Of a DNA stretch of 64,000 nt, positions 1 through 64,000 are shown piece by piece. The DNA comes from Amoebophrya sp. A120 (taxonomy: Eukaryota; Protista; Dinoflagellata): positions 15,190,142 to 15,254,141 of the forward strand of contig CAJINV010000001.1 in the NCBI GenBank assembly GCA_905178155.1, in the 5' to 3' direction. The notes under the pieces were generated by a model that worked only from the letters and a program-made list of their open reading frames with translations, was not told where the DNA came from and searched no databases. Position 1 is the first letter of the stretch. Every line of letters starts with the position of its first letter. The translations under genes were made by a program, and so were the position numbers.

Positions 1-715
1 GCTCAACCATCCTCCTCATATGAACGAGTTTTACGCTGATTGATAGTGAGTCCTCTTGGCACGTCAACCTGTTTCGCCGCATATGCAGCGTCACGCCTTA
101 AGGTTAATACTGTCCCACAACGAAAGATCCCGAATGGTACTCATTCAGTATGTTCTTCTAGTAGTGCAGATCGAAGCTATGTGCTGTTTTTGTCTTGGCT
201 TTTCCTTGGCATCATAGCAATGCAAGGCACGTAAGAAGCCAAATCCATAGCAGTTCCAGACAGGTTAAAATTTTTAGAATTTCAGGCTAAGCCAGTTCAG
301 TTGTTTTTAGATGCTCTTTCTCAACACATGAGCAAAGAAGAATGTTGTCGCGTGCGTGACTCGATCTTTGGGCTTATCCGTTGGATCAATACAAAATGCC
401 ACTGACACCGAATGTGGCCTGCGCTCCGAGGTGAATGATCCACCTTCGTCTTACATACAAGTTGATCTCGTGACAGCGACCACCCGACGCTTTCTCTAAG
501 TATGTAGATAGTGTCTAGATCACGCTTGATTTGCGTTTTTTATTTTTTTTTTCGCGATCATTTAGGTTTTGCTTTTGCTTATCTTTGCCCTCCGAAAGAG
601 CGGAATCAAAGTCAGTGCGAATATGAATATCCAAGATGGACGAATCCTGTCTTCAGTATTGGAGTGCGTTATGACAGAGCGCTGAGTCCTCGTCCCGCAC
701 CGATTCCGAAGCGCC

Positions 716-3195
716 ATGAAGCGGTCGCGGGAGCGAACGCGGCGACGGGCGCCCGACGGCAGCCTTTTTCGCTTCGACAGTCCACCCCGGGATGCGCAAG
801 GAAATCTGATAAGCAGCACGAGCGGCGGCAAACAGCCGTTCCCCTTCAATATCTGGCAAGTCCGTCCAGAGCCGATCGTGACAAACTTCTCGAAACTGAA
901 GAACGTGATTGCCGCGGACAGTTCGCTTTCTCTCGCGGTGGATTATCCTGATTAAAAGCGTCCCCACACCAGAGTCAAGATGGGGATTTTGCAACACAAA
1001 CCTAGGAGTTTTGGGAGTCACGCATGACAAGTTTCAGTCCGTAAGGTAGTGCAAGTTAGCAAGGAAAGCCGCATCACAAATCGACCTGCTAATCCTGTTT
1101 ACAGCATTACAAGTTCCCAAACAGGATTGAAAATGCCTGTCATGGGGTTGCGCATCACAAATGTTCCTGTCATGGCAAATCTGCATGACAACTCTGGGGT
1201 GGGGACGTTTTTACACAGGATATGGATTGCCAGATGGCGATGTCGGAGCTGTACGTCGGAAATCTGCCGCCCGGAATAACCCCCGATATCAAATGTAAAA
1301 ATGTCTGGGTCTGGAAGAATGCAACTTGTGATGCTAGTTTCGATGTCTAAAAAATTTGTGTTGCATGAGCAGGAAAAGGAGTCTAATTTTTGCTACGCGG
1401 AGAGGGCATTTGTCATACGGAATGGGCATCAAGAATCCCCCAAAAAACCTGTGATGCTAGGGCATGCATTACAGGCATCATGGGTCATGAGATGACAAAT
1501 TTTGCATTCTTCCAGACCCAGACATTTTTGCATTTGATACCCGAGCAGTTAAAGCAATTCATAAACCGCTGCGCGGCGGTGCTCGGGATTGGACCGCAAG
1601 CGGGACTAGTGACCGCTAGCAACTACGAAGACACGTCAGACGAGAGCGGGGAGAGCGAAGGGGAAGATGGGCAACCGGCGAAACAATTTGCATTCGGGTT
1701 CTCCTCCTCCAATGGGCGCAGCAGCAAGCAGACGAAGACGCCGACGGGCGTCGTCGCATCCGTGGCGATGGCGTCGAAGGACCGAAATTTTGCGTGGGTG
1801 ACCTTCAGGAAGGACAGGTACGCACTTTTGTCTCTGCAAATGAGCGGCATTTATTTGTGCGGTAAGAAGCTAAGGTTCGGTCGGACCTACGCACAAATTC
1901 GTTTACGTGAAACAAAAAACTCCCTGCCCCACGACCATGCTGCACTTTGCGGACACTTTGCTTCGCATCTTTTGCAAAATACTGAAATCAAATGGGACAA
2001 AATTTGTACTTAACCTGCTTGGGGCAACCACATTTTGCCACGCTTGCATGCAACATTGGATCACCAAGCACGAGCAGGAATAAAGCACTGGCTGTACTAG
2101 CACTATTATCCGCAAAAGAGTTGTGCAAGTGAAGGGAAAACAAAGTGCCGATTTTTCGTATCTACATCCCAATGAGGCGGAAGACCGCGGTCTGCTGGTC
2201 GAGGAACTGAAGGCTATTCAGGTGGACCAGGCAAACGTTACCGTGGGCGCCATGCAGCAGCAGAACGCGCAGCAGGCGGCCCTGGCGCAACAGCAGTTGC
2301 AACAGCAACCCTACAACGCGGCGGCGATGCTGCCGAGTGGTTCGACGCAGATGAACTTGGGGATTCTGCAGGATCAGAAGTACTGCCTGCACAACATCCC
2401 GTCCAGCGTGGAGGAGGAAAAGATCTCGCAGCTGCTCCGTACCTTTGGCCCGCTGAAGTATTTCCAGGTGGTCAAGCTGGACGGACAAAGCATCAAAGCG
2501 GCGTTTTTCGAATTTTCCGACTACTTCACGCAGAAGAACGCGCCCGTGACGCTGCAAGGGCTCACGATGGCGGGGAATAAGCTGCAAATTATCACCCCGG
2601 AGGAGGCGTTTCAGGTCGGGTTCGGCCGCGGGAAAGTGTCCATCGGGGATAGGGTCATCCCCTCGAAAATCCTCTACATTGGGAGTTTCATTTCGGAGCA
2701 AGAACTCTGCAACGACGAGGAGTACGACGAAATTTGTGCGGATATCAGGGACGAATGTGCCACCTATGGTAACTATTGTTGTTTTTGATCAGAGGATTCT
2801 TGGTTTTTTGTGATTTCATTTCCATTCCCACCACCGCTCCACCAGTATAGTTTATTTCTTACATGCTGCCGAAGAAATCATTTGAAAAAATATTTTGCCT
2901 TTCAGGTAGAGTCATTGACATGGTTGTTCCGCGTCCTCACGACGACACCATCACGGACGCGGACAGGCTCCGCGGTGTGGGGTATGGTTTTATCGAATTT
3001 GCCGACGTGGTGTCGTCCAGTAAGGCAAAACGCGACTTCGACGGGCGAAAATTCGGGGACTTCACGATGGAAGCGAATTTTTTCAACGTGAAATTGTGGC
3101 AAGATCGGGACTTCAAGTCTGTGAAACCCAACACGGAGGCGGAGCCGGTAATACACGCGAATGAGGAGGAAATGGACATTTCTTCAAGTGGGTGA
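716..3195 (+). CDS. U2AF2: U2AF large subunit (U2AF65)-like splicing factor, multi-exon, with two introners
   Basis: Removing elements 944-1222 and 1287-1539 (plus one DR each) gives VDCQMAMSELYVGNLPPGITPEQLKQFIN (RRM1 RNP2), then NFAWVTF. RRM2: YCLHNIP...AFFEF. C-terminal UHM-type RRM: PSKILYI...EYDEICADIRDEC..YGRVIDMVVPRP...GVGYGFIEF...FDGRKFG. The intron at about 1900-2120 is unresolved. Confidence 0.8.
944..1222. mobile_element. Introner family A, copy 1 (279 bp, DR TGGAT)
   Basis: About 32-bp TIR TATCCTGATTAAAAGCGTCCCCACACCAGAGT / ACTCTGGGGTGGGGACGTTTTTACACAGGATA; DR at 939-943 and 1223-1227; close paralogue at 13746-14024; excision restores V-D-C-Q. Confidence 0.93.
1287..1539. mobile_element. 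Introner family B (253 bp, DR CCCGA)
   Basis: 38-bp TIR TATCAAATGTAAAAATGTCTGGGTCTGGAAGAATGCAA with one mismatch; DR 1282-1286 and 1540-1544; excision restores T-P-E-Q-L. Confidence 0.95.
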
Positions 3196-4026
3196 CGACG
3201 AGTCATCATCTACTCTTCATCTATCTTCGGAAGATGAACAGAAGGAACCATGATTTTTCCCAACCCGTATTCAAACATTCTTCCAATTAACAGCGACTGG
3301 CGATACTAGATTGATGACAACACAAACTCTTGCGACCACTTCTTGAGAAATGGCTCCTGGTACTGCTCGCGCAAGTGCGAAGTGAAGTATCAGCGTGATC
3401 CGACTCCAAGCCGCACTGGTGCGCCTGCCTGCCTTTTCACATTGCGTGTTCCTGTTTTCATCTATGAATGTCACAACTGGCCAGCACAAGAAGGACCTAC
3501 TCTTGTGGATGTTCCAAAACTCCGCTTCTTTCTGGTCTTGGCGCTATTACTGCAACAGCAGAAGAACGATCACATCAATAGACACCTAAAACGAATTTGA
3601 AGAAAACGCTACGAACGGAACAAGATCATATCATAGATAGAAGGGGCAGCTCGAAAAAGTACAACAAGGAGCGCCCATTACTCCTACCTCCTACTGTATC
3701 TTCTTTTCTACTAAGTAACAACGAACTCTTTAATATGTTGCTTTGCTTTTTTTCGCAGCAGGGCCGGCTACACCAGAAAGACACTTTACAACAGTTTCCT
3801 ATGTATAGAAAATAACCAAAGTCATCTCCTTTTCCTGTTTTACCTAAGTGAAGAAGGCGTTTGCTCTTTCTCTATTCCACAAAGATGGGCGGCACGACCA
3901 GACGACCACAGCTCTGAAAAATAACAGCACAATAACGCGAAGAAGTACCACGACGACGTTTTCTACTTCACACCTCGATTGCAGGTGGTACCACCTCCCC
4001 CCCACCCCAAACTCCGACGACCCACT

Positions 4027-7000
4027 ATGTCGAACGACAGCAAGAAGCCGGGGCCCACCAGCGGCACTAGCGGTGCGGCATCTTCTACCGCCGGAGCGAC
4101 GAGAAAGGAGGACCCCAGTAACAAGAGCAAGAAGGATTTGAAAAAGGAAGCGCTGAATGAGGAGGATCAGAAGCTCAAGGACGAGCTGGAGCTCCTCGTC
4201 CAGCGAGCGACAGAGAAGCACGACGTGAAGATCATAAAGGCCAGTTTGGACAATGTCAGCGAGAAGCTCAAAACCGCGTCGTCAACAATGACCAGCGTGC
4301 CCAAGCCGCTCAAGTTTCTGCGACCACACTACGAAACGCTGCAGAAATTCTACGAAGCGGAGAAAACAAAGTTCCTCGCCAAGGACGACGTAACCTGCAG
4401 GCTGTACGCAGACGTGTTAAGCGTCCTAGCCGCGGTGAAGTCCCCACCAAAAAGAAAAGCGGACGTGAAGAAACAAGAGGAAGAGGCCGCAAAGAAGGCT
4501 GCGGAGGAGGAAGGTACGATTGTCGCGATTACATTGCAGTGAATTATTTGTTTCAATTTTTCTTGCTAGCGTTTATATCGCTGTGGACGTGATGAAAGCG
4601 GATGTTACTGTTAGTAAGTACCTGTATCAAGGAGGATCGCAAGAAATCCAAACCACTTACAAATTTCAGCTAAGAAGCAAGCAGAGGCATCGGGCGAGAA
4701 AAAGAAGGACGAAGAAAAAAAGGAGGAGGAGCAGCCTACAGAAAAGAAAGAAGAGGTCTTCGTTGAAGAACTGGATCCCTACAAGGCGAACCGGTCAAGG
4801 GAGTGCCTCAGGTGCGGAGCAAAAACTTTTTGTTTTGCTAGCTTGACAGGCCGATGATCTCGATGTGGAACGATGAGACTCAGTTTTGCTAGGGTGCCGA
4901 TTTCATCTTTGCTTGGCTCGTAAACAAAGGTGCTGTTTTTAGTTAGTAGCGAGTGTGTAAGAGGTCTTATCAAAACAGGTATCGGCTAGAAGGTACTAAG
5001 GGCGACACATTCGTAACCTGGGGCCACGAGTACGTCCGACACTTGGCGGGTGAAGTCATTTACTGCTACCACGCCATTAACGAAGGCGACGACGATGCAA
5101 TGGAAATCGAGGGTGAAGGTACTTGTTTCTCATGTCTACCAATGCAAAAACAAACCTCGAGGGCGTCGATTTTGAAATATGCCTGTTTCCATCGAATCCA
5201 CCGCTTTATCGTATGCGAACGAACTAAACAGACACGCCCGAGCCTTCCTACAAGCCGGACGTGAAAGAGCTGCTGAACCTTGTGAGCGTGATCGTGCCCT
5301 TCCAAATCAAGCACAACGAGGAGACCACGGCCATAGACATGCTGTTGGAGGTTGAGCAGATAAAAATGCTCCCGGACTTGTTGGATGCGTCCACCGTGAA
5401 TCGTGTTTGCCTGTACCTGATGCAGACCGCGGTGTACGCCGGTCAGGCGGAAGAGACGCTGGCTTTGCAGAAGCTCGTGTACGACATCAACCTGAAATTC
5501 AAGCGGTACACCGAGGCGCAGCGGGTGGCGTTGAAGATGAAAGACCACGAGCTACTGGTGAAAGTGTTCGCCGACTGCGAATCCCTCACCACGAAGATTC
5601 AGATGGGATACGTGCTGCGACAACACCGATACCACTACGTAGAGGAGGACTGGGACGAGAAAATTATCGAAGCCGCAACGGGCGAGAACTGGATGAAAAA
5701 ATACTACAAGCACATCGGGAAAGAGCTGGATGTAATTTTACATTGTTGTATGTGCACACCTTACTCTGTTGTGACTAGGTTCTTTTTCTTAATCTCGAAT
5801 CAAAGGGAGTAAAAGTCATCGAAAAAGAACACAAAAACAGGTGCTGGAACCCAAGCTTCCGGAGGATATCTACAAGAGCCATTTGGAAGAAAAAAAGCAG
5901 CAAGTAGTGCTGGACAGCGCAAAGCAGAACCTCGCTTCAACCTACGTGAATGCGTTTGTCAACGCTGGGTTCGGCAAAGATAAGCTTATGACCGTGGGGG
6001 AAGTCTGGCTGTATAAAAACAAGGTACAGGAGATGTCCTCTAATCCGAAAAATGCAGTGCCAACTAGCTACATTTTCTGCGGCGTGAGTACTCATCTGTC
6101 GTCCATATGGTATTTCTCAAATGCCACGCTATCGCAAAGAAACTGAAATAAACAGGAACACGGTATGATGGCCGCCGCCGCTTCGAGATGTCTGATTTCG
6201 CTCTGGGACACCGAAGTCTTGGATGAGGTCGACAAGTACCAGTACGCGTCCGAAGAATACATCAAAGCGGGTTACTGCCTTTCCCTGGGGATCGCGATGT
6301 CCAATGTCAAGAGTGAGACGGATCCCGTCTGGGCTCTGCTCCAGGACACTGTCGAATCGTATTTCATTTCTTAGTACACTTCATAGATAGATGTAGAAGA
6401 CGAGAGACCCGCCGACGCACTTGTATAAATGTTCATGGGATTTTGCTTTTGCCTCGCATGTGGTCAGCATGGATGAAAGGTGCAAATTTCCGTACACGAC
6501 AAACCCAAATTCTCAGGGGCGGGCAGAAGGAGAAGATAGCAGCCATTATGAGTTTGGGTTTCGCTTACGCATCAACAAAGCACGAGGAGATAGTGGAAAA
6601 CCTCACGCCGCTTATCGTAGACGTGGACGCATCGATGGAGTATTTTTTTGATCATTTGCGACTTTATTCACTTTGTGTGCTAGTCCGAAGATTTTGGCTG
6701 GTGCAGAATGGGAGTCCGTCATTGGCTCTTAATCGTCAAGGATGAATAGAATAGAGGTTTATTCCACAATATTCCAGGCTCTCTGCAGTGTGCGCCCTCT
6801 CTGTCGGGATGGTCATGATGGGCAGCGGCGACGCTGACATTTGCGGCGCCATCGTTGCAGCGCTTGAGGAGCGGATGAAGTTGACCGGCGCTTTGGACAG
6901 TTCCGTGGCCACCCTTTTCCCCATGGCCCTGGGCTTGATCATGGTTGGCGTCGGCGAAGGAACAGAAGAGTTCAAGCTCGAGGCGCTGGTATCGGATTTT

Positions 7001-8584
7001 GGAATTTACTTATTTGAAAAGCATGAACAAAAGCAAAACCAGGTAGAGGTACCACTTAAGTAGTAAGTACCTACTTACCTGGAAGATTTTTCTTTTTTCG
7101 TCCGTGCGAATGCTCTACCTCTATCCAAAGCATGATTGTTTGTCACCAAAAACAACGACAGATGGAGATGCTGAAGCAGATCAGCCACCCGCTCGGCGCT
7201 TTCGCGGCCAACCTCATCACGGGGTTCGCCTACGCCGGCAGCGGGGACGTGCTGCAGGTGCAAAAGATGATGCAGGTGTGCGGGGACCACAACAAACACA
7301 GCAAGGACGAGAAGGAGGAGGAAAAAAAGGAAGAAGGCGCGGCCGAGGGGGAGAGCGCAAAATCCACCTCCCCCGCCGGCGGCGCCGCACTGCTGTCCAT
7401 TGCGGCGATTGCGTTTTCCGACGACTTAAGCCGGGAGATGTGCATGCGGATGGTCGAGCACATCCTCCAGTACGGAAACTTGCAGCTGCGGCGAACAGTG
7501 CCATTGGCGATCGGCCTGTTGTTCGTGTCCAACGCAAAGCAAGCGGCAATAGACCTGCTCAGTATATTATTTTTGTGTGTCAGTGAAGATGTCCATCAAT
7601 TTATATTCTTGTTGACCCCGGCTCCTCTGGTAGGCAAGTCAGTGGAGTTAGTCCTCAGTTTCTGTACGAAAGTTTTTTGCCGTGCTTTCCAGTGCTGTTC
7701 AGCGTCTCGACCGCCTTCATAGTCAATCTTTTCCCATAACCATATTTCAGGTAAGCTCTCCCACGACGCAGACGTAGAAGTAGCTTCCGCGGCGATTTTC
7801 GGCATGGGTATCATGGGCGCTGGCACGAACCACGCGAAAATTGCCGGTTTGCTCCGACAACTTGCTGCGTACTACGCAAAGGACGCCAACGTGCTCTTTG
7901 TCGTCCGTATCGCACAGGGGTTACTCTACCTCGGCAAGGGGTTGCTCACACTCACTCCTGTGCACAGCGACAGGTTACTCGTGAACAATGTGGGCATGGG
8001 CGCTTTGCTCACCCTGATGACCGTCATGCTCAACTCCAACACACTTCTGTTCACCCACCACATGCACTGGCTCCTGTACAACTTTCTATCGATTTTCAAA
8101 TATCTTACGTCGATGCTTTCACATCGTTTTCATTTATCCTTGCCCAAGACTGAGTTCTCCTTCTCATGTCCTTATTTGTTGTGGTGGTAAGGCCGCTGCG
8201 GCAATGTACTTAGTTTCTCTTTCTCCTGTGGCACAACAAGATTTTTTTCAGCTAAGGACAACTGCATGGCGTAAATCTCACAAAAATGTTCATCACAGCT
8301 ACATGATTGTGCCAAGTTTGGCTACCCGCATGCTGATATGTGTCGACGAAGAGGGGGAGCCGGTCCCCGTCACCGTGCGGGTTGGGCAGGCTGTGGATAC
8401 CGTTGGACAGGTGGGGAATCCGAAGTCCATCACCGGGTTCCAGACGCACACCACTCCGGTCCTTATGGGCGCCGGCGACCGAGCTGAACTCGCAACGGAC
8501 GAGTTTTTGGCGGAAACAAACGTGTTGGATGGTGTCGTAGTGGTCCGGAAGAATCCCGACTACAAAAAGGAGACTGCGGCATAA
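4027..8584 (+). CDS. RPN1: 26S proteasome non-ATPase regulatory subunit RPN1/PSMD2, about 11 exons with GT-AG introns
   Basis: Hallmark motifs EEDQKLKDELELLVQR, SSTMTSVPKPLKFLRPHY, WGHEYVRHLAGE, DSAKQNLASTYVNAFVNAGFGKDKLM, GAGTNHAKIAGLLRQLAAYY, VRVGQAVDTVGQVGNPKSITGFQTHTTPVL. Confidence 0.96.
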
Positions 8585-9296
8585 AGTCTGATATTTTTTG
8601 ACATCATGAAAAATATACAGACTGAATCAGCGACTGATGAAAACTTCTCCTTTCCTCCCCAGAACATCCGGAGGTAGTAGTAGATTTTTTCAACATTTTT
8701 TCTTCATAAGCTTACGAATGTGGCATACAAGTAGGATCATGTTGCCCATGGATAAGATGAATAGTTGATAGAGGCTTCTATCTATAGCGACGTATGAGTT
8801 TGGTTTGTAGTGCTTGTTCTGGGGGTAAGCAGCTCAGGATTGGAGATTTGTGTAGAAGTATAGGGATGATCTTCAACGGCGACTACTTCAGAAACTAGAA
8901 CACAACTTACTAGCTACTTCTCAACGTCGGCATCCTAGTCGATGTTGGTCAACACTCCCGGATGCATGCAGACGTTGTTCGACAGGTGTTCTAGTAGTGA
9001 GGGTCGGTAGTATATTCCGGTGAATTCAAAGTATCGTCTGGTCTGCGTCTTGATTTTTCGTTCACGAATGTAGTTCTCGTGTTTTGCTACCGCTTTAGTT
9101 ACACGGAGTTTTATTAGGTGATGGAGTTATCTTTCTGTTTTAGTACTGTTTCTCGCTCTGTGTCTACAAATCCTCCTGTCGCTCTGTCGTGTTTTGCGCC
9201 TAAAAACTAACGCAGCATTCGAAGTCGTAGGCACGCGATTAAGTGAAATCGTTGAAACAGTACAATGATGTCGCGCGGCGCGTAGAAGTCAGAAGA

Positions 9297-12200
9297 ATGT
9301 CGACAGTCGAAGAGCGCATCAAGGTGTTGCCCCGGGACAAATTGGAGAATTTGTTCCACAAGAGTTTGGAAAAATGCCGGACGGTGGAGGGGCAAGCTCA
9401 AGCGTTACAGCAGGAGCAGGCGGTTGTAAAAAAGGAACAAGAAGTTACACAACCTAGTGAAAAGGAAGACAACACACAGCCGGATGTTCAACAAAAGAAC
9501 GACGTAGATGACGACACAGCAGGGGCGGAAAACAAGGAGGCGCAGGAGCAAGAGAGGATACACGCGGAGCAAGTGGCGGAGTTACAGAAGAAACAAAATT
9601 CCGACTTGGAAGACCAGCGAGCGAACTGCGAACGAGAATGCGCGTCGTTGCAAGCCTATCAAATGTGAAAGTGTCTGGGTCTGGAAGAAAGCAACTTGTC
9701 ATGCTGATTTTGGATTCTAAAAACATTTGTATTGGATGAGCAGCAAAGAGAGTCCAAGTTTTGCTACACGGAAAGAGCGTTTGTCATGCGGTATAGGCAT
9801 CAGGAAGCCCTCACAAAATCTGTGATGCTAGAGCATGCATCACAGACATTAGGAGTCATGCAAAATGTGCATGACAAGCCTGGCAATCTTCCAGACCCAG
9901 ACATTTTTACATTTGATAAAGCCTCTCTGGACGAAGTGCGGGGCCGACTGGTGGCTTCGGAGGAGGATTCAGAAGTTGTAGACGAGGGGGGAAGCAGTGC
10001 AGTTGTACTACCAGTGGACGAGGCGGCGCTCAGCGAGGCTCTTGCGTCGCAGGAACACGAGGACTTGCGAAAACGTCTTGCGACCACGCGAGAAGGAATC
10101 GTCGCAGAGAAACGAAAGGCGCAGGACGAACGCGCACGAAGAAAAGCAAGCGTCGAGGAGCAGCTGCGGGTTCGTGCACAGGAGGCAGAAAGGGAGCGCG
10201 CGCAGAAAAATGCCGTACTACGTGCAGCATCAGACGAGCGAGTACTACGTGAAAGGCAAGATGCGGAGGAGCGCGTCGCATTGGTAGACAAAGAGATACA
10301 GAAACTGAAAACAGCTGTAGAAGACACACAAGAAGATCTCCGCGCTGCAGCAGAAAAGGAAAACCAACTACAGGCTGAAGTTGCAGCAGCCGTGGCGGAA
10401 ACTTCACATCAAGCGAGCGACGAACCTCCTGCGCAGCAGCCAACGCCGCCAGCAGACAGTAACACTGCAGAAGACTGCTCAACCGCATCGAAAAGTGAAG
10501 AGATAGACGCACTGGAAAAACAGCAAGTGGATTTGGAAAACCGAATACAAGCGCTCAAGGCCGACCAGGCACAGAAGGAGGAGGAACTAAACGCGCGGAT
10601 ACGAGATGCGAGGCAAAAAGTGTCGCTCCTGGACGAGCACGCGGCGAAGAGGAAAACACTTGCAGGGGCTGCAAACTTGCGGCGGGAGCTGGAGACGAGA
10701 AGAAACTACTTGACGGAGCTGGAAAAGAATCTTGCGGATTTGTACTCAAACAGCACAAAGTTCGAAGCGGAGCAGACGCAAGTAGTCAAGCAAGAAATAG
10801 CAACGCTAACGAGCGATTGGAAGGGTCTGCTGACAAGTTCAGGTAGTGAGTAAGGTTCAGCCTCGTTTTTGCGTGCCTATCGTGAGGTTGGTTTTTCCTT
10901 CTTTTGAATAAACGTGAAATTGGCATGAAATATTTGAAAATCCAGATTCCTTCTCCGCTGCCACAACCGGGAGACTTACAAACAACGCCGAGTGGATGGG
11001 TGCTTTGTCCTCCGCAGCGAGTAGCGCTTTCCAAAGGATACTGGAAGACAAACGGGAGCGGGTACGCGCGCTCGGGAACACGAACAAAGTCCTGCAGGCG
11101 CAACTGCAGGAGACAAAAGCGGAGGGGAAAGCGGTGGTGAGCGAGTTTTCGGAGAGCCGGAAAGACACGGCGCAGAATGCGCTGGACGAGCTGGAAAAAC
11201 TGCAGAAGGAGGTGGAGGACCTGAAGAGAACCAAAAAGAAAGATGTGGAGTTCACGCAAAAGGAGCAGGAGAAGCTGCAGAAGTACGAAAAAGTGATCCA
11301 GCAAGCGGACGCCAAGCTGAAGGTGAACCAGAAAAAGTGCAGTGCGCTGAAGGAACAACTCCAGAAGCAACAAGAGGAGCACGTGGCGGCGCAAATGGAG
11401 CTCGACCGCGCGAAGCACGCGGGACAGGAGCTGGACTTCGATCACGAGGAAGTGCTGGCCTGCGTCGAAGTGCCTGTGCGGGGGACAGCAGCTAGTGCCT
11501 CATCTACGTCGAGTAGTACTACAAGACCGAAAACGCCGACTGGGTCCGTGGGAGTTCTTACGAAAAACCCGGCGAAAAATTCAACATCGAAAAATCTTCA
11601 GCCAGATTCTGAAATCTGGTGTCTGCTGAAACACCAAAGCAAAAATCTCGACAAGACCAGCACGGCCAAGGACCTCGCCTACAAGCAAAGCAAATGTTGG
11701 TGGCGACTGCAGCAGCTCGAGGAACTGCTCCCGAAAGCCACCAGCACGACGTTCCCCGTGCCCTTGCAAACCCAGTACCGCCAGTTGCTGGAGAAGCAGG
11801 AGCAGCGAGTTTTGCAAGTGACGGAAGTAAGAAAGGAGCGAGAGAAGTGTCTCGAGAATCTCCGTGCGGAGTACCAAAAGTACAAAAAGAAAGCGGACAC
11901 CGTGGCAAAACTGCAACAGCAACAAACGTCCTCGTTCTCTTCATCTTCGGATGGAGCAGGGGGTACATGCACTTCCGAGCAGAGTCTCAAACCCGAGGAG
12001 AGCATGGCCAAGGGGTTGGAGAAGCTACAAAGTGATAACGCGGAACTGCGTTCGCACATCGCCGCGGTGAGCAAGGAAATTCGGGAATTGCAGCAAGGCA
12101 ACACGCTGCACCACCAAACTGTGGGAAAAATCCGCACGGAAATTCTTCGGATTTGTGACTCCCTGGCCCAGAAGTCCACGCAGCAGACCAGCTTCGAGAA

Positions 12201-14607
12201 GAAAAAACAGTCGATCCGGCAGGAAATTCAGAACAAGGAGGAAGAGCGATTTATGCTGGAGAACTACGCGGTCGAGCTATCAAAAGGAAAAATCCCCCCT
12301 CCCCATATCAAAACGGAATTTCTGATGCTGGATTTGTGTACACAAATCAGCTCTGTATTGCAGAGAAGCGCTGCGGCCAGATCCCCAGGCTAGGTAGCAG
12401 GGACGTTTGGGGCTAGTTGTTCAGCATGGCAAACGGCTCCCCTTTAGTCCCAAGAGCATGACAAATCGCTTCCATAATGGCGCGAAAGCTTCTGCCCTTG
12501 TCTTCTTGCAACAGAAATGTGATTTGTGGCCTCAAATCAGCATCGCAAATTTTCGGAAGCATACCTTGTTGATATGGGGAGGGGGGATTTTTCCTCACGA
12601 TACGAGCAGAATAGCACGCGCAAGAAGGCGCTGGACCAGGAAGTGGATATCTTGCGCACGCTGGAGAAAAACCTCCAGGTAGAAAGAAAAACGCTGCAGG
12701 AGAAACTCGCAAGCCTGTTGGAAGAAAGGCGTGAACAGAACGAGAGAACGACGACGGCAAGAAAGGACGAAAAGGATGATGGAAAAGCAGTCGCTGGCGC
12801 CGAAGAAGCGGGGAAAAAAGAGAGTTTGGAAGGTATTAGGTGTTAGAGTGCAAGAGCAGCTCCATCAACTTCGAACCATGCGTAGATTCTAAACTACTGC
12901 ACTTCGTCTTCGCAATGGCATCCATTGGTTTTGGTTTCAGTACAGGTCGTTCGATTATCCATGTTTTGCCTGCGCACGCCGACATGCAAATGCAATTTCA
13001 AAATGTGATGAACGAACCACACTCATAAACAGCTCCGCCGGAGGACGCAGGGAAAAAGCTGCAGCTTCCGCTCGGCGTGAGCACGAACTCCAGTGCAATA
13101 CCGCCGGAACATCAAACAAAGGGCCCTTCCTTTCTCCCGCCCAATCGGATCACCACGACATCCGGCGGCAGTAGCACGACGCAGTCGACGGCACCGGAGC
13201 AAGTATATCAGAACAACAACTTGGAGGAAGTCCTCCGGCAGCCCACCGTCGCTTGGTCAGACCTGATGGAGCTCCGCGCGCTCATCCGCCAATACGAACA
13301 GTGCTTGGAGCATATTGAGGGGAAAAATCCCCCCTCCCCATATTGAAAAGGTATGTTTCCGAAAATTTGCGTTGCTGATTTGTGACCACAAATCAGGTTT
13401 GTCTTGCAAAAAGACAAGTGCAAAGACATCCGCCCAATTGTGAAGCGATTTGGCATGCTGTTGGTTCTAGGGGGTAGCCATTTGCAATGCTGAACAACTA
13501 GACCTGAGCGCTCCCACCTAGGCTGCGGATCTGGCCGGAGTGCCTTACTGCAAGACAAATCGGATTTGTGTACGCAAATCAGCAGCAGAAGTTCCCACTT
13601 TGATACGGGAAGGGGGGATTTTTCCTTTTGATAGAGCAGGAGAAACGGGACGAGGACTTGTTGCGGCAGCAGAACGACCACCTGATTTTCCAGCTGCAGG
13701 AGATCTACTCAACTACGAACTTGCAGCAAAACATGAGCGAGCAGATATCCTGAGTAAAAACGTACCCACACCAGAGTCAGGATGGGGATTTTGCAACACA
13801 AACCTAGGAGTTTTGGGAGTCACGCATGACAAGTTGCACTCCGCAGTGTAGTGCAGGTTAGCATGTGCAACCGCGTCACAGATTCATCTGCTCATCCTGT
13901 TCACAGCATCACAAATCCCAAAACACGATTGGAAATGGCTTTCATGCGGATGCGCATTACAAGTCTTCCTGTCTTGGCAAATCTGCATTACAACCCTGGT
14001 GTGGGTACGTTTTTACTCAGGATAGCAGACGCAGCTGGAGTACATCCGGAACGTGTTTCGGCAGTTTCTGGATTTGGACGAGAACGGCTCCATATGCATT
14101 GCAAATATGTCTGGGTCTGGAAGAATGCAAGTTTGTCATGCTTGCCTGGCATGACTCATAAATCTGTAATGCATCAGCAGGAAAACGAAAAGGGCCTCTT
14201 GCCTGTCATGCAAAAACGCAGTTTGCCATGCGGAAAACGACACACAGTAGCAGTTGAAAAAATTGTCATGCTTCGCTGCCGATTGCAGTCCCCCCACCAG
14301 TCACATTTTAGCATCACAAGTTTCCAGACCCAGACACATTTGCATTTGATACTCCAGTTCGCTGTACCAAAACCTCACGTCTTCCCTCGGCGGGTCGCGG
14401 AGTAGCTCCGCGGGAACCCTGCAGAAGCTCGCGGAAGAACACGAGCAGTGCATCCCGGTTCTGTTGAAGTTCCTGGAGTTTGATCTTGTCGAGCAGGAAC
14501 AAATCCGGCAAAAACGCGCAAAGAAAGCCGAGAGTTCCTACTACCAGAACGCTGCGAACGAGACGGCAAAAATGATTACCAATTTACGCGGATGGCTCAG
14601 GTTTTGA
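9297..14607 (+). CDS. GRIP-domain golgin-like long coiled-coil protein, multi-exon, with five introners
   Basis: Long E/K/Q coiled-coil ORF pieces. After removing the elements at 13313, 13746 and 14093 the C-terminus reads QLEYIRNVFRQFL...EHEQCIPVLLKFLEFDLVEQEQIR...LRGWLRF*, matching the GRIP pattern (EYLKNVLLQFL...LLPVI..LL.F). Confidence 0.8.
9657..9918. mobile_element. Introner family B (262 bp, DR AAGCC)
   Basis: TIR TATCAAATGTGAAAGTGTCTGGGTCTGGAAGA / TCTTCCAGACCCAGACATTTTTACATTTGATA; DR 9652-9656 and 9919-9923; restores L-Q-A-S-L-D-E. Confidence 0.94.
12278..12602. mobile_element. Introner family C (325 bp, DR CGAGC), orientation 1
   Basis: TIR TATCAAAAGGAAAAATCCCCCCTCCCCATATCAA / TTGATATGGGGAGGGGGGATTTTTCCTCACGATA; DR 12273-12277 and 12603-12607; restores A-V-E-Q-N-S-T. 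Confidence 0.94.
13313..13633. mobile_element. Introner family C (321 bp, DR GAGCA), orientation 2
   Basis: Same TIR type; internal sequence is the reverse complement of the 12278 copy; DR 13308-13312 and 13634-13638; restores C-L-E-Q-E-K-R. Confidence 0.93.
13746..14024. mobile_element. Introner family A, copy 2 (279 bp, DR GCAGA)
   Basis: Perfect 29-bp TIR TATCCTGAGTAAAAACGTACCCACACCAG; DR 13741-13745 and 14025-14029; restores M-S-E-Q-T-Q-L-E-Y-I-R. Confidence 0.95.
14093..14351. mobile_element. Introner family B, divergent copy (259 bp, DR CTCCA)
   Basis: TATGCATTGCAAATATGTCTGGGTCTGGAA / TTCCAGACCCAGACACATTTGCATTTGATA; DR 14088-14092 and 14352-14356; restores N-G-S-S-S-L-Y. Confidence 0.9.
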
Positions 14608-15347
14608 TTCAATCGAAACGATATGAGTATAAAGCGAAAATAATGAGTACAACTTCAAAGCGCGAACTTGTTGGATGGCCACCGTCCTCTCGACGTCGTT
14701 CTCAGCGATGGATGGCAGTGATGTGTGTGATATGCAAACAGTGTTCGACAATGACAAATAAAACTCCACAGGAAGTTCTGAAGATCGTGGAAGATTCTGG
14801 ATTCGAATATCCGTTCGGTTTTCCTTGTCGGAGCTTTGATTGTGAAGAACGATGAGGAGAGCAACATATCGGTAATAAACTTTTGTTTGATCATCGTCGC
14901 AGGGTGGGGCACGCATTTTTTGGGTCGTGAAACTTACCGAACCAAATTTTTGTCGTCGTCCGTGAAGAACCTCGCATGTTAAGGTCATGGGAGGCCGGTA
15001 CCTGTGTTTGCGCACTGAATGAATCAATACTTACTCCAGGACCACAAGTTTGTCAATCTTTTCGATTTCCCGCTGAGAAATTATCGGTTTAAGCCTTTTC
15101 GATTTCAGCATCGGTTCGTGGGTGTTCCCTTGATGCGCATAACTTTTCACTTTGTTCTGTCATTTGTGAAATATGAAGTACCTTGTGCACGATCTCATTT
15201 CGTTTTTTGAAGTGAAGTGCCGTCACCTCACAACGGCTACCTCTACGTACAACCTTGTCGGCTGTGTATATCGGCCGTATTTCCACCGCAACTTTTGTGG
15301 CAAAGAGGTAGAACCAGGAAGAGACTAATAAGCCTCGAAAGAAGAAG

Positions 15348-16824
15348 ATGGGATTCGACGAGAGGTTTCCCACGCTGAGAAACTGGCCCGCCACCGACCC
15401 GGCGTTTTTGGAGGGCGTGCACGACCAATACAAAGCGCACTTTCCGGAGTACAGTATTGACACCCCGCCAACGGAGGAGAACATCCGCGAAGCCAGCTTC
15501 CGGGACCTGCTCGCGGTCTGCTTCGGGCGAAGCATACAGACCGTCAAAGATCAGCAGTTTGCGGACAAAACATGGGAAATGGCAATGCAGGACTTGGTGC
15601 GGAAGTGGAGAGTAAACAGGTACTTAATTGCGTTGTTTCGATACAGTTCTACTTCTACCTTAGTCGAGTGCAATCGGTTGCGCTGCGATTGAAGGTGCAT
15701 GAGAAAAAATCATCAAACCGGTTGCTTCAATACGAAGTATGACATCAAGTGTCCCTTTCACAACTCTTCAGGGGTTCTATCAACATCAACGACCGCATTG
15801 GGGGAATCCCCTACCTGCACTTGATCTGCAAAGTCGGGCAGTGCCGGTACCGTGCCCACCCGGGCCAGGATCCGCGCCCCATGAACCAGATCCCGACCCG
15901 CAACCTCTTACTGGAAACCATCCTGAAGGAAGCCAAGGACCTGAACGTCAACGCCGTCGACTTCCGGGGTCACTCCGCCCTGAACTACTGCTACAGTTAC
16001 ACCTTTGAGGTGACAAACGTTCCGGAAATCGGGCCAGACGGGCAGAGAAGGAACAAGTGCGCGTACGCCGTGTCCATCCACTGGGCCTCGGTCCGCATGC
16101 TGCTGGCCCGCGAGGAGTGGGTTGCGCTCGATTTCCCGGTCCCCGGCGGACAGTTTGGGAACATGCAGTTGTTGCATTTGCTGAAGCGCAGCTACTTGCT
16201 GTTCCAGGAGGAAAATCACAAGCAGTTCCCGGCCAAGGTGCACCACGATTTGCTGCAGACAATAAACAAGTGCGGCGCTGAGGTGGAGCTCGCGCGGACG
16301 CTGCGGTTTTGGCCCATGCAGGAGAAGCTGCAGAAAGACAACACAAAATACGATTGCACGCTGCTCACCCGCACAATCAGCAAACGCTGGGGCGACGGGT
16401 TGATGCTGTTTTTGAACGAACCCGCAACCGAGGAGGTAGTGGAAAACATCTGGAGACATCCGGCGTTTGATAGGTACAGAACAACGTACTTGATAGATTG
16501 TACTTACAGTTACAAGGCGCAAGAAAAGACAGGGATGTTATGATTTCTGTAGTGGTACCCGTACCGGTATGATGGAAAAATAGCGGTATGACAGTATGAA
16601 GATCGAGGGAAAAAGAACATCAAAATTTCCGCATTCACAACAGAATGGGTTTTCTGGACGAAATCTGTCTGGTCGAAGGCAACAACGTGCGAAGATGGCG
16701 TGACATCGACGTCAATTCTATGTACCTCGTGGACAAGTTCAACTGCACAAAGAAGGCCTGGTACTACGTGATGCATGCGATTCAGTTCCAGAAGGGCGCA
16801 GAGCTGAAGGATCAGCTGGTATAG
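15348..16824 (+). CDS. Ankyrin-repeat-like hypothetical protein, about 3 exons
   Basis: ININDRIGGIPYLHLIC and DLNVNAVDFRGHSALNYC resemble ankyrin repeats; GT-AG introns near 15620-15771 and 16537-16643; the 3' end is uncertain. Confidence 0.55.
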
Positions 16825-16887
16825 TTTTTTTTGACGGAATAGGAAGCTTTATTCCGAGACTTTGAAGCACAACAAGAATGTGAACGG

Positions 16888-16934
16888 CTCCCGCATTTGG
16901 TCGAATATTACTAATATTCGACCAAATGCGGGAG
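16888..16934. repeat. Perfect 23-bp inverted repeat with a 1-nt spacer
   Basis: CTCCCGCATTTGGTCGAATATTA-C-TAATATTCGACCAAATGCGGGAG read directly. Confidence 0.95.
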
Positions 16935-17587
16935 AGATAGGGAGATAGGGAGAGTCCCCCTAAAAGGGGGCAACAAAAACAAAACCAAATTGATCGCAAA
17001 CAGCACGGTACGGCCACGACAACATCTTTCGAAATCTGGGGCGGAAATGCTTCCGAAATCTGATGAGGGAAAGTTGAAATGGTCATTGCAATTTTCCTTC
17101 GATGAGGGAAAGTTGAAGCGGCCATTTCAAATATCCTTCGATGGGGGAAAGTTGCAGTGGCCATTTCGATTTTCCTTCGATGAGGGAAAGTTGAAGCGGC
17201 CATTCTAAATTTCCTTCGATGAGGGAAAGTTGAAGCGGCCACTTCAAATATCCCCCCATGAGGGAGAGCTGCAGTGGGCATCTCGATTTTCCTTCGATGA
17301 GGGAAAGTCGAAGTGGCCACTTGCGTTTCAAATTTCCTCTGATGAGTCAACGGGCGCGCGGTGCTCGTTTGCCTTCGAATCGATGCAACGCCATTGGCTG
17401 CGTATGGGGTGAGTGAATGCGCGCGCGCAGCGCGCGCGCAAAATTTTTTTGGTTCTACGGCTTACCAAAACGGAGCATACCGTCGTGATTCAAGGGGATG
17501 AGGTTTACTACGGCTCTCCCTATCGACCTATTCTCCCTATTCCGCTCTCCCTATTCCCTCGATTCACTACAGTCGTATATATATTAG
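16911..17587. mobile_element. Possible non-autonomous TIR element (MITE-like) carrying a minisatellite
   Basis: Ends CTAATAT.../...ATATTAG, each flanked by TTA; subterminal ATAGGGAGA motifs on the left face TCTCCCTAT x3 on the right. Confidence 0.4.
17062..17348. repeat. 39-bp tandem repeat, about 7 units, each with an internal hairpin
   Basis: GATGAGGGAAAG-like cores start at 17062, 17101, 17140, 17179, 17218, 17257 and 17296; consensus TTTTCCTTCGATGAGGGAAAGTTGAAGCGGCCATTTCAA. Confidence 0.92.
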
Positions 17588-17755
17588 TTATGTGTTTGTT
17601 CATCAGTTTCAGTTTACTCACGCCCACACGGCACCTCATGTCAGATCCTTGGCGTTGAATGAGAGCACCTCCGCGAAGTTGTAGAGAAAAAGATTTTCTG
17701 TGCAAAAACTACTACTTATTCATCACACCAGGCGGCCCAGGGCAACACCGTTTCC

Positions 17756-18664
17756 ATGCAGGTGGGTGGGAAGCAGCCCCAGCTCCCGGGGGTGCAGAAG
17801 CAGGTGGTGAAGGTCGGAAAGAACGCGTTTGTCGCCCCGGCGGAACCCTCGAGTCCCATCCACAGCACGCCGCCGCGTTCCAGCGGGAGGACGTTACGAC
17901 GAATTTCCGTGTCCCCCGATTTGTCCAAGGCGCTGGCGCAGGAGGTGGCCAAGATCAACTCCCCAAAAATCCCGAACTTTGAGGAATTGGATAAGAAAAA
18001 AGCGGCGAAAGAACAGCAGTTTGCGTCCACGCCAAAGCCAGAAGTAGTGAACAAGAAGGTCGTGTTGAGCAAGGCAAAGGAAGCCAGTAAGGAGAAGAAG
18101 CCGGCACCAGCATCAAAGGAGAAGGCTGACGAAAAAGATTTGTTTAAGGAGGATCCCGCTGACGACACGAAACCCGCTCCGAAGGCAATGAAGGCAGCGC
18201 CAGCGATGAAAAAGGCAGAGAAGGAAGTTAAGAAGGTAATGAGCAAAAAAGACGAGCAAGCCATGAAGAAATCGCCACCACCAATGGCTGCTGCAAAAGG
18301 GGGCAGTAAAAAGGACAAAGCAGCACCGGCAGCCGCAAAGAAGTCACCACCAGCAATGAAGATGAGCATGAAAAAGATGCAGAAAGCTCATGCTGAGGCG
18401 AAGGCAAGTCCGAAAATGGCATCATCCCCAAAAATGGCATCATCTCCGAAAATGGCATCATCGCCAAAAATGGCCTCATCACCCAAGATGGCAGCCATGA
18501 AAAAGGAAGCAAAAAAGGAGAAAGCTTCCAGCATGAAGAAAGCCGCCGCGGCACCAGCGAAGGCGAAGCCAAAGATGAGCAGCATGAGCATGAAGAAAGC
18601 CGGCGCGACTGCATCTTCCTCACCAAAAATGGGGGTGAAAAAGACCGCCATGAAGAAGAAGTGA
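17756..18664 (+). CDS. Lys/Ala/Met/Ser/Pro-rich basic protein, histone-H1-tail-like
   Basis: 302-aa ORF with (MASSPK)x4 at 18416-18487, many AMKK and SPK motifs, ending KKTAMKKK; the true start may lie in an upstream exon. Confidence 0.7.
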   Translation: MQVGGKQPQLPGVQKQVVKVGKNAFVAPAEPSSPIHSTPPRSSGRTLRRISVSPDLSKALAQEVAKINSPKIPNFEELDKKKAAKEQQFASTPKPEVVNKKVVLSKAKEASKEKKPAPASKEKADEKDLFKEDPADDTKPAPKAMKAAPAMKKAEKEVKKVMSKKDEQAMKKSPPPMAAAKGGSKKDKAAPAAAKKSPPAMKMSMKKMQKAHAEAKASPKMASSPKMASSPKMASSPKMASSPKMAAMKKEAKKEKASSMKKAAAAPAKAKPKMSSMSMKKAGATASSSPKMGVKKTAMKKK

Positions 18665-19079
18665 ATTCTGCTGCAACAGTTTTCTACAAAATAAATCTTG
18701 AGAATACAGGGCAACGGGTTCTTGTAGATGTGCATTTGTTGATGTAGTAGTCTACTACAACCGTGTCGTCGTGTAAAAAAATATCATACTTCTTTTGTAC
18801 CTGTAACATAAGGTCTGGTGATGTCACCGTAATAAACAAATAAAACGATAACGTGCCGCATAATGTGATTAAACTTTAACAGTATACTATCAACGTGTCA
18901 TGCAACGTCGCATTCGCAGTGACAGTGTATACGATTTTCTTATCATAGCTACCCACACAGAAATTTGCACCACTTGCGCTACACTTCCGTACATACAAGG
19001 TCGAGGTGATTCGTCGTCTCCAGAGTGGTCCCAAATGCGAATGTCTGAAATTGATTCTACCTCCCTTCCTCAACGCAAA

Positions 19080-22000
19080 ATGACTGCCACCTCGCTTCTT
19101 ATTCGTCGTTACACCGCGACGCGCTTGCGACTGAACAACGTTTCAAGGCGTACGCCTTGCTGCGAGCCGGTGCGTTCCTGTTCAGAAAAGGCCTTACGTT
19201 CGTATTCGGCCTTTGGATCTAGATCTAGTGGAAGATCAGAAGTGGACAGTTCTAGAGATCAACAGCACTCTATTGTTCGTTGGAACGCTGCAGGTCACGA
19301 CCAAGTGTGCGAGGATCTCCGCTTCCGATCCTGTTTCTTTCTTCCGTGTCGTGGCGGTTCTGTATTGGCGTTTTTACATTTGAAAGATTTTTGTCGGTAC
19401 TCTCAGCGAGCCGAGGCTACAACGCGTAGCGTGCTAAGTTCCCACTCACATCATCAACTGCAGGAGCCCCGCGTCTCTGACCGCCTCCGCGCCGACGCAA
19501 AAATGAAAGCAACACAAGGCGGTCACTTGTCGTACTTTTCCTTCCTTCGGCAGCACGTGATTGGTCCGGTGGTCGCGGCTGTGAGCGTGTGGGGGTTTTG
19601 CTTGCTGCTCTCCCTGTATCTGTGGCGATCCATCGGGGACGAGGAGTTTAATCAATATCTCATGTCCACCTACGTGATCCCGATTATTTCGTCCGGTTAC
19701 CTGCTGATCAAAAACAGCGACGAGGCTACGGAGACCAAGGACGACGCGGAGCAGGAGCAGACGAAGCAGTTGCTGAAGTTGCAGGGGTTGAGCCTGCAGG
19801 CGGAGCTGGTCTTGGTGAACAAGAAACAGGTGCTGGTGTCGCACATCAGGGAGGCGCTGGGCCGGGAGCGCGCCTTCCGGTGGGACGAGTTGTTCCTGTT
19901 GGAGTTGGAGCGGCGGGAGGAGGAGAAACAGACTGCAACAGCCGGAAACGTCGCGGTGAACGTGGTCTCGAGCTTGGTCGCGGCGGCTGCGGGTGGCGGA
20001 GGGGGCAGTGCAGTAGGGACAACTCCTGGGAAGAGCGCAGCTGCGAAAATGCCACGAACCAACAGAAACCTGGGAGTAAGTGCAGCAACTGCGGCAGACG
20101 ACGGCCGATCTTTGGCAGACAATCGGAAAACTAGCAGCGGTGGAGCCCCCTTAGCCGCCGTTGCTATGCAGAACGCGGGAGCCGCCGCAGCTTCATCTGC
20201 GGGCGGAACTAGTGGAGGTTATAGCGCGCCGCAACAACCGGCAGCAGCAGCACCCACCCTTGCAGCATCGACACCGAGCAGTACTTCTAAAGTTGTTGCT
20301 CCGGCGACGGCGCCTCCCTCGGTGAAAACGGTGGAGGTGAAGGCCTCGGAGTGCGTGGTTTCTGAAATGGCAAACCGCCCGGTGTTGCGCTTCACGTTTC
20401 AGTGTCCCACGAACACGAAGCAGAAGGATACAGATTCCAAGAAGCAAGCGGCAGAGGATGACAGCAAGCAGTCGGTGAAACAGGTCGGGTATTCGTGGGT
20501 GCAGGCCATTCGCGACCGTTTCGGGACGAAGCCGGAGGACATGATCACGCTTGAGTGGACCGGCGAGGTGCTAGAGGTGTCCGATGGGCTGGACGTGTTT
20601 CAGCAGTCTCTGACGATCACGAAGTTGCCCGATGCGGGTAAGAACTGGCAAGTGAAACAGCTGACGCTGTGGAAGCTGCGACAGGAGCACCCGCAGGCGG
20701 ACCAGGCGTTGCGGGCGGCGCCGTATTTTTCTTCGTTTAAGAAAACGCTCGATTTGTACAGGGAGCGGCAGACGCAGATCCGAGAAAACATCGAGGAAGA
20801 AGCGAGTTCGCGAGCTAGTTTGCCGGTGGTCTCGCAGGAACAAAGGCCGCGGGCGGGGGGCGACGTCGTCAAGGGGAAAAGTGCTGTCGTGGCCCCATCC
20901 AGTAGAAGTAACTCGAAGATAACATCATCATCTTCAGGCACAAGAGCCCGAGCGCTGTCATCCCCTCCAGTAGAGCGGGAGACGAGCGAAGCAGTGGCAA
21001 AAGTAACGGGACTCGCTGCGAGCGGAGGTTCGAAGAGCCCTGCTGATACCACAGATCAATTAAGTGCGTACAAGACCCTGGCTAAGAAACGCGCTGACTT
21101 GGTGGAGGAGCTGGAGTTTTTCGTGAGAAAGTCTGAGTGGTCGGCGACGTTTCTAAAACGACTCCACGACGAACGGCAGAAACAAGGCTCGATTCCCGCA
21201 GGCGGAGCGCAGCAAACCGGAGGATCTTCCCCCGGCAATCTACCGGGGCACCCACTGTATTCGAAGTCGATGTGGCTCGCCGTAGAACACCCAGTTTCTA
21301 TGATCACGAGTGTGTCTCGCCTGGTGTCCGGGGTGGTCTTTTACCCGCAGGTCGGGCAAAAGTACCGTGCCAGCGTTGGGTCGGGGAGTCCAGGAATGTT
21401 GCGTCGGAACTTTCACCGCTACTTGTCGGCGATCTTCCCTCGCGCGCGAGCGCGGCGCGACGTTTTCATTCGAGTAACGACAACGACGCCGCCACCAACT
21501 GCCGTCGTGAGAAGCAGCATCACAGCTGGCCCGCCCGCTGTGGCCGAAGAAACACAGCAGGTTGCAAAGGAAATCGAGACTGCAAAACTAAGTACAGCGG
21601 TTTCATCGGGGAGTTCGAAGGCATCTACGGCAGCAAACAGGCCCGGGCCTGTGGCTGAAACACCAGTACCCGCCCCCGTTGATGCCGCAGCGCCAGTAGC
21701 GAAACCCGATTCGATCCTCCCGGTTAGCACGCCAGTTGGCACTCCTCCTTCTTCAATAGCACCAGTGGTGACAACTTCACCGCCGATTCCGGAAGAAGGC
21801 GGAGGGGTCTCGTCCGCCGCTCCAACAGTGACCACTTCTGCACCAGGTACCGCGACCGGTCAAACAGCGACTTCGGCCGCGCCCACAGCAGGCAACGTCA
21901 ACGAGTTATCGAGCGGTCTGCTGAAAGTAAAAAAAGATTCGGGTGCTAAGATAGAGGATTTGGACACAGCAGCCGGAATGGACTCAGTGTCTGCAAAAGC

Positions 22001-25000
22001 AAACACCTTCTCATCCAAACCGGCTTTGGCGGAAGAAAAAACGAAAAACACCACTGCTGAAATTACCACGGGCAAAACGACAACGAGCGAGCCAGTGCGT
22101 GAGAAAAAGCCCAAGGCGAAGCCTGTGGTAAGTGTGCCACGGGACTTGAAGTCGGGCACGACTTCTAAACCACCTTCGTCGCGCGGGGACAAAACTACAC
22201 CGGCAGCGGCTAGTAACACCAAAACGAGAGGTTTGTCTTTCGCCAGTACAACAGATGACGTGGTTGAAAATTCAGTTCCACAAAAAAAGCAACTGCAACC
22301 AACTGCGGGCCTCGCTCGACAAACCACTACTGCTTTCTCAGGCCGTAAACTTTTGGAAGAGCCGCAGGTCGCACCGAACAACTGGCAACTTGCGACGCAT
22401 GAAAAGTCGGGAACATTTTTCGGCGCCTTGCCTTCGCGTTCTTTGACTTTCTCGCGGTTCACTACGGCGCATCTATTTCTCGAGCCATCGGCGCAATTGT
22501 CACGGTCATCCCTGACGCTTGTCCGCACCTGGTACAGCCTGCGCAACGGGCGGGACCACACTTGTACGTCTACGATGCCTTCGGCGGTGGCAAATTTCGC
22601 GGCGTCGGATGTTCGTGGACAAGAGCACGCAACTGCGGCGCAGTCGGATCTCCAGGAAGCCTGGGTGGCGCATTTCACTCTTGCAGACAAAAAGAATGAA
22701 TACGGAAGTACAATAAAAGGGGCATCAGTACAGTCGAAAAGTAGTAAGAGCGCCAGTAGCCAGTTTTGCCGGAGTCACGTTTCGCCCGCTTTTACTAGCG
22801 CGAACGTTGCGAGCTTTCGTAGCAGCGTTGCGAAAAAAATCTCTTCTTCCGTGGATATGGTGGTCTATGATCAAGGGGCAGACACGGTCATGAGGCGAGA
22901 AGGAGCAGCAGCACCAGCAGGAGTTCCCGGTGCAGTAGCTGAACCAGAGGAGAAGCATGCATCTGAGAAACAATCCGGACTTACTGATCCAGCTGCACAA
23001 TTCTCAAGAGTAACGGAGAGTAAGCTCGAGGGGCGTGTGGTATCTCCCTCGCTGCCGGGCGGCACAAGCACCATGAAGCAATTTATGAAAAACGTGCTGT
23101 CAGAAAAGAACGACAAATTCCTCATTGTCGATGGTGTGGGCGACTTCTACGACGGCCACGCGGAGCACTTCCAGTTCTTCATCGACGGAAATGCGGCGAC
23201 ATCTTCTAATGCATTTGCCTCCGTGAATACGCCGCAAACGCAGATGGCAACGTCACAGCAGCACGCTGACAGAGGAAGAAAGAAAAAGAACAGTTCTCAT
23301 CCTGCGCCCTCTACTCCACAGGACCTAAAGGCGACGTCAGCCTCGTCTCCTTCCGCAGGACAAGAAGGATCATTTCCGAGAAACGACGAGGCCGCCCGCG
23401 CGTGGGCTCCTGCGTCGAGCAGCACGGACGAATTTCGCTTACCCGCCGCGGACATCCCAGGTTCTTCGATCTGGAGTACGGTGCGAAACTTTTTCGGTTC
23501 CTGGTGGACCGAGGGAGCCGCCGTGCAGCACGAATCAACGGCTGGCGGAGGAGAGGAGCTGCAAAGAAGTCGCATTGAGGCTGCAAACCAGCTGCATGGC
23601 CTTGCGGCGCCCGGCGCGCTTGGTCTCGCCGCCTCGTCCCGTGACGCGCTCAATGTCCAGACACTCTCTGATGCGAGTGCGATCGACGCAATACCAGCCT
23701 CGCCAGAGTCCCAGCGGTTTCAGCCGTACTGGAATCCCGTACTATCTGCGGCAACCGCGTTTGACATCAATCGTGTTTTGGCATTGGTCGCACGGATTAC
23801 AGGCATAACGCAAGCGAGTGCAAAAATTTCTCTTCCGAAAGACACAGACATGACCAAGCAGGCCTCGCATCCCAACTTTGTCAGCGTAGAAGTGGACCTT
23901 TCCGCCACACAAGCTGTTGTAAGTGATGGAGGACTATTAACTGTTCGGCTCCTAGCCGAGAATGCGCTTGAGGATGAATCGGGACGAGGAACCACAGACA
24001 AAGCAGCAACGCCGGCTGCACCACCGACAGATCAAGGTTCCTCTGCATCTTCTTCTGTTGCATCCAAGCCGCCCGCTTCATCTTCCAGTGCCGCACCACT
24101 CGTGACGATAGCTCCACCAGCTTCACGTGAGCAAGCTATAGCCGTTCCCTCGCGAGAGAAAATAAAGCCACCGGATGCTGGTACCACGACGACTGCAAAG
24201 ACCTCCGCTCCAGCAGTACTACCCGTTCCTGAAGTTGCGGGCGCCACGCTCGAAGCGGGTTCTTACTGCTCGCCTTTTTTCCTAGAGTGGTTTCTGTCCG
24301 TGAGCTGTGGTATCCATGTGCGGGATGGTCTCTTCCAGGCCTTCGCGCAAGCGCGGGAGCACGCGTACTGGCTCTCCGGAGCGCGGAAGTGGCACTCGGA
24401 ACTGCAACTCCAGGAACAGGACGACTTTGCCCCCGAAGACGCAGACGAAGAACTTCCCCCGCGACGGCAACTGCAAGCGAGTTCGGGCGAGGTCGTGAAA
24501 TTGCTCCCGGACAGCGAGGACCTCCGCCGGACAGAGGAAGTGCGCCTGCGCCAGGAGTGGCTGACCTTCCGGGACTTCGTGCTGTTTCGGACTCTAGCGA
24601 GAGCGCCGCTCTTTCCCTTAAGAGGCTTGAGTCGGGGCCTGTTCTTCGTGGGAGGGTTTGAAGAGGCGAATGTTCTGAAACTGCCCGCGCCAGAGGATGG
24701 TGGTGCAAGCGTAACTCCTGCTGGTGCACCTCCTTCGGTAGTAGATGGAAGCAGTCCCACTGGCGTATCAGAAGGTGCTGAGGGAGCAGAAGTCGGGCAC
24801 CCTGAACCTGGTGCTCAGGAAAAAACGGAAAATCCAACGGGAGATCGGTCAGGGGCTAGCCGGGCTTCTTCGCCGGACGGCGCCACCAGGAGGACCAGGC
24901 GGATGCAGATGTCAGAGGGTACTACTACTTCTCAAGCGGAGACTAACTTCGGCACAACAGGCGACTTATCGGAACCGCAAAAAATACGAATAGCCTCACC

Positions 25001-25733
25001 AGAGCAGATCTTCATAGCACACGAGAGTGTGTATGCGCACCACCCGGATCAGGTGGTGAGGGACTTCGCTCTCGAGGCACGCTGGACTTTGTTTCAGGGT
25101 GCTGGGTTGCAGCAGGTCTTCCTGGATCCGGACGTGTTATTTCCGATAGCTGCGCCAACACAACTCGGGGGCAGCACCAGCAGCGAGGCAGCAGATGATC
25201 CCTACCAACGCGAACGGGAGCAGCTCCGTGCGGCGTTTCAAGAGGCGGTGAACTTTACCAAATCCGTGGAAGACATTCTCGAGGACGCCCACGTGATAAG
25301 AACAGGAGATCACCATATCGACCAGCACAACTACCGAGGACAGCACTCCTCGAGCCTGAACACGCACGAGGCCCATCAACTTTCAGCCGTCAGTGCGGCC
25401 CTGCCGAAACCCCAGGGGCAGATCTACGGGTTTGCAGCCTTCCAGTTTCTGCAGTGCCCCTGTCACACCGGGATTCTCAATTGGCGCAATCCGAACTATG
25501 TGCAGCAAACCATCGAGTTCACACTGCAACAGGCTCTGGAAATCCCGAGCAGCGAGCAGTACGGCATTTGGCTGCTGGAGACACTCCCCTGGCGGCAGCC
25601 GAGCGTGGCTGTCGCCGAGGCATGGTCGCGGAGGAGGCGATGGGTGGTCAAGAGCGTGCACCAAAAAATAATTCTTCGCATGAGCGGCTACGAAACGCTG
25701 CAGCTCGTCGCCAAGCGACATGAGAGCTACTAG
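19080..25733 (+). CDS. Very large intronless low-complexity orphan protein (about 2200 aa) with an N-terminal membrane segment
   Basis: Uninterrupted 6.8-kb ORF (18900-25733). Likely start MTATSLLIRRYTATRLRL, Arg-rich and transit-peptide-like. Hydrophobic segment VIGPVVAAVSVWGFCLLLSLYLW; long S/T/A/P tracts. Confidence 0.75.
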   Translation: MTATSLLIRRYTATRLRLNNVSRRTPCCEPVRSCSEKALRSYSAFGSRSSGRSEVDSSRDQQHSIVRWNAAGHDQVCEDLRFRSCFFLPCRGGSVLAFLHLKDFCRYSQRAEATTRSVLSSHSHHQLQEPRVSDRLRADAKMKATQGGHLSYFSFLRQHVIGPVVAAVSVWGFCLLLSLYLWRSIGDEEFNQYLMSTYVIPIISSGYLLIKNSDEATETKDDAEQEQTKQLLKLQGLSLQAELVLVNKKQVLVSHIREALGRERAFRWDELFLLELERREEEKQTATAGNVAVNVVSSLVAAAAGGGGGSAVGTTPGKSAAAKMPRTNRNLGVSAATAADDGRSLADNRKTSSGGAPLAAVAMQNAGAAAASSAGGTSGGYSAPQQPAAAAPTLAASTPSSTSKVVAPATAPPSVKTVEVKASECVVSEMANRPVLRFTFQCPTNTKQKDTDSKKQAAEDDSKQSVKQVGYSWVQAIRDRFGTKPEDMITLEWTGEVLEVSDGLDVFQQSLTITKLPDAGKNWQVKQLTLWKLRQEHPQADQALRAAPYFSSFKKTLDLYRERQTQIRENIEEEASSRASLPVVSQEQRPRAGGDVVKGKSAVVAPSSRSNSKITSSSSGTRARALSSPPVERETSEAVAKVTGLAASGGSKSPADTTDQLSAYKTLAKKRADLVEELEFFVRKSEWSATFLKRLHDERQKQGSIPAGGAQQTGGSSPGNLPGHPLYSKSMWLAVEHPVSMITSVSRLVSGVVFYPQVGQKYRASVGSGSPGMLRRNFHRYLSAIFPRARARRDVFIRVTTTTPPPTAVVRSSITAGPPAVAEETQQVAKEIETAKLSTAVSSGSSKASTAANRPGPVAETPVPAPVDAAAPVAKPDSILPVSTPVGTPPSSIAPVVTTSPPIPEEGGGVSSAAPTVTTSAPGTATGQTATSAAPTAGNVNELSSGLLKVKKDSGAKIEDLDTAAGMDSVSAKANTFSSKPALAEEKTKNTTAEITTGKTTTSEPVREKKPKAKPVVSVPRDLKSGTTSKPPSSRGDKTTPAAASNTKTRGLSFASTTDDVVENSVPQKKQLQPTAGLARQTTTAFSGRKLLEEPQVAPNNWQLATHEKSGTFFGALPSRSLTFSRFTTAHLFLEPSAQLSRSSLTLVRTWYSLRNGRDHTCTSTMPSAVANFAASDVRGQEHATAAQSDLQEAWVAHFTLADKKNEYGSTIKGASVQSKSSKSASSQFCRSHVSPAFTSANVASFRSSVAKKISSSVDMVVYDQGADTVMRREGAAAPAGVPGAVAEPEEKHASEKQSGLTDPAAQFSRVTESKLEGRVVSPSLPGGTSTMKQFMKNVLSEKNDKFLIVDGVGDFYDGHAEHFQFFIDGNAATSSNAFASVNTPQTQMATSQQHADRGRKKKNSSHPAPSTPQDLKATSASSPSAGQEGSFPRNDEAARAWAPASSSTDEFRLPAADIPGSSIWSTVRNFFGSWWTEGAAVQHESTAGGGEELQRSRIEAANQLHGLAAPGALGLAASSRDALNVQTLSDASAIDAIPASPESQRFQPYWNPVLSAATAFDINRVLALVARITGITQASAKISLPKDTDMTKQASHPNFVSVEVDLSATQAVVSDGGLLTVRLLAENALEDESGRGTTDKAATPAAPPTDQGSSASSSVASKPPASSSSAAPLVTIAPPASREQAIAVPSREKIKPPDAGTTTTAKTSAPAVLPVPEVAGATLEAGSYCSPFFLEWFLSVSCGIHVRDGLFQAFAQAREHAYWLSGARKWHSELQLQEQDDFAPEDADEELPPRRQLQASSGEVVKLLPDSEDLRRTEEVRLRQEWLTFRDFVLFRTLARAPLFPLRGLSRGLFFVGGFEEANVLKLPAPEDGGASVTPAGAPPSVVDGSSPTGVSEGAEGAEVGHPEPGAQEKTENPTGDRSGASRASSPDGATRRTRRMQMSEGTTTSQAETNFGTTGDLSEPQKIRIASPEQIFIAHESVYAHHPDQVVRDFALEARWTLFQGAGLQQVFLDPDVLFPIAAPTQLGGSTSSEAADDPYQREREQLRAAFQEAVNFTKSVEDILEDAHVIRTGDHHIDQHNYRGQHSSSLNTHEAHQLSAVSAALPKPQGQIYGFAAFQFLQCPCHTGILNWRNPNYVQQTIEFTLQQALEIPSSEQYGIWLLETLPWRQPSVAVAEAWSRRRRWVVKSVHQKIILRMSGYETLQLVAKRHESY

Positions 25734-26448
25734 GCGAAGATTATGGCAGTAGGAGTAGCCGTTTTATCATCTTGTTCTGCTGCTGCGAGGTGATTTTGCG
25801 CGGTCGCGGTGTGTCCCGGATGCGCTAGACCTCTTGCGTATGAAAAAGTGGATATCGCTGCGCCGGGGCTTTGGTTTTGGTCTTCCATAGGTTTCTCGGC
25901 TTAGCTCGCCGCTTACAGTGCACTTCAAACATGTTGGCTCTACTTCTGCGCAGTGTCGCCCTTCCAAGAATTAAGTAGAATCTGTACAGGCATAGATTCA
26001 TTTGTCCAAGCGCCTGGTCATTGCTGCATCTGTGACGATGCTCGTTTCTACTTTTTGTGTTTTCCCCGAGGGCATAATTGGCAAACAGCGGCTTGATTTT
26101 TGCAAATCGTGACTCCGTCGCTTGTGGTACGAGAGAGAAGAAGCACCCATGAGCGCTGCAATCATCCAAAAGAAGCAAATTTTTTCGTTTATCGCCGTGA
26201 TCGCGAATCGTTGTGCACGATTTCAAATGGAATACATCGCAGGTCCCATTCGTTTCGAAGACTTCTCAGGTTGCTGAATACAATTTTTTCGCCCTCGTGT
26301 CCCCCGTTGAAAGACATCTATGATCTGCTTTTTTTTGCATGCGCGAGTTTTTCTTTAATTGTCCATGTCGGCGCCGAGCCTTGTTGTAGTTCACATTCAG
26401 CACTTTTCACTACGGCACCGCTGAGCAGAGCCTTTTCACTACGGCAAG

Positions 26449-29400
26449 ATGATGATCACCGGGCCGTCTCGTGCCGAAACCGCGGCAACTTTGCGTCGAC
26501 GGTATGACGCTTTGCGTATTGTTGCTGGAATTTTTCTGCTCTCCGTTGTCGCCGCAGGTGCCTGGATATTGTACGATTGGTTTGAGAACAGGCACTTTCC
26601 ATTTTGGACCGCGATATTTGGTGGCGGGCCGAGCGAAAACACGGAAAAGAAGGAGAGGCTTTCCACATCAACTACGTCGACTTCTAGTTCCTCCAACATG
26701 AACGGTCGTTACACTGTCCAGGAAAAAACACCCATCCACATCCAATTTGTCATGCAAAACATACATAAAATCCTGTGTTTGTCATGCAAAAAATGGATGT
26801 GGATGGGTTTTTTTCTGTGGATATACACGCTGGACGATCCCCGCGCGGCGAAATTTGAAACGGAATTCGCGAAACGCGGAATGCAGTTCTTTGACGTGTA
26901 CAGTGACGTCATTGACTCGCGCTACGCGGAAGTGTATTGGACGGAGCAGGGGAATTTGCCCTTGCCGAGGGTAATCCAGGACAAGTTCGAGAACGGAAAA
27001 ACGATCGCGATCACGGGGTACGAGCATGACCAAGTGTTTGCGAGTGATCTCAGCGTGTCTGTGCCCTTCTCCTGGGTCTACAACCACCATTACGTCGTAT
27101 ATGTGACAACGGGGAAGATGGAGTACAAACTTGCGGCGAGGTCCGATGTGCGAAAGTGGGCTATGAGGAAACACGGGGATGAAAATTCAGGTTCTCGGAG
27201 CAGTACTGCTGCTACCGAGCTTTCGAAAAATCAGCATTTGGACCTGCACCACATGGGTGTGGGCATGCGGGACTGGAACAAAACGCACGTGAGACTTTGG
27301 GTGCCGGTCGATAGCAGTCCCAAGAAGAAAGAACGTGAAAATTTTTATCCAAGCGACGACTCGACGACTATTCCGCGCTCGCAGTTTATTTCCGAGGCAA
27401 ATGGCGGGGAGAGCCGCAAGAGCCTGCACAGCTATCCAAAGGGCTTAGCGCAACTAGTGTACTCACCGAAGTTCTGGCACGTGACGCCGATGCAGGTCGA
27501 CAGCCGGAACCGGAAGTGCGGGTTGGATCCGAGCACGGTCGGAAAGCCCTGTGCGACACTCGGTCCGGAGCCAAGGCAAGCGAGGTACGGAAGAGAGATG
27601 AAAAACGCCAATGTGTCTGCACTGGTGGAGTGCCCGTGCACCGACCGGTTCGGCGGCGACCCGCTGATTTACGGGGAGGCAGTGAAGACGAAGTCCTTCC
27701 GCAAGCAGTTTGTGGTGGAGAACTGTGGAGCCGCAAGTACAACAGCTACGACCGCGAAAGCTGCGCAATGCTTCGAAGCGGCGGCAAACTTGGTTCACCT
27801 GGATTCGTCGCGAAAACCTGTGATCGTAAGAAATACGACCGTGCCAGCGGACAGTGCGGAACGCGCACCAGCCGGATGCTCTGTTCGATTTGTCGACACT
27901 CCTGCAAGAAAGCAGGAGCGGCCAGCAGCTGGCGCCACACGATCGCGGCGTGCAGAAGAGGACACGTCGTCGGTAGAGATCCTCTTTCGCGAAGCAGCAG
28001 CTGACTCACTCCAAACATCGAAAGATATCAAAAACTCTGTTGCAAAAAAGTGTACCACGGCCGCCAAGAAGCTAGGGAGTGTGTCTTTTGACGGCATTGG
28101 TGTGTCTACCGAGATATCTGTCAACGAAACGCACGTGGAAATGAGGCTGCAAGGACCCGCGACTGTTTGGTTCGGCGTGGCATTTGACGCGGTGCTGATG
28201 GCTGACCAGCCTTACACCATCCTCGTTTTGCCGAGGGGCTCGACGTCACCAACCGGGGCCAGCTCCTCACAAATGGTTCCACCAACAGAAGCGGACGTTG
28301 TTGAACAGCAGATTGGCACGTGCGGCGAAGAGGCGCAACATTGTCCCGGGGACAGGCTGAAGATACAGTCTTTGACGAAACTAGAGGACCGAGTTGTCGA
28401 AATTAACCCAGATGATTTTTACGTAAGTGAAAATACAGGACCGAGTGCACGAACTTCTTCTGGTGCCGCACCGCAGTTCATGCGCATAGTGCGCGTGGTG
28501 CGGAAGCTGATCGGCGCTAGTCCGAAACACTACACCTTCAATGCCGGCACCATCAATCTGATGGCGGCGATCGGCCGGTCGCCGAAATTCGCCCATCACA
28601 AGGGCCACCGACGAAAGCAGGTCGCACTGTTTGACAGGAGCGCTGACGCGTTCAACTGCGTCTGCGTTGATTTGAAAACGCCAGGCCTTCTGTGCGATTC
28701 CAACGGCCTGAATTGCGAGTCCTTCGTGAAAAACTGTGCGCCGGATTGTGCAAAGACGGACATTTTCCACACAAAGGAGCACCACTGCGGCGACCTGGTT
28801 TGGCAAGAGAACCCGACCTATCAAATGGAAAAATGTCTGGGTCTGGAAACTTGTGATGCTGTGCGGCGTATCATGAGGAGGCCACAATTGCTGGCTCAGC
28901 ATGACAAGTTTCTGAGCTGCTAGGTGTTGCCTATTCTGCATGAGAAACTACCTTTCTGCATGACAGAAAAGTGGGGCTCTTTGGTAATGTGCATGACAGA
29001 TTTAAGAGTCATGCCAGACAAGCATGACAAACTTGCATTCTTCCAGACCCAGACATTTTTACATTTGATACGACCTGCGCCAGTCTGAGTTATGTGGGGG
29101 GTCTTCAGTGTTGCCGACACGGATCGACGTTGCTGGACCAGGGGCAGAAGATGGACCCGCCAGACGTGCTGCAGTATCGGGTCAAGTTCCGGTTCTGGTA
29201 CGAGGAATACAACGAAGGTGGGCGTACTGTCAACACGCAAGACAGAAAGAACGCAGCTCAAAGCCCGACGAAGGTCCGCCCTCCATCGCACCTGAATCTC
29301 GATCGACTGTACTACCAGACCGAGGGTTTCGCTGGTGAGTACGATGTGCCGCCGGCGTTCCGGCTCCCGACCGAAACTCAGCCTCTGGTTGGATTTCCCG

Positions 29401-30167
29401 ACTTGAAGGTTGGGGATGTGTCGAAGGGCACAAAATGCACTTGTGGGCGGGAAACAAGCACGGACCGACGTTGGGAGTTTTCTTCTGGGGCGAAAATAGA
29501 GCCGCTGAGTCTGCTGCCCTCATGCCACTGTGTCCACGCTTTGGAGTATCGGTTTCTGTTCTATCGGAAGGCGATGAGAAGTTCAACCCTGGATGGGTTG
29601 TTCGAAGAGATAACTGGCGCAGTCTCTTTGTCAGAGTCGACTGTCCGTAGCCCGCTGAAAGTTTCCAAGGGGAGCAGTGGCGCCGTTGCAAGAAGCGAGG
29701 CTGTGAATGTGTTGCCCGGATTGACGAGATTGGCCCACGGTGCGGCGTCGATGAATGATCAAAGCACCACCGCACTTTCACACACGGGAAAAAAACCCGG
29801 TGTGTACCTCATTTGGGCGAACGGGCACTGCCACGCACCTTCGTGTCTTTCTATGGAGCTTTTTCGCAACGACACTGGGGAGCTGTTGTGTAAACAAACG
29901 CCACGGGATGCGGCGTCGGAAGCAGGAAGCAAATTCGGGGAGCCGGGATACATCTACACGCCGCCGTGCATTTTTGCCGCTCCGGGCGGACCAGACGAAA
30001 CCGTCTTGCCGCGTGCGCCTCTCATTCCTGACGGCGTTCCGCTATTGAGCGTGAAGAAAAACAAAAACACGGATGTGGGCCATCTCGGCGAGATGGCCTC
30101 GTGGCAAATGCGTGCGGTCGGGGAGGAAAAAGTCACTTCACTAGCCGAACAGGCATCAAGAATATAG
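26449..30167 (+). CDS. SURNod19-like (copper-monooxygenase-like) membrane-anchored protein with a DOMON-like insert; two introners
   Basis: N-terminal TM. SVPFSWVYNHHYVVY, NGGESRKS, YVGGLQCC and YLIWANGHCH...GELLCKQTP...EPGYI parallel SURNod19 motifs; VWFGVAFDAVLMADQPY is DOMON-like. The two ORFs join once 28819-29070 is removed. Confidence 0.65.
26715..26823. mobile_element. Miniature introner family D (109 bp, DR TACAC)
   Basis: About 30-bp TIR TGTCCAGGAAAAAACACCCATCCACATCCA / TGGATGTGGATGGGTTTTTTTCTGTGGATA; DR 26710-26714 and 26824-26828; internal TTGTCATGCAAAA x2; restores G-R-Y-T-L-D-D. Confidence 0.85.
28819..29070. mobile_element. Introner family B (252 bp, DR CGACC)
   Basis: 30-bp TIR with one mismatch; DR 28814-28818 and 29071-29075; restores N-P-T-C-A-S-L-S-Y-V-G-G-L-Q-C-C; near reverse complement of 51812-52063. 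Confidence 0.95.
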
Positions 30168-30583
30168 AATACCGGACGACAGAAGTGGCCGGGATGCGCG
30201 TTTAGATTGGTTCACTGAGTACACTACCTAGTGGTCTCTACCGTTTTTTCTTTGTTCACCGGGAAGGTTCTCAAGTACACCAACTTCTAGTTCATCCGGC
30301 GCCGGTGTTCCCACATTATCTCAGTTCTTGTCTTTTTTTTCGAATTCGATCGTCCAGTCTGAGTTGGAGAGGGACGTGCGACTGAAAAACTGCAAGAGCG
30401 ACCGCTCGCAACAAAAAATGTCTTTTCTTTCATGGGCAGAAGATAGCTTCGAGGATGTCAAGATGACAGCAATAAACCTTGCACAGCGCTGTTTGTAGTT
30501 TGGTAAGGATGTAATTTTTTGGTTGATTGACTTTCAGAAAAACCAAACAGAGTCATAGCTACAGGCTGAGAGCCTAGACATCG

Positions 30584-31780
30584 TTGAACATGTGTACTTC
30601 TCGTCTTTGCCGGACTTTTGATTTTGTTGCCGCACTCATTGCCCATTTCTTGTTCGAACTTTCTTCCGGGTACGCCTTCCCGATTGGCACCACGCCTGGA
30701 TGGACAGAGCAAGTGAACAGAGTCGAATTTCAAGAACCGAAGAAGTACCGAAACTCATTGGGAAACGCCGTCTACCCTCTCGAGAATCACGACGCTGCAT
30801 TTCTCCGGTTTTCCTCTGGTCTGTCGACGCAGGTGCTCATGGTGCTAGTTGAAGATTTTCTGGCGCTTGCAGTCTTTATTCTAGGCTACCCAGTGATGCT
30901 GCACTGCGCGAAAGGAGCCCGGAGGGGGCACGCACCCAGGTGTTTCCGGCTTTTTCCGATCCTTTTCGTGATCGCGACGACTGGGTACCTATGCGCCGTC
31001 TACACTGCGTGCTACGTCGTTCCGGCTTTGGGTTTTCTTTTGGACCACGTAGCTTACTCCGTCTGCGATCCCGGTGTGGCTTCAACGCCGGAAACGCAAA
31101 AGAGGGCAAAAGTCACGGGCTTCGTTGTGTTGACTTCGACGGTGCTGTTTGTGTACAGCTACACCCTCGCTATGTTCACCGACCCGGGCCTTGTTCCGGC
31201 AACTTCGCAGTGGTCTTTACGCCACAACAAGAATGCGACGGGCCTCTCGCAATTCCTCCAAGATCGGAAGAAGTCCACCGGGGAACGAAGATACTGCAAG
31301 CACTGCAAACACTGGAAGCCGGACCGTGCGCACCACTGCCGCTTCCTGGGGAAGTGTGTCCTGAAAATGGACCACTACTGCCCGTGGCTTGACAACACCA
31401 TCGGACTGCAAAACTACAAGTACTTCCTCCTCGCCGTGCTGTACGCCTCCGTCGGCCTATTATCCGTCTTTTACAGCCTGCAAACCGAGGTTTTTCGAAT
31501 CGTCACAGCTTCATCAGGGGAAGTGCATCTGCTGCCACTGTTTCTTCTGCAATTGGCCGCGGGCATCGGGTTTTTTCTTGGTATGTTCAGCCTAGCCGGA
31601 TTTTTTTTCCATTTGTACCTCATCCGCTTGGATTGCACGACCTGCGAATTTACCGAAGAGAAAAGAGAAAAGCAGAAAATTTACTGGTGGACAAGCTATC
31701 GCGATGTTTGCGGTGGTGGCCTCTTGTCTTCGCTGCTTCCGTGCGTGAATCCTAATGGTATAAAATTTGATTTGAAATAA
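30584..31780 (+). CDS. DHHC-family palmitoyl acyltransferase (DHYC variant)
   Basis: RYCKHCKHWKPDRAHHCRFLGKCVLKMDHYCPWLDNTIGLQNYKYF, TDPG motif, TTCE motif and several TMs; the 5' end is uncertain. Confidence 0.92.
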   Translation: MNMCTSRLCRTFDFVAALIAHFLFELSSGYAFPIGTTPGWTEQVNRVEFQEPKKYRNSLGNAVYPLENHDAAFLRFSSGLSTQVLMVLVEDFLALAVFILGYPVMLHCAKGARRGHAPRCFRLFPILFVIATTGYLCAVYTACYVVPALGFLLDHVAYSVCDPGVASTPETQKRAKVTGFVVLTSTVLFVYSYTLAMFTDPGLVPATSQWSLRHNKNATGLSQFLQDRKKSTGERRYCKHCKHWKPDRAHHCRFLGKCVLKMDHYCPWLDNTIGLQNYKYFLLAVLYASVGLLSVFYSLQTEVFRIVTASSGEVHLLPLFLLQLAAGIGFFLGMFSLAGFFFHLYLIRLDCTTCEFTEEKREKQKIYWWTSYRDVCGGGLLSSLLPCVNPNGIKFDLK

Positions 31781-32894
31781 GCATCAGCATATCCATATGC
31801 ATACTGAACACTTGGTGCTCGTGGTGTCGGTGTTGAAGATGCCCTCGCGTTTCTACTGTAACATTTGTACGTAACCTAAGTAATATCGAAACAGGTAACG
31901 GCAGCAAGATTTACGAGGTAGCGCAGTACGACGTTTCAGGGGCGGCGTAACTCATCCGGAACGACGAGCAGGGACGAGGTTCTCCGCACGTAGCTTTGGA
32001 ACGAACGCATAAATTTTTGCTTGATATCGGAGTAAAAACTTTTTCCTGTTGATTTTTATTTTTAGCAGAACTCGTCACACTATTTTTCGAAATGAATGTG
32101 AACTTCATTCAGTTTCAGTTTCTTGGGCTCTTTTTGCTAGTAGGGTTACTATCAAAATGATTTTGGTACAGAAAGTAGTCGTCGAAGGTCATTTGTATGA
32201 TGTTAGTAAGTTTTGAGTATCACGAGACAAAGGTAGGAGGGAGGTTTCCTCTAGGGCCCTCACTTGCACGCCAATCGGATCTCTGCATCGACTTCAGTGA
32301 GACGTTTCCGAAGCTTGTGACAAATGAACCTGCACCACAGTAACCTGTTTCCGGTCGTTGGATTTTCAAATTTGTGTGGTTAATGTGGTTCTTTGTTCGT
32401 CAGGGTTGGTATGGATTCGCAGGATAGGGATCACTCTGAAATCGTTCGTACTTTCATTCTTGCGACCGCTCCTCGTTGAATTTTTGCTCCCCGGGTAGAG
32501 ATGTTTTCGTGTTTTTAACATTCACCATGGGTCATGCTGAATAGGTTGTCCTTTTGTTTTTTCGCCCACCAGCACATGATTCGTCTCTGCCTTTGCGGTT
32601 CGTGTGGAAATTTGAAGGCATACAAGATATAGTTGGTCGACGAAATCGTTGTCGTCGTCGTATTCATCGGGTAAAAACAGGGCGCATGACAAACGACGTC
32701 CGTTGGAGGTGTGATAGACGTCTCAATCGCAGCCCCTTCTGCAATAAACTTGTCACCGAGCAGTTGTAGCATCCATTTTTTTGCCTTGTGCAGTAAGTGT
32801 TTGTCTTCGATCTTTCAGGTTCTTTTTTGAAGCTACTTAGTGCGACACTTCTGACTATCGGATAATAAAAACATTAAGAAGTAGCAAGGACGTC

Positions 32895-33398
32895 ATGGGC
32901 GATATCCGCGAGAAGGGGATGTCGAAGGATGAATTTGCGATGTTCATGAAGCCAAAGTGGAAAAAGACGAACCGTGACGACACCGGCAGCGGCGGGCATT
33001 GGCACCTCGGACGGGAGCAGAACAGCACCAACCCGTTCTTCTCGACATCGTGGCGCGACCTGTTTCATGTCGTCCTACCCGTCTCAGTGCCCTTGGCCTT
33101 CCTGTTTTTTTTCCTGTTTCGGAAGTTCCGCAGGAGAGCAGGACCGAAGAATTTGTACAAAAGCTCGCCGCTGAAGACTAGGGATGTAGTCGACGCGGAT
33201 GGAGTGGCGACGACTTCGGTCGTTGTGTTGTCAACCCAACTGTATCGGGATGGCAGGGCTTGGACCGATGAAAATTTCTTTGAAACAACATCCACATGTA
33301 GTGTCGACTCAACAACATCAACATCTGTACGTGGCAGTGCTGACAAAAGCAATTCTTGTGTGGTGGAGTTAGAACAAATCTCTATCTCTGCTGTGTAA
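32895..33398 (+). CDS. Small single-pass membrane hypothetical protein
   Basis: 167-aa ORF with coding-like composition and TM VVLPVSVPLAFLFFFLF followed by RKFRRR. Confidence 0.5.
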   Translation: MGDIREKGMSKDEFAMFMKPKWKKTNRDDTGSGGHWHLGREQNSTNPFFSTSWRDLFHVVLPVSVPLAFLFFFLFRKFRRRAGPKNLYKSSPLKTRDVVDADGVATTSVVVLSTQLYRDGRAWTDENFFETTSTCSVDSTTSTSVRGSADKSNSCVVELEQISISAV

Positions 33399-34378
33399 AA
33401 CTCTTCTGGGGGTCCAGCAATTTGTACTGGTTCATCAAATGGCACAACCCGTTGTAAGAAAATGGCATCGAACCGTTTCCGTCGAGATAAGGTTGCACTT
33501 CTACCGCTCACAGTGGGTCCTAGTCGTCCATATTGATACCGATTTGGTGTGTTCGCGCAAGAGGGCTGCGCTCGTCGGTGTTTTTGTCGTTTTTTGCTAT
33601 CGTTGTTGGCAATCAACTAGCTTAAATAAGTCCTTTTTTGATGGAGTTTTCACCTGTTGTCGATGAGCGGCGCAAGCACTGTTTTTTTCCGCTTTCTCGC
33701 ATCTTTTAATCGTTTCCGTGAAAGTCGTTCCTGTTTTTGCGTTTGTAGCACACAAAGATGAACAAGTATGAAGGCAGCATTTTGAATTTCCACTACCTGA
33801 GCAAACCTGTGATAGTGATTGTCATCACCCCATCTTAACATCTGGGCACATTTACCTACGGTGCTTGCTACGAGAAGAGTTCGTCTTTCTGCCGATTCCG
33901 AACGAGATGACTCGCGTAGAAAAAAAGCGATACAGCCGCCGACGTTTCTACTACGCGGAAATTCTGATGGCCCCATCCTGACTTCGTTTTGTTCGTTGGT
34001 TCCTTTGGCGATAAGAGGTAGCGCACACAGAAGAATCATAGGTGCACAGCGAGCGTTTTCCTTTTCGCTGGTAGAAAACAATCCTGAACCTCCCGGACAC
34101 TATTCGAAATAGCTCCCGAAGCAGGGATAGAAGAGTATTTTTTTGGATCGTTTATTCATCTGAGTAAAACAGAACCTTATCGTTCAAGTCAGAGAATGTG
34201 AAAAATGGGGAACCCCGCCTTCGGTGCGAGAATTGGCCTCGATTCCTGAGCCCACTGCGAACAAGTAGTGAAGAACTCAGGTCCACCTCGGTGCCAAGCC
34301 GGGCGTCGAGCGAGAGTTTCGTCGGCGTAGACGTAGTGCCAACCGGCGACTCGTGTATCTGTGCAAGAGACCTTCCAA

Positions 34379-35993
34379 ATGTCCACTCAAAACCCGCGGT
34401 CCGGGGCCTCTAAGGCCAGCGAGAGCAGTATGATGAAGCTCCGATCAAATTTGACCGGCGCAAAGGAGTCCAGAAAACGGGCGGAGCTCGATGCCCAGTT
34501 GCTAGCCAATCGTACTTTACTGTTCTTTGATGTAGTACTGAGGCAACAAGTGCCAGCACCTCCGGATGCTAGTGCGAGCACGGTATCGATTATTCAAACA
34601 ATATCACAGGTATCGCTCTATTGAAGCAAGAGGAGGAGAAGGCATGGAAGAAGATAGACGAAACGAGAAAGCGAGCTGGGGAGATAGTGGGACTGCGAAC
34701 GGTGAACGAGAGCAAGTTCATGGCCAAAGAGGACTACTACAAGGGAAAATGGGAAGGCATAAGGCAGGCCCAAGCACAAAACGCGTATATAAATCCGGCT
34801 TGTGATGTTTTGCTTTTTTGGGAAATTTGGCCTTGCATGTTATGTACAACAGTGCGGCTCTACGTTTTTCATGTATTCGCCGAATGGAAGATGAAATCAC
34901 AATGAAAAAAATCTCTCTGCAGATATAACCGCGACAAAGCAAAGGCAACACGAGACCAGACGAAGACGGAGCTCATGGGCCAAAAAAAGAAGCAAGTAGA
35001 CAATGTCAAGGGCCTCAGTCAGGTATGTTTTTCCATTCGGTCATGCTGAAGAAACTAAGAGATCACAATCACTCACGCTGCGCTTGAATACTCCCTCCTG
35101 TGGTTTCGCTCTGAAAGAAATGGTGTCAATTATGCTTTGCAAAAAACAACAACTTCACTGACTTGCAGCAAAACTTGATGGCCAAGAAAGAGAGACAAGC
35201 CATGGAGCAGCAGATAAATAACGAGCGGTCGGAGATGATTCGCCGACAAAAAGCAGAGGCGAAAGCCAAATTGGAGCGGGAGCAAGAGGCGAAATTGCAA
35301 AAGTATTCAAAACTACAAACTAGTACCACGTGTTGTCCTTGTCAACAGGTCTTTTCTTCACTCAGATTGTGCTTCTGGTGCTCCAGGAGAATAATTTTTA
35401 ACATGCAACGTAATAGAGGTGCCACTGGCGCTGCCGGCTGCCATGGAGATAGATTGGGCGACCGGAGGGCGGACACGTATTTGGTTTCGAATTCCACAAT
35501 CATATGCGACTGCACAGGTACCGCTCGGAATACGAGAACCGGGTTGCGCAGGAGGAGATGTTGCGGGCTCGGACCGAAGCCCTCGTGGCGCAGATGGAGA
35601 AGGAGGAAATGGAATTGATTCAGCGTTTACAAAACACCCAGACGGTGCAAAGACGTGCCTACGAGGTAATGTTGACTTTCTAAGTAATTGTAAGTACTTC
35701 CTGCAGAACTGCTGCTCTTTGGGTCTTTGGTCTTTCTGGGGGACGGACGTCAGAGGTGGGCCCTCCCTGCACAATATTAAATGGTGGCGACTTCCAGAGG
35801 TACTTTTCAGCAGGAGAATCTGTGCGTTCATTTACTGAGTTATGGTGTTGCAGCAAATGAGATGAAACACGAAAAAAACGATCCATACGAATCACCACAG
35901 GAGCTCGAGGGCGCTCTGGGTGCGACGACAACCTCTTCCGGCAACAAGCTGGCAGCCTCGCCGTCTACGATGGCAGAGATCAAGGAAAACTAG
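34379..35993 (+). CDS. Coiled-coil hypothetical protein, about 6 exons
   Basis: GT-AG splicing gives RKRAELDAQLLANRIALLKQEEEKAWKKIDETRKRA ... EALVAQMEKEEMELIQRLQNTQTVQRRAYEELE, a continuous charged coiled coil. Confidence 0.75.
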
Positions 35994-36448
35994 CTCAGCA
36001 GACACGTCTGTTTCACCGGAGGACCTCCGCTTTTTTATATGGGATCAACCTCAGCGCATTTTGTATTACGGTAACTAGCCCCAACGGAGTGTAGAGTCCA
36101 CAAGAGGTGGATTCTATCCCCTTCAGGTCAAACCTAGCAGATTCTTAAATTCGAAAAGTAGACGAGAAAAACCCTCTCAATTCCAAAAGAGTAAATTAGC
36201 AGATTTAGATTTCACTTTCAAAAGACTCACGGTCAGCGCGTGGTCCAGTCGTCTCAGAGGACCAAAGAGTCCTTCGTTAAAGCAGAAAAATTTCACTTTT
36301 AATACACTGTTCGTGTTGGACACCATCAGGGTCCAGGAAAGTTTCTCGAGACTTATTTTTCGATCCTTTGTTTTTTAAACGGACGCAGCTACGCACTGAG
36401 GCTCCTGTACTGAGTTTTATTTTCCGGGTTGATAACGGTCGTAAGTAC

Positions 36449-38626
36449 ATGATTTTCAGACAATCCAAGGGAAGGGACGGACGTGGTCGGGCTACTGTCG
36501 CAGTGCCAACGCCACTGGTCACACCGTCGATTATTTTGACGCTGTTGGTCGCAATATTTTGTAGGAAGCACTCGGGAGCGGAACTGCGAGCAATTGATTT
36601 CAGATTTCACCGTAACAGAAAAATGAACCCTGTATCAACTACACTGAAATGTGCAAAGACACTTTTTTTCAACATGGACGATACACCTATGTACATACTT
36701 GGAAACATGAGAAAGTAAGAATGTTGTTGCCTAGTGGCGCTGCGACTTTTTTCGCAATCTATTACTGTAGCTGTTTTCTTCGGGAAAAATTCGCTCTCTG
36801 TGTTGTGCGTTCTTTCGACTGGAAGTTGATAGAGCCTCGCTGCTGCCGTGTTGTTGTGTACTTTTTCGTAACTTCTGCTTCGGACAACGTTTTGCATCTC
36901 ATTGTTGAAACCAGAAAAAGAGCGGAGCAGATACTTGCGAGTGAAACTGAAAGTCGAAAGAGCCCAGGCAACGGGAGAGGCGAGGAAGGCATCGAACTCG
37001 AGACAGTGGCTGCGGTGTGAGCATTCGCCTCAATGCAAAACTTTACGACATACAGCTATCCACACTGACAGGAATATGAATGGGTACGTATCTACATGGA
37101 TCAACAGTAAATTCGTTTCCGCACCACTAAGTGGTGCCCGGACCAAGACTTCGAGTCTTCACAGAATTCGAAATGTCGTATCTCCGCCCGAAGATACCTC
37201 GTCTTTGTCGACAAGGTTTATTTCCGCAGATCGTTCTTGGGACAATTTCCATCCTTCTAACCTCGATGAGTAAAAATTCCAGTTATTTCGTAGCGGCGTG
37301 CTTCGAGGGCGAGGAGGTGGTAGCGCAGTGGCCTGACGACGAAACCCGGTATCTCGATGCAGTTGTCATGAAGGACTTGTATCCAGAAGACAAAACCATG
37401 CGGTTGCAAGTCCTGTGGGACTTTTCCAGGACTACTTGTCACAAGCCGGGTCGCGAGGAGTTCTGCAAGATACCGTATCGACAGGTAATATGTGAAAATC
37501 TGTGTACAGTGGCAGCAAGTACTGATTTCAGGTTCAGTCAAATAGGAGGCGAGGAGGTTTGTCCTTGTCGGAAGAAAAAATGCTGTAACATTCATAAAAA
37601 TGTCAATAAAAGTATAGTACAAATCAACAGGTGCGTCGCCGCGGCGGGTTAGCCGGTGGCTTCACGTGCTTCGACGAGATTTACGCCGACAATGAGGTAA
37701 AGGAAACCATTGCCAACGCCATCATTCCGCGCGAGTCCCCGGACCCCATCGCGCTCCGTCGACCCTACCAGGGCGATGATCCATCTGGAAGTGATCGGTC
37801 GGATTCCGTGGATGTGGTCGGCATTGTAGTCGCGATTATCGTTTCCGCGAGCGTGCTCCTCCTCTGCATGGGGTACGCGATGTGGTACACTTCAACGAAA
37901 TACGATCTGTTTCGCAGCCAAGTGGTCCCCGACCCCAGTCACTGGGCTGCGGAGTACGATATTCCGGACTTCAAGCAGTTCATGGAATCGCGGCCGCCCC
38001 CGAAACTGCAGAAGCGACAGCCCATCAGCGACGTGGCCCGCGCGTACCTGCCCGCGCAGAAGAAGCCGGCCCCCCCGAAACGCCCAAAACTGTTCGGCAA
38101 CGAGGAGACGCGGCTGGCGGACGAGCGGCTGCGCCAGATTTCGCGGGTGCATTTCTTCGGCGCCGGGCAGAACGGAGGGGCGGATTTTGTGCGGTATCCG
38201 AAGTCCACGCCTGCCTTCGCGGCCCGGGACATGGAAGTGAAGTCGCGCGTCCACGGGACTTCGGCGTACGCGCGGCGCACGGTTGTGCGGGAGCGCGGAG
38301 TGCATATTCCAGACGCAGATTACTACTCGACGCCCGAGGGGCGAAGAATGCGGCAGATCTCGGTCAAACGAGCGACGGAAATCGCGCCGCCCGCACGCAG
38401 CGGGTCCGCGCCGGCGAGCCGCAGCCGGGATGCGATGGCGAGTTTCGACACGACGGACCGCGATGAAGAGTGTTTCCGCCCGGCGCTACAGACGCTGGTC
38501 GCGGGGATCGGCGCGAAGAAATACACCAAGGCAACGCGGTATGGCCAGCGAAACACCGTGTTGGATCCCACCGGGTTCTCCGACGCGTTTTTGACGGCCG
38601 GTCCGCCCGGGCCGGATGAGTTTTAA
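36449..38626 (+). CDS. Hypothetical single-pass membrane protein, multi-exon
   Basis: Last exon ORF 37631-38626 is GC-rich with TM VVGIVVAIIVSASVLLLCMGYAMW; upstream exons are tentative. Confidence 0.5.
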
Positions 38627-39295
38627 GGGAGAAGAGCGTAATTGTTCGTCTAGATGAATGCAGTTGGTGCTCAATTTCTAGTCACGAATTGCGCCGCTTG
38701 CAGTGGTCGGCGAAGATGTTGATACTCGTGCATCCACTTCTACTCCTCACTGTTGCAGCATAGCTCACCAGTGACGGTTTTGCTTTTTCGTTTCCATCTA
38801 TGTTGTAGTATAGGTTTATTTCTACTGTTTCATTCATGTACAAAGGTTTGAAGCGAAGACGCTGGTTGAACGGAAAAAAAGACCAGGATGCTGAAAAATG
38901 AAAAATGTACAAGAGCTTGTTGAGCAGTAATGCAAATTTTGTACTAGTGGGTTGTACTTGCCGCAACTCATCAGATTTACCTCTGTGAGCGAAACCTTGC
39001 AGCTCCGGAGAGATGCGCTCCCGAAAAGGAATCGCTGTGTTGGTGCTCTTCACTTTTCGTTTTTCAAATCTTTTTCTTCGGTCGTTTTTCTGAAACAAGC
39101 AATTCAAATCCACGTACAAATCGGACTTTCAAACGAAGCGCTTCAAAAGGCCCTGCAATTTAGGTCTGTCGGAGTCTAGGTTTTCAGTTTCAGATCACAC
39201 ATTTCAAAAGAACATAAACTACATTGCATTTTTCGTGCACTCGGGGTCCTCGCGTCGCAAACTCAAACCAGCCAACACACTTAAGCAGGACAAAA

Positions 39296-41690
39296 ATGTC
39301 GTCCGCTCCGGCAACTAGCAGCAGCAACAGGCGCGGCCGGGCCCGCAGCGACGACCGGGATTCGCTGATTGGAGACGCGGCCGGCGGCGGGTGCGGCTTG
39401 TTTAGCCCCGAACCGCAAGAGTCCGCCGCGGAGCGACGGTTTCGCAAAAACGAGGAGGGATTCGAGATGAATTTCGCCGCGGCAATGGATGACTACGAGG
39501 AGGAAGAGCCCTGGAATTTAGAAATGGACGAAGAGGACAACCTGGTAATCGATGTCGCGTACGCTCACTGGCGTGGGGTGGAATACTACAGCAAAAATTA
39601 CTTGCTGGAGGAAGGAGAAGGAGCGGCGGAAGGTGGTAAGGAAGGGGACAGAAATGTTCTTGACAACATTGCATCTGCTGTCGAGGAGAACAAAGCTGCG
39701 ACCACCGTGGGAGACGATAATGTCGGCCAGGACGGGGGCAAGAAGAAGTCTGTAGTCGTTGGCGGTAAACAGGACGACCAGCAAGGTAGCAGCAGCTCAT
39801 CTTCATCCTCGGTCAAAAATGTGGTCAACATCGGTGGCAGGAGCGATAGCATTACCCGCTCAACAACTGCAGCGCCCAAAGGGAAGTTTCCCGCGAACGC
39901 TGACGGGAATGAGGAGCTCGCAGAATCGATCAGAGGTATTGAATTGAAAAGGCTCAGGGAGCTGAAAATATCTTCTGCGACATGTAAAAACACGGCGACC
40001 ACGGTAGAAGTTGCGGAGGCTGCACGGGTAGAACAAGACCACTGCGTGTTACAACAAGAGTCGAAAGATGTTGAAATGGCTCCTGCATTCGACGATGCGA
40101 AAATGATATCGAAATCTTCTTGTACAAGAGAAGTCGTCGCGTCTTCGCCCGCGCCAGCGAAGCGGGCAGGAGAAGAATTCAACGATCTTTTTCCGGAGGA
40201 CGATCCTGAAATGGAAGAGATGCGGTCAAGGACAAGAGTGAAGAACAAGAAGGTATAGTGCGTAAGTACTGGAAAAAGTACGGTGCAGTTTGCTAAAAGT
40301 GCAGCTACTAAGGTGTTGCACTAGTTCTTTTAGTTAAGAAAGTAGTTTTCATTGTGCTACGAGATGATAATCCGTGACAGACACCCGGATGTTGGAAGAC
40401 GCTGGGGTGCTATGAGAGACAACTTGTTCTTCTAGTTCTAGTAGCTACCTCCACTACGCACCACAGCTCCAGCGCCAGGGTTCCACGCTTGCGGGAAACA
40501 ACAAAAACCGCACACCGGCTCGCAGTCCCGGGCTGAGCCGGTCGGAAGTGCACAAGCGACTGGAGCGCTCGGAGAAGCGAACCCCAGCACGGCGAAGGAT
40601 AGACATGGACGACATGTTTGCGCCGGTTCCGTCGAAGGACGTACTTGCTATCTTGGTTTGATGCGGAATAACTGACTTTCAGAATCTACTTTGTACCGCG
40701 GCGCTTGAAACACCTGAACGTCGTGTGAAAACGAAGGTCTTTTTTTTGAAAGCCGATGTCATTAAAAAGCAATTTCGCATGATCTTAGGTCGACCGCCTG
40801 AAGATCAAGCACATGTTCCGACTGAGTTGGTTGTTCCTTCGGGCAAGTGCCGAGAACGAGGACCAGGACAACTACACCAAATGCGGCTCCGCCCGGAAGG
40901 TCACGTCTGTGGATTACGATGAAGAAAATCTTTGTGTGGAAATCAATTTTGGGCCCCAAACCGCGCTGCGGAAACAGCCCTCCGGGATCGGAGAGAAGGA
41001 TGTTCCGTTTGTTGCGGAGAGCAATCCTTTGTCACCAACCGCTGGGAAGAGGAAGGGGACAGGTATTAAGCTTCTTGCGAAAATCATACCTCGCAGAGCG
41101 ACGTATTCACTCGTCTCTTATGTGACAATGCGAGTGTCAGTACTTCCAGTTCCAACGACTTCATCCTGAAATTCTGCGCATTCCTTCATAATGAAGCGAG
41201 GTATTCAATTATAACAGGCACCTGCCCAAGTGCGCAGCAAAGCCCCGAGGGGCCGCCTCTCAAAAAGCAGGCACTGAATCCCAAAACGCCGCTTGCAACG
41301 CCTGTCCGCGGTGGAGGTTCCGCAATGTCGGCGGAAAGGATAGTGCTCTCCTCCGCGCGGCGAGACGCATGGGGCGAGCAGGAGCCGAGTCTGACTGTGG
41401 TGTTTCTCGCAAAAATCGATTTCCAAATTTTCAAAGAGTCGATGACTTCGAAAAAGAATCCATTCAAGGACCCGAGTTCGAACCACTATCTCGCGCCGGC
41501 AACCTTCGAAGAAGAATTTCGGAAGAAGCAGACCTTTATGCAGGAAGCGCGCAACAAGCAGAAAGCGAGAACACGGGTACTGGTGCGCGGACACTCGCGC
41601 AAGGGGCATCGTGTCGCGCCGCACTACCGGCGAATTCTGACGAACCAAGACTACAAGAGCAAATCCACCTGGCTGGATCTTTTTGAGTAG
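39296..41690 (+). CDS. Hypothetical acidic/low-complexity protein, multi-exon
   Basis: Large first exon 39296-40252 followed by GT-AG-bounded ORF pieces ending ...WLDLFE*; joining these into one gene is inferred. Confidence 0.5.
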
Positions 41691-42506
41691 CCGGCAAATG
41701 CAACAGTCTGTTAGGTTATCTTTTTTGGCTGCTATGCGAACAACAATTGTGGCGAACAAGAACGGGTATCCACCCTACCAGTGACACATGCTCTATCTGC
41801 AGTGGGAGCGCATCATTGTGTTCACACGCAAGAAAGGAAGGTCCTTGAAGAAAAGTCGAGTTCATCAAGTAAGATGTCAAACAGAACTTGAACGAAGACA
41901 AAAAATGTCCCATCAAATTTTCTGGATGAGCGCATGCGCATGCCAGAATCGACGGAGGATCATCAGGGACGAAGATCCTTATCTTTGTATGACGGCGCTT
42001 TTGTAATGACATGAAGAAAGATCATAACAAACAAGATACGCTGTGCTCTGTAAGTAGGTTCTTGCTCTTTCCATAGATTTTTGATCCTGAAGCGCGTTTC
42101 GATCACTTTTTTTCTGTGGCAAAAAATTGATGTTGCCGGTTGATAGCAAACACCATAGGTGAAGATCGCAAAGCCATGCCTTTTTTTGTGCGGCAGGCCG
42201 AAGCACTTGCGTTTCCTCTAGTTTCACTCTTTCATCGATAAGTACATAGCTCCATTTTCGAATTAACACAAGTCAAGTGCTGACCTATGCCACTTTATTT
42301 CTCATTGTTCGCGATGGACATGTCACAACTTGAATCTCCTTTAGCTGAAGCTGCACAAGTTGTAGAACAGAAATACAATAACTGCATGAAAATTTTCTCC
42401 ACTCGCACTGCATGGCCATTTTGTCGCGATTTTCAGTCGCAAGGGAAGAGGCTAACAACGACGTTTTGCTTGCACTGCAAGGAGTCCACGAACACTACTC
42501 GACAAG

Positions 42507-45500
42507 ATGGGAGGCGGGAATAACAATCGCGGCAACAACAAAGGGGGCGGCGGAGGACAGCACGGTAAAAACAGCGGCAGCAGTAGCAAAAACAACAATC
42601 AGCGGAACAAAAAGAAGGCCGACGACCAGACGACGCGCCCGGTCGCTTTCGACAAACGCAACTCTTCTTCCGCGCTAGAAAATGACCCTGACACTAACAG
42701 CAAGCTCCAGCCGATCGAGTGCCCGGTGTGCTGCGACACCGCGGTGTGCGCGGCCATCGGCGTGGAGTGCGGACACTGGGCGTGCTTCAAGTGCCAACTG
42801 CGGATCCGCGATCTGGCGCAGTCAAAGGAGACAAAACGGAAGTGCCCGATGTGCAAGACCACGAACAACAAACTGGTTTTCACCCAGCGCCCGGACTACT
42901 TCTTGCAAAACATCAAGAACGACAACACGAACCGCTTCTACACGGAGGTGTGCCACATCAAATTTGACGAGTGGGGGCACGGTTTCGACAAGGAGAACAA
43001 AGCCTTGATGCAAAGAGCCGTGGAGGATTTGTATTTGTACAAATGTTGGACCTGCGCGCCCCCACAGCCGGCTTTTCAGACCCTCTGGGACCTGACCAAG
43101 CACATGGAAAAGCAGCACAGTCGCTACTTTTGCCGAACCTGCTTGGATGGTCGGGAGATTTTTCTGGAGGAGCAGATGTGCTACGCAACGAAAGACGAGT
43201 TGGATTTGCACCACCGCGTCGGCGATTCCGGGCTTGTCCCGATCAAACCGCACGCGGACTGTCAGTTCTGCAAGAAGTCGTTTTTCACGCACCAGGAGCT
43301 GTACCAGCATATGATTGTGGAGCACATCACATGTTTTTTGTGCTTCGAAGCGCACCGGGAGAACCGGTTTTTCAAGGACATGACCTGCTTATTCAACCAC
43401 TTTCTCGCGGAGCACCACGTCTGCCGCTACGAACGGTGCATGCGGGAAGGGATATTTTCCCAGGAGACCGTGTTCGCGCACGAGGCACAGCTGGCGCAGC
43501 ACCGCATCGCGGTGCACAAGAACCACAACGGACCAACGAAGGAGGAATGCTACCGGCCGAAGCTGGATATCACGGTAATTTTGTTAGATCTTTATTGCCG
43601 GCATGATAGTCTTAGTTCTTCCTAGAGAATCAGAACTTGTGTAAAGACTTCTACTACATCAACAAAGCGCCTGATCGTCATAAAATTCTACACGATCATA
43701 TGAATCGAAAAACAGGTTACCTCCACGCTGAACGGCTTGTCACACGCCCAAATCAACGATAAGGAGACGATGGCGGCCATGCCGCAGCAAGACAAGCCCA
43801 TCTACTTCACACACATTCACAACCCCGAGCGACCTCCGAAAGAAGTGATTCTCCCGCCGTTGCCCAAGAAGGAGGTCGTCGACCGATATCCGGATCTCGG
43901 CTATGGAATGAGTTGGAAGGACTTTGATGCCGCAAAGCACCGGAAAAAAGCACAGGAAAGGAAGAAGAAGACTGCAACTACCGGAGGGGGCGTGCATCAA
44001 AACGGAGCTCCAGGGTCTCCGGAGCAGCACGTCTACGATCCAAATGCGCCTGAAGATGGCAAGGAACAAGAAGGAAATGTCAAGAACGGCGCGAGCACGC
44101 CCGAACAGCACCCCGTTGATAGCGGCGACGCCGGCAGCCCAGCAGAGGACAGCGAAGACGACCAGCGGACCTTCTTGCGCGCCAACGAGTACGAGGCAGA
44201 GCAGCAACAGAAAATGGTAAAAGCGCTGCCCGCGGATTTGCTCGACCTTCCTCCCTCCGTCCGGATGGACACGCAACTCCAGAAAAGCAGCTTCTTGCAC
44301 GCAATTGATGCCGTTCTGGAGTGCAGCGTGGGAAGCGTTACGAAGTGCAAAGTGGAATTGATGAAAGAGTCCGTGAAGCAGCAAGCCGACGGCGGTGCGG
44401 CCGGACGGGTGGACATTCCCGGCATGAAAAAACACATTGCGATGCTCAGCCCGCTGGCGTTGGACTCGTTGTCCGAGATGCGCGCGTTTCTGCTGCAGAC
44501 TTGGGATTCGAGGTTCAACACCGAGTTGATCACGGGGCTCCGGCCGTTATTCTTCCGCACTCTGAGAAATGAAGACCACAAGGGCACGCCCGCGCATTGG
44601 TTGACCTGGAAGTACCAGGCGCACAACGCTCTGGGGAAGCTGCGGGCCATATCAAAAGGAAAAATCCCCCCTTCCCATATCGAAAACGGAATTTGTGTTG
44701 CTGTATTTGAGTACACAAATCACATTTGTGTTGCAGTAAAGGACTGCACGCAGATCGTAAGCCTAAGGGGGGCCCTTGCTTTGGTGTAGGGCCTAGCATG
44801 GCAGACGTCTGCCCTATAGGCCTTCCAGCATTACAAATCGCCTGCATATCGTGGCAGACTCTCTGAGTTTGCCCTCTTGCAAGAGAGACAGGATTTGTGG
44901 TCGCAAATCAGCATCACAAATTTTTAGAAACATGCCTTTTCAGTATGGGGAGGGGGGATTTTTCCTTACGATAGGCCAACGAGCGGGAATTGATCCGCTT
45001 GTACGTGGGGTTCTGCCTGGAGCGGAACGTTACCAGCTACGCCGGCCTCGACCGCGCGAAGGAGTATTTGTTTTGAGATGTTTAAGAGCTGTATTTAGTT
45101 TTTCAGTCTGTCGCGCACAAGGCTTCTTCCTACGTTTGTGATGACGAGTGTGACGTCGACGTCAATGAATGTGTTTTCGAAATCAAACTTGCATCGCTCT
45201 CTTCAAACCCAACACAGGTATCCCTCCCTCGAGCAGTCCGCGGTGTCTGCTGCGGCCAAGGACGCGGACGCGTTCAACCCAGAGCTTGCTTTCCGCCCGG
45301 AGCGACGGGGGGTCGCGGGCACACAGTGGCAGGGCCGCAACGGCGGGTTTAACGCCATGGGCTCGCAGGATTTTCCGGCGCTGGCGGAGACAAGGACGGT
45401 CGATGAGGACGGAACGCCGCTGCTAGAATTGACCATGGCGGAGAAACTGAAACTGCAGGAGCAGAAGGAAAAGATGAAGAAAACCGCCAAGGCACCGTCC

Positions 45501-46695
45501 ACGGCGAGCAAACTCGGGGGAAAGAAACCCCAGCTGGACAACGAGGCGGAGTTCCCTTCCTTCCCGATCGGTCTGCAGCCGCTCGGCGGGGGTGGGCCGC
45601 CGCCCGTGAAGAAGCCGGTCACCAAAAGTTCGGTGTTCGGTGCCGCGAGTCTGTCCGCGGGCGGCGCGTCTTCGTCCGCGGCGTCGTCCTCGTCCACGCC
45701 CAACAACGCGGTCGCCGCGAAGAAGAAAGCGAAGGTCGGACAGCCGAGCGCGGCAAAGGACATCACGTTGAATTCGAATCCGAACGCGCCCGCGCCACCC
45801 CCGATCGGACAACAGCAGCAATCTTCCAGTTCCTCCAGCTCGTCCCGGCCGCGCGACGCAAGCACGGGGTCGAGCTCGCTGTTGAAGGGAATCCAAGAAA
45901 AGCAGGAACTACTAAAAACCGCCTACGGCCCCACCAAGATAAAAGACGAGGCCGCGGAGCGCGGTCAGGTGGCGAAGAAGCTGGGGAATGCGGAAAATTT
46001 TCCCGCGCTTCCCAGCAGCAGCGTGCACCAGCCGGCCGGAAAAAGTCGGGATACCGGGGGCCTCTTGAAGGGGGCAAACATCATCTCGAAAAAGACCGGA
46101 ACCGTGGTGCCGGTGCAGCAGGGTTCAAAGACGGCGCAGCTGCAGAAAAAGAAGGACCTGTTCGATGACGACGACGACTTCGCAGACGTGAGCTTTGCAC
46201 AGGTATAGAGGGTTTTTGATATGGTCTGAAGTAAATTTGTGTAGTTTGTTCGAAAGTAAGGAATTCAGTTAAGTACTGTGTTCGTCCTTTTTTCCACCGA
46301 ACAAGTACTGGTTGTTTATCGCAGCGCATCATATAATCCAACAGGCTTTGGTGACTCAGTCTGGTTCTGCGGACGCCGAACCCGGGTCGCCTAGCTGGAA
46401 TAGCAAGAGGCCTGTAACTACAGCAAGCAAAGTTCCTGACGCGTGGGACGACGACGAGTTGTTTCCCACACTAAACGAGAAACAAGCCCCGCCCCCCGCG
46501 GGGGACGTTTCCCCATCGAAGCCCCTAGTCGGAAAAGCGAAGCAACTCGAGGAACAGCGACTGCGGCAGGAGGCGCGCGACGCCAGGCTCGCTAAGCAAC
46601 TGCAAGATGCCGAGAACAATTCGGCGGGAAAAACGGAGCAAGCACCGCCGAAGGCACGAGGGAGACAGAAAAAAACGCTGATCGCGTGGGGATAA
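42507..46695 (+). CDS. ZNF598: ZNF598/Hel2-like RING and C2H2 E3 ligase (ribosome quality control); one introner
   Basis: RING CPVC...CGHWACFKC.LRIR...CPMCK, then the C2H2 array (HSRYFCRTC, PHADCQFCKKSFF, HITCFLC, HFLAEHHVC) and repeated DFPAL/EFPS/NFPAL motifs. Confidence 0.88.
44650..44973. mobile_element. Introner family C (324 bp, DR GGCCA), orientation 1
   Basis: TIR TATCAAAAGGAAAAATCCCCCC / GGGGGGATTTTTCCTTACGATA; DR 44645-44649 and 44974-44978; restores L-R-A-N-E-R-E-L. Confidence 0.93.
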
Positions 46696-47627
46696 AGGAA
46701 GTGCTAGCTTTTTGCCTGTGGAGCTGTATCATCTACGCAGATTCATCTCATATAGAAGCTGCGTAGTACGGAATTTCCACTTCGCAAGTTGGAGCTCTCA
46801 ATCCCGGTTGTCTGTGAACTGCGCATCGGAATTCGCTTTTTGGGAGATAATTTCCTAGTTTCTCCTTCTCTTTTCACTGGTACGGGTACGTACTCGAGTT
46901 TTTCAAGCGACAAGTATTTTAGTTTGTTAGCGACCGCATACAATCGGACAACGACAAGCGACAATTGCGAACGAAAAAAGCGTGCGAACGGCGCTCTTAC
47001 AAAATGCTTGATTAGATTCGGGTGTTCATCACAAACTTCTACTTTTTTTCGGACATGAGAGAATCGCGTGCACTATCGCCTTGTTTCCCGACCGGAGTTG
47101 GCTTTGCGTATAGATACGTCGTCTGCGAGTTGTTGATTGTTGCGCATCGAGATAAACAGTTCAAACTCGTTCATTCGTTGATGTCTTCGTTCGCCACGAG
47201 AAAGCGCTATCGATTCGAAGTCTTAGATATGAAGCAGCGGTAGGCGCGAAACTCAAAGCAGTCGAGAGGACTACAACCAGTCAAAATTATCGAAATCATG
47301 GTGCACCCCGCTCCTCTTGGCAGAAAGGAAATATAGAAAAAATTATTTTTTTTGACTCCCCGCGATCCGGTCGCAACTGGGGTCGGACGGGGAAAGTTCA
47401 AATCTTGTCCACTGTTGCTCGTCCATCCGCTACGACAGCAGCAGTAGTGGAAACTAGCGCGGGGTGCCAGCACAGTAGAGGAAAAGCAGAAACACGAGCA
47501 AACTCATTGCCGGTGTAGAGGGAAACGGAAAGCGTCCGGGCCTTCTTACTCTGTTGCCCCTACAGAGACCTTCGTTGCCGGGCCTCTCGTTTGTTCTTTG
47601 CACAAGAACCTAGTACCGCGACACACG

Positions 47628-50606
47628 ATGAAGAAGTTTGTGGAGAGACGGCTTGCGCGCGAGCGCGTGCTCGAGAAGGAGCAAATTGCACTGCGGAAAC
47701 AGGTGAAGGACATCGAACTTATGAAGTGCCACGGGGAGGCCGATTTCCGGGTCGAGGTCGCAAGAAGAGCACGAGAAACAAATGAACAGAAGGCCGAGGT
47801 ACAGGAATAGAGCCTGCTTTTGAAGATCGTGTTTTTATTGACTATGCGCGGTCGGAAAAGACTTCTCCTGACGCATGGAAGTAAAACTAAAGAACAACGA
47901 TAAATAATTCACTGTACAACTATAAAAAATCCAGGTTTCCACCGAGTATGCCCACGTGCAGGCACAGCAGGTTGCAACGCGAAAAGCCATCGTTAGCAAA
48001 ATGGAAACTGATCTCGCGATCGAGCTGGAGCGGAGGAAAGCACAAGCAGTTATTGAAAGGAAAAACTCCCCCTCCCCATATCGAAAAGGAATGTTTCCGA
48101 AAATTTGTGTTGCTGATTTGAGGCCACAAATCACATTTGTCTTGCAAGGAGACAAGGGCAAAAGCTTCGCCCCCATTATGGAAGCGATTTGTCATGCTGT
48201 TGTGCCTAAAGGGCAGCCGTTTCCCATGCTGAGCAACTAGATTGATACGCCCCTACATAGCCTGAAGATCTGGCCGCAGTGCCTTCCTGCAATACAGAGC
48301 TGATTTGTGTACACAAGTCCAGCATCAGAAATTTCGTTTTGATATGGGGAGGGGGGATTTTTCCTTTCGATAGCTGTTCGCGAGGAACAGGATCGCATCA
48401 GGATGTACGACGGTACACGACGATTGCTTCGGCTTTTTTTGTGTTAGGTTTCTGGTGGAAGCACGTTATCGAGCATGCAGCAGGCTGTATGTCGGTCATG
48501 ATTTGCACATCATTTTGGAAAAAATAGAAATGTCGTGTTTAGTTGTGTCGGGCTCAGAATTTTCTAAACCCGGCCAATCTATCAATCAATGCAGGTAGTG
48601 AGGAACTGCGACAAATCAAGACGAAGTTGCACCAAGCGCAAGTGAACAAGGAAAGGCATCAACAGCTCGTGGAGCAGCTCCTCAGAAAAGAGCAAGAGAA
48701 GCAAGAGGTACGCTTGCGTTTGTTGCGTCACACGGTACAGCCTTTGGTTTTCGGCCGACACTGAGCAGTAAAGCCAAGAGAAATATTCATGGATAATCAA
48801 CGAAAAATGAAACTAAAACAGGAAGAAGAAATTTCGCAGCGGATGGAGTATGATCGAAGGGAAGCAATCGAGAAGAAGATCGCGGACGAAATACACAAGT
48901 CTCAGCAAAGAGGTAAGGCTTTGTAGGCACGGTGGTTTTATTTTCTTGCGCCCATGTGCTGTGGTTTTACGCTCAAAGAAATGATCCGCTCCTCCTGCCC
49001 TTGCGTTGCTTTCTGGGGGGCACTGGGGCAGTGGAGGTATCACACACGACTGACGCTGCTTTTTTCAAGCGCATCTACCACCCACAACTCCAGGTAAAGT
49101 GACCGCAATAAATCAGCAGCAGATCATATTGCGAGAAGAGGCAAAGGGCTTGTCAAAAATCCAAGCCGAGAAGGAGAGACAACAGGTAGACATAACGCGT
49201 TTTCGCGTATACTAAGTTAATTCGAACGCACATCGTAAGAAAGTACCGAACAGATGAAGCAGTGAAGGTGCATAATCTGAATAAAAATCAGCTTGAAAAG
49301 TAATCTCCGAATCAATACTGCTGTTGTAGGTTGAAGCAATAGTGGAGCAGATCGCAAAAGAAGACGCTTTGGAAGCCGCCACAAGAAAGAGGAAACAGGA
49401 GGAAACCCAAGTCATGCTGCGGGCCTTCATGATTGAGCAGCAAGAGCGCCAACGAAAAATGGAGCAGGTATAATCACTCAATTGCTGCTGTTGAATGTGC
49501 ACGAGCAAACTGCTGCAAGGTATTCCAAGAAAAGATAGATTGCTTACTAAGTGCAACTTGTTCATGTTCCACCTGGACCTGTGTTGTTTCTCTGGAGAAC
49601 GGTCCGACTGGAACACAAAAAACAGGACGAGCTCGACGAGATGGCCGCTATCGAAGCGTTCGCGAAAAAGAAGCGTGCTTTGGAGGAGGCCCAAGAGGAG
49701 GAGAAGCGCAAGGCAGAGGAGGCGAAAAAAGCCGCTTACGAGCTCATCGTCGCGACCGCCGAAGCAAGAAACAAGGAGGCGGAAGAATTCGAATTCCTCA
49801 AGAACGAGCTGTAAGCTGCTTTTACTTCTTGTTGGAACGTTCCAGGTTCGTTGGTTGTCGTGAGGCCTGGTTCGAATTTCCTTTGGAGAATTAGATCTTT
49901 TCTTGAGAACAAATTTGCGCGTTGATGTTCACAAAACCGCAGGTACGCAGAGGAGCTCGAGGCCCAACAGCGACGGAAGGAGGAACTGGGTATGCGCAAA
50001 AAGCTCGAGGACCGCGCGGAAATGTTGAAGGCATACGAGGATCAGCTGCGTTTGAAGGAGGAGCGCCGGGTCCGCGAGGAGCGCGAGGAGGCGGTGTTCC
50101 GGGAGAAGCTGCTGCACAAATTCGCGGAGGACGACAGAATAGAACAGTTGAACGCACAGAAAAAGCGCATGAAGGTCCAGGAGCACAAGCGGGAAGTCGA
50201 GAGGCTACTGCAGGTAAGTATGTTGAGGGGTGCTGGCTTAGTACAACCTACAACTTCGCATGGCGATACGTGTACTTCAGTTGCTGCAGCATCTTGTTTT
50301 GCTTCGCCTTTTTGTGCTGAGCACGTGGACGTGGTAGCACGAGTCCCCTGCCATGTCATGCGCTACGTTTTATTTCTTCGTGAAAAACAGGAACGGCGCG
50401 CTCAGTACCAGGCGGAGCGGGATGCCGAGCTGCTGGAGCTGGAGGAGCAGCGCCGGGTGCAGAAGGAGCGCTACGTGGAGATCGAGGAGGAGAAGAAGCG
50501 GCTGCTCCGCGAGCATTGCGTCCAGTTTCGCGACTACCTGCCGAAGGGCATGTTCCAAAACCGCGAAGACTACGACTACGTCATGGCCCAGCCCGAGCCC
50601 AACTAA
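47628..50606 (+). CDS. MNS1: MNS1 (TPH-domain ciliary microtubule inner protein), multi-exon; one introner
   Basis: EELRQIKTKLHQAQVNKER, FREKLLHKFAEDDRIEQLNAQKKRMKVQEHKREVERL and EEEKKRLLREH...YLPKG match MNS1 signature blocks; the start is uncertain. Confidence 0.88.
48051..48372. mobile_element. Introner family C (322 bp, imperfect DR GCAGT/GCTGT), orientation 2
   Basis: TIR TATTGAAAGGAAAAACTCCCCCTCCCCATATC / GATATGGGGAGGGGGGATTTTTCCTTTCGATA; restores K-A-Q-A-V-R-E-E. Confidence 0.92.
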
Positions 50607-51452
50607 AAAGAAGTCCTGTGCGGTGTTCGCGGAAAAATTAAGCGAAATAATTCCTAAACTTTTATCAGACATCCAAAGCATCAAAAGTTTTAATTCTATC
50701 ATCAGACAAATCAGACAAAAAGTTGCAGTTGTCGGCAGAACAACTGCACGAAATAAAGGGAGGGGAAACAGCAGCACGACCTCCCACGGTTTCAATTTTC
50801 TTTACCTTTCTTTACACATCAGACTAAACGCAGACAAACTTGTTACGATTTGAAACTACAAACAGACCAAACAGATTATCATTTGAACTCGTGTTGAAGT
50901 AAAGCAGATATAGATTTAGCAGACCAGAAATTGTTCCTGCTGCTCGTTGGGTTCAGTTCTTGCTTCTTTCTTCTGCCAGAGTTGGCTGGCAGTTCGCCTG
51001 TACTCGCTACAAGCAGCAGTATGGAAAAAGCTGAAGAGACGTTTTGAATGTTTGCACTAGCGCCGGACTCATTCTTGCGCGAAATGGACGGAACAAAATG
51101 AACAGAACAACAGTAGATGCGGACACAAAACAACAAGTGCAGAACTTGTTCAGCTTTTGCGCGGTGTTTCATTATCTTGAATTTGGTGAAGCGCTAACAA
51201 AGTATGAAAAAAAGACGAAGCGCACTCCACCCGGTTTCTGGGTCAGAGGTGTCCCACCTCTGACAGGTACAACAGGAAAATCCTTTGCTTTCTTTGTGTT
51301 CCCCCACCTCGCTGCGCGTGGGACCATAAGCGCGCTTTAAGTACACTATGCATGGCTCAATGCTTTTTCACCGTCGCGTGAAGAAGGTCGCGCGGCCAGA
51401 TCTGAGGACAGCACTCAAGTCATGAACTAGGAGTCGAACATCAGTGTGCAAG

Positions 51453-52464
51453 ATGGCGTCTGAGGAGGCTGCGGAGGAAATTGCAGAAGAGGCCAGCGAA
51501 GAGTCCTCAGCAAACGTCCCGGAGCTGGATCTTTCACATTGTGGCGTCAAGCAAAGGGTCCGCGACATCCAAGCCGACATTAACGCCGAAGTGCTATCAG
51601 CTCGACAGGAGATAATTGTATTTGATGCTTTGATGAAGATGAAGTAAGTAGGTGTCGGCTCGAACGAAAACGATTATTCGCTCATATCTATCAAGCCAAA
51701 AGCTGACTTCTCTGTAAGTAAATGATTTTCGAATGCCAAAACCACTTCAACAGCGCCTCGAGCTGAAAAAGGGGACGCGAGTGAACGAGGAAGTTGCCAA
51801 GGAGGAGAAGCTATCAAATGTAAAAATGTCTGGGTATGGAAGAATGCAAGTTTGTCATGCTTGTCTGGCATGACTCTTCTATCTGTCATGCACCTTATCA
51901 AAGAGCCCCGCTTTTCTGTCATGCAGACACGTAGTTTGTCATGCAGAATAGGCAACACCTAGAAGCTCAGAAACTTGTCATGCTGAGCCAGCAATTGTCG
52001 CCTCCTCATGATACGCCACACAGCATCACAAGTTTCCAGACCCAGACATTTTTACATTTGATAGAAGCAATTCAAAGAGGGCGTGACAGCAGCCGTGAAG
52101 GGGACGCAGCGTGTTATCCTCAAAGACCTGCGCCGATTCGAGGATTCGATACAACCGGTGAAGCGGCTGCAACATGCGGAGAACGTATGACGGCAGAAGT
52201 TGCGAATTTCGTTGAATCATGCTCGCACCAGTTGTGCGTACTAACTCGCAGCAGCGATACATAGATGAATCACCGAAACAAGATCTGCAAGAGCCACTTA
52301 GCCTCAGAAAGGCAAATGCTTTCTGTAGTGACAAAAAAAACTAAAATCAGATGCGGATATTGAAGCAGACCACCCAGATCCGGCAAGACACGAAGGCGCT
52401 GCGGAAGATGCTTCGCAATTTGGACAAGCGGCTGCAGAAAATGGAAAACGAATTGGAGTTCTAA
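51453..52464 (+). CDS. Small coiled-coil hypothetical protein, multi-exon; one introner
   Basis: MASEEAAEEI... exon; EEKQFKEGV after introner removal; last exon ...LDKRLQKMENELEF*. Confidence 0.6.
51812..52063. mobile_element. Introner family B (252 bp, DR GAAGC), opposite orientation to the 28819 copy
   Basis: 30-bp TIR with one mismatch; DR 51807-51811 and 52064-52068; restores E-E-K-Q-F-K. Confidence 0.95.
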
Positions 52465-52960
52465 AAGAGCTTGTACGATGTAAAAACACGACTCGCCGAC
52501 AGTCGTAGTTGAAATCGATTCACTCGTTGGACATTGTTCTTTGGAAGCGGTGAACAAGTTAGATGTTTCGAGGCTGTAGATCTGTAGTTTGGATTTGGAA
52601 AAAAAAAACAGCTGAAAAATAACTGTAGAATCGAAGATGAACAAGGTAAGAGCACTGATAGATAGAGAAAGCAGGAAGTCACTGCTTCGTTCCACAGCCG
52701 GTTGTATCAGTGCCAGGAACCAATGATTGCACCCGCCTGACTCTTTGTGTTCGCATAGTGAGTCCCGTGATCTCCAGCTGAAAAATCTAGCGCTTAGAGT
52801 GGGCTGCGCAGAAGTACTGTCCTGGGACTCGATCCAAGGCTCAAATCTTAAGGCAGCTACCAACAGTTCGATTTCTAGGGCCGTCACCATGCTCCCACGA
52901 AGGTAAGTTACACCCCCCGTCCCCGCACTTATTAAATAGCACCAGCAGGCCGGCGCAACC

Positions 52961-55135
52961 ATGTCCGTGCAAAATTGGCCCCGTGTCAGCGTTGTGTCGC
53001 TGTTTGTCAGCTTTATGACGCTTTTCGGTGTGATGGTTTGGTGGGAAACCGACGATGAAGGAAATAGCACCAAACCAGCACTGCTCTCACGCGAGTGGAC
53101 GGAGAAACCGTGTGCGGACCACGGAGACTGTCCAGCGAAGTACGCCTGCATGCCCTTCACCATAAATTCTGGATCGGCGGCAGCCGCAGGAACGGGGGGG
53201 AAGAACGACGCAGCAAAAGCAAGACAATTTCGGTGCGCTGCTCGCAGTCTGGTGCTCGATTTTTCCATCTCGGACGTGCTGTGCACGCTTTTCGTCTTCG
53301 TAACGGCGTTTCTGTCCGCAGGTAGCGGGGTCGGAGGTGGCGGGGTGTTCGTACCCCTTTTTCTGATTTTGCTGAATTTCAGTGCCAAGGAAGCGGTGCC
53401 ACTGTCGAAGGCGTGTTGTCTCACGGGTTCACTGATCAACATCGTGCTGTTTTTGCCAGAACGAAATCCAGTTTTAGCCTCGCGGACACTGGTCGACTTC
53501 GACGTGGTGGCCGTTTTGAATCCGCCGCTGCTTGCCGGCATAACACTAGGCGTCATCGGTCACAAGATGAGCCCCGACTGGGTCGTCGTACTGCTGCTCC
53601 TGTCGACGTTAATTTTCGCTTTCAAAAAGTCCTGGGCCAAGGGGGTAACCCGATGGAGAGAGGAGACCAAAATGTTGCTTGCGCAGGAGGAAGAGGCAAA
53701 CGCAAACGAGGGGAATGACAACTCCTCGGGTAGTAGTGGAGAATCGGCTGCGCCAGCTTCGGCCACAACAAATGCAACGACCCCTGCAAAGGCTGCCACA
53801 GCGGCTACTGAGGTGAGAGGTCGAGACGCTGACAAGAACCCTTCTGCGTCTTCTCCAAACCTATCATCATCCCCCGGCCGATCGACAGGGAAGAAGGACC
53901 GAAACGCGGCAATTCGCACGCCGGGCACCGCAAACAAGACAACCAAGAAAACGATTTTCGGGCGGCGGTCGGAGTTCATCGCCGTCAGTGGCTTTGAAGA
54001 GGACGAGAACTACAATTCACAGGAAGATGATGTGGACCTAAGGGCTAGCGGCGGCGCAGGAGATGGGGAAAATACTGACACGACATTGCACTCCACCACG
54101 ATCATAAGGAAACAAACTGCGCGACCATCATCTTCTTCACGGAAGCCTGAGGAAACAACCGACGCGTTGGACCTCTCGCTTTTTTCCTGGCGGAATTACT
54201 TGTGGACCTGGCAGACCGCACGCAAAGCGATTGAAATCACGACTCTACTCTGTGTTTTTCTGTTCTTCGTCGAGTACACAAAAGCGCCGCGCTGCACTGG
54301 CCTGTATTGGTTGGAGGTGGTGTTCCAGTTGGCGGTTTGTCTCGTGTTTTTTGGATTCGCGTTGAGGCGAGTTCTCCAGGAAGAGCAGCGGGGGCAGTTG
54401 GTAAGGACAACAGATCTCGAAGATGTGGATCTGGAAGAGCTCGGGGAAGTTGGCACGGACGCTGAATTGGAAAGAACCGGCAGTGTGCAACGGGGGGGAT
54501 CAGCAGCAAGTGTGCCGAATTCGCGAAAAAGTTCCTCTGTGAAGGACGGTGAGCAGGAGATTCGCACAACGACGTCCATCACAAGCAGTGATTTTCAGGT
54601 TGATGACGAGGAGGACGACGCAGCAAGCAGCCGTCCGCGAAACAGCACCCCCGCCGGCAACGAGTGCGCGCAACTCGCCTGGGCGGAAGGCACGAACCGA
54701 GTCGTTTTTCCGTTGTATGCCGGAGCAGCCGGGTTTGTCGGTGGCTTTCTCGGCATTGGAGGTGGTATGCTTCTGTCGCCGGTTTTGCTGGACCTGGGAT
54801 TGCTGCCTGAAGTCACGCAAGCAACAACGGCGATGTTCGTCTTCCTGAGCAGCGCACTCGCCATGTTGCAGTTCTTCCTGTTGGACCTCGTTATGCCGAG
54901 CTACGTCTGCTGGTATGGCTTCTGGGTCTTTGTAGCAACCGCTGCGGGACAGTTTTTACTGAAAAAGCTTCTGCAGCTCTACCAGCGCAAGTCGCTGATA
55001 ATTTTGTCCGTCGCGGCAATAATTTTTCTGTCGATGGTGCTAATGACACTGAATGGCCTCTATCGGCTCTACATAGACTACACGAACCAAGATTGGGAAG
55101 CACTTTCGTTTAGCTTCTCCAAGCTGTGCCATTAG
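52961..55135 (+). CDS. TauE/SafE (sulfite exporter) family membrane protein
   Basis: Two repeats of the family motif (SAGSGVGGGGVFVP; GGFLGIGGGMLLSP...PEVTQATT), many TMs, intronless 724 aa. Confidence 0.9.
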   Translation: MSVQNWPRVSVVSLFVSFMTLFGVMVWWETDDEGNSTKPALLSREWTEKPCADHGDCPAKYACMPFTINSGSAAAAGTGGKNDAAKARQFRCAARSLVLDFSISDVLCTLFVFVTAFLSAGSGVGGGGVFVPLFLILLNFSAKEAVPLSKACCLTGSLINIVLFLPERNPVLASRTLVDFDVVAVLNPPLLAGITLGVIGHKMSPDWVVVLLLLSTLIFAFKKSWAKGVTRWREETKMLLAQEEEANANEGNDNSSGSSGESAAPASATTNATTPAKAATAATEVRGRDADKNPSASSPNLSSSPGRSTGKKDRNAAIRTPGTANKTTKKTIFGRRSEFIAVSGFEEDENYNSQEDDVDLRASGGAGDGENTDTTLHSTTIIRKQTARPSSSSRKPEETTDALDLSLFSWRNYLWTWQTARKAIEITTLLCVFLFFVEYTKAPRCTGLYWLEVVFQLAVCLVFFGFALRRVLQEEQRGQLVRTTDLEDVDLEELGEVGTDAELERTGSVQRGGSAASVPNSRKSSSVKDGEQEIRTTTSITSSDFQVDDEEDDAASSRPRNSTPAGNECAQLAWAEGTNRVVFPLYAGAAGFVGGFLGIGGGMLLSPVLLDLGLLPEVTQATTAMFVFLSSALAMLQFFLLDLVMPSYVCWYGFWVFVATAAGQFLLKKLLQLYQRKSLIILSVAAIIFLSMVLMTLNGLYRLYIDYTNQDWEALSFSFSKLCH

Positions 55136-58100
55136 CGCTTGCATGGGAAGAAGCTGTAGGCTGCTGCGATCCAGTTTCGGGGACGCTGAGAAATCCAAAG
55201 AAGAATTAGTAACCGGATGCAAATGGCACTAACGCCACCCGCGTGTTCGACGTACGAGCACTGAAGGATGGCCTCAAAGGAGGCATCGTGTTATATGCTG
55301 CCGGTTGAGAGGAAATTGCTGGACGTCCTACTTGCGAACGTTTGTTAGAGTGAAGCTCGCGTTGATCTGCAGGTGAGCGATTCTATGTTGTGCCACTGGA
55401 GTCGACGCCACAGCGGGGTAATCGAGGGACGGTAGTCCTCGGGTCTTTCATTCCCGCATCTTAACAACCCAGATGCGTTTGACGACCGGGCCGCTTGCTC
55501 CCGAGACGAAATGCGTGCGTGCAGTAGTACTTAGGTTGAGTAGTCTTATGTCAGCTACTCTGGTTACCTACAGAGATAGAATGCACAGCCCCGCCATGGT
55601 TGGACTTCGTGACGAGGCGACTTATTTCGGCGGTGCGGGCCCGTCGTGTCGCGGACATTCGGAAGACCTCCCGAGCCTAAGCAGCTGCGGCAATGGGAAC
55701 GCTATTGATCAGATCGGTCCGCAGACCGCAACGGATGGCCGGCGCGCGAGCGTTGTGACAGCACAGAAGCCCCGGCGTGGGTGACTCATACCTCCCGACA
55801 ACCATCAAAAGTCGCGCGCAGTTACGAGTATACCTACAACTACGCGGACTCTAGGGCAAAGCTTCAGCGCCCCAGCGACTCGCCCCGCCGCCCACCGTTC
55901 GCGCTTCCTACACACCCGCGGCGCCTCTCGGCGCGCGCCCGCCCCCATTCGCGGCGGCTTTTGTGTTCCCGGCAGGCCCGCGAGGCGCCAGCCCTTTTTT
56001 CGCTGCCGGCCTATAATTGGGCAGCCGCGCCGCTGGAGCAGTCAGTGCCCGCGCCTTTCGTGGCAGACCCCGCCCCCTGGCGGCACTGCGATCGCTTTCC
56101 GCGAGGGCCGTATGGTGGCGCTGCGCCACCAGCTTGATCGCGGAATCGCGCCGGTGGCCACTCGTTCTACGGCTGCATTGTGCCCGTATGAAAGACACAA
56201 GTATCTCGGGAGGGCGTGTGACCGTAGAAGTTGTAGGTGTAGCCAGCTCGTTCAGGAGATGGTAGCGCATGAGCATGATGTGCTTGCTTAATCTACCTAA
56301 GGTGAGACCGAGAGCCACCTGAAAAGGTGCGCGCGGCGCTGTGCCAACAGATGTTTAGTCAGGTCAGGCGAGTTCTGGCACACAAGAGCAAGTTACCAGC
56401 AAGCGATGGCAAGTGATCATATAAATATGCGAGATCTGGCTGCCGGTGAGCGTGAGCCGTTCATTGCAGAGACGAGAGTACACTAAGTACGAGCCTGAGT
56501 GTAAGTGATAATGCAGCAGCAGTGCGCGAGAGTGTCCAAACCCCAGTAGCTGCAGAAACTCAGTGATTACTTTTAGTCAACAAGTTTCACGTACGAAGCC
56601 GGGTGGTCGGGTTAGTCGTTTCCGTGGTAACATGCAGCGCGCTCCAGCACCTGTCCGGAGTCCCCGCCCGGCAGCACCTTCTCGAGCGCCTTCACGAGGA
56701 GGTCCACGCAGCACTGCGACTCGGCGAGCCGAATCGGCGGGCCCAGGGGAAGCACGGGAAGGAGATGCGAACAAGCACGGGTATGTTAGCCAAATGAGCG
56801 TCGACCAAACGTTACGGAAACTCCATGTGCACACAGCGTGCATAACTTTTCTTGAGCACCAGTTCGATTGCCATTTCGTTCGGGCAAAGCAGCAAATTCG
56901 CGAAGACGCTTTGAATGTGCGTCGCAGGATGGACCAGGCGCTGCTGAACAAAAGTATGCTTTACTTGAATCGGATTTTCTCCTCGGCCGCTCGCAAGAAT
57001 GTTTGTGTTGTATTCATCTCGCACACGTTTACGTACTTTTGTTTAGCAAGGCGGGGGGCGGAAATTCATTCTTCAAAAAAACAGCGCGACCAGTCCCGGA
57101 GCTCGTCCCACAAGTCAGTCGAACAACATCAATGCCATCGTTTGTGCAACCAAAAGCGAAAAGGCTTTTCTAGCAACGAGGTCGAAAAGTTATGCCGGCT
57201 TGATCGGTTTCGGTTGCAGCTTTCAACATGGTGGCGTGCTGTTGCTGGCAGACGGATGTGCTTGTCTATCTTCAATTGTACATGATTTAGTCGTGGTTCA
57301 CTGAGTCATAGATAGTGTTGAAAGGAATATCTACCACTATTTTGTTTCTGATTTTGTCTCGTTGATGCACGAGCCATGACCCTGTACCATGAGTCTCTTG
57401 ATGAATGACCTGGCGTTGAAAGAATCGATGTAGGATGGGCTTGTATTTGGTTTGAAGGACGAGTCGAAGAACGAAACGAATGTCAAAGGAAAAGAACACA
57501 TTGGGATGACGGCCGAGGGGAAACGCTGGTCCGGAAAGTGCGCATTCAGCAGCTTGCAGAGCGTCTGCTTGAGATTGTTCGCCAAATGTAGGAGTCTGAG
57601 CTGTGCAATAATACATCGGCGTTCGTTGGTACGTTGGTTTGAGAGAAAATACAGAGATCTGTCTGATCTTCGGGGAGACAAAGACTAAGGTGTCTCTTTC
57701 CTTGTACTCTTGGATTTTGGGTGGGCAACCAGAGCCACTTTCACAAGAACGAGCGAGGTGGAGGCCATGAGTATTTATGTTTCCGAAGCGGGCAGCACAT
57801 GCACATCAGGCACGGCGTCTTTATCTTCGTGTACTGAAGTGGAGTTACCTCATTTGCGCACCAACGAGGGACTGCGAAGCACGACAGTGAGAGAGTAAGT
57901 ACATCCTGGAAAATCCTCGTCAAAACCAAAAAAAGTCTGATTTCGTGCGAAGATGCGTCGTAAAGTAGTTCACAAGCTCGATGGCTCGTGCCGCAATTAT
58001 GGCTCCTCCCGTATCTGCATCAGCGTAAGCTTTCGTGAACGCAATCGCCAACACCCGCGGCGCAGTCGGGGTTCCTTGCGACGTAAATACCTCGGGAGAA

Positions 58101-59080
58101 GTAGAACGCCAATGGACGGGGTATTTTGCCGGGTCGGTGGTGGAGGAAGGGCCCGGGGGTGGTGCGTGGGCTGCGCTGGTTTCCGAGGCGGCCCTTAGTA
58201 AGGGAGCGAATGCAGGCCGGACGCCCGCGCACTCTGGTCTGCAGCCATCTCCTCCAGCTCATCTTCGAACCGGTTAGAGACCACGCCAGTGTGGCCCGCG
58301 CAACACTGGCCGACGCCTGCGGCAGTGATTCCACGGAGCGTTCGCCGGCCCCTTGCTCGCCTTTGTTTTTCTCGTTCCCACTCTGGCGCCCCGCCCCGGC
58401 GCCTCACCCCCCTGCGGGCTCTCCGGCATCCGCGCCGCCTGCGGCGCGCGGTTCTGCGATGTCGCCGCCGCGAACGGTCTCGGCAGGCGCCGTTGGCCCG
58501 TGTGCGGTGGACGGTGGCGCCTGCCACACGGGTCGCGCCGTGTTGGTCTTCCTGAATCTGGAAGCGCCGGCGCTTTGCCCGTAATTGGCCACGGTCGCGC
58601 GGGCCCGCGCTCGCGAGGCAAGGCGCAGTCATGCGCGTGTGGCGCGGCCGTGAGAAGTGTCGCATTCAATGACGCCCGTGCCGATGCTGAGGGAAGTCAG
58701 AGCTTCGTTGCCTTGCTGAGTATTTTGCTGGCTCCTGCCACAAAAGGAAGAGATCTTCGGTTTATTGCCGCGGGCGGTTGTAAAGTAAAGTTGGGTACCG
58801 GTACTGGTTTCTGCGGTGTAGCGACCTTGTGGTAGTGATCCGTAGTGGAGAGGAGTTGGAGGGATAGGAGTCTTGTCTTGACTTGCTCGGGGTGCGCTAT
58901 TTTTCAGCGTGAGTGTGCTCCACCTCCACGCATGTGGAACCGCGAGTGTGCTGTAGTCAGAGAGGGCGAGATCGTTTGTGTTAGCCAGGAGCGCGGAAAG
59001 TCAGGGGCTCAGTTTCGTATTTCAACATCCGCGGCAGTGCCCGCAGCCTTGTTGGTGTAGTTGTACGGGACGTTCCGAAG

Positions 59081-62000
59081 ATGCCAGCCCCGGCCAGTGA
59101 CAATCCTGCCTACTACCCGACTGACGGGGTTTTAAACTGGGGCAAATTCGTCGTCTGCGACGCTCGCACGAAGAAGGAATCTGTTTACGAATGGTCAAAC
59201 GGAAAGTACGTCAAGCGAGGTGGTATCACCATTGGACAGCGGGTGGTGCTGGGAGAATTCCGTTCACCAGAAGCGGTCAAGTACAACGGGCTGCGGGGCT
59301 ACGTTAGAAGTATCTAGTACTTGTTGGCTGTAGTTTGAGTTTCTTGTCTTTCTTCAATCAATCAATGTCTGGCTAGGCGCAGGCGCTTATGTCCGTGGCA
59401 AGACGCATGATGAAAGAATGAATGTAGCGGAAACAAGCGCAGAAAGCGTATCTTTCCATTCAGTGTTCGCCACTACCTAGGTGAGAAGGACGGGCTCTAC
59501 AGCATCCACTGCGAAGGATGCGAGGGTTTCCCCTACGGGGCGATGATGACGTGCGAGGACTGCAATCTGTTTGTCTACGGCGACGACGGGCAGCTGTACC
59601 ACGCCCGCCCGAACGCGGACCGCGCGGCCCTGGAGGAAAGCGGGAAACCGCAGTACATCGATGTGGACCAGTACAAAAAGATCGTTTCTGTCATCGAAGA
59701 GTGCCAGCAGCAGCAGGCGCTCCCGCCGCAAGTCTACAAAAGCGTGCCGCTCATGTTTCCGGGTCACGCGGAGCAGGATTCTGCGCCTCCACCGTCGCAA
59801 CTCAGTAGACCGGCAGCAGCTCCACCACCACCGTCTTATCCGAGCTACCCGACGGACGAGGAGAGAAACAGCGTGATTCCTGAAGAGTACAGCCCGAAGG
59901 CGAAGTCCCCGAATCCGATGAATGTTCGATCGAGTGCGCAGCAAGAGCCACCGGGAATGACGATGCTCCCGAGTGACGTCGAAAAGTTGGACCTTGGGCA
60001 AATAACGCGCGACGCCGGCGCGCTAGTGGACTACGCGCGGACGACAGTCGCGGGCTGGTTCGGACGGGAAAGTGAAGGAGCACAGGTCGGGATCCCCAAG
60101 GTTGCAGATGCAAATAACATCGAGGAAACGCTCCTGCCGCCGGAGTCCTCGCCGACGTTTGGCGCTGCCGGAGGAGCGTCGTCTTCGAGCTCGGGAGCTC
60201 CGCGGAAATCAGAACTGGATCTGCAGCTGGAGGCCGAGATAGCAAAAGCACAAGCCTCCTACGAGAAAGCTCAAAGGGAGTATGAGCAGACAAAGCGGGC
60301 GAGCGAAGGTATGTGTGCTGATGTGTAATGTCGTCCACTTCTCCTAGTGAAACCAGAACCACGTCGCTCGCTTGTACTGAATGAATTGCAGAAAAAATGA
60401 TCAAATCAAATTCATTCGAGGAAATGGAATTTGCTTGTGAAAAAACTTACCCCAGGTCTCGCCCTGCTTGGAAAGAAAAAAAAGAAGCCGCAACCGGAGG
60501 GCGAAGCCGCACGCGGGCCATCGACTATCGTGCTTGGCGGTTTGGATCTTTCGGACGACCCGGCCTTTGCAGAAGTGTTGAATAACAACGACAATAACTT
60601 TGTCGACGGCGAGGTTGGCGCGTTGTTGCCGCCTGGCAGCGCGACGTCCTTATCTGGAAAAAATAAGCTCACGTCAAAACAGATAGTGTCGATGCCGATG
60701 CTGACTATGCCGGAGCTTAAGAAGCATCGGCTCGAGTCGAAAGAGGAACTGCTCCGCTCACAGAAAGGCAGTAAGCGAGAGGACACAAAGTCGGGGGTCG
60801 CGGGAGCAAATGTCGTCGCCGGTACGACACTGGGATCGGGTACTTGGAAGTTCTTATAATATCTTCTCTGTCGTAACTGTTTCACATAGTTTGGCGACTG
60901 CGCAACTTCTGGTCACTGGTATAGCCCATTCTGTCAAATGAAAACGACATGCATGATTATAGAAAGAAGGAACAAAGGGAAGCGCATCGATTACTTTACG
61001 ATTTCCACATTTTCCACGTTCCTGCAGGTCTTCTCCAACCCAGCAGCGCGACCATGCTCGACGCCCCGAGTTTGCACGAGTACGCCGCTAAGGAGCGGGA
61101 GAAGTTTGCGAGGCAAGAAGCGGAGCGGCAAGAGGCCAACCGGCGGGTGCAGGAATCAGTGATGCAACAGCAGGTGATGTACGAGGAGATGCATCGCCGA
61201 TTCCAGGTCGCAATGACACCGGTCGACAGCCTCGAGGCTGCTCCCGACGGTATAGTTGGCGCATCTCGAGGGCGAAGTCCGGGTGGTGCGACAACCATGC
61301 TGCAGATACTGCAGCCGAACCCGGAAATAGCCCGGACCGGGCCGTCCCTCACGCCGCTGACGAGGGAGGGGGCACTGAATGTACTGAATTCATCTTCAGT
61401 AGATTTGGGGGCATGCAAATCTTCGCATCTTGATCTTTTTGGCTCAACGAACGTCAACAGTTTCTATTGGTACACCTATGATGAACAATTATTTCACAGA
61501 CCGGCGCGCGACCCGCGCTGACGACGGGAGACCTTGGGCACCTCGTACCAACTCCGCGCGAGCTTCATAGCACTGCGAACCGCCATTGGGGTACACACAT
61601 CCCGTCGGGGATTCACAAAACGGCGCTCGCGCAGGAGACTGCTCTGGAGAGCGGCGTGCGACACATCGGAGCTGGACAGTATTTCACTGAGGAGTTCTAC
61701 AGAAGCATGACTCGCTGAATTGAAAGAATCGGAAATCCTTGGTTGAATCGAGTGTGAAAATTCGATCCATGTACTAATTTTTTTCCACAGACCTGGCGCC
61801 TCAAGCTCACGCTTGCGAACGCAAAGCGACACGGTGAAAGAAGCCTATCACATTCCGGAGCATGCAGCGAGCATCCAGCAACAGGCCTCAATTCGGTCCA
61901 AATCAGAGGCACCGCGATTACCAGGGAGCGGAAACTGGCGTGTGACGCGCGACCCGGATACGAATCGAACCATGTTTTTGCCTGCTGAGGCTCCGTCACC

Positions 62001-62094
62001 TGAGAAAAAGAAGAAAGACCCGAACAAGAGCGTGGCAGCTGCGGGGTCAGCAGCGCCCCCATCGTCCGCGGCGGCGCCAAGTGAGGAGGGATAG
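59081..62094 (+). CDS. Hypothetical multi-exon protein, Pro-rich with coiled-coil segments
   Basis: Coding-like ORF pieces at 59081, 59481-60308, 60456-60840, 61030-61470 and about 61791-62094, bounded by plausible GT/AG sites; no family recognised. Confidence 0.55.
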
Positions 62095-62339
62095 TTGATG
62101 TCTGCAGTATTGGCGCTCAGTCCTACCTCTGGACTGCCATTCGGTTTTGGAGATGAGATGCAAAAAAACAAAGTACAAGACTTCATCTCTATGCCAACGT
62201 CATGAAAAAACAACGTGGTTGAAAGTTTTCCAATACGGAGAAATATCAATCGCTGTGGGAATATGCCGACGATCAATCTATTTTCCGTATCCATTTTTTT
62301 TCTTTTCCAGCCGCCGAATGAAACAGTTTTGGTAGAGGC

Positions 62340-62680
62340 TTAAAATTTCAAAAAATTTTGCCTCACATCAACATCAAGTGATATTGAAAAGAAAAAGAGT
62401 TTGCCATTTCCATTCGTCCGCGTGTCCGTGTGCAGTTGAGTGGATCTGCATTCCGGGTCGCCGGAGTTTTGTTCGATTTGGATTTCCTTTATTTTTTTCA
62501 CCTGCTGTTGAGCATGAGGCATGCAGAGGTCTTAGAGTGACAACACTTTTTACCTCCAACACGTGCAAACTGTGCAACAGTGTAACGCTGCAAGAAAAGG
62601 TTGAGCGCACCGAGGGCCACAATTGCAACGCTGTGCAGGAGGTAAGAGAGAAATAGGAGCGCGCCACACTTCTTGCGGTT
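62340..62680 (+). pseudogene. Possible highly decayed TnpB/Fanzor-like C-terminal fragment
   Basis: FTSNTCKLC-x13-GHNCNAVQEVRE followed by a frameshifted GARH resembles the zinc ribbon plus RuvC-III pattern TSxxCxxC...CxxC...RDxNGARN. Confidence 0.22.
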
Positions 62681-64000
62681 GATCTGAGGCCTCACCTGGT
62701 ATGGATAGCGTTGGGTTTCTTCTCTCACGTATGCCAAAGAATGTCGCCCCACACATCCCTCCGCGCTACCGCTACTGTACCGAGATGGTGCGCAATGGGA
62801 TCGAGAATACGTGTGGGGACTGGGTTCGATATGCGTGCGGGCATTCCGCCTTCGCCAGGCCGGGCGTTTCTTCGTCTCCATTCAAGGGCCAGGACGCACC
62901 AGCTCCGAAAATCAGCGGAAGCCCGGGGCAGGGGACACCCCCGGGCGATGACGCGAATGGATTCCGGCCCAGACTCCTCCTTGGCTGGCTCCGCGCGCGT
63001 TTGCGCGGTGTTGAGTTTGTCCGACGGGTGGCGCGCCCCGTGCCTCGGGCGCGGTTCGTTACTCCTCCAGAGGGCCTTCGCCTTCCTGCGCCGGGGGGCG
63101 GGCTACGGAAAAGGTTAGCGGACGAGGGGGCGCCCGAAATTTTGGCGGAAAATCTTCGGGGAGGACAAACTCCGACACGCAAGCGGCGCAAGATAGAGCC
63201 CGGGCGCCCTTCGGAGATCGCGGCGGGCGGTTGCCCCCTTCCCCTGGCCCACGCGGAAGCGAGGCCAGCGCTATTCGCAGAGCATGCACGCGTCGAAGCC
63301 CCACCGACAAGGAAGCGTCTTGGTTGCGCGAGAAGCAGGGGCAGTCGTGGGCCTTCCCCAGACCGCTCGCGCCGACATGATGGCAGCGCCCCTTGATATG
63401 AGCAGGCGCATCATGGTGGGGCACCGGCGCAGGGCCGGGCATCACTCAGCCCATGCGCCCCCGCGAAAAAAAGTTTTGCAATGATGTAGGCCGCAGGCGG
63501 GCAGCAGTCTGTCAAACGCTTCCGAGAAGGCTTCCTTGCCGCGTCATATGTACGTATTGACACAATGCGTGTAAAGTTTTCGTTCTTTTGTACTAGTTTT
63601 TGTTCACGAGATGGGGTGGGTGTTGAGAACGGAGAGGAAGCTGTGTTTTCCATTACTGCCGAGCGTGAGGCGCACACATGAGAGATCGCACGCACAAAAT
63701 GTTTCAGCGTGAGAAGTTGTTGCTGTGATTGCCTGGCTGGGCGGTAGTTTTGCGGCTTTTTATCCTGTTGTTCTACTTGTGTGTGACAGACTGTCACTGC
63801 GTTATATATGCGGGCGCGGCAGCTTCATTTCCTAGCAGAATATAAGCCAAAGCTTTCGCTTCGAGGTTTGTTATGAACCTTCAAATGAAGAGGAAGAGCA
63901 CGATAGCTGCGTGCCTCCGGTCGTCGGACCGTGAAGATGAAGTGAAAGGAATGATCCTGCCGGTGCGATCATGAGAAGGTAGACGCGAGAGATTCGCCAG

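What the first reader, a model, noticed from the sequence alone, without database searches (positions are those of the whole stretch)
944..52063. Twelve TIR/5-bp-DR elements in four families act as precisely removable non-canonical introns
Seen: 12 elements (A x2, B x5, C x4, D x1), all inside coding exons of 6 genes, none seen in intergenic DNA or ordinary introns, inserted in all three codon phases. Deleting element plus one DR (114-330 nt) restores the ORF each time, including conserved RRM, GRIP and MNS1-region peptides. Host genes include normally essential ones and are otherwise intact, so removal must be exact. Known: IR/DR introner elements are described in Amoebophrya (Farhat et al. 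2021), so the class is not new. To my knowledge the removal mechanism and the mobilising enzyme remain unresolved. Inference: a transposon-intron system with its own excision rule.
Basis: partly seen in the sequence, partly recalled or inferred. Interest (0 to 1): 0.9.

Follow-up and report, generated by a model that had tools for sequence, protein, structure and literature searches.

The report
Amoebophrya transposon introns without GT-AG
These are the already published transposon-derived introns of the plankton parasite Amoebophrya A120: short inverted-repeat elements that sit in coding exons in either orientation and are missing exactly, with one 5-base repeat, from the messenger RNA seen for one of them and from most public gene models, likely because the splicing machinery reads the element's TAT end as a donor site at a fixed offset.

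Summary
Observation confirmed: 12 TIR elements with 5-nt repeats (11 perfect), all in coding exons of six genes; 0 in 20 shuffles. The window is Amoebophrya sp. A120, the genome in which Farhat 2021 described this class, with the same TAT-N7-AAA ends. One cDNA-type contig skips one element plus exactly 5 nt; public A120 proteins do so for 8 of 9 checked; orthologues have empty sites. Corrections: element D (left end TGT) is in frame, stop-free and kept as coding in the public model; the families share termini and a subterminal motif, so they look like one system; a candidate mobiliser (integrase-like, 5-bp TSD, TA termini) is in print. Added here: orientation is random (102 vs 93 pairs, second assembly); no sign of selection for RNA pairing; and a candidate fixed cut, 1 nt before the left TIR and 4 nt after the right, which puts TAT at +2..+4 of the host's GTAY donor. 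It rests on one decayed intron with unambiguous borders and a weak end asymmetry; a repeat-mismatch test was inconclusive. The scan noted similar introns in other genomes. Known class; the register is a testable lead.

The parts
944..1222 (.). A1 element, DR TGGAT, in U2AF65-like RRM gene (CDS 716-3195, +)
   Evidence: removed as 284 nt in A120 protein P0121; empty site in AT5.2 orthologue P0122
1287..1539 (.). B1 element, DR CCCGA, same gene, inside RRM1
   Evidence: removed as 258 nt in P0121; orthologue continuous
1903..2170 (+). 13th, decayed non-canonical intron (TT..CC), no intact DR, no hairpin; TAY-N7-AAA-like ends 1 nt inside the 5' border and 4 nt inside the 3' border
   Evidence: 268 nt removed in P0121; X3 contig piece begins at 2171; pattern test; fold z -0.32
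9657..9918 (.). B2 element, DR AAGCC, in golgin-like coiled-coil gene (CDS 9297-14607, +)
   Evidence: X3 contig joins 9651 to 9919 = 267 nt; same in P0123
12278..12602 (.). C1 element, DR CGAGC, golgin-like gene
   Evidence: 330 nt removed in P0123, empty site in P0124; X3 piece ends at 12272
13313..13633 (.). C2 element, DR GAGCA, opposite orientation to C1
   Evidence: 326 nt removed in P0123, empty site in P0124; orientation
13746..14024 (.). A2 element, DR GCAGA
   Evidence: 284 nt removed in P0123, empty site in P0124
14093..14351 (.). B3 element, DR CTCCA
   Evidence: 264 nt removed in P0123; site falls in a gap of the orthologue
26715..26823 (.). D1 element, DR TACAC, left end TGT; 114 nt, in frame, no stop; host CDS 26449-30167 (+)
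   Evidence: kept as 38 coding residues in P0001; empty site in Ameob2 orthologue P0002
28819..29070 (.). B4 element, DR CGACC, 95% identical to B5 but inverted
   Evidence: 257 nt removed in P0001; empty site in P0002
44650..44973 (.). C3 element, DR GGCCA, in ZNF598-like RING gene (CDS 42507-46695, +); one register reads GC..AG
   Evidence: removal inferred from frame only
48051..48372 (.). C4 element, imperfect DR GCAGT/GCTGT (synonymous), in MNS1/TPH gene (starts 47628, +)
   Evidence: homologues align without indel across the junction
51812..52063 (.). B5 element, DR GAAGC, in a short unannotated gene (51453-52464, +)
   Evidence: removal inferred from frame only

Best explanation
These are non-coding TIR elements with 5-nt flanking repeats, inserted in exons in either orientation and absent as element plus 5 nt from the cDNA-type contig seen for one and the public protein models of eight; they were likely inserted by an integrase-like DDE transposase acting in trans, and are likely cut from pre-mRNA by the host's altered U2-type spliceosome at a fixed register, 1 nt before the left TIR and 4 nt after the right. 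Shown: anatomy, exon location, exact removed length, random orientation, empty sites in relatives. Inferred: that the TIR's terminal TAT serves as +2..+4 of the host donor consensus GTAY with +1 G not required; that the acceptor is set by distance from the right-hand TIR motif without needing AG; that the symmetric ends are why both orientations work; that the RNA hairpin is not the signal; the identity of the transposase.
For: RNA-level removal: X3 contig 11 joins 9651 to 9919 (267 nt) and also skips GT-AG introns, so it is cDNA-type; DNA-type X1 contigs run from the flanks into the elements at single-copy depth 40-55. 8 of 9 elements checked are removed exactly in A120 protein models, which were transcriptome-guided (PMC7789003 passage). 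In a second assembly, removing a 972-nt B-type element + 5 nt rebuilds the RPB1 stretch [28 protein letters not shown]. 155 of 156 oriented elements there would break the frame if kept. Orientation: B4/B5, C1/C2 inverted in + strand genes; 102 same vs 93 opposite pairs. Register: 35 of 36 canonical donors are GTA, 27 of 36 GTAY; only register k=4 gives nTAY (11 of 12). Intron 1903-2170 has unambiguous borders, starts TTAC and fits the terminal pattern at both ends only at k=4; 0 of 36 canonical introns fit in any register. In the second assembly the first TIR base is T at 156 of 156 5' ends but varies at 5 of 156 3' ends, and TAC occurs 5 times at 5' vs once at 3'. Hairpin not selected: G-U vs A-C arm mismatches 141 vs 124, p 0.33. 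Near-complete spliceosome with U1 undetected (PMC7789003 section 10). Mobiliser: A120 family 38, Ginger-like, '5-bp TSD, TA/TA termini' (PMC12130899 section 6 and Dataset file 8); TA..TA termini mark IS3EU/GingerRoot (PMC10045372 passages).
Against: Direct RNA evidence covers 1 of 12 elements (plus one contig end); X3's RNA status is my inference. The register rests on one intron whose TIR origin was read after the fact and which has no hairpin. The end asymmetry is not significant (p 0.06 and 0.22). The mirror register k=1 gives TA+N acceptors, TAG in 5 of 12, close to the host's CAG. In 23 imperfect-DR elements the A/T-bias test was mixed and at DR position 3 ran against k=4 (5 left vs 1 right). 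No element has G at +1 in k=4 (0 of 12), and G is not enriched there in 133 perfect DRs (34 vs 40.7 expected). All 12 fold into strong hairpins that could hide the donor (z -3.6 to -13.6), though arm positions 4, 5, 7 pair in only 47-59%. Canonical donors were picked near positions I chose by eye; 3 of 39 doubtful picks were dropped and 2 of 41 gave no pick. No transposase was found.
Confidence: 0.5

Rival explanations
1. Same RNA-level removal, but by a non-spliceosomal, stem- or motif-guided endonuclease plus ligase, as proposed for euglenid nonconventional introns; the TAT match to GTAY is coincidence with the transposase end.
For: Strong terminal hairpins in both orientations; no GT-AG in any register for 12 of 12; U1 undetected; euglenid introns leave as circles by unknown machinery (PMC11282704 section 6).
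Against: No G-U excess in the sense strand; intron 1903-2170 is removed without a hairpin; Euglena's CDG/CHG signature (PMC12501133 abstract) is not the TAT/ATA end seen here.
Confidence: 0.25
2. Spliceosomal removal in the mirror register (k=1) or in variable registers: the right TIR's TA supplies -3,-2 of the acceptor and the donor is free.
For: TAG in 5 of 12 and GC..AG for C3 at k=1; DR base 1 is G in 55 of 133 vs 43 expected; position-3 mismatches favour a left intronic copy 5 to 1; Farhat calls the sites variable relative to the hairpin.
Against: The base that would be acceptor -2 is the one that varies (5 of 156) while the 5' T never does; intron 1903-2170 fits only k=4.
Confidence: 0.18
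3. Elements are excised from DNA (IES-like) in the expressing stage rather than spliced from RNA.
For: Element + one TSD is also the footprint of precise transposon excision; life stage of runs X1 and X3 unknown.
Against: X1 contigs break inside the elements, not at the repeats, at full depth; Farhat reports tens of thousands of RNA-supported NCIs against one assembly. Contigs drop rare variants, so absence is not shown.
Confidence: 0.05

Closest known systems
Introner elements (IEs) of Amoebophrya sp. A120 (Farhat et al. 2021, PMC7789003; abstract, sections 10, 11, 12, 16, passages and supplement passages read; figures not seen)
   Same: Same strain (100% protein identity); IR starting TAT + 7 nt + >=3 A; DR of 3-5 nt, 5 bp in their example; no transposase inside; non-GT-AG ends; 29,850 copies reported.
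   Different: Nothing in kind. The text I read leaves the splice position relative to the hairpin variable or unknown and does not state orientation independence, a fixed register or the shared subterminal motif.
A120 introner family 38 (Gozashti et al. 2025, PMC12130899; section 6, passages, 41 of 58 A120 rows of Dataset file 8 read)
   Same: TIR element, 5-bp TSD, TA/TA termini, intron-generating.
   Different: 808 bp with ORFs like LTR integrases; the 12 here are 109-325 nt and non-coding. I could not compare sequences.
IS3EU/GingerRoot DNA transposons (PMC10045372, passages read)
   Same: TA..TA termini, occasionally TG; integrase-related DDE clan.
   Different: TSD usually 6 bp, here 5; no transposase found here.
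Euglenid nonconventional introns (PMC11282704 section 6; PMC12501133 abstract)
   Same: Non-GT-AG, paired ends, repeats at junctions, probable MITE origin, cut at a set spacing from an end motif.
   Different: Signature N3CDG..CHG N5-6|R, not TAT..ATA; circles shown there, untested here.
Fritillaria borealis non-canonical introns (PMC13326754, passages; PMC11282704 section 6)
   Same: TIR/TSD introns handled by an adapted spliceosome.
   Different: Preferred ends AG-AC/AG-AT there; duplicated U2AF shown there, not examined here.

Membership tests
Amoebophrya A120 introner elements | Inverted repeats at both ends | tested here: met
   20-25 of 25 complementary in 12 of 12
Amoebophrya A120 introner elements | 3-5 nt direct repeat at the borders | tested here: met
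   5 nt, 11 perfect and 1 with one mismatch; 213 perfect 5-nt DRs vs 2 of 4 nt in the second assembly
Amoebophrya A120 introner elements | IR motif TAT-N7-AAA | tested here: met
   23 of 24 ends start TAT, D1 left is TGT; motif from paper section 11
Amoebophrya A120 introner elements | Repeated across the genome | tested here: met
   X1 summed depth 3e4-4e5 in element bins vs 42-61 outside (not a copy number); same families in 132 loci of a second assembly
Amoebophrya A120 introner elements | Removed from RNA with non-GT-AG ends | tested here: met
   B2 in X3 contig; 8 of 9 in public models; no GT-AG register. Not met in the model for D1; C3, C4, B5 not seen in RNA or A120 models
Amoebophrya A120 introner elements | No transposase inside | tested here: met
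   109-325 nt, stops in most frames
IS3EU/GingerRoot transposons | TA..TA termini | tested here: met
   definition
IS3EU/GingerRoot transposons | 6-bp TSD | tested here: not met
   5 bp throughout
IS3EU/GingerRoot transposons | Cognate DDE transposase | tested here: inconclusive
   no Pfam hit in 11 ORFs of two about 1-kb elements; no whole genome was available to search
Canonical-site introners (Aureococcus/Micromonas type) | GT/GC-AG ends made from TIR and TSD | tested here: not met
   0 of 12 GT-AG, 1 of 12 GC-AG (C3) in any of six registers
Euglenid nonconventional introns | N3CDG..CHG N5-6|R signature | tested here: not met
   ends are TAT..ATA, compared by eye with the abstract's signature
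Euglenid nonconventional introns | Excised as full-length circles | not testable with these tools
   needs RNase R / branch-point sequencing

The most novel reading that the evidence does not exclude
The seemingly random splice sites of A120's tens of thousands of non-canonical introns obey one rule: N|TAY at the donor, with the transposon's own terminal TAT as +2..+4, and an acceptor measured 4 nt beyond the mirror end, with neither +1 G nor AG needed. A U1-less spliceosome reading the transposase end as its signal would make any insertion, in either orientation and any phase, a perfect scarless intron, and D1 (TGT end) would be a natural loss-of-splicing mutant tolerated because it is in frame.
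Probability: 0.35. Interest if true: 0.75.

Novelty: already known. Interest (0 to 1): 0.4.

Why it matters
The class is published, so the finding itself adds no new system. What remains open is how a eukaryote removes introns with no fixed end dinucleotides, scarlessly, from essential genes (U2AF65-like here, RPB1 in the second assembly). A fixed register would turn this into a simple code that existing RNA-seq can test, say whether the spliceosome or another enzyme does it, and correct gene models (D1 adds 38 residues to a public protein that its orthologue lacks).

Tried and rejected
No whole genome was held for this window, so no genome-wide count or transposase search was possible. No holder of the stretch was on record as RNA. 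Raw RNA runs X9 and X10 carried only a B-type TIR from another locus (126 and 3 reads laid, no flanks) and say nothing here. RNA across D1, C4 and the other nine elements was not seen, so D1's retention and the C4 cut position stay open. Viral contigs: 0 matches to the B TIR. Three about 1-kb TIR pairs in the second assembly: one is a run of three short elements, two are single long elements without transposase hits. DR-mismatch test of the register: inconclusive; the 12 cases with register-dependent residues had no host conserved enough to separate k=1 from k=4 by eye. Canonical introns show no hairpin in the k=4 register, so no sign that they are converted elements. Farhat Table S4's nine top A120 site types all begin NT, but aligner tie-breaking inside DRs could cause this, so I do not count it. 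The first codon model had one gene out of frame and was redone. My MNS1 model had 3 stops from a mis-set downstream exon; only the part round C4 was used. Rejected: pseudogenes (intact orthologous frames, cDNA-type contigs); distant GT-AG use (exact lengths). Roy et al. 2023 (Curr Biol) is not held and may bear on the register; figures of all papers were not seen.
Full report
Observation. A scan with no motif assumption finds 12 distinct elements with inverted ends and a 5-nt flanking repeat, against 0 in 20 shuffles; coordinates are in 'parts'. Eleven repeats are perfect, C4's has one synonymous mismatch. All sit in coding exons of six + strand genes: a three-RRM U2AF65-like gene (RRM by Pfam; the U2AF65 name is recalled), a golgin-like coiled-coil gene, a gene whose homologues carry PF07712, a ZNF598-like RING gene, an MNS1/TPH gene and a short unannotated gene. 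Phases are 3/5/4 and 11 of 12 would introduce a stop if kept; D1 would not.

Source. Three exon queries each hit an Amoebophrya sp. A120 protein at 100% (accessions). Farhat et al. 2021 described introner elements in this strain, with IRs starting TAT, seven free bases and at least three A (section 11), which is what 23 of 24 ends here show. The class is therefore already known from this genome.

Removal. In run X3 a contig joins 9651 to 9919, that is B2 plus 5 nt, and also skips GT-AG introns (10839 to 10943; 2767 to 2905), so I read it as cDNA; its next piece stops at 12272, at C1's repeat. Public A120 proteins lack exactly element + 5 nt at 8 of the 9 sites checked (A1, B1, B2, C1, C2, A2, B3, B4) and keep D1 as 38 residues. 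These models come from the same kind of RNA data and are not independent of X3. Orthologues from strains AT5.2 and Ameob2 are continuous at A1, B1, C1, C2, A2, D1 and B4; B2 lies in a poorly conserved stretch and B3 in a gap. The 25 of 36 MNS1 homologues printed align without an indel across C4. C3 and B5 rest on frame alone.

A second assembly. An exact 25-nt B-type end matched 132 loci, all from one assembly, holding all four families. Of 224 elements found, 156 could be oriented by a codon model; 68 were dropped. Lengths + 5 are 62/41/53 modulo 3 and only 1 of 156 is open if retained; related pairs are 102 in the same and 93 in opposite orientation. A 972-nt element interrupts RPB1 and its removal with 5 nt rebuilds a highly conserved stretch (conservation recalled). 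So removal is exact, orientation-blind and independent of size from about 110 to 970 nt (inferred from frames there, no RNA).

One system. All families share TAY-N7-AAA ends and a subterminal CAT(G/C/T)ACA motif: 39 hits of the 8-nt form in 3,237 element bases vs 4 in 60,763 outside; 3.4 per element vs 3 in 18,720 flank bases in the second assembly. It points inward-symmetrically, as transposase binding sites do (inference). TA termini and a 5-bp TSD point to the IS3/integrase-like clan, and Gozashti et al. list an A120 family with integrase-like ORFs, '5-bp TSD, TA/TA termini'. I found no transposase myself.

Where is the cut? A perfect repeat hides it among six registers. Host canonical donors are GTA in 35 of 36 and GTAY in 27. 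Only the register starting 1 nt before the TIR and ending 4 nt after it (k=4) reads nTAY (11 of 12; D1 reads CTGT). It begins TTAC, ends CC, and shows the TAY-N7-AAA pattern at both ends only at k=4; none of 36 canonical introns does in any register (joint chance about 4e-5, but the pattern was chosen after seeing it). It has no hairpin. In the second assembly the 5' T is invariant (156 of 156) while the 3' mirror base varies 5 times (p 0.06), and G-U does not exceed A-C among arm mismatches (141 vs 124). Together these favour sequence motifs read by the spliceosome over a hairpin-guided enzyme. Against: the mirror register gives TAG acceptors in 5 of 12; DR position-3 mismatches favour it 5 to 1 while other positions are mixed; +1 G is not enriched. 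I put the full model at 0.5, RNA-level removal alone above 0.9.

Print. Searches for Amoebophrya with introner, splicing, U1 and TIR terms returned no paper stating a fixed register or orientation independence. Farhat's legend calls the sites variable or unknown. I saw no figures, 41 of 58 A120 dataset rows, and not Roy et al. 2023, so it may be in print. PMC12005148 (passages) says these elements are confined to part of the genus. Earlier scan notes report similar introns in other genomes, unchecked.

Verdict. The value lies in a concrete, cheap-to-test splicing rule and two diagnostic sites (C4, D1). Interest 0.4.

Noticed in passing
window 1903-2170: Non-canonical TT..CC intron without hairpin or intact repeat; probably a decayed element; fixes a register.
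   Followed up: yes
window 716-3195: The U2AF65-like splicing factor gene itself carries three non-canonical introns; the protein is about 49% identical to the AT5.2 orthologue and has a 60-residue insertion in RRM1.
   Followed up: partly
window, 36 canonical introns: Unusually tight donors (GTA 35 of 36, no +5 G preference) and A-rich acceptors ending CAG without a pyrimidine tract, in line with reported loss of U1.
   Followed up: partly
window 17023-17334: 39-nt tandem array, flanked by an inverted repeat (about 16930-16965 / 17515-17560) inside a 913-nt GT-AG intron; seen by eye and.
   Followed up: no
window 944-968 vs 13746-13770: A1 and A2 differ at TIR position 19 on both arms at once (C/C vs A/A), suggesting arm homogenisation.
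   Followed up: no
window 19503-25733: Single-exon ORF of about 2,000 codons with no element, as also the RPN1-like gene (4027-8584) with ten canonical introns; elements cluster instead in two genes (7 of 12).
   Followed up: no
L030 4001-4972: 972-nt B-type element with perfect 30-nt TIRs inside RPB1; no coding domain.
   Followed up: partly
L068 2180-3224: 1,045-nt element with proper ends and 5-nt repeat, GC-rich repetitive interior, no Pfam hit.
   Followed up: partly
window 716-14607: Gene order appears shared with AT5.2 (orthologues g4377 and g4380).
   Followed up: no

Follow-up and report, generated by a model that had tools for sequence, protein, structure and literature searches.

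The closest described relatives of the elements considered here are the introners of Amoebophrya sp. A120. In the text of Farhat et al. (2021, PMC7789003), non-canonical introns of Amoebophrya with read support number in the tens of thousands and make up >60% of the supported introns, and the A120 introner family motif is given as TAT, seven bases, and then at least three A; the Amoebophrya spliceosome is described there as near-complete, with U1 undetected. One A120 introner family, family 38, is described by Gozashti et al. (2025, PMC12130899) as combining an integrase-like ORF with terminal inverted repeats (TIRs). A 3' signal specific to one strand would have offered a first entry point into how such introns are removed, and an earlier note on a 64,000-nucleotide stretch of A120 DNA (hereafter, the window) had proposed one. 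Our analysis places the elements of the window in the known introner class and does not support the strand-specific 3' signal; as a handle on intron removal, the proposed signal fails.

Elements in the window and copies in a close relative

The window contains 12 TIR elements with 5-bp duplications over 944..52063, the number counted earlier, and the TIR starts then given for four families, A to D, match the sequence. An inverted repeat is present at both ends in 12/12 elements, and the duplication is perfect in 11/12, with one mismatch in the element at 48051. The elements are non-coding and 109–325 nt long; pairs of them are up to 95% identical, and identity to copies outside the window reaches 94%. 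Being short, non-coding, and TIR-bounded, with a constant duplication length, they qualify as MITEs, or non-autonomous TIR transposons. Exact matches to the end motif number 17 in the window vs. 0.18 expected, and Rfam gave no match anywhere in it. All 12 host reading frames are carried by the + strand, according to a codon model trained without nearby ORFs and blind to the elements, and all features below are given on that strand.

The first gene, which contains an RRM and which we take to be U2AF65-like, holds a family A element of 279 nt (944..1222, duplication TGGAT), and a family B element of 253 nt lies at 1287..1539 (CCCGA). The 109-nt family D element at 26715..26823 (TACAC) has the 5' end TGTC and is in frame and stop-free. 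Two family B elements of 252 nt, at 28819..29070 (CGACC) and 51812..52063 (GAAGC), are 95% identical and lie in opposite orientations. The family C element of 324 nt at 44650..44973 (GGCCA) is the sole window copy with a GC..AG register, and that of 322 nt at 48051..48372 has the imperfect duplication GCAGT/GCTGT and the 5' end TATT. The window also includes an RPN1 exon; across 99% of the exon it matches an A120 protein with 100% identity, against 70% for A25.

All outside copies are from a single assembly, that of a close relative of A120 and not of the window's genome, and are DNA sequence alone. Relatedness was judged from protein clusters, since no protein named as A120 was among the matches listed for SNF2: of four ORFs from the outside set, one fell in a cluster with an A120 protein, and protein identity between the relative and A120 is 92.9% in one gene. 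The set was seeded on family B, of which three-quarters of it consists, and numbers 135 copies (270 ends); 105 oriented exonic copies were available for comparing the ends, and flanking sequence was used to a distance of at most 1,500 nt. Of 146 metagenome loci, 20 matched the seed by chance and were left out. A perfect 5-bp duplication was found in 132 of 171 core-anchored outside calls; in 13 imperfect duplications, considered for the splice register, the mismatches were spread over all five positions.

Removal from RNA-type sequence

RNA-type contigs, as the term is used here, are assembled contigs from runs whose RNA nature is a tool's guess, and joints were read in them over 9300–14800. 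The element plus one duplication was missing in 5/5 elements checked (of the 12), two of which have deviant 5' ends, and this held in 4/4 runs from two samples of one study. The joints skip 267, 330, 326, 284, and 264 nt, in each case the element length plus 5, and correspond, respectively, to a family B element of 262 nt (9657..9918, duplication AAGCC), a family C element of 325 nt (12278..12602, CGAGC), another of 321 nt with the 5' end TATT (13313..13633, GAGCA), a family A element of 279 nt (13746..14024, GCAGA), and a family B element of 259 nt (14093..14351, CTCCA). The two family C elements are oppositely oriented, and both were removed; removal appears to be indifferent to orientation. 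The element at 14093 begins with TATG, making a G-G mismatch with its 3' end, and its 3' T-tract is broken; it was removed as well. The contigs that skip the elements also skip two GT-AG introns of the same gene, a canonical one at 10843..10945 and a second at 12833–13032, and the former fixes the sense strand of this five-element gene as +. At the first gene, the match of an RNA-type contig breaks off at 938; by arithmetic only, the 339 nt left over in the contig correspond to the two exon pieces that follow. Two raw-read RNA runs from 2026 (X8 and X9) did not cover unique window sequence and gave no joints.

In the outside copies, the reading frame is restored at +5 in copies without a 3' GATA, as it is in those with one: the median stop-free run is 177 at +5 vs. 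102–108 at +3, +4, +6, and +7. Beside the non-GATA copies, Pfam matches were obtained in 5/42 predicted-sense stretches and 0/40 antisense stretches. One SNF2 gene contains three elements, none with a 3' GATA, and a conserved SNF2 helicase motif interrupted by a copy ending in CATA is continuous across that copy. Frame restoration and homology indicate that copies lacking the 3' GATA are probably removed.

Removal of this kind could be the work of a modified U2 spliceosome using relaxed or TSD-recruited sites, in which case the end motif would play no part in splicing. The near-complete spliceosome in which U1 was undetected, the splicing of canonical introns in the same transcripts, and an AG available in some 3' register in 48/82 outside copies are all consistent with this explanation. 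However, a GY..AG register is present in only 10/82 outside copies and 1/12 window copies, and in 0/5 of the RNA-checked elements, which likewise contain no usable GT-AG register. There is also no orientation bias and, after correction, no strand-biased position, which argues against a spliceosome if its signals are assumed to be polar. We consider this explanation possible without thinking it probable; it bears on the machinery and can be reconciled with the symmetry of the ends described below.

The end motif and its variants

TAT, seven nucleotides, and at least three A are found at 22/24 window ends. By position, the end consensus is TAT-S-NNN-T-G-N-AAA, position 4 being C or G, and positions 1–3 and 11–13 are conserved at 98–99% in the 270 outside ends. 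The common end signal noted earlier across the families is real, but it had already been described for A120 introners (PMC7789003). It is most likely a transposase signal. Core mismatches number 60/1344 in coding and 8/216 in non-coding copies, figures that are uninformative because they include mis-registered ends and only 18 non-coding copies.

Our recount agrees with the earlier one that the sense 3' ends in the window carry GATA in 12/12, C at −9 in 12/12, and T5 in 11/12, and that the sense 5' tetranucleotide deviates in 4/12; the 5' ends have TATC in 8/12, G at +9 in 10/12, and A5 in 8/12. The difference between the ends is not significant (Fisher p = 0.093; paired sign test p = 0.125; whole-motif sign test p = 0.0625). 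An invariant 3' end beyond chance was thus not borne out, the window giving p = 0.09–0.125 and the direction being reversed in the outside copies. There, GATA is found at 62/105 sense 3' ends vs. TATC at 82/105 5' ends, T5 at 62 vs. A5 at 68, and C at −9 and G at +9 at 99 each (n = 105). At the level of the core, the 105 oriented copies are nearly symmetric, with 5'/3' counts of 102/97 for TAT, 99/99 for G9, and 100/98 for AAA. The 12/12 in the window came about by chance: each of the four copies with a single variant end landed with that end upstream, for which the chance is 1 in 16 (one-sided).

Nor does conservation track the orientation of transcription, as had been suggested; the variants track the end of the element. 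Of the family B copies, 32 have a non-TATC sequence at end 2 alone and 12 at end 1 alone (p = 0.004), whereas transcript position has no significant effect within either end (p = 0.14 and 0.54). The orientation of family B relative to transcription is 33:35, five window copies included.

Among discordant outside copies, 14 are variant only at the 5' end and 34 only at the 3' end (p = 0.0055, uncorrected), and because of this weak bias, opposite to the one proposed, the symmetry may be imperfect. The code could then be mostly symmetric but mildly polar, with TATC favored at the sense 5' end; a copy in which one end is TATG or TATT would survive more often when that end lies downstream. The direction is the same on both contig strands (5:13 and 9:21) and at three posterior cut-offs. 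Against this, the comparison was post hoc, and adding the window raises p to 0.037–0.088; for position 4 taken singly, the significance (p = 0.019) is lost on correction for 30 positions; the Fisher tests within element ends, as above, are not significant; the bias is missing from unseeded neighbors, where discordant copies split 6 vs. 5; the copy with a 5' TATG was removed; and a preceding G shows no link (p = 0.60). Both the mild polarity and the survival difference that would follow from it seem to us rather unlikely.

Far less probable is the proposal of the earlier note, in which the end motif also acts as a strand-specific signal for 3' processing (a U-tract plus GAUA), so that invariance is confined to the sense 3' end. 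It drew on the window counts, which for the 3' end are 12/12, 12/12, and 11/12 and for the 5' end 8/12, 10/12, and 8/12, and the removal of two copies with deviant 5' ends would fit it; the probability that all 3' ends in the window are GATA is 0.049 at family-matched outside rates (0.002 at the unmatched rate). However, besides the lack of significance in the window, 3' GATA is present in only 49/82 copies of one outside set and 63/112 found by a finder blind to both end motif and duplication (62/105 in the union), the unseeded neighbors are balanced, the element at 14093 was removed despite its broken 3' T-tract, and the three elements of the SNF2 gene all lack 3' GATA. One observation named in advance as telling against the proposal was a 3' end as degenerate as the 5' end, and in the close relative the 3' end is indeed not the more conserved one.

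Several explanations of the variant ends were considered. Three of the four deviant 5' ends in the window can, as noted earlier, still pair through G-U, but G-U is not favored over A-C (50 G-U vs. 53 A-C), and since it is not enriched, selection on RNA pairing lacks support. Decay of CpG, which had been offered for TATT, is possible for some of those ends: counted over the window and the outside copy list, 5/8 TATT ends are followed by G, and the observed/expected CpG ratio in elements is 0.53 vs. 1.09. It is ruled out as a general cause, because the commonest outside variant, TATG (64/270 ends), cannot come from CpG decay. Avoidance of a cryptic G|TATG donor left no signal, the preceding G being unlinked.

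Internal motif and predicted stems

The families are not unrelated, as had been stated. An internal GCATGACA motif is common to them, and GCATGAC is present inside 9/9 families, three of which are single-member, in the interiors of at least half of the members of each. In the window, the internal motif occurs 29 times in 3,237 nt inside elements vs. once in 60,763 nt outside them, and it has no strand bias (166:196). No autonomous partner with the same ends was seen among the outside loci examined, where the longest call was 631 nt, and the family B end pattern had 0 matches in viral and prokaryote collections; neither a transposase nor a splicing factor was identified.

Terminal stems are predicted in 2/2 folded elements (z = −2.7 and −6.9). 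Template switching is expected to lose an element plus one repeat. That pattern, the strong predicted stems, and RNA support consisting entirely of assembled contigs from one study would all fit reverse transcriptase jumps between the 5-nt repeats at the base of a hairpin rather than true introns, but such an artifact is very improbable: stops interrupt all three frames in 97/105 oriented outside copies, and 64/105 would shift the frame, yet the copies lie in conserved coding sequence; summed contig depth, itself a weak measure, is 0.3–1.2 in the 12278 element vs. 7–25 in the flanking exons; and non-canonical introns in the tens of thousands are read-supported in the text of Farhat et al. (PMC7789003).

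Discussion

We are fairly confident that the elements are short, exonic, non-coding TIR elements whose shared motif is likely a symmetric transposase signal and not one specific to the downstream end. A single transposase would bind both the end motif and the internal GCATGACA repeat and in this way mobilize every family. In the transcript, the two ends of an element would fold into a long stem; the removal machinery might recognize that symmetric structure, or else the motif at each of the two ends, and cut within the duplications, which would restore the original mRNA in either orientation of the element. Any model of removal must accommodate the loss of the element and one 5-nt duplication, in either orientation and without GT-AG, and must tolerate a C-C or G-G mismatch at position 4.

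As to the machinery, we tentatively suggest, as something that may hold but that we would not yet call probable, a removal that is independent of the spliceosome and blind to orientation, through a symmetric end code on a paired stem and a 5-nt ruler. It would read TAT-S-NNN-T-G-N-AAA, perhaps together with the internal repeat, and measure 5 nt across the duplication. If so, exonic insertions would be harmless in any exon and in either orientation, this would be a second origin of non-canonical splicing of the Euglena type, and the slight upstream preference for TATC would be its only trace of polarity.

Comparison with known systems

Like the A120 introner elements in the text of PMC7789003, those of the window have inverted repeats at both ends, short direct repeats (3–5 nt in that account), non-canonical borders, and many families; removal at non-GT-AG borders in 5/5 checked of 12 and families repeated in 135 outside copies place them in that class. 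The inverted repeats given there are 8–20 nt and the direct repeats variable, whereas the window has TIRs of ~30 nt or more and a 5-nt duplication. A search of the main text of that article, figure logos aside, returned no orientation test, end-asymmetry test, or internal GCATGAC motif. None of the papers searched contained the refined consensus, the orientation test, or the internal repeat that the families share; these are modest additions to a published class.

The nonconventional introns of Euglena, as described by Nomura et al. (2025, PMC12501133), similarly occur as non-GT-AG introns beside canonical ones, with paired ends, short direct repeats that allow the junction to slide, and a machinery left unexplained. 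Pairing of this kind is predicted by the stems in both folded elements. The Euglena code, N3CDG...CHGN5-6|R, has unequal spacers and was shown by knock-in, whereas TAT..G.AAA at both ends in the window is read from sequence; position frequencies at the ends do not give the euglenid CDG/CHG pairing. Unlike the Euglena introns, the window elements are young repeated transposon copies.

The introners of Symbiodinium, Aureococcus, Micromonas, and others in the text of Gozashti et al. (2022, PMC9860276) are also MITE-like and create introns upon insertion, and as in the spliceosomal TIR/TSD introners of that account, one duplication is lost and mRNA length is kept. Those introners carry or recruit GY/GA and AG sites, which the window elements lack in most registers; the window elements, unlike them, lie in either orientation. 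Family 38 (PMC12130899), likened here by description only, differs in having coding capacity, which the window elements lack; it is nevertheless from the same organism, TIR-bounded, and intron-forming, and is thus a lead for the missing transposase.

Elements and their shared motifs

With both ends treated alike, a search of the window for inverted repeats lying between short direct repeats yielded 11 elements whose 5-bp duplications are perfect; the duplication of the twelfth (48051-48372) has one mismatch. This imperfect duplication (GCAGT/GCTGT, window 48046-48377) is in frame and synonymous. The end motif TATC-N4-G-N-AAAAA matched the window 17 times against 0.18 expected. It is the shared end code of an earlier note, and it is a real motif but not a new one: according to Farhat et al. 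2021 (PMC7789003), A120 introner elements (1,954 families, 29,850 copies) have terminal inverted repeats and 3-5 nt direct repeats, and their family motifs open with TAT, then seven bases that are less conserved, then three or more A. Both the element class and the motif are therefore already known. An exon in the window, coding for the proteasome subunit RPN1, matches an Amoebophrya sp. A120 protein at 100% identity and that of A25 at 70%. Literature searches on how these elements are oriented and whether their ends differ found no study beyond the papers cited here.

Contrary to the earlier note, the families are not unrelated: GCATGAC occurs in at least half of the members in 9/9 families. 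GCAT[GCT]ACAA, a form picked after inspection, occurs 29 times in the 3,237 nt of window elements versus once in the remaining 60,763 nt. This internal repeat points inward or outward with the element's own ends and is unbiased with respect to the transcript strand (166:196), which would fit a binding site at the DNA level. GCAT(G/C/T)ACAA is present in all nine families, in all 12 window elements and at the outside loci described below; it is a candidate transposase-binding site. The sole internal-motif copy beyond the called elements, at 32684, and an end motif with one mismatch at 32040-32054 (- strand) are possibly the remains of a decayed element.

Host strand was called with a codon hidden Markov model that did not see the elements and whose training set left out ORFs lying 3 kb or less away. 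It placed all 12 element junctions in coding sequence of the + strand (posterior 0.67-1.00 where flanks were long). Of the 28 + strand stretches scanned with Pfam, 8 contained families; the one - strand stretch contained none. With its duplication, the family D element (26715-26823) spans 114 nt that keep the frame of the surrounding ORF 26425-28923 and contain no stop, so that read-through could occur; it had no close copy among the outside loci (best 51%).

Test of end asymmetry

The end counts in the earlier note for the 12 window elements (TATC expected at the sense 5' end, GATA at the 3' end) held on recount, and had been read as a strand-specific 3' processing signal. Within the window, the 5'/3' contrast is not significant (Fisher p 0.093, paired p 0.125) and is carried by just four copies.

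Metagenome contigs (11 of 64 parts) were scanned with positions 14-30 of the family B inverted repeat as seed, giving at least 146 loci; 20 of the seed-matched loci were chance matches and were removed. The 126 loci from one assembly, JACKZZ01, were merged into 117 segments (204,751 nt). One of its ORFs groups with an A120 protein (92.9% identity), and, judged from sequence, the organism is a close relative of the window's source and a different strain. Outside elements are up to 94% similar to window elements, which are up to 95% similar among themselves. A symmetric finder called 135 outside elements (0.5 false calls per shuffle), of which 82 were oriented and 53 left out for low posterior or short flanks; a second finder, blind to positions 1-15 and the duplication, made 171 calls, 112 oriented. 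Their union, limited to copies whose duplication agrees at 4/5 or better, held 153 copies, 105 oriented. As a check on the orientation calls beside non-GATA copies, Pfam matches occurred in 5/42 predicted-sense versus 0/40 antisense stretches.

The symmetric finder gave 3' GATA in 49 and 5' TATC in 62 of the 82 oriented copies (discordant 12 vs 25), and the second finder 63 versus 82 of 112. In the union, which represents one relative with family B predominant and is sequence-only, 62 of the 105 had 3' GATA versus 82 with 5' TATC; C-9 and G+9 were equal at 99 each, and T5 stood at 62 versus 68 for A5. A strand-specific 3' signal is thus not supported. Counting against this conclusion, the probability that all window 3' ends would be GATA is 0.049 at family-matched outside rates and 0.002 at the unmatched rate. 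At outside locus L015, an SNF2 helicase is split by a CATA-ending copy where homologues run continuous, and none of the three elements in that gene has 3' GATA. When the element and 5 nt are taken out, the open frame becomes longer in non-GATA copies just as in GATA copies. An older family C copy with a 3/5 duplication lies in an SNF2 gene at L015:2512-2846; in this one case, a homologue-conserved Phe would be kept only if three or more bases of the upstream duplication copy stay in the exon.

Among the 105 oriented copies, 34 discordant copies had their non-TATC end downstream and 14 had it upstream, a post hoc observation (p 0.0055, uncorrected; p 0.037 with window copies added). The 27 unseeded neighbours lack this bias (6:5), and neither element end taken by itself shows it significantly; a weak polarity opposite to that first proposed, with TATC favoured at the sense 5' end, is rather doubtful.

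Variant ends instead track the element. Of the 270 outside ends, 98-99% share the same base at positions 1-3 and 11-13, 94% have G9 and 84% have T8, whereas position 4 is mostly C (73%) or G (24%); the end code is better rendered TAT-S-NNN-T-G-N-AAA. With elements oriented by their interiors alone, 32 family B copies had non-TATC solely at end 2 and 12 solely at end 1 (p 0.004); orientation relative to transcription in this family is 33:35. TATT is at end 2 in 5/11 family C copies, and TATG marks end 1 in 9/11 of family E. The three orientable window deviants (13313 and 48051, family C; 14093, family B) all have end 2 upstream. Variation is tied to element rather than transcript orientation. 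Rescue of deviant ends by G-U pairing has no support: such pairs are no commoner than mirror A-C mismatches (50:53), and so give no evidence of selection on an RNA stem. The CpG observed/expected ratio is 0.53 in outside elements versus 1.09 in the whole window.

Removal from RNA

Joints were taken from contigs of four runs that cover two samples in one study, and whose RNA nature is a guess. At five of the 12 window elements, within 9300-14800, contigs skip 267, 330, 326, 284, and 264 nt, in every case the element length plus 5; two GT-AG introns are skipped too. Element 13313 is removed despite a 5' TATT, and 14093 despite a 5' TATG and a broken 3' T-tract; 12278 and 13313, of one family in opposite orientations, are both removed. 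A GY..AG register was found in none of the five elements with removal data and in one of the 12 window copies overall. Template switching could account for the missing segments, but it probably does not explain everything, because 97 of 105 outside copies have stops in all frames. In run X8, which lacks coverage of the window's unique sequence, ~117 raw RNA reads carry a family B end (window 1283-1336) with other flanks; they represent a copy that a related strain retains or does not translate.

Other features of the window

An RRM gene (500-3200; RRM_1 the only Pfam match) is split by two non-canonical elements and presumably resembles the splicing factor U2AF65. An uninterrupted ORF of 2,286 codons (18873-25733) has no Pfam match, and tandem repeats of 39 nt and 18 nt lie at 17023-17334 and 18409-18498. 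Of 32 bins over 1-64000, 28 have positive GC skew, and all genes examined are on the + strand, as in the blocks of co-oriented genes described in Amoebophrya.

Mechanism

The elements have MITE-like anatomy and a symmetric core, and are removed exactly, with one duplication, in both orientations. One transposase would read the end motif and internal repeat across families, and the paired ends (predicted terminal stems, z -2.7 and -6.9) would guide orientation-blind removal from RNA. The spliceosome is a possible agent of this removal; U1 was not detected in A120 (PMC7789003). Nonconventional introns of Euglena (PMC12501133) combine a tested non-canonical code with paired ends, but their motif differs from that of the A120 elements.

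What the first reader, a model, noticed from the sequence alone, without database searches (positions are those of the whole stretch)
12278..52063. Orientation-independent introns without GT-AG ends
Family B copies 28819-29070 and 51812-52063 (both 252 bp) are near reverse complements. Family C copies 12278 and 44650 are inverted relative to 13313 and 48051. All host genes are on the + strand. Sliding the junction through the DR gives canonical ends for only 1 of 12. Internal strand-specific signals such as a branch point therefore cannot be fixed, which favours definition by the symmetric ends or by the roughly 30-bp terminal stem.
Basis: partly seen in the sequence, partly recalled or inferred. 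Interest (0 to 1): 0.8.

Follow-up and report, generated by a model that had tools for sequence, protein, structure and literature searches.

The report
Transposon introns spliced either way round
Small hairpin-shaped mobile elements in genes of the marine parasite Amoebophrya A120, already published as unusual introns, sit in both orientations and one opposite-facing pair is missing from the same transcript, likely because the cell reads their mirror-image ends rather than the usual splice signals.

Summary
The window is Amoebophrya sp. A120 (two public proteins 100% identical), and the elements are its published introner elements (Farhat 2021): TAT...ATA ends, about 30-bp inverted arms, an exact 5-bp target duplication (TSD). 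One RNA contig lacks both C copies 12278 and 13313, which face opposite ways. Removing element plus one TSD restores the coding frame in 171 of 252 testable copies (window plus a related assembly; other cut lengths 30-35). All 12 larger families occur in both orientations with no overall bias (p=0.67). GT-AG by sliding is at chance (8 of 129, 6.4 expected). Best reading: end-defined splicing, probably by a retuned major spliceosome; a Euglena-like cut-and-join machine is a close rival. A twelfth copy (26715, TGT start) stays in the RNA in frame. I found no report of orientation independence for A120 in eight searches; it is known for Polarella and Aureococcus introners. The scan noted similar hairpin introns in other genomes (unchecked). 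No RNA evidence for 51812, 44650, 48051.

The parts
944..1222 (.). Family A element, 279 bp, TSD TGGAT
   Evidence: frame restored on + by element plus one TSD; no RNA test
1287..1539 (.). Family B (subfamily B1/B2) element, 253 bp, TSD CCCGA
   Evidence: no RNA test
9657..9918 (.). Family B (B1/B2) element, 262 bp, TSD AAGCC
   Evidence: removed in public protein P0004
12278..12602 (-). Family C element C1, 325 bp, TSD CGAGC; opposite orientation to 13313 and 48051
   Evidence: absent from RNA contig 3 of run X1; removed in P0004
13313..13633 (+). Family C element C2, 321 bp, TSD GAGCA
   Evidence: RNA contig 3 leaves the genome exactly at its TSD and runs on for 409 nt; removed in P0004
13746..14024 (.). 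Family A element, 279 bp, TSD GCAGA
   Evidence: removed in P0004; RNA contig length fits removal (indirect)
14093..14351 (.). Family B-related element, 259 bp, TSD CTCCA
   Evidence: stops in host frame if kept; removed in P0004
26715..26823 (.). Family D element, 109 bp, TSD TACAC, starts TGT instead of TAT; kept in the RNA as 38 extra codons
   Evidence: RNA contig 5 runs through it without gap; in frame; present in P0001, absent from two homologues
28819..29070 (-). Family B element B4, 252 bp, TSD CGACC; reverse complement of 51812-52063
   Evidence: RNA contig 5 leaves the genome at 28813, the base before the TSD; P0001 equals the model with element plus one TSD removed; two homologues are continuous at the site
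44650..44973 (-). Family C element C3, 324 bp, TSD GGCCA; the only copy with a GC-AG register
   Evidence: no RNA test
48051..48372 (+). Family C element C4, 322 bp, imperfect TSD GCAGT/GCTGT, which marks the cut side
   Evidence: frame test undecided; no RNA test
51812..52063 (+). Family B element B5, 252 bp, TSD GAAGC
   Evidence: frame restored on +; no RNA test
9297..14607 (+). Host gene for 9657, 12278, 13313, 13746, 14093 (1178-aa protein P0004), also with a GT-AG intron at 12833-13032
26449..30167 (+). Host gene for 26715 and 28819 (1153-aa protein P0001)

Best explanation
These are the published introner elements of Amoebophrya A120: MITE-like insertions with about 30-bp inverted ends and a 5-bp target duplication that sit in exons in both orientations, are missing from the RNA where tested, and are likely recognised by their symmetric ends and likely cut out by a retuned major spliceosome. 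Shown: anatomy, both orientations, exact loss of element plus 5 nt in RNA for one opposite-facing pair, no GT-AG above chance, no target-site consensus. Inferred: DNA-level insertion by an unidentified transposase; splicing of the untested copies (from reading frames); the arms pair in the pre-mRNA and set both cuts by distance. Proposed and untested: the intron starts one base before TAT, so the arm supplies U(+2) and A(+3) of a donor like the host's GTA donors in either orientation, the +1 base is free, and the 3' cut falls four bases past the element, measured from a branch point or stem inside the 3' arm.
For: Identity with A120: P0001 and P0004 100%; end motif TAT + 7 + A-run as in PMC7789003. 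RNA: contig 3 skips C1 and leaves at the TSD of C2. Frame: 171 of 252 versus 30, 35, 33 for other cut lengths. Orientation: 12 of 12 families with 6 or more strand-called copies have both, chi-square 9.4, df 12, p=0.67, n=209. GT-AG 8 of 129, expected 6.4; TSD composition flat, p 0.41-0.82. Terminal stems predicted in both senses, z -2.9 to -13.2 for the 11 copies. Substitutions that keep pairing as G-U in the sense RNA outnumber A-C types in the arms, 95 to 65, p=0.022. For the spliceosome: A120 keeps 83 of 89 searched spliceosomal proteins, has no detected minor spliceosome, U1 snRNA not found (PMC7789003); tunicate precedent (PMC11282704, PMC13326754); no change at the first base of the 5' arm in 159 copies against 4 at the mirror base of the 3' arm, and 6 changes at the third base.
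Against: Nothing here shows a lariat, a branch point or the cut position. Neither junction has a conserved dinucleotide under most registers, which is hard for the spliceosomal active site (general knowledge). AG is not enriched at the predicted 3' position (16 versus 13.7 +/- 3.4). The arm asymmetry is not significant (positions 1-2: 1 versus 5, p=0.22) and one copy starting TTT still needs removal. The G-U excess is not significant against the interior control (Fisher p=0.073) nor in raw mismatch counts (236 versus 210, p=0.24). A branch point in the 3' arm would be buried in the stem. RNA support is contigs of one run at depth 6.8 for the C pair; the 95%-identical B pair has RNA support for one member only. 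One family is skewed 12:3 in the strict set (p=0.035 uncorrected). The related assembly has no RNA data.
Confidence: 0.52

Rival explanations
1. Same elements and same end definition, but removal is spliceosome-independent: a nuclease recognises the base of the terminal stem, cuts each side at fixed distances totalling 5 nt, and a ligase joins the exons, as suspected for Euglena nonconventional introns.
For: No junction consensus at all; strong stem in both senses; conserved paired motif at fixed distance from the cuts, as in Euglena (PMC12501133 abstract); mild G-U excess in the arms; no orientation bias, unlike Polarella classes, which were all biased (bioRxiv 2020.10.14.339549).
Against: Copies with a mismatch at the stem base still need exact removal of element plus 5 nt, so the ruler is not simply the last base pair; the retained copy 26715 keeps a predicted terminal stem in the sense strand (pair probabilities 0.86-1.0 for the first five pairs); no candidate enzyme was sought or found.
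Confidence: 0.36
2. The elements are removed through nearby cryptic GT/GC-AG sites by an ordinary spliceosome, or only one orientation is spliced and the other copies are dead insertions.
For: One window copy has a GC-AG register; 8 of 129 have GT-AG; 81 of 252 copies did not pass the frame test.
Against: RNA contig edges fall exactly at the TSD for C1, C2 and B4; cut lengths other than element plus 5 do not restore frames; homologues gain or lose no residue at B4; both orientations pass the frame test in 11 of 11 strict families.
Confidence: 0.04
3. The elements are excised from DNA (like ciliate IESs, which are also TA-bounded; recalled) in the cells that transcribe, so RNA lacks them without any splicing.
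For: TA-containing inverted ends and precise loss of one TSD copy are what DNA excision can leave (general knowledge).
Against: DNA contigs of run X6 run from unique exon sequence 25-34 nt into the elements at depth 40-44, the same as unique DNA; contigs drop rare variants and 556 joints were not shown, so a minor excised DNA form is not excluded.
Confidence: 0.04

Closest known systems
Introner elements among the non-canonical introns of Amoebophrya sp. A120 (Farhat et al. 2021, PMC7789003)
   Same: Same strain by protein identity; TAT start, A-run after seven bases, inverted ends, 3-5 nt direct repeats over the junctions, hairpin, no transposase inside; public gene models already remove six of these copies.
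   Different: Not different in kind. Added here: the TSD is exactly 5 bp flush with the ends; families occur in both orientations without bias; arms are about 30 bp, longer than the 8-20 nt motif described; the same families occur in a second, related assembly, whereas the paper called families strain-specific between A25 and A120.
Introner-like elements of Polarella glacialis and Aureococcus anophagefferens (Roy et al., bioRxiv 2020.10.14.339549; Aureococcus only as cited there)
   Same: TIR/TSD DNA-transposon origin; several classes create introns in either orientation.
   Different: Those carry or recruit GT/GC/GA and AG sites and show orientation bias; here no splice dinucleotide is needed and no overall bias is seen.
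Euglena nonconventional introns (PMC12501133; review PMC11282704)
   Same: No GT-AG, paired ends, TSD-like repeats at junctions, suspected MITE origin, coexistence with GT-AG introns.
   Different: Signature N3CDG...CHGN5-6|R is absent; A120 has TAT...ATA and no purine preference at any TSD position; circular excised RNA is shown there and untested here.
Fritillaria borealis MITE-derived non-canonical introns (review PMC11282704; PMC13326754)
   Same: TIR and TSD, most introns non-GT-AG, conserved U2-type snRNA machinery.
   Different: Those have dominant AG-AC/AG-AT ends and are reported as spliceosomal; here there is no dominant end pair.

Membership tests
Amoebophrya A120 introner elements | Occur in strain A120 | tested here: met
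   P0001 and P0004, named A120 by the tool, are 100% identical to window gene models
Amoebophrya A120 introner elements | Ends other than GT-AG | tested here: met
   0 of 11 GT-AG, 1 of 11 GC-AG; 8 of 129 in the wider set, chance level
Amoebophrya A120 introner elements | Terminal inverted repeat starting TAT, seven variable bases, then three or more A | tested here: met
   A at positions 11-13 in 536, 556, 576 of 602 ends (TAT itself was a search condition)
Amoebophrya A120 introner elements | Direct repeat of 3-5 nt overlapping the junctions | tested here: met
   exact 5-bp repeat in 261 of 301 (filter asked for 4 or more); 211 of 345 arm pairs with no TSD filter
Amoebophrya A120 introner elements | Removed from RNA | tested here: met
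   shown for 12278, 13313 and, one side only, 28819; not met for 26715; untested for 944, 1287, 9657, 44650, 48051, 51812; indirect for 13746, 14093
MITE (non-autonomous TIR DNA transposon) | Short, repeated, TIR, fixed-length TSD | tested here: met
   element bins of DNA run X6 are thousands of times deeper than unique DNA (rough)
MITE (non-autonomous TIR DNA transposon) | Empty site in relatives | tested here: met
   at protein level for 28819 and 26715 in two homologues
MITE (non-autonomous TIR DNA transposon) | Cognate autonomous element with a transposase and the same ends | tested here: inconclusive
   eight candidates over 400 bp in the related loci, five inspected, none with an evident transposase ORF by eye; 0 hits in viral contigs; no whole genome held
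U2-type spliceosomal intron | GT/GC-AG ends | tested here: not met
U2-type spliceosomal intron | Branch point, lariat, dependence on U2/SF3b | not testable with these tools
   YTRAY at the 3' end of 101 of 253 copies is a motif only
Euglena nonconventional intron | N3CDG / CHGN5-6|R signature | tested here: not met
   ends read TAT...ATA; TSD positions show no base preference
Euglena nonconventional intron | Excised as full-length circular RNA | not testable with these tools
   only contigs of this strain's RNA were available
Ciliate-type IES (DNA excision) | Absent from the expressed DNA | tested here: not met
   DNA contigs enter the elements at full depth

The most novel reading that the evidence does not exclude
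A120 removes tens of thousands of mRNA introns with a spliceosome-independent, orientation-blind nuclease and ligase that read only the terminal arms of a transposon family, making any insertion at any target sequence nearly free; this would be a second origin of such a pathway, independent of Euglena.
Probability: 0.33. Interest if true: 0.85.

Novelty: already known. Interest (0 to 1): 0.4.

Why it matters
The elements are published, but how they are spliced is an open question. Orientation independence, a free target sequence and an exact 5-nt overhang confine the splicing signal to about 30 nt at each end and turn the question into sharp tests: map branch points and cut sites in both orientations, and read copies whose two TSD halves differ. 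If the ends alone suffice, a transposon can insert anywhere in an exon at almost no cost, which would explain the scale of the invasion, and a short self-defining cassette of this kind would be a useful probe of splice-site recognition.

Tried and rejected
36064-36556 (5-bp repeat TTTTG) and 5207-5982 were considered as further elements: the first has no terminal stem in the sense strand (z -0.5), the second is coding sequence with a 4/5 repeat; both dropped. RNA runs X9 and X10 do not cover the exons (100 and 3 reads, all on element ends) and were not used. TSD-mismatch copies were tried as markers of the cut register: 34 with a strand call, 20 with a frame, 11 of 20 synonymous, codon scores flat across registers: no verdict. 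The idea that G is avoided before TAT (0 of 12 in the window) failed in the larger set (34 of 129). AG enrichment at the predicted 3' site failed. The idea that the TGT start alone explains retention of 26715 is open: for it, a 108-nt, 90%-identical copy with TAT in the same sense must be removed (L066, score 8.1 versus 1.6 or less); against it, a TTT-starting copy must also be removed (L014) and a TAT-starting D copy is stop-free in its host frame (L017). No match to the arm pattern in viral contigs. No autonomous element recognised. The predominance of NT-NN ends in Table S4 of PMC7789003 fits the proposed register but may be an aligner preference, so it was not counted. Huff 2016 could not be read.
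Full report
Observation. Self-comparison of the window finds three repeat families and a fourth single copy. Eleven elements begin TAT, end ATA, carry inverted arms of about 30 bp and are flanked flush by a 5-bp direct repeat, exact in 10 of 11; 100 shuffles of the window in 3-base blocks give a mean of 0.01 such hits. The pair 28819-29070 / 51812-52063 is 94.8% identical in opposite sense and 62.3% in the same sense; C copies 12278 and 44650 face one way and 13313 and 48051 the other. The interiors are clearly directional (self-identity to the reverse complement 52-61%), so orientation is well defined. Sliding the junction gives no GT-AG and one GC-AG (44650) on the + strand. A twelfth copy, 26715-26823, starts TGT.

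Identity. Two window ORF pieces retrieve proteins named Amoebophrya sp. A120 at 100% identity. P0001 equals the window model with 28819-29070 plus one repeat removed. P0004 maps exon by exon and omits 9657, 12278, 13313, 13746 and 14093 in the same way. Farhat et al. 2021 (PMC7789003; I read the abstract, sections 10, 11, 12, 16, 32, word searches, and parts 1-3 of 5 of the supplement; figures S19-S25 are not visible) describe A120 introner elements with inverted repeats starting TAT, seven variable bases and an A-run, direct repeats of 3-5 nt, hairpins, 65% non-canonical introns, most spliceosomal proteins present and U1 snRNA undetected. These are those elements.

RNA. Of four runs laid on 9400-29300, X1 behaves as RNA of this strain: it skips GT-AG introns (12833-13032, 15620-15771) and has almost no depth over 19360-25999. 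Its contig 3 (1319 nt, depth 6.8) matches 11868-12272 and 13031-13307 with 228 nt between; the model that removes C1 plus one repeat predicts exactly these record positions, whereas keeping C1 needs 558 nt. The second piece ends at the base before the repeat of C2 and the contig runs on for 409 nt, so two opposite-facing C copies are missing from one transcript, whose frame is open throughout. Contig 5 (depth 170) ends its match at 28813, the base before the repeat of B4; its onward piece was not among the rows shown. X6 is DNA and enters the elements at normal depth. X9 and X10 do not cover the exons. There is no RNA evidence for 944, 1287, 9657, 44650, 48051 or 51812, so the 95%-identical B pair is tested on one member only.

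Wider sample. Its elements are at most about 88% identical to the window's over full length and no non-element DNA matched. They add 290 elements; the repeat is exactly 5 bp in 261 of 301, and in 211 of 345 arm pairs taken without a repeat filter, which include cross-pairings of neighbours. With a codon model trained on 15 window ORFs, removing element plus 5 nt leaves coding signal on both sides in 171 of 252 copies with 100 nt of flank, against 30, 35 and 33 for removing 0, 4 or 6 extra bases. The test is partly circular for the window's 11 copies (10 pass, 48051 undecided) but not for the rest. Locus-level and junction-level strand calls agree in 151 and conflict in 4 of 298; the others lack one or both calls. 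Against host strand, all 12 families with six or more called copies contain both orientations (32:28, 9:16, 8:15, 14:7, 8:7, 8:6, 6:7, 8:4, 4:3, 4:3, 3:3, 2:4; chi-square 9.4, df 12, p=0.67); the strict set (11 families, 119 copies) gives p=0.17 with one family at 12:3. A GT-AG register exists in 8 of 129 strict copies, 6.4 expected from shuffled repeats, and no repeat position shows a base preference. These copies are introns by inference only.

What orientation independence does and does not prove. Opposite-facing copies share 25-30 of their last 30 sense-strand bases and 25-28 of their first 30, but only 10-12 of the next 30 at the 3' end. Signals deeper than about 30 nt cannot be fixed; signals inside the arm can.

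Sequence or stem. Terminal stems are predicted in both senses. Private substitutions in paired arm positions favour G-U over A-C types in the sense RNA, 95 to 65 (p=0.022), interiors 501 to 470; the contrast is p=0.073 and raw mismatches show nothing (236 to 210): weak support for pairing at RNA level. Among 159 copies that must be removed, the 5' arm is changed at positions 1, 2, 3 in 0, 1, 6 copies and the 3' arm in 4, 1, 3 (not significant), so the terminal triplets are not strictly required and the ruler is not just the last base pair. The copy at 26715 is kept in RNA contig 5, adds 38 codons to P0001 and is absent from two homologues. A 108-nt relative with intact TAT in the same sense must be removed (L066), but a TTT-starting copy must be removed too (L014) and another D copy is stop-free in frame (L017), so the cause of retention is open; contigs also hide a minor spliced form.

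Mechanism. Insertion by a cut-and-paste or related transposase making 5-bp staggered cuts is inferred from the arms, the fixed repeat and the empty sites; no autonomous element was recognised. PMC12130899 (passages) reports an A120 family with inverted ends and integrase-like coding, which I did not test. For removal I favour a retuned major spliceosome (about 0.5): if the intron begins one base before TAT, the arm supplies U at +2 and A at +3 in either orientation, like the host's donors (the two RNA-supported GT-AG introns start GTA, as do eight read by eye in 47800-50220), and the tolerated third-base changes fall on the variable +4. This register is a hypothesis: AG is not enriched at the matching 3' position (16 versus 13.7) and repeat-mismatch copies gave no verdict. 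A stem-reading nuclease and ligase as suspected in Euglena (PMC12501133, abstract and passages; PMC11282704, section 6) is nearly as likely (about 0.35). Cryptic canonical sites and DNA excision are unlikely.

Novelty. The system is published. On orientation: in PMC7789003 the word occurs four times in the text and three in the supplement, always for genes; PMC12130899 required same-orientation similarity, PMC9860276 allowed for opposite orientation in its method (passages); the Polarella preprint reports classes that make introns in either orientation, with bias and with GT/GC/GA-AG sites, and cites the same for Aureococcus (passages). Eight searches showed no report for Amoebophrya; subscription papers, the figures of PMC7789003 and the datasets of the two Gozashti papers were not seen and may contain it. 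PMC13326754 (passages) and PMC13149111 (word search, no hits) do not mention Amoebophrya. Earlier scan notes describe similar hairpin introns in other genomes (unchecked, not counted as support). Verdict: real, already known in kind, with a modest new constraint on an unsolved splicing mechanism.

Noticed in passing
window 26715-26823: Family D copy starting TGT is kept in the RNA contig and adds 38 residues to the host protein: an exonised introner.
   Followed up: partly
window 16888-17555: Multi-copy insert (DNA depth about four times unique) with a perfect 23-bp-arm palindrome at 16888-16934, a 39-bp tandem array of 6.6 copies at 17062-17319 and inverted GATAGGGAGA-type repeats near both ends; lies in a stretch largely skipped by RNA contig 4, so probably another mobile element inside an intron.
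   Followed up: no
window 9885-9918, run X9: About 95 raw RNA reads of a run that does not cover this window's exons match the family B arm and continue into one other flank: the same arm occurs, unspliced, in a transcript of another sample.
   Followed up: no
L001-L137: A second assembly carries families A, B, C and D at up to about 88-90% identity, at different sites; the families are not confined to A120.
   Followed up: partly
window 18873-25733: A 2286-codon open frame with no Pfam hit, no element inserted and almost no RNA contig depth beyond its first few hundred bases in run X1.
   Followed up: no
window 47800-52350: GT-AG introns read by eye start GTA and mostly end in A/C-rich tails rather than pyrimidine tracts, so even the host's ordinary 3' sites look atypical.
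   Followed up: no
all families, e.g. window 51812-52063: A subterminal motif like TGTCATGC recurs two to five times per element across families, mostly on one strand; possible transposase-binding repeat.
   Followed up: no
related loci with 4/5 TSD: 11 of 20 differences between the two TSD copies are synonymous, more than a free intronic copy would suggest; may mean both copies are constrained or the cut varies. Small sample.
   Followed up: partly
L080:1185-2229, L074:3096-3834, L064:765-1461, L021:3862-4492, L034:3001-3972: Longer arm-bounded stretches with exact 5-bp repeats and unrelated interiors; possible larger or nested elements.
   Followed up: partly
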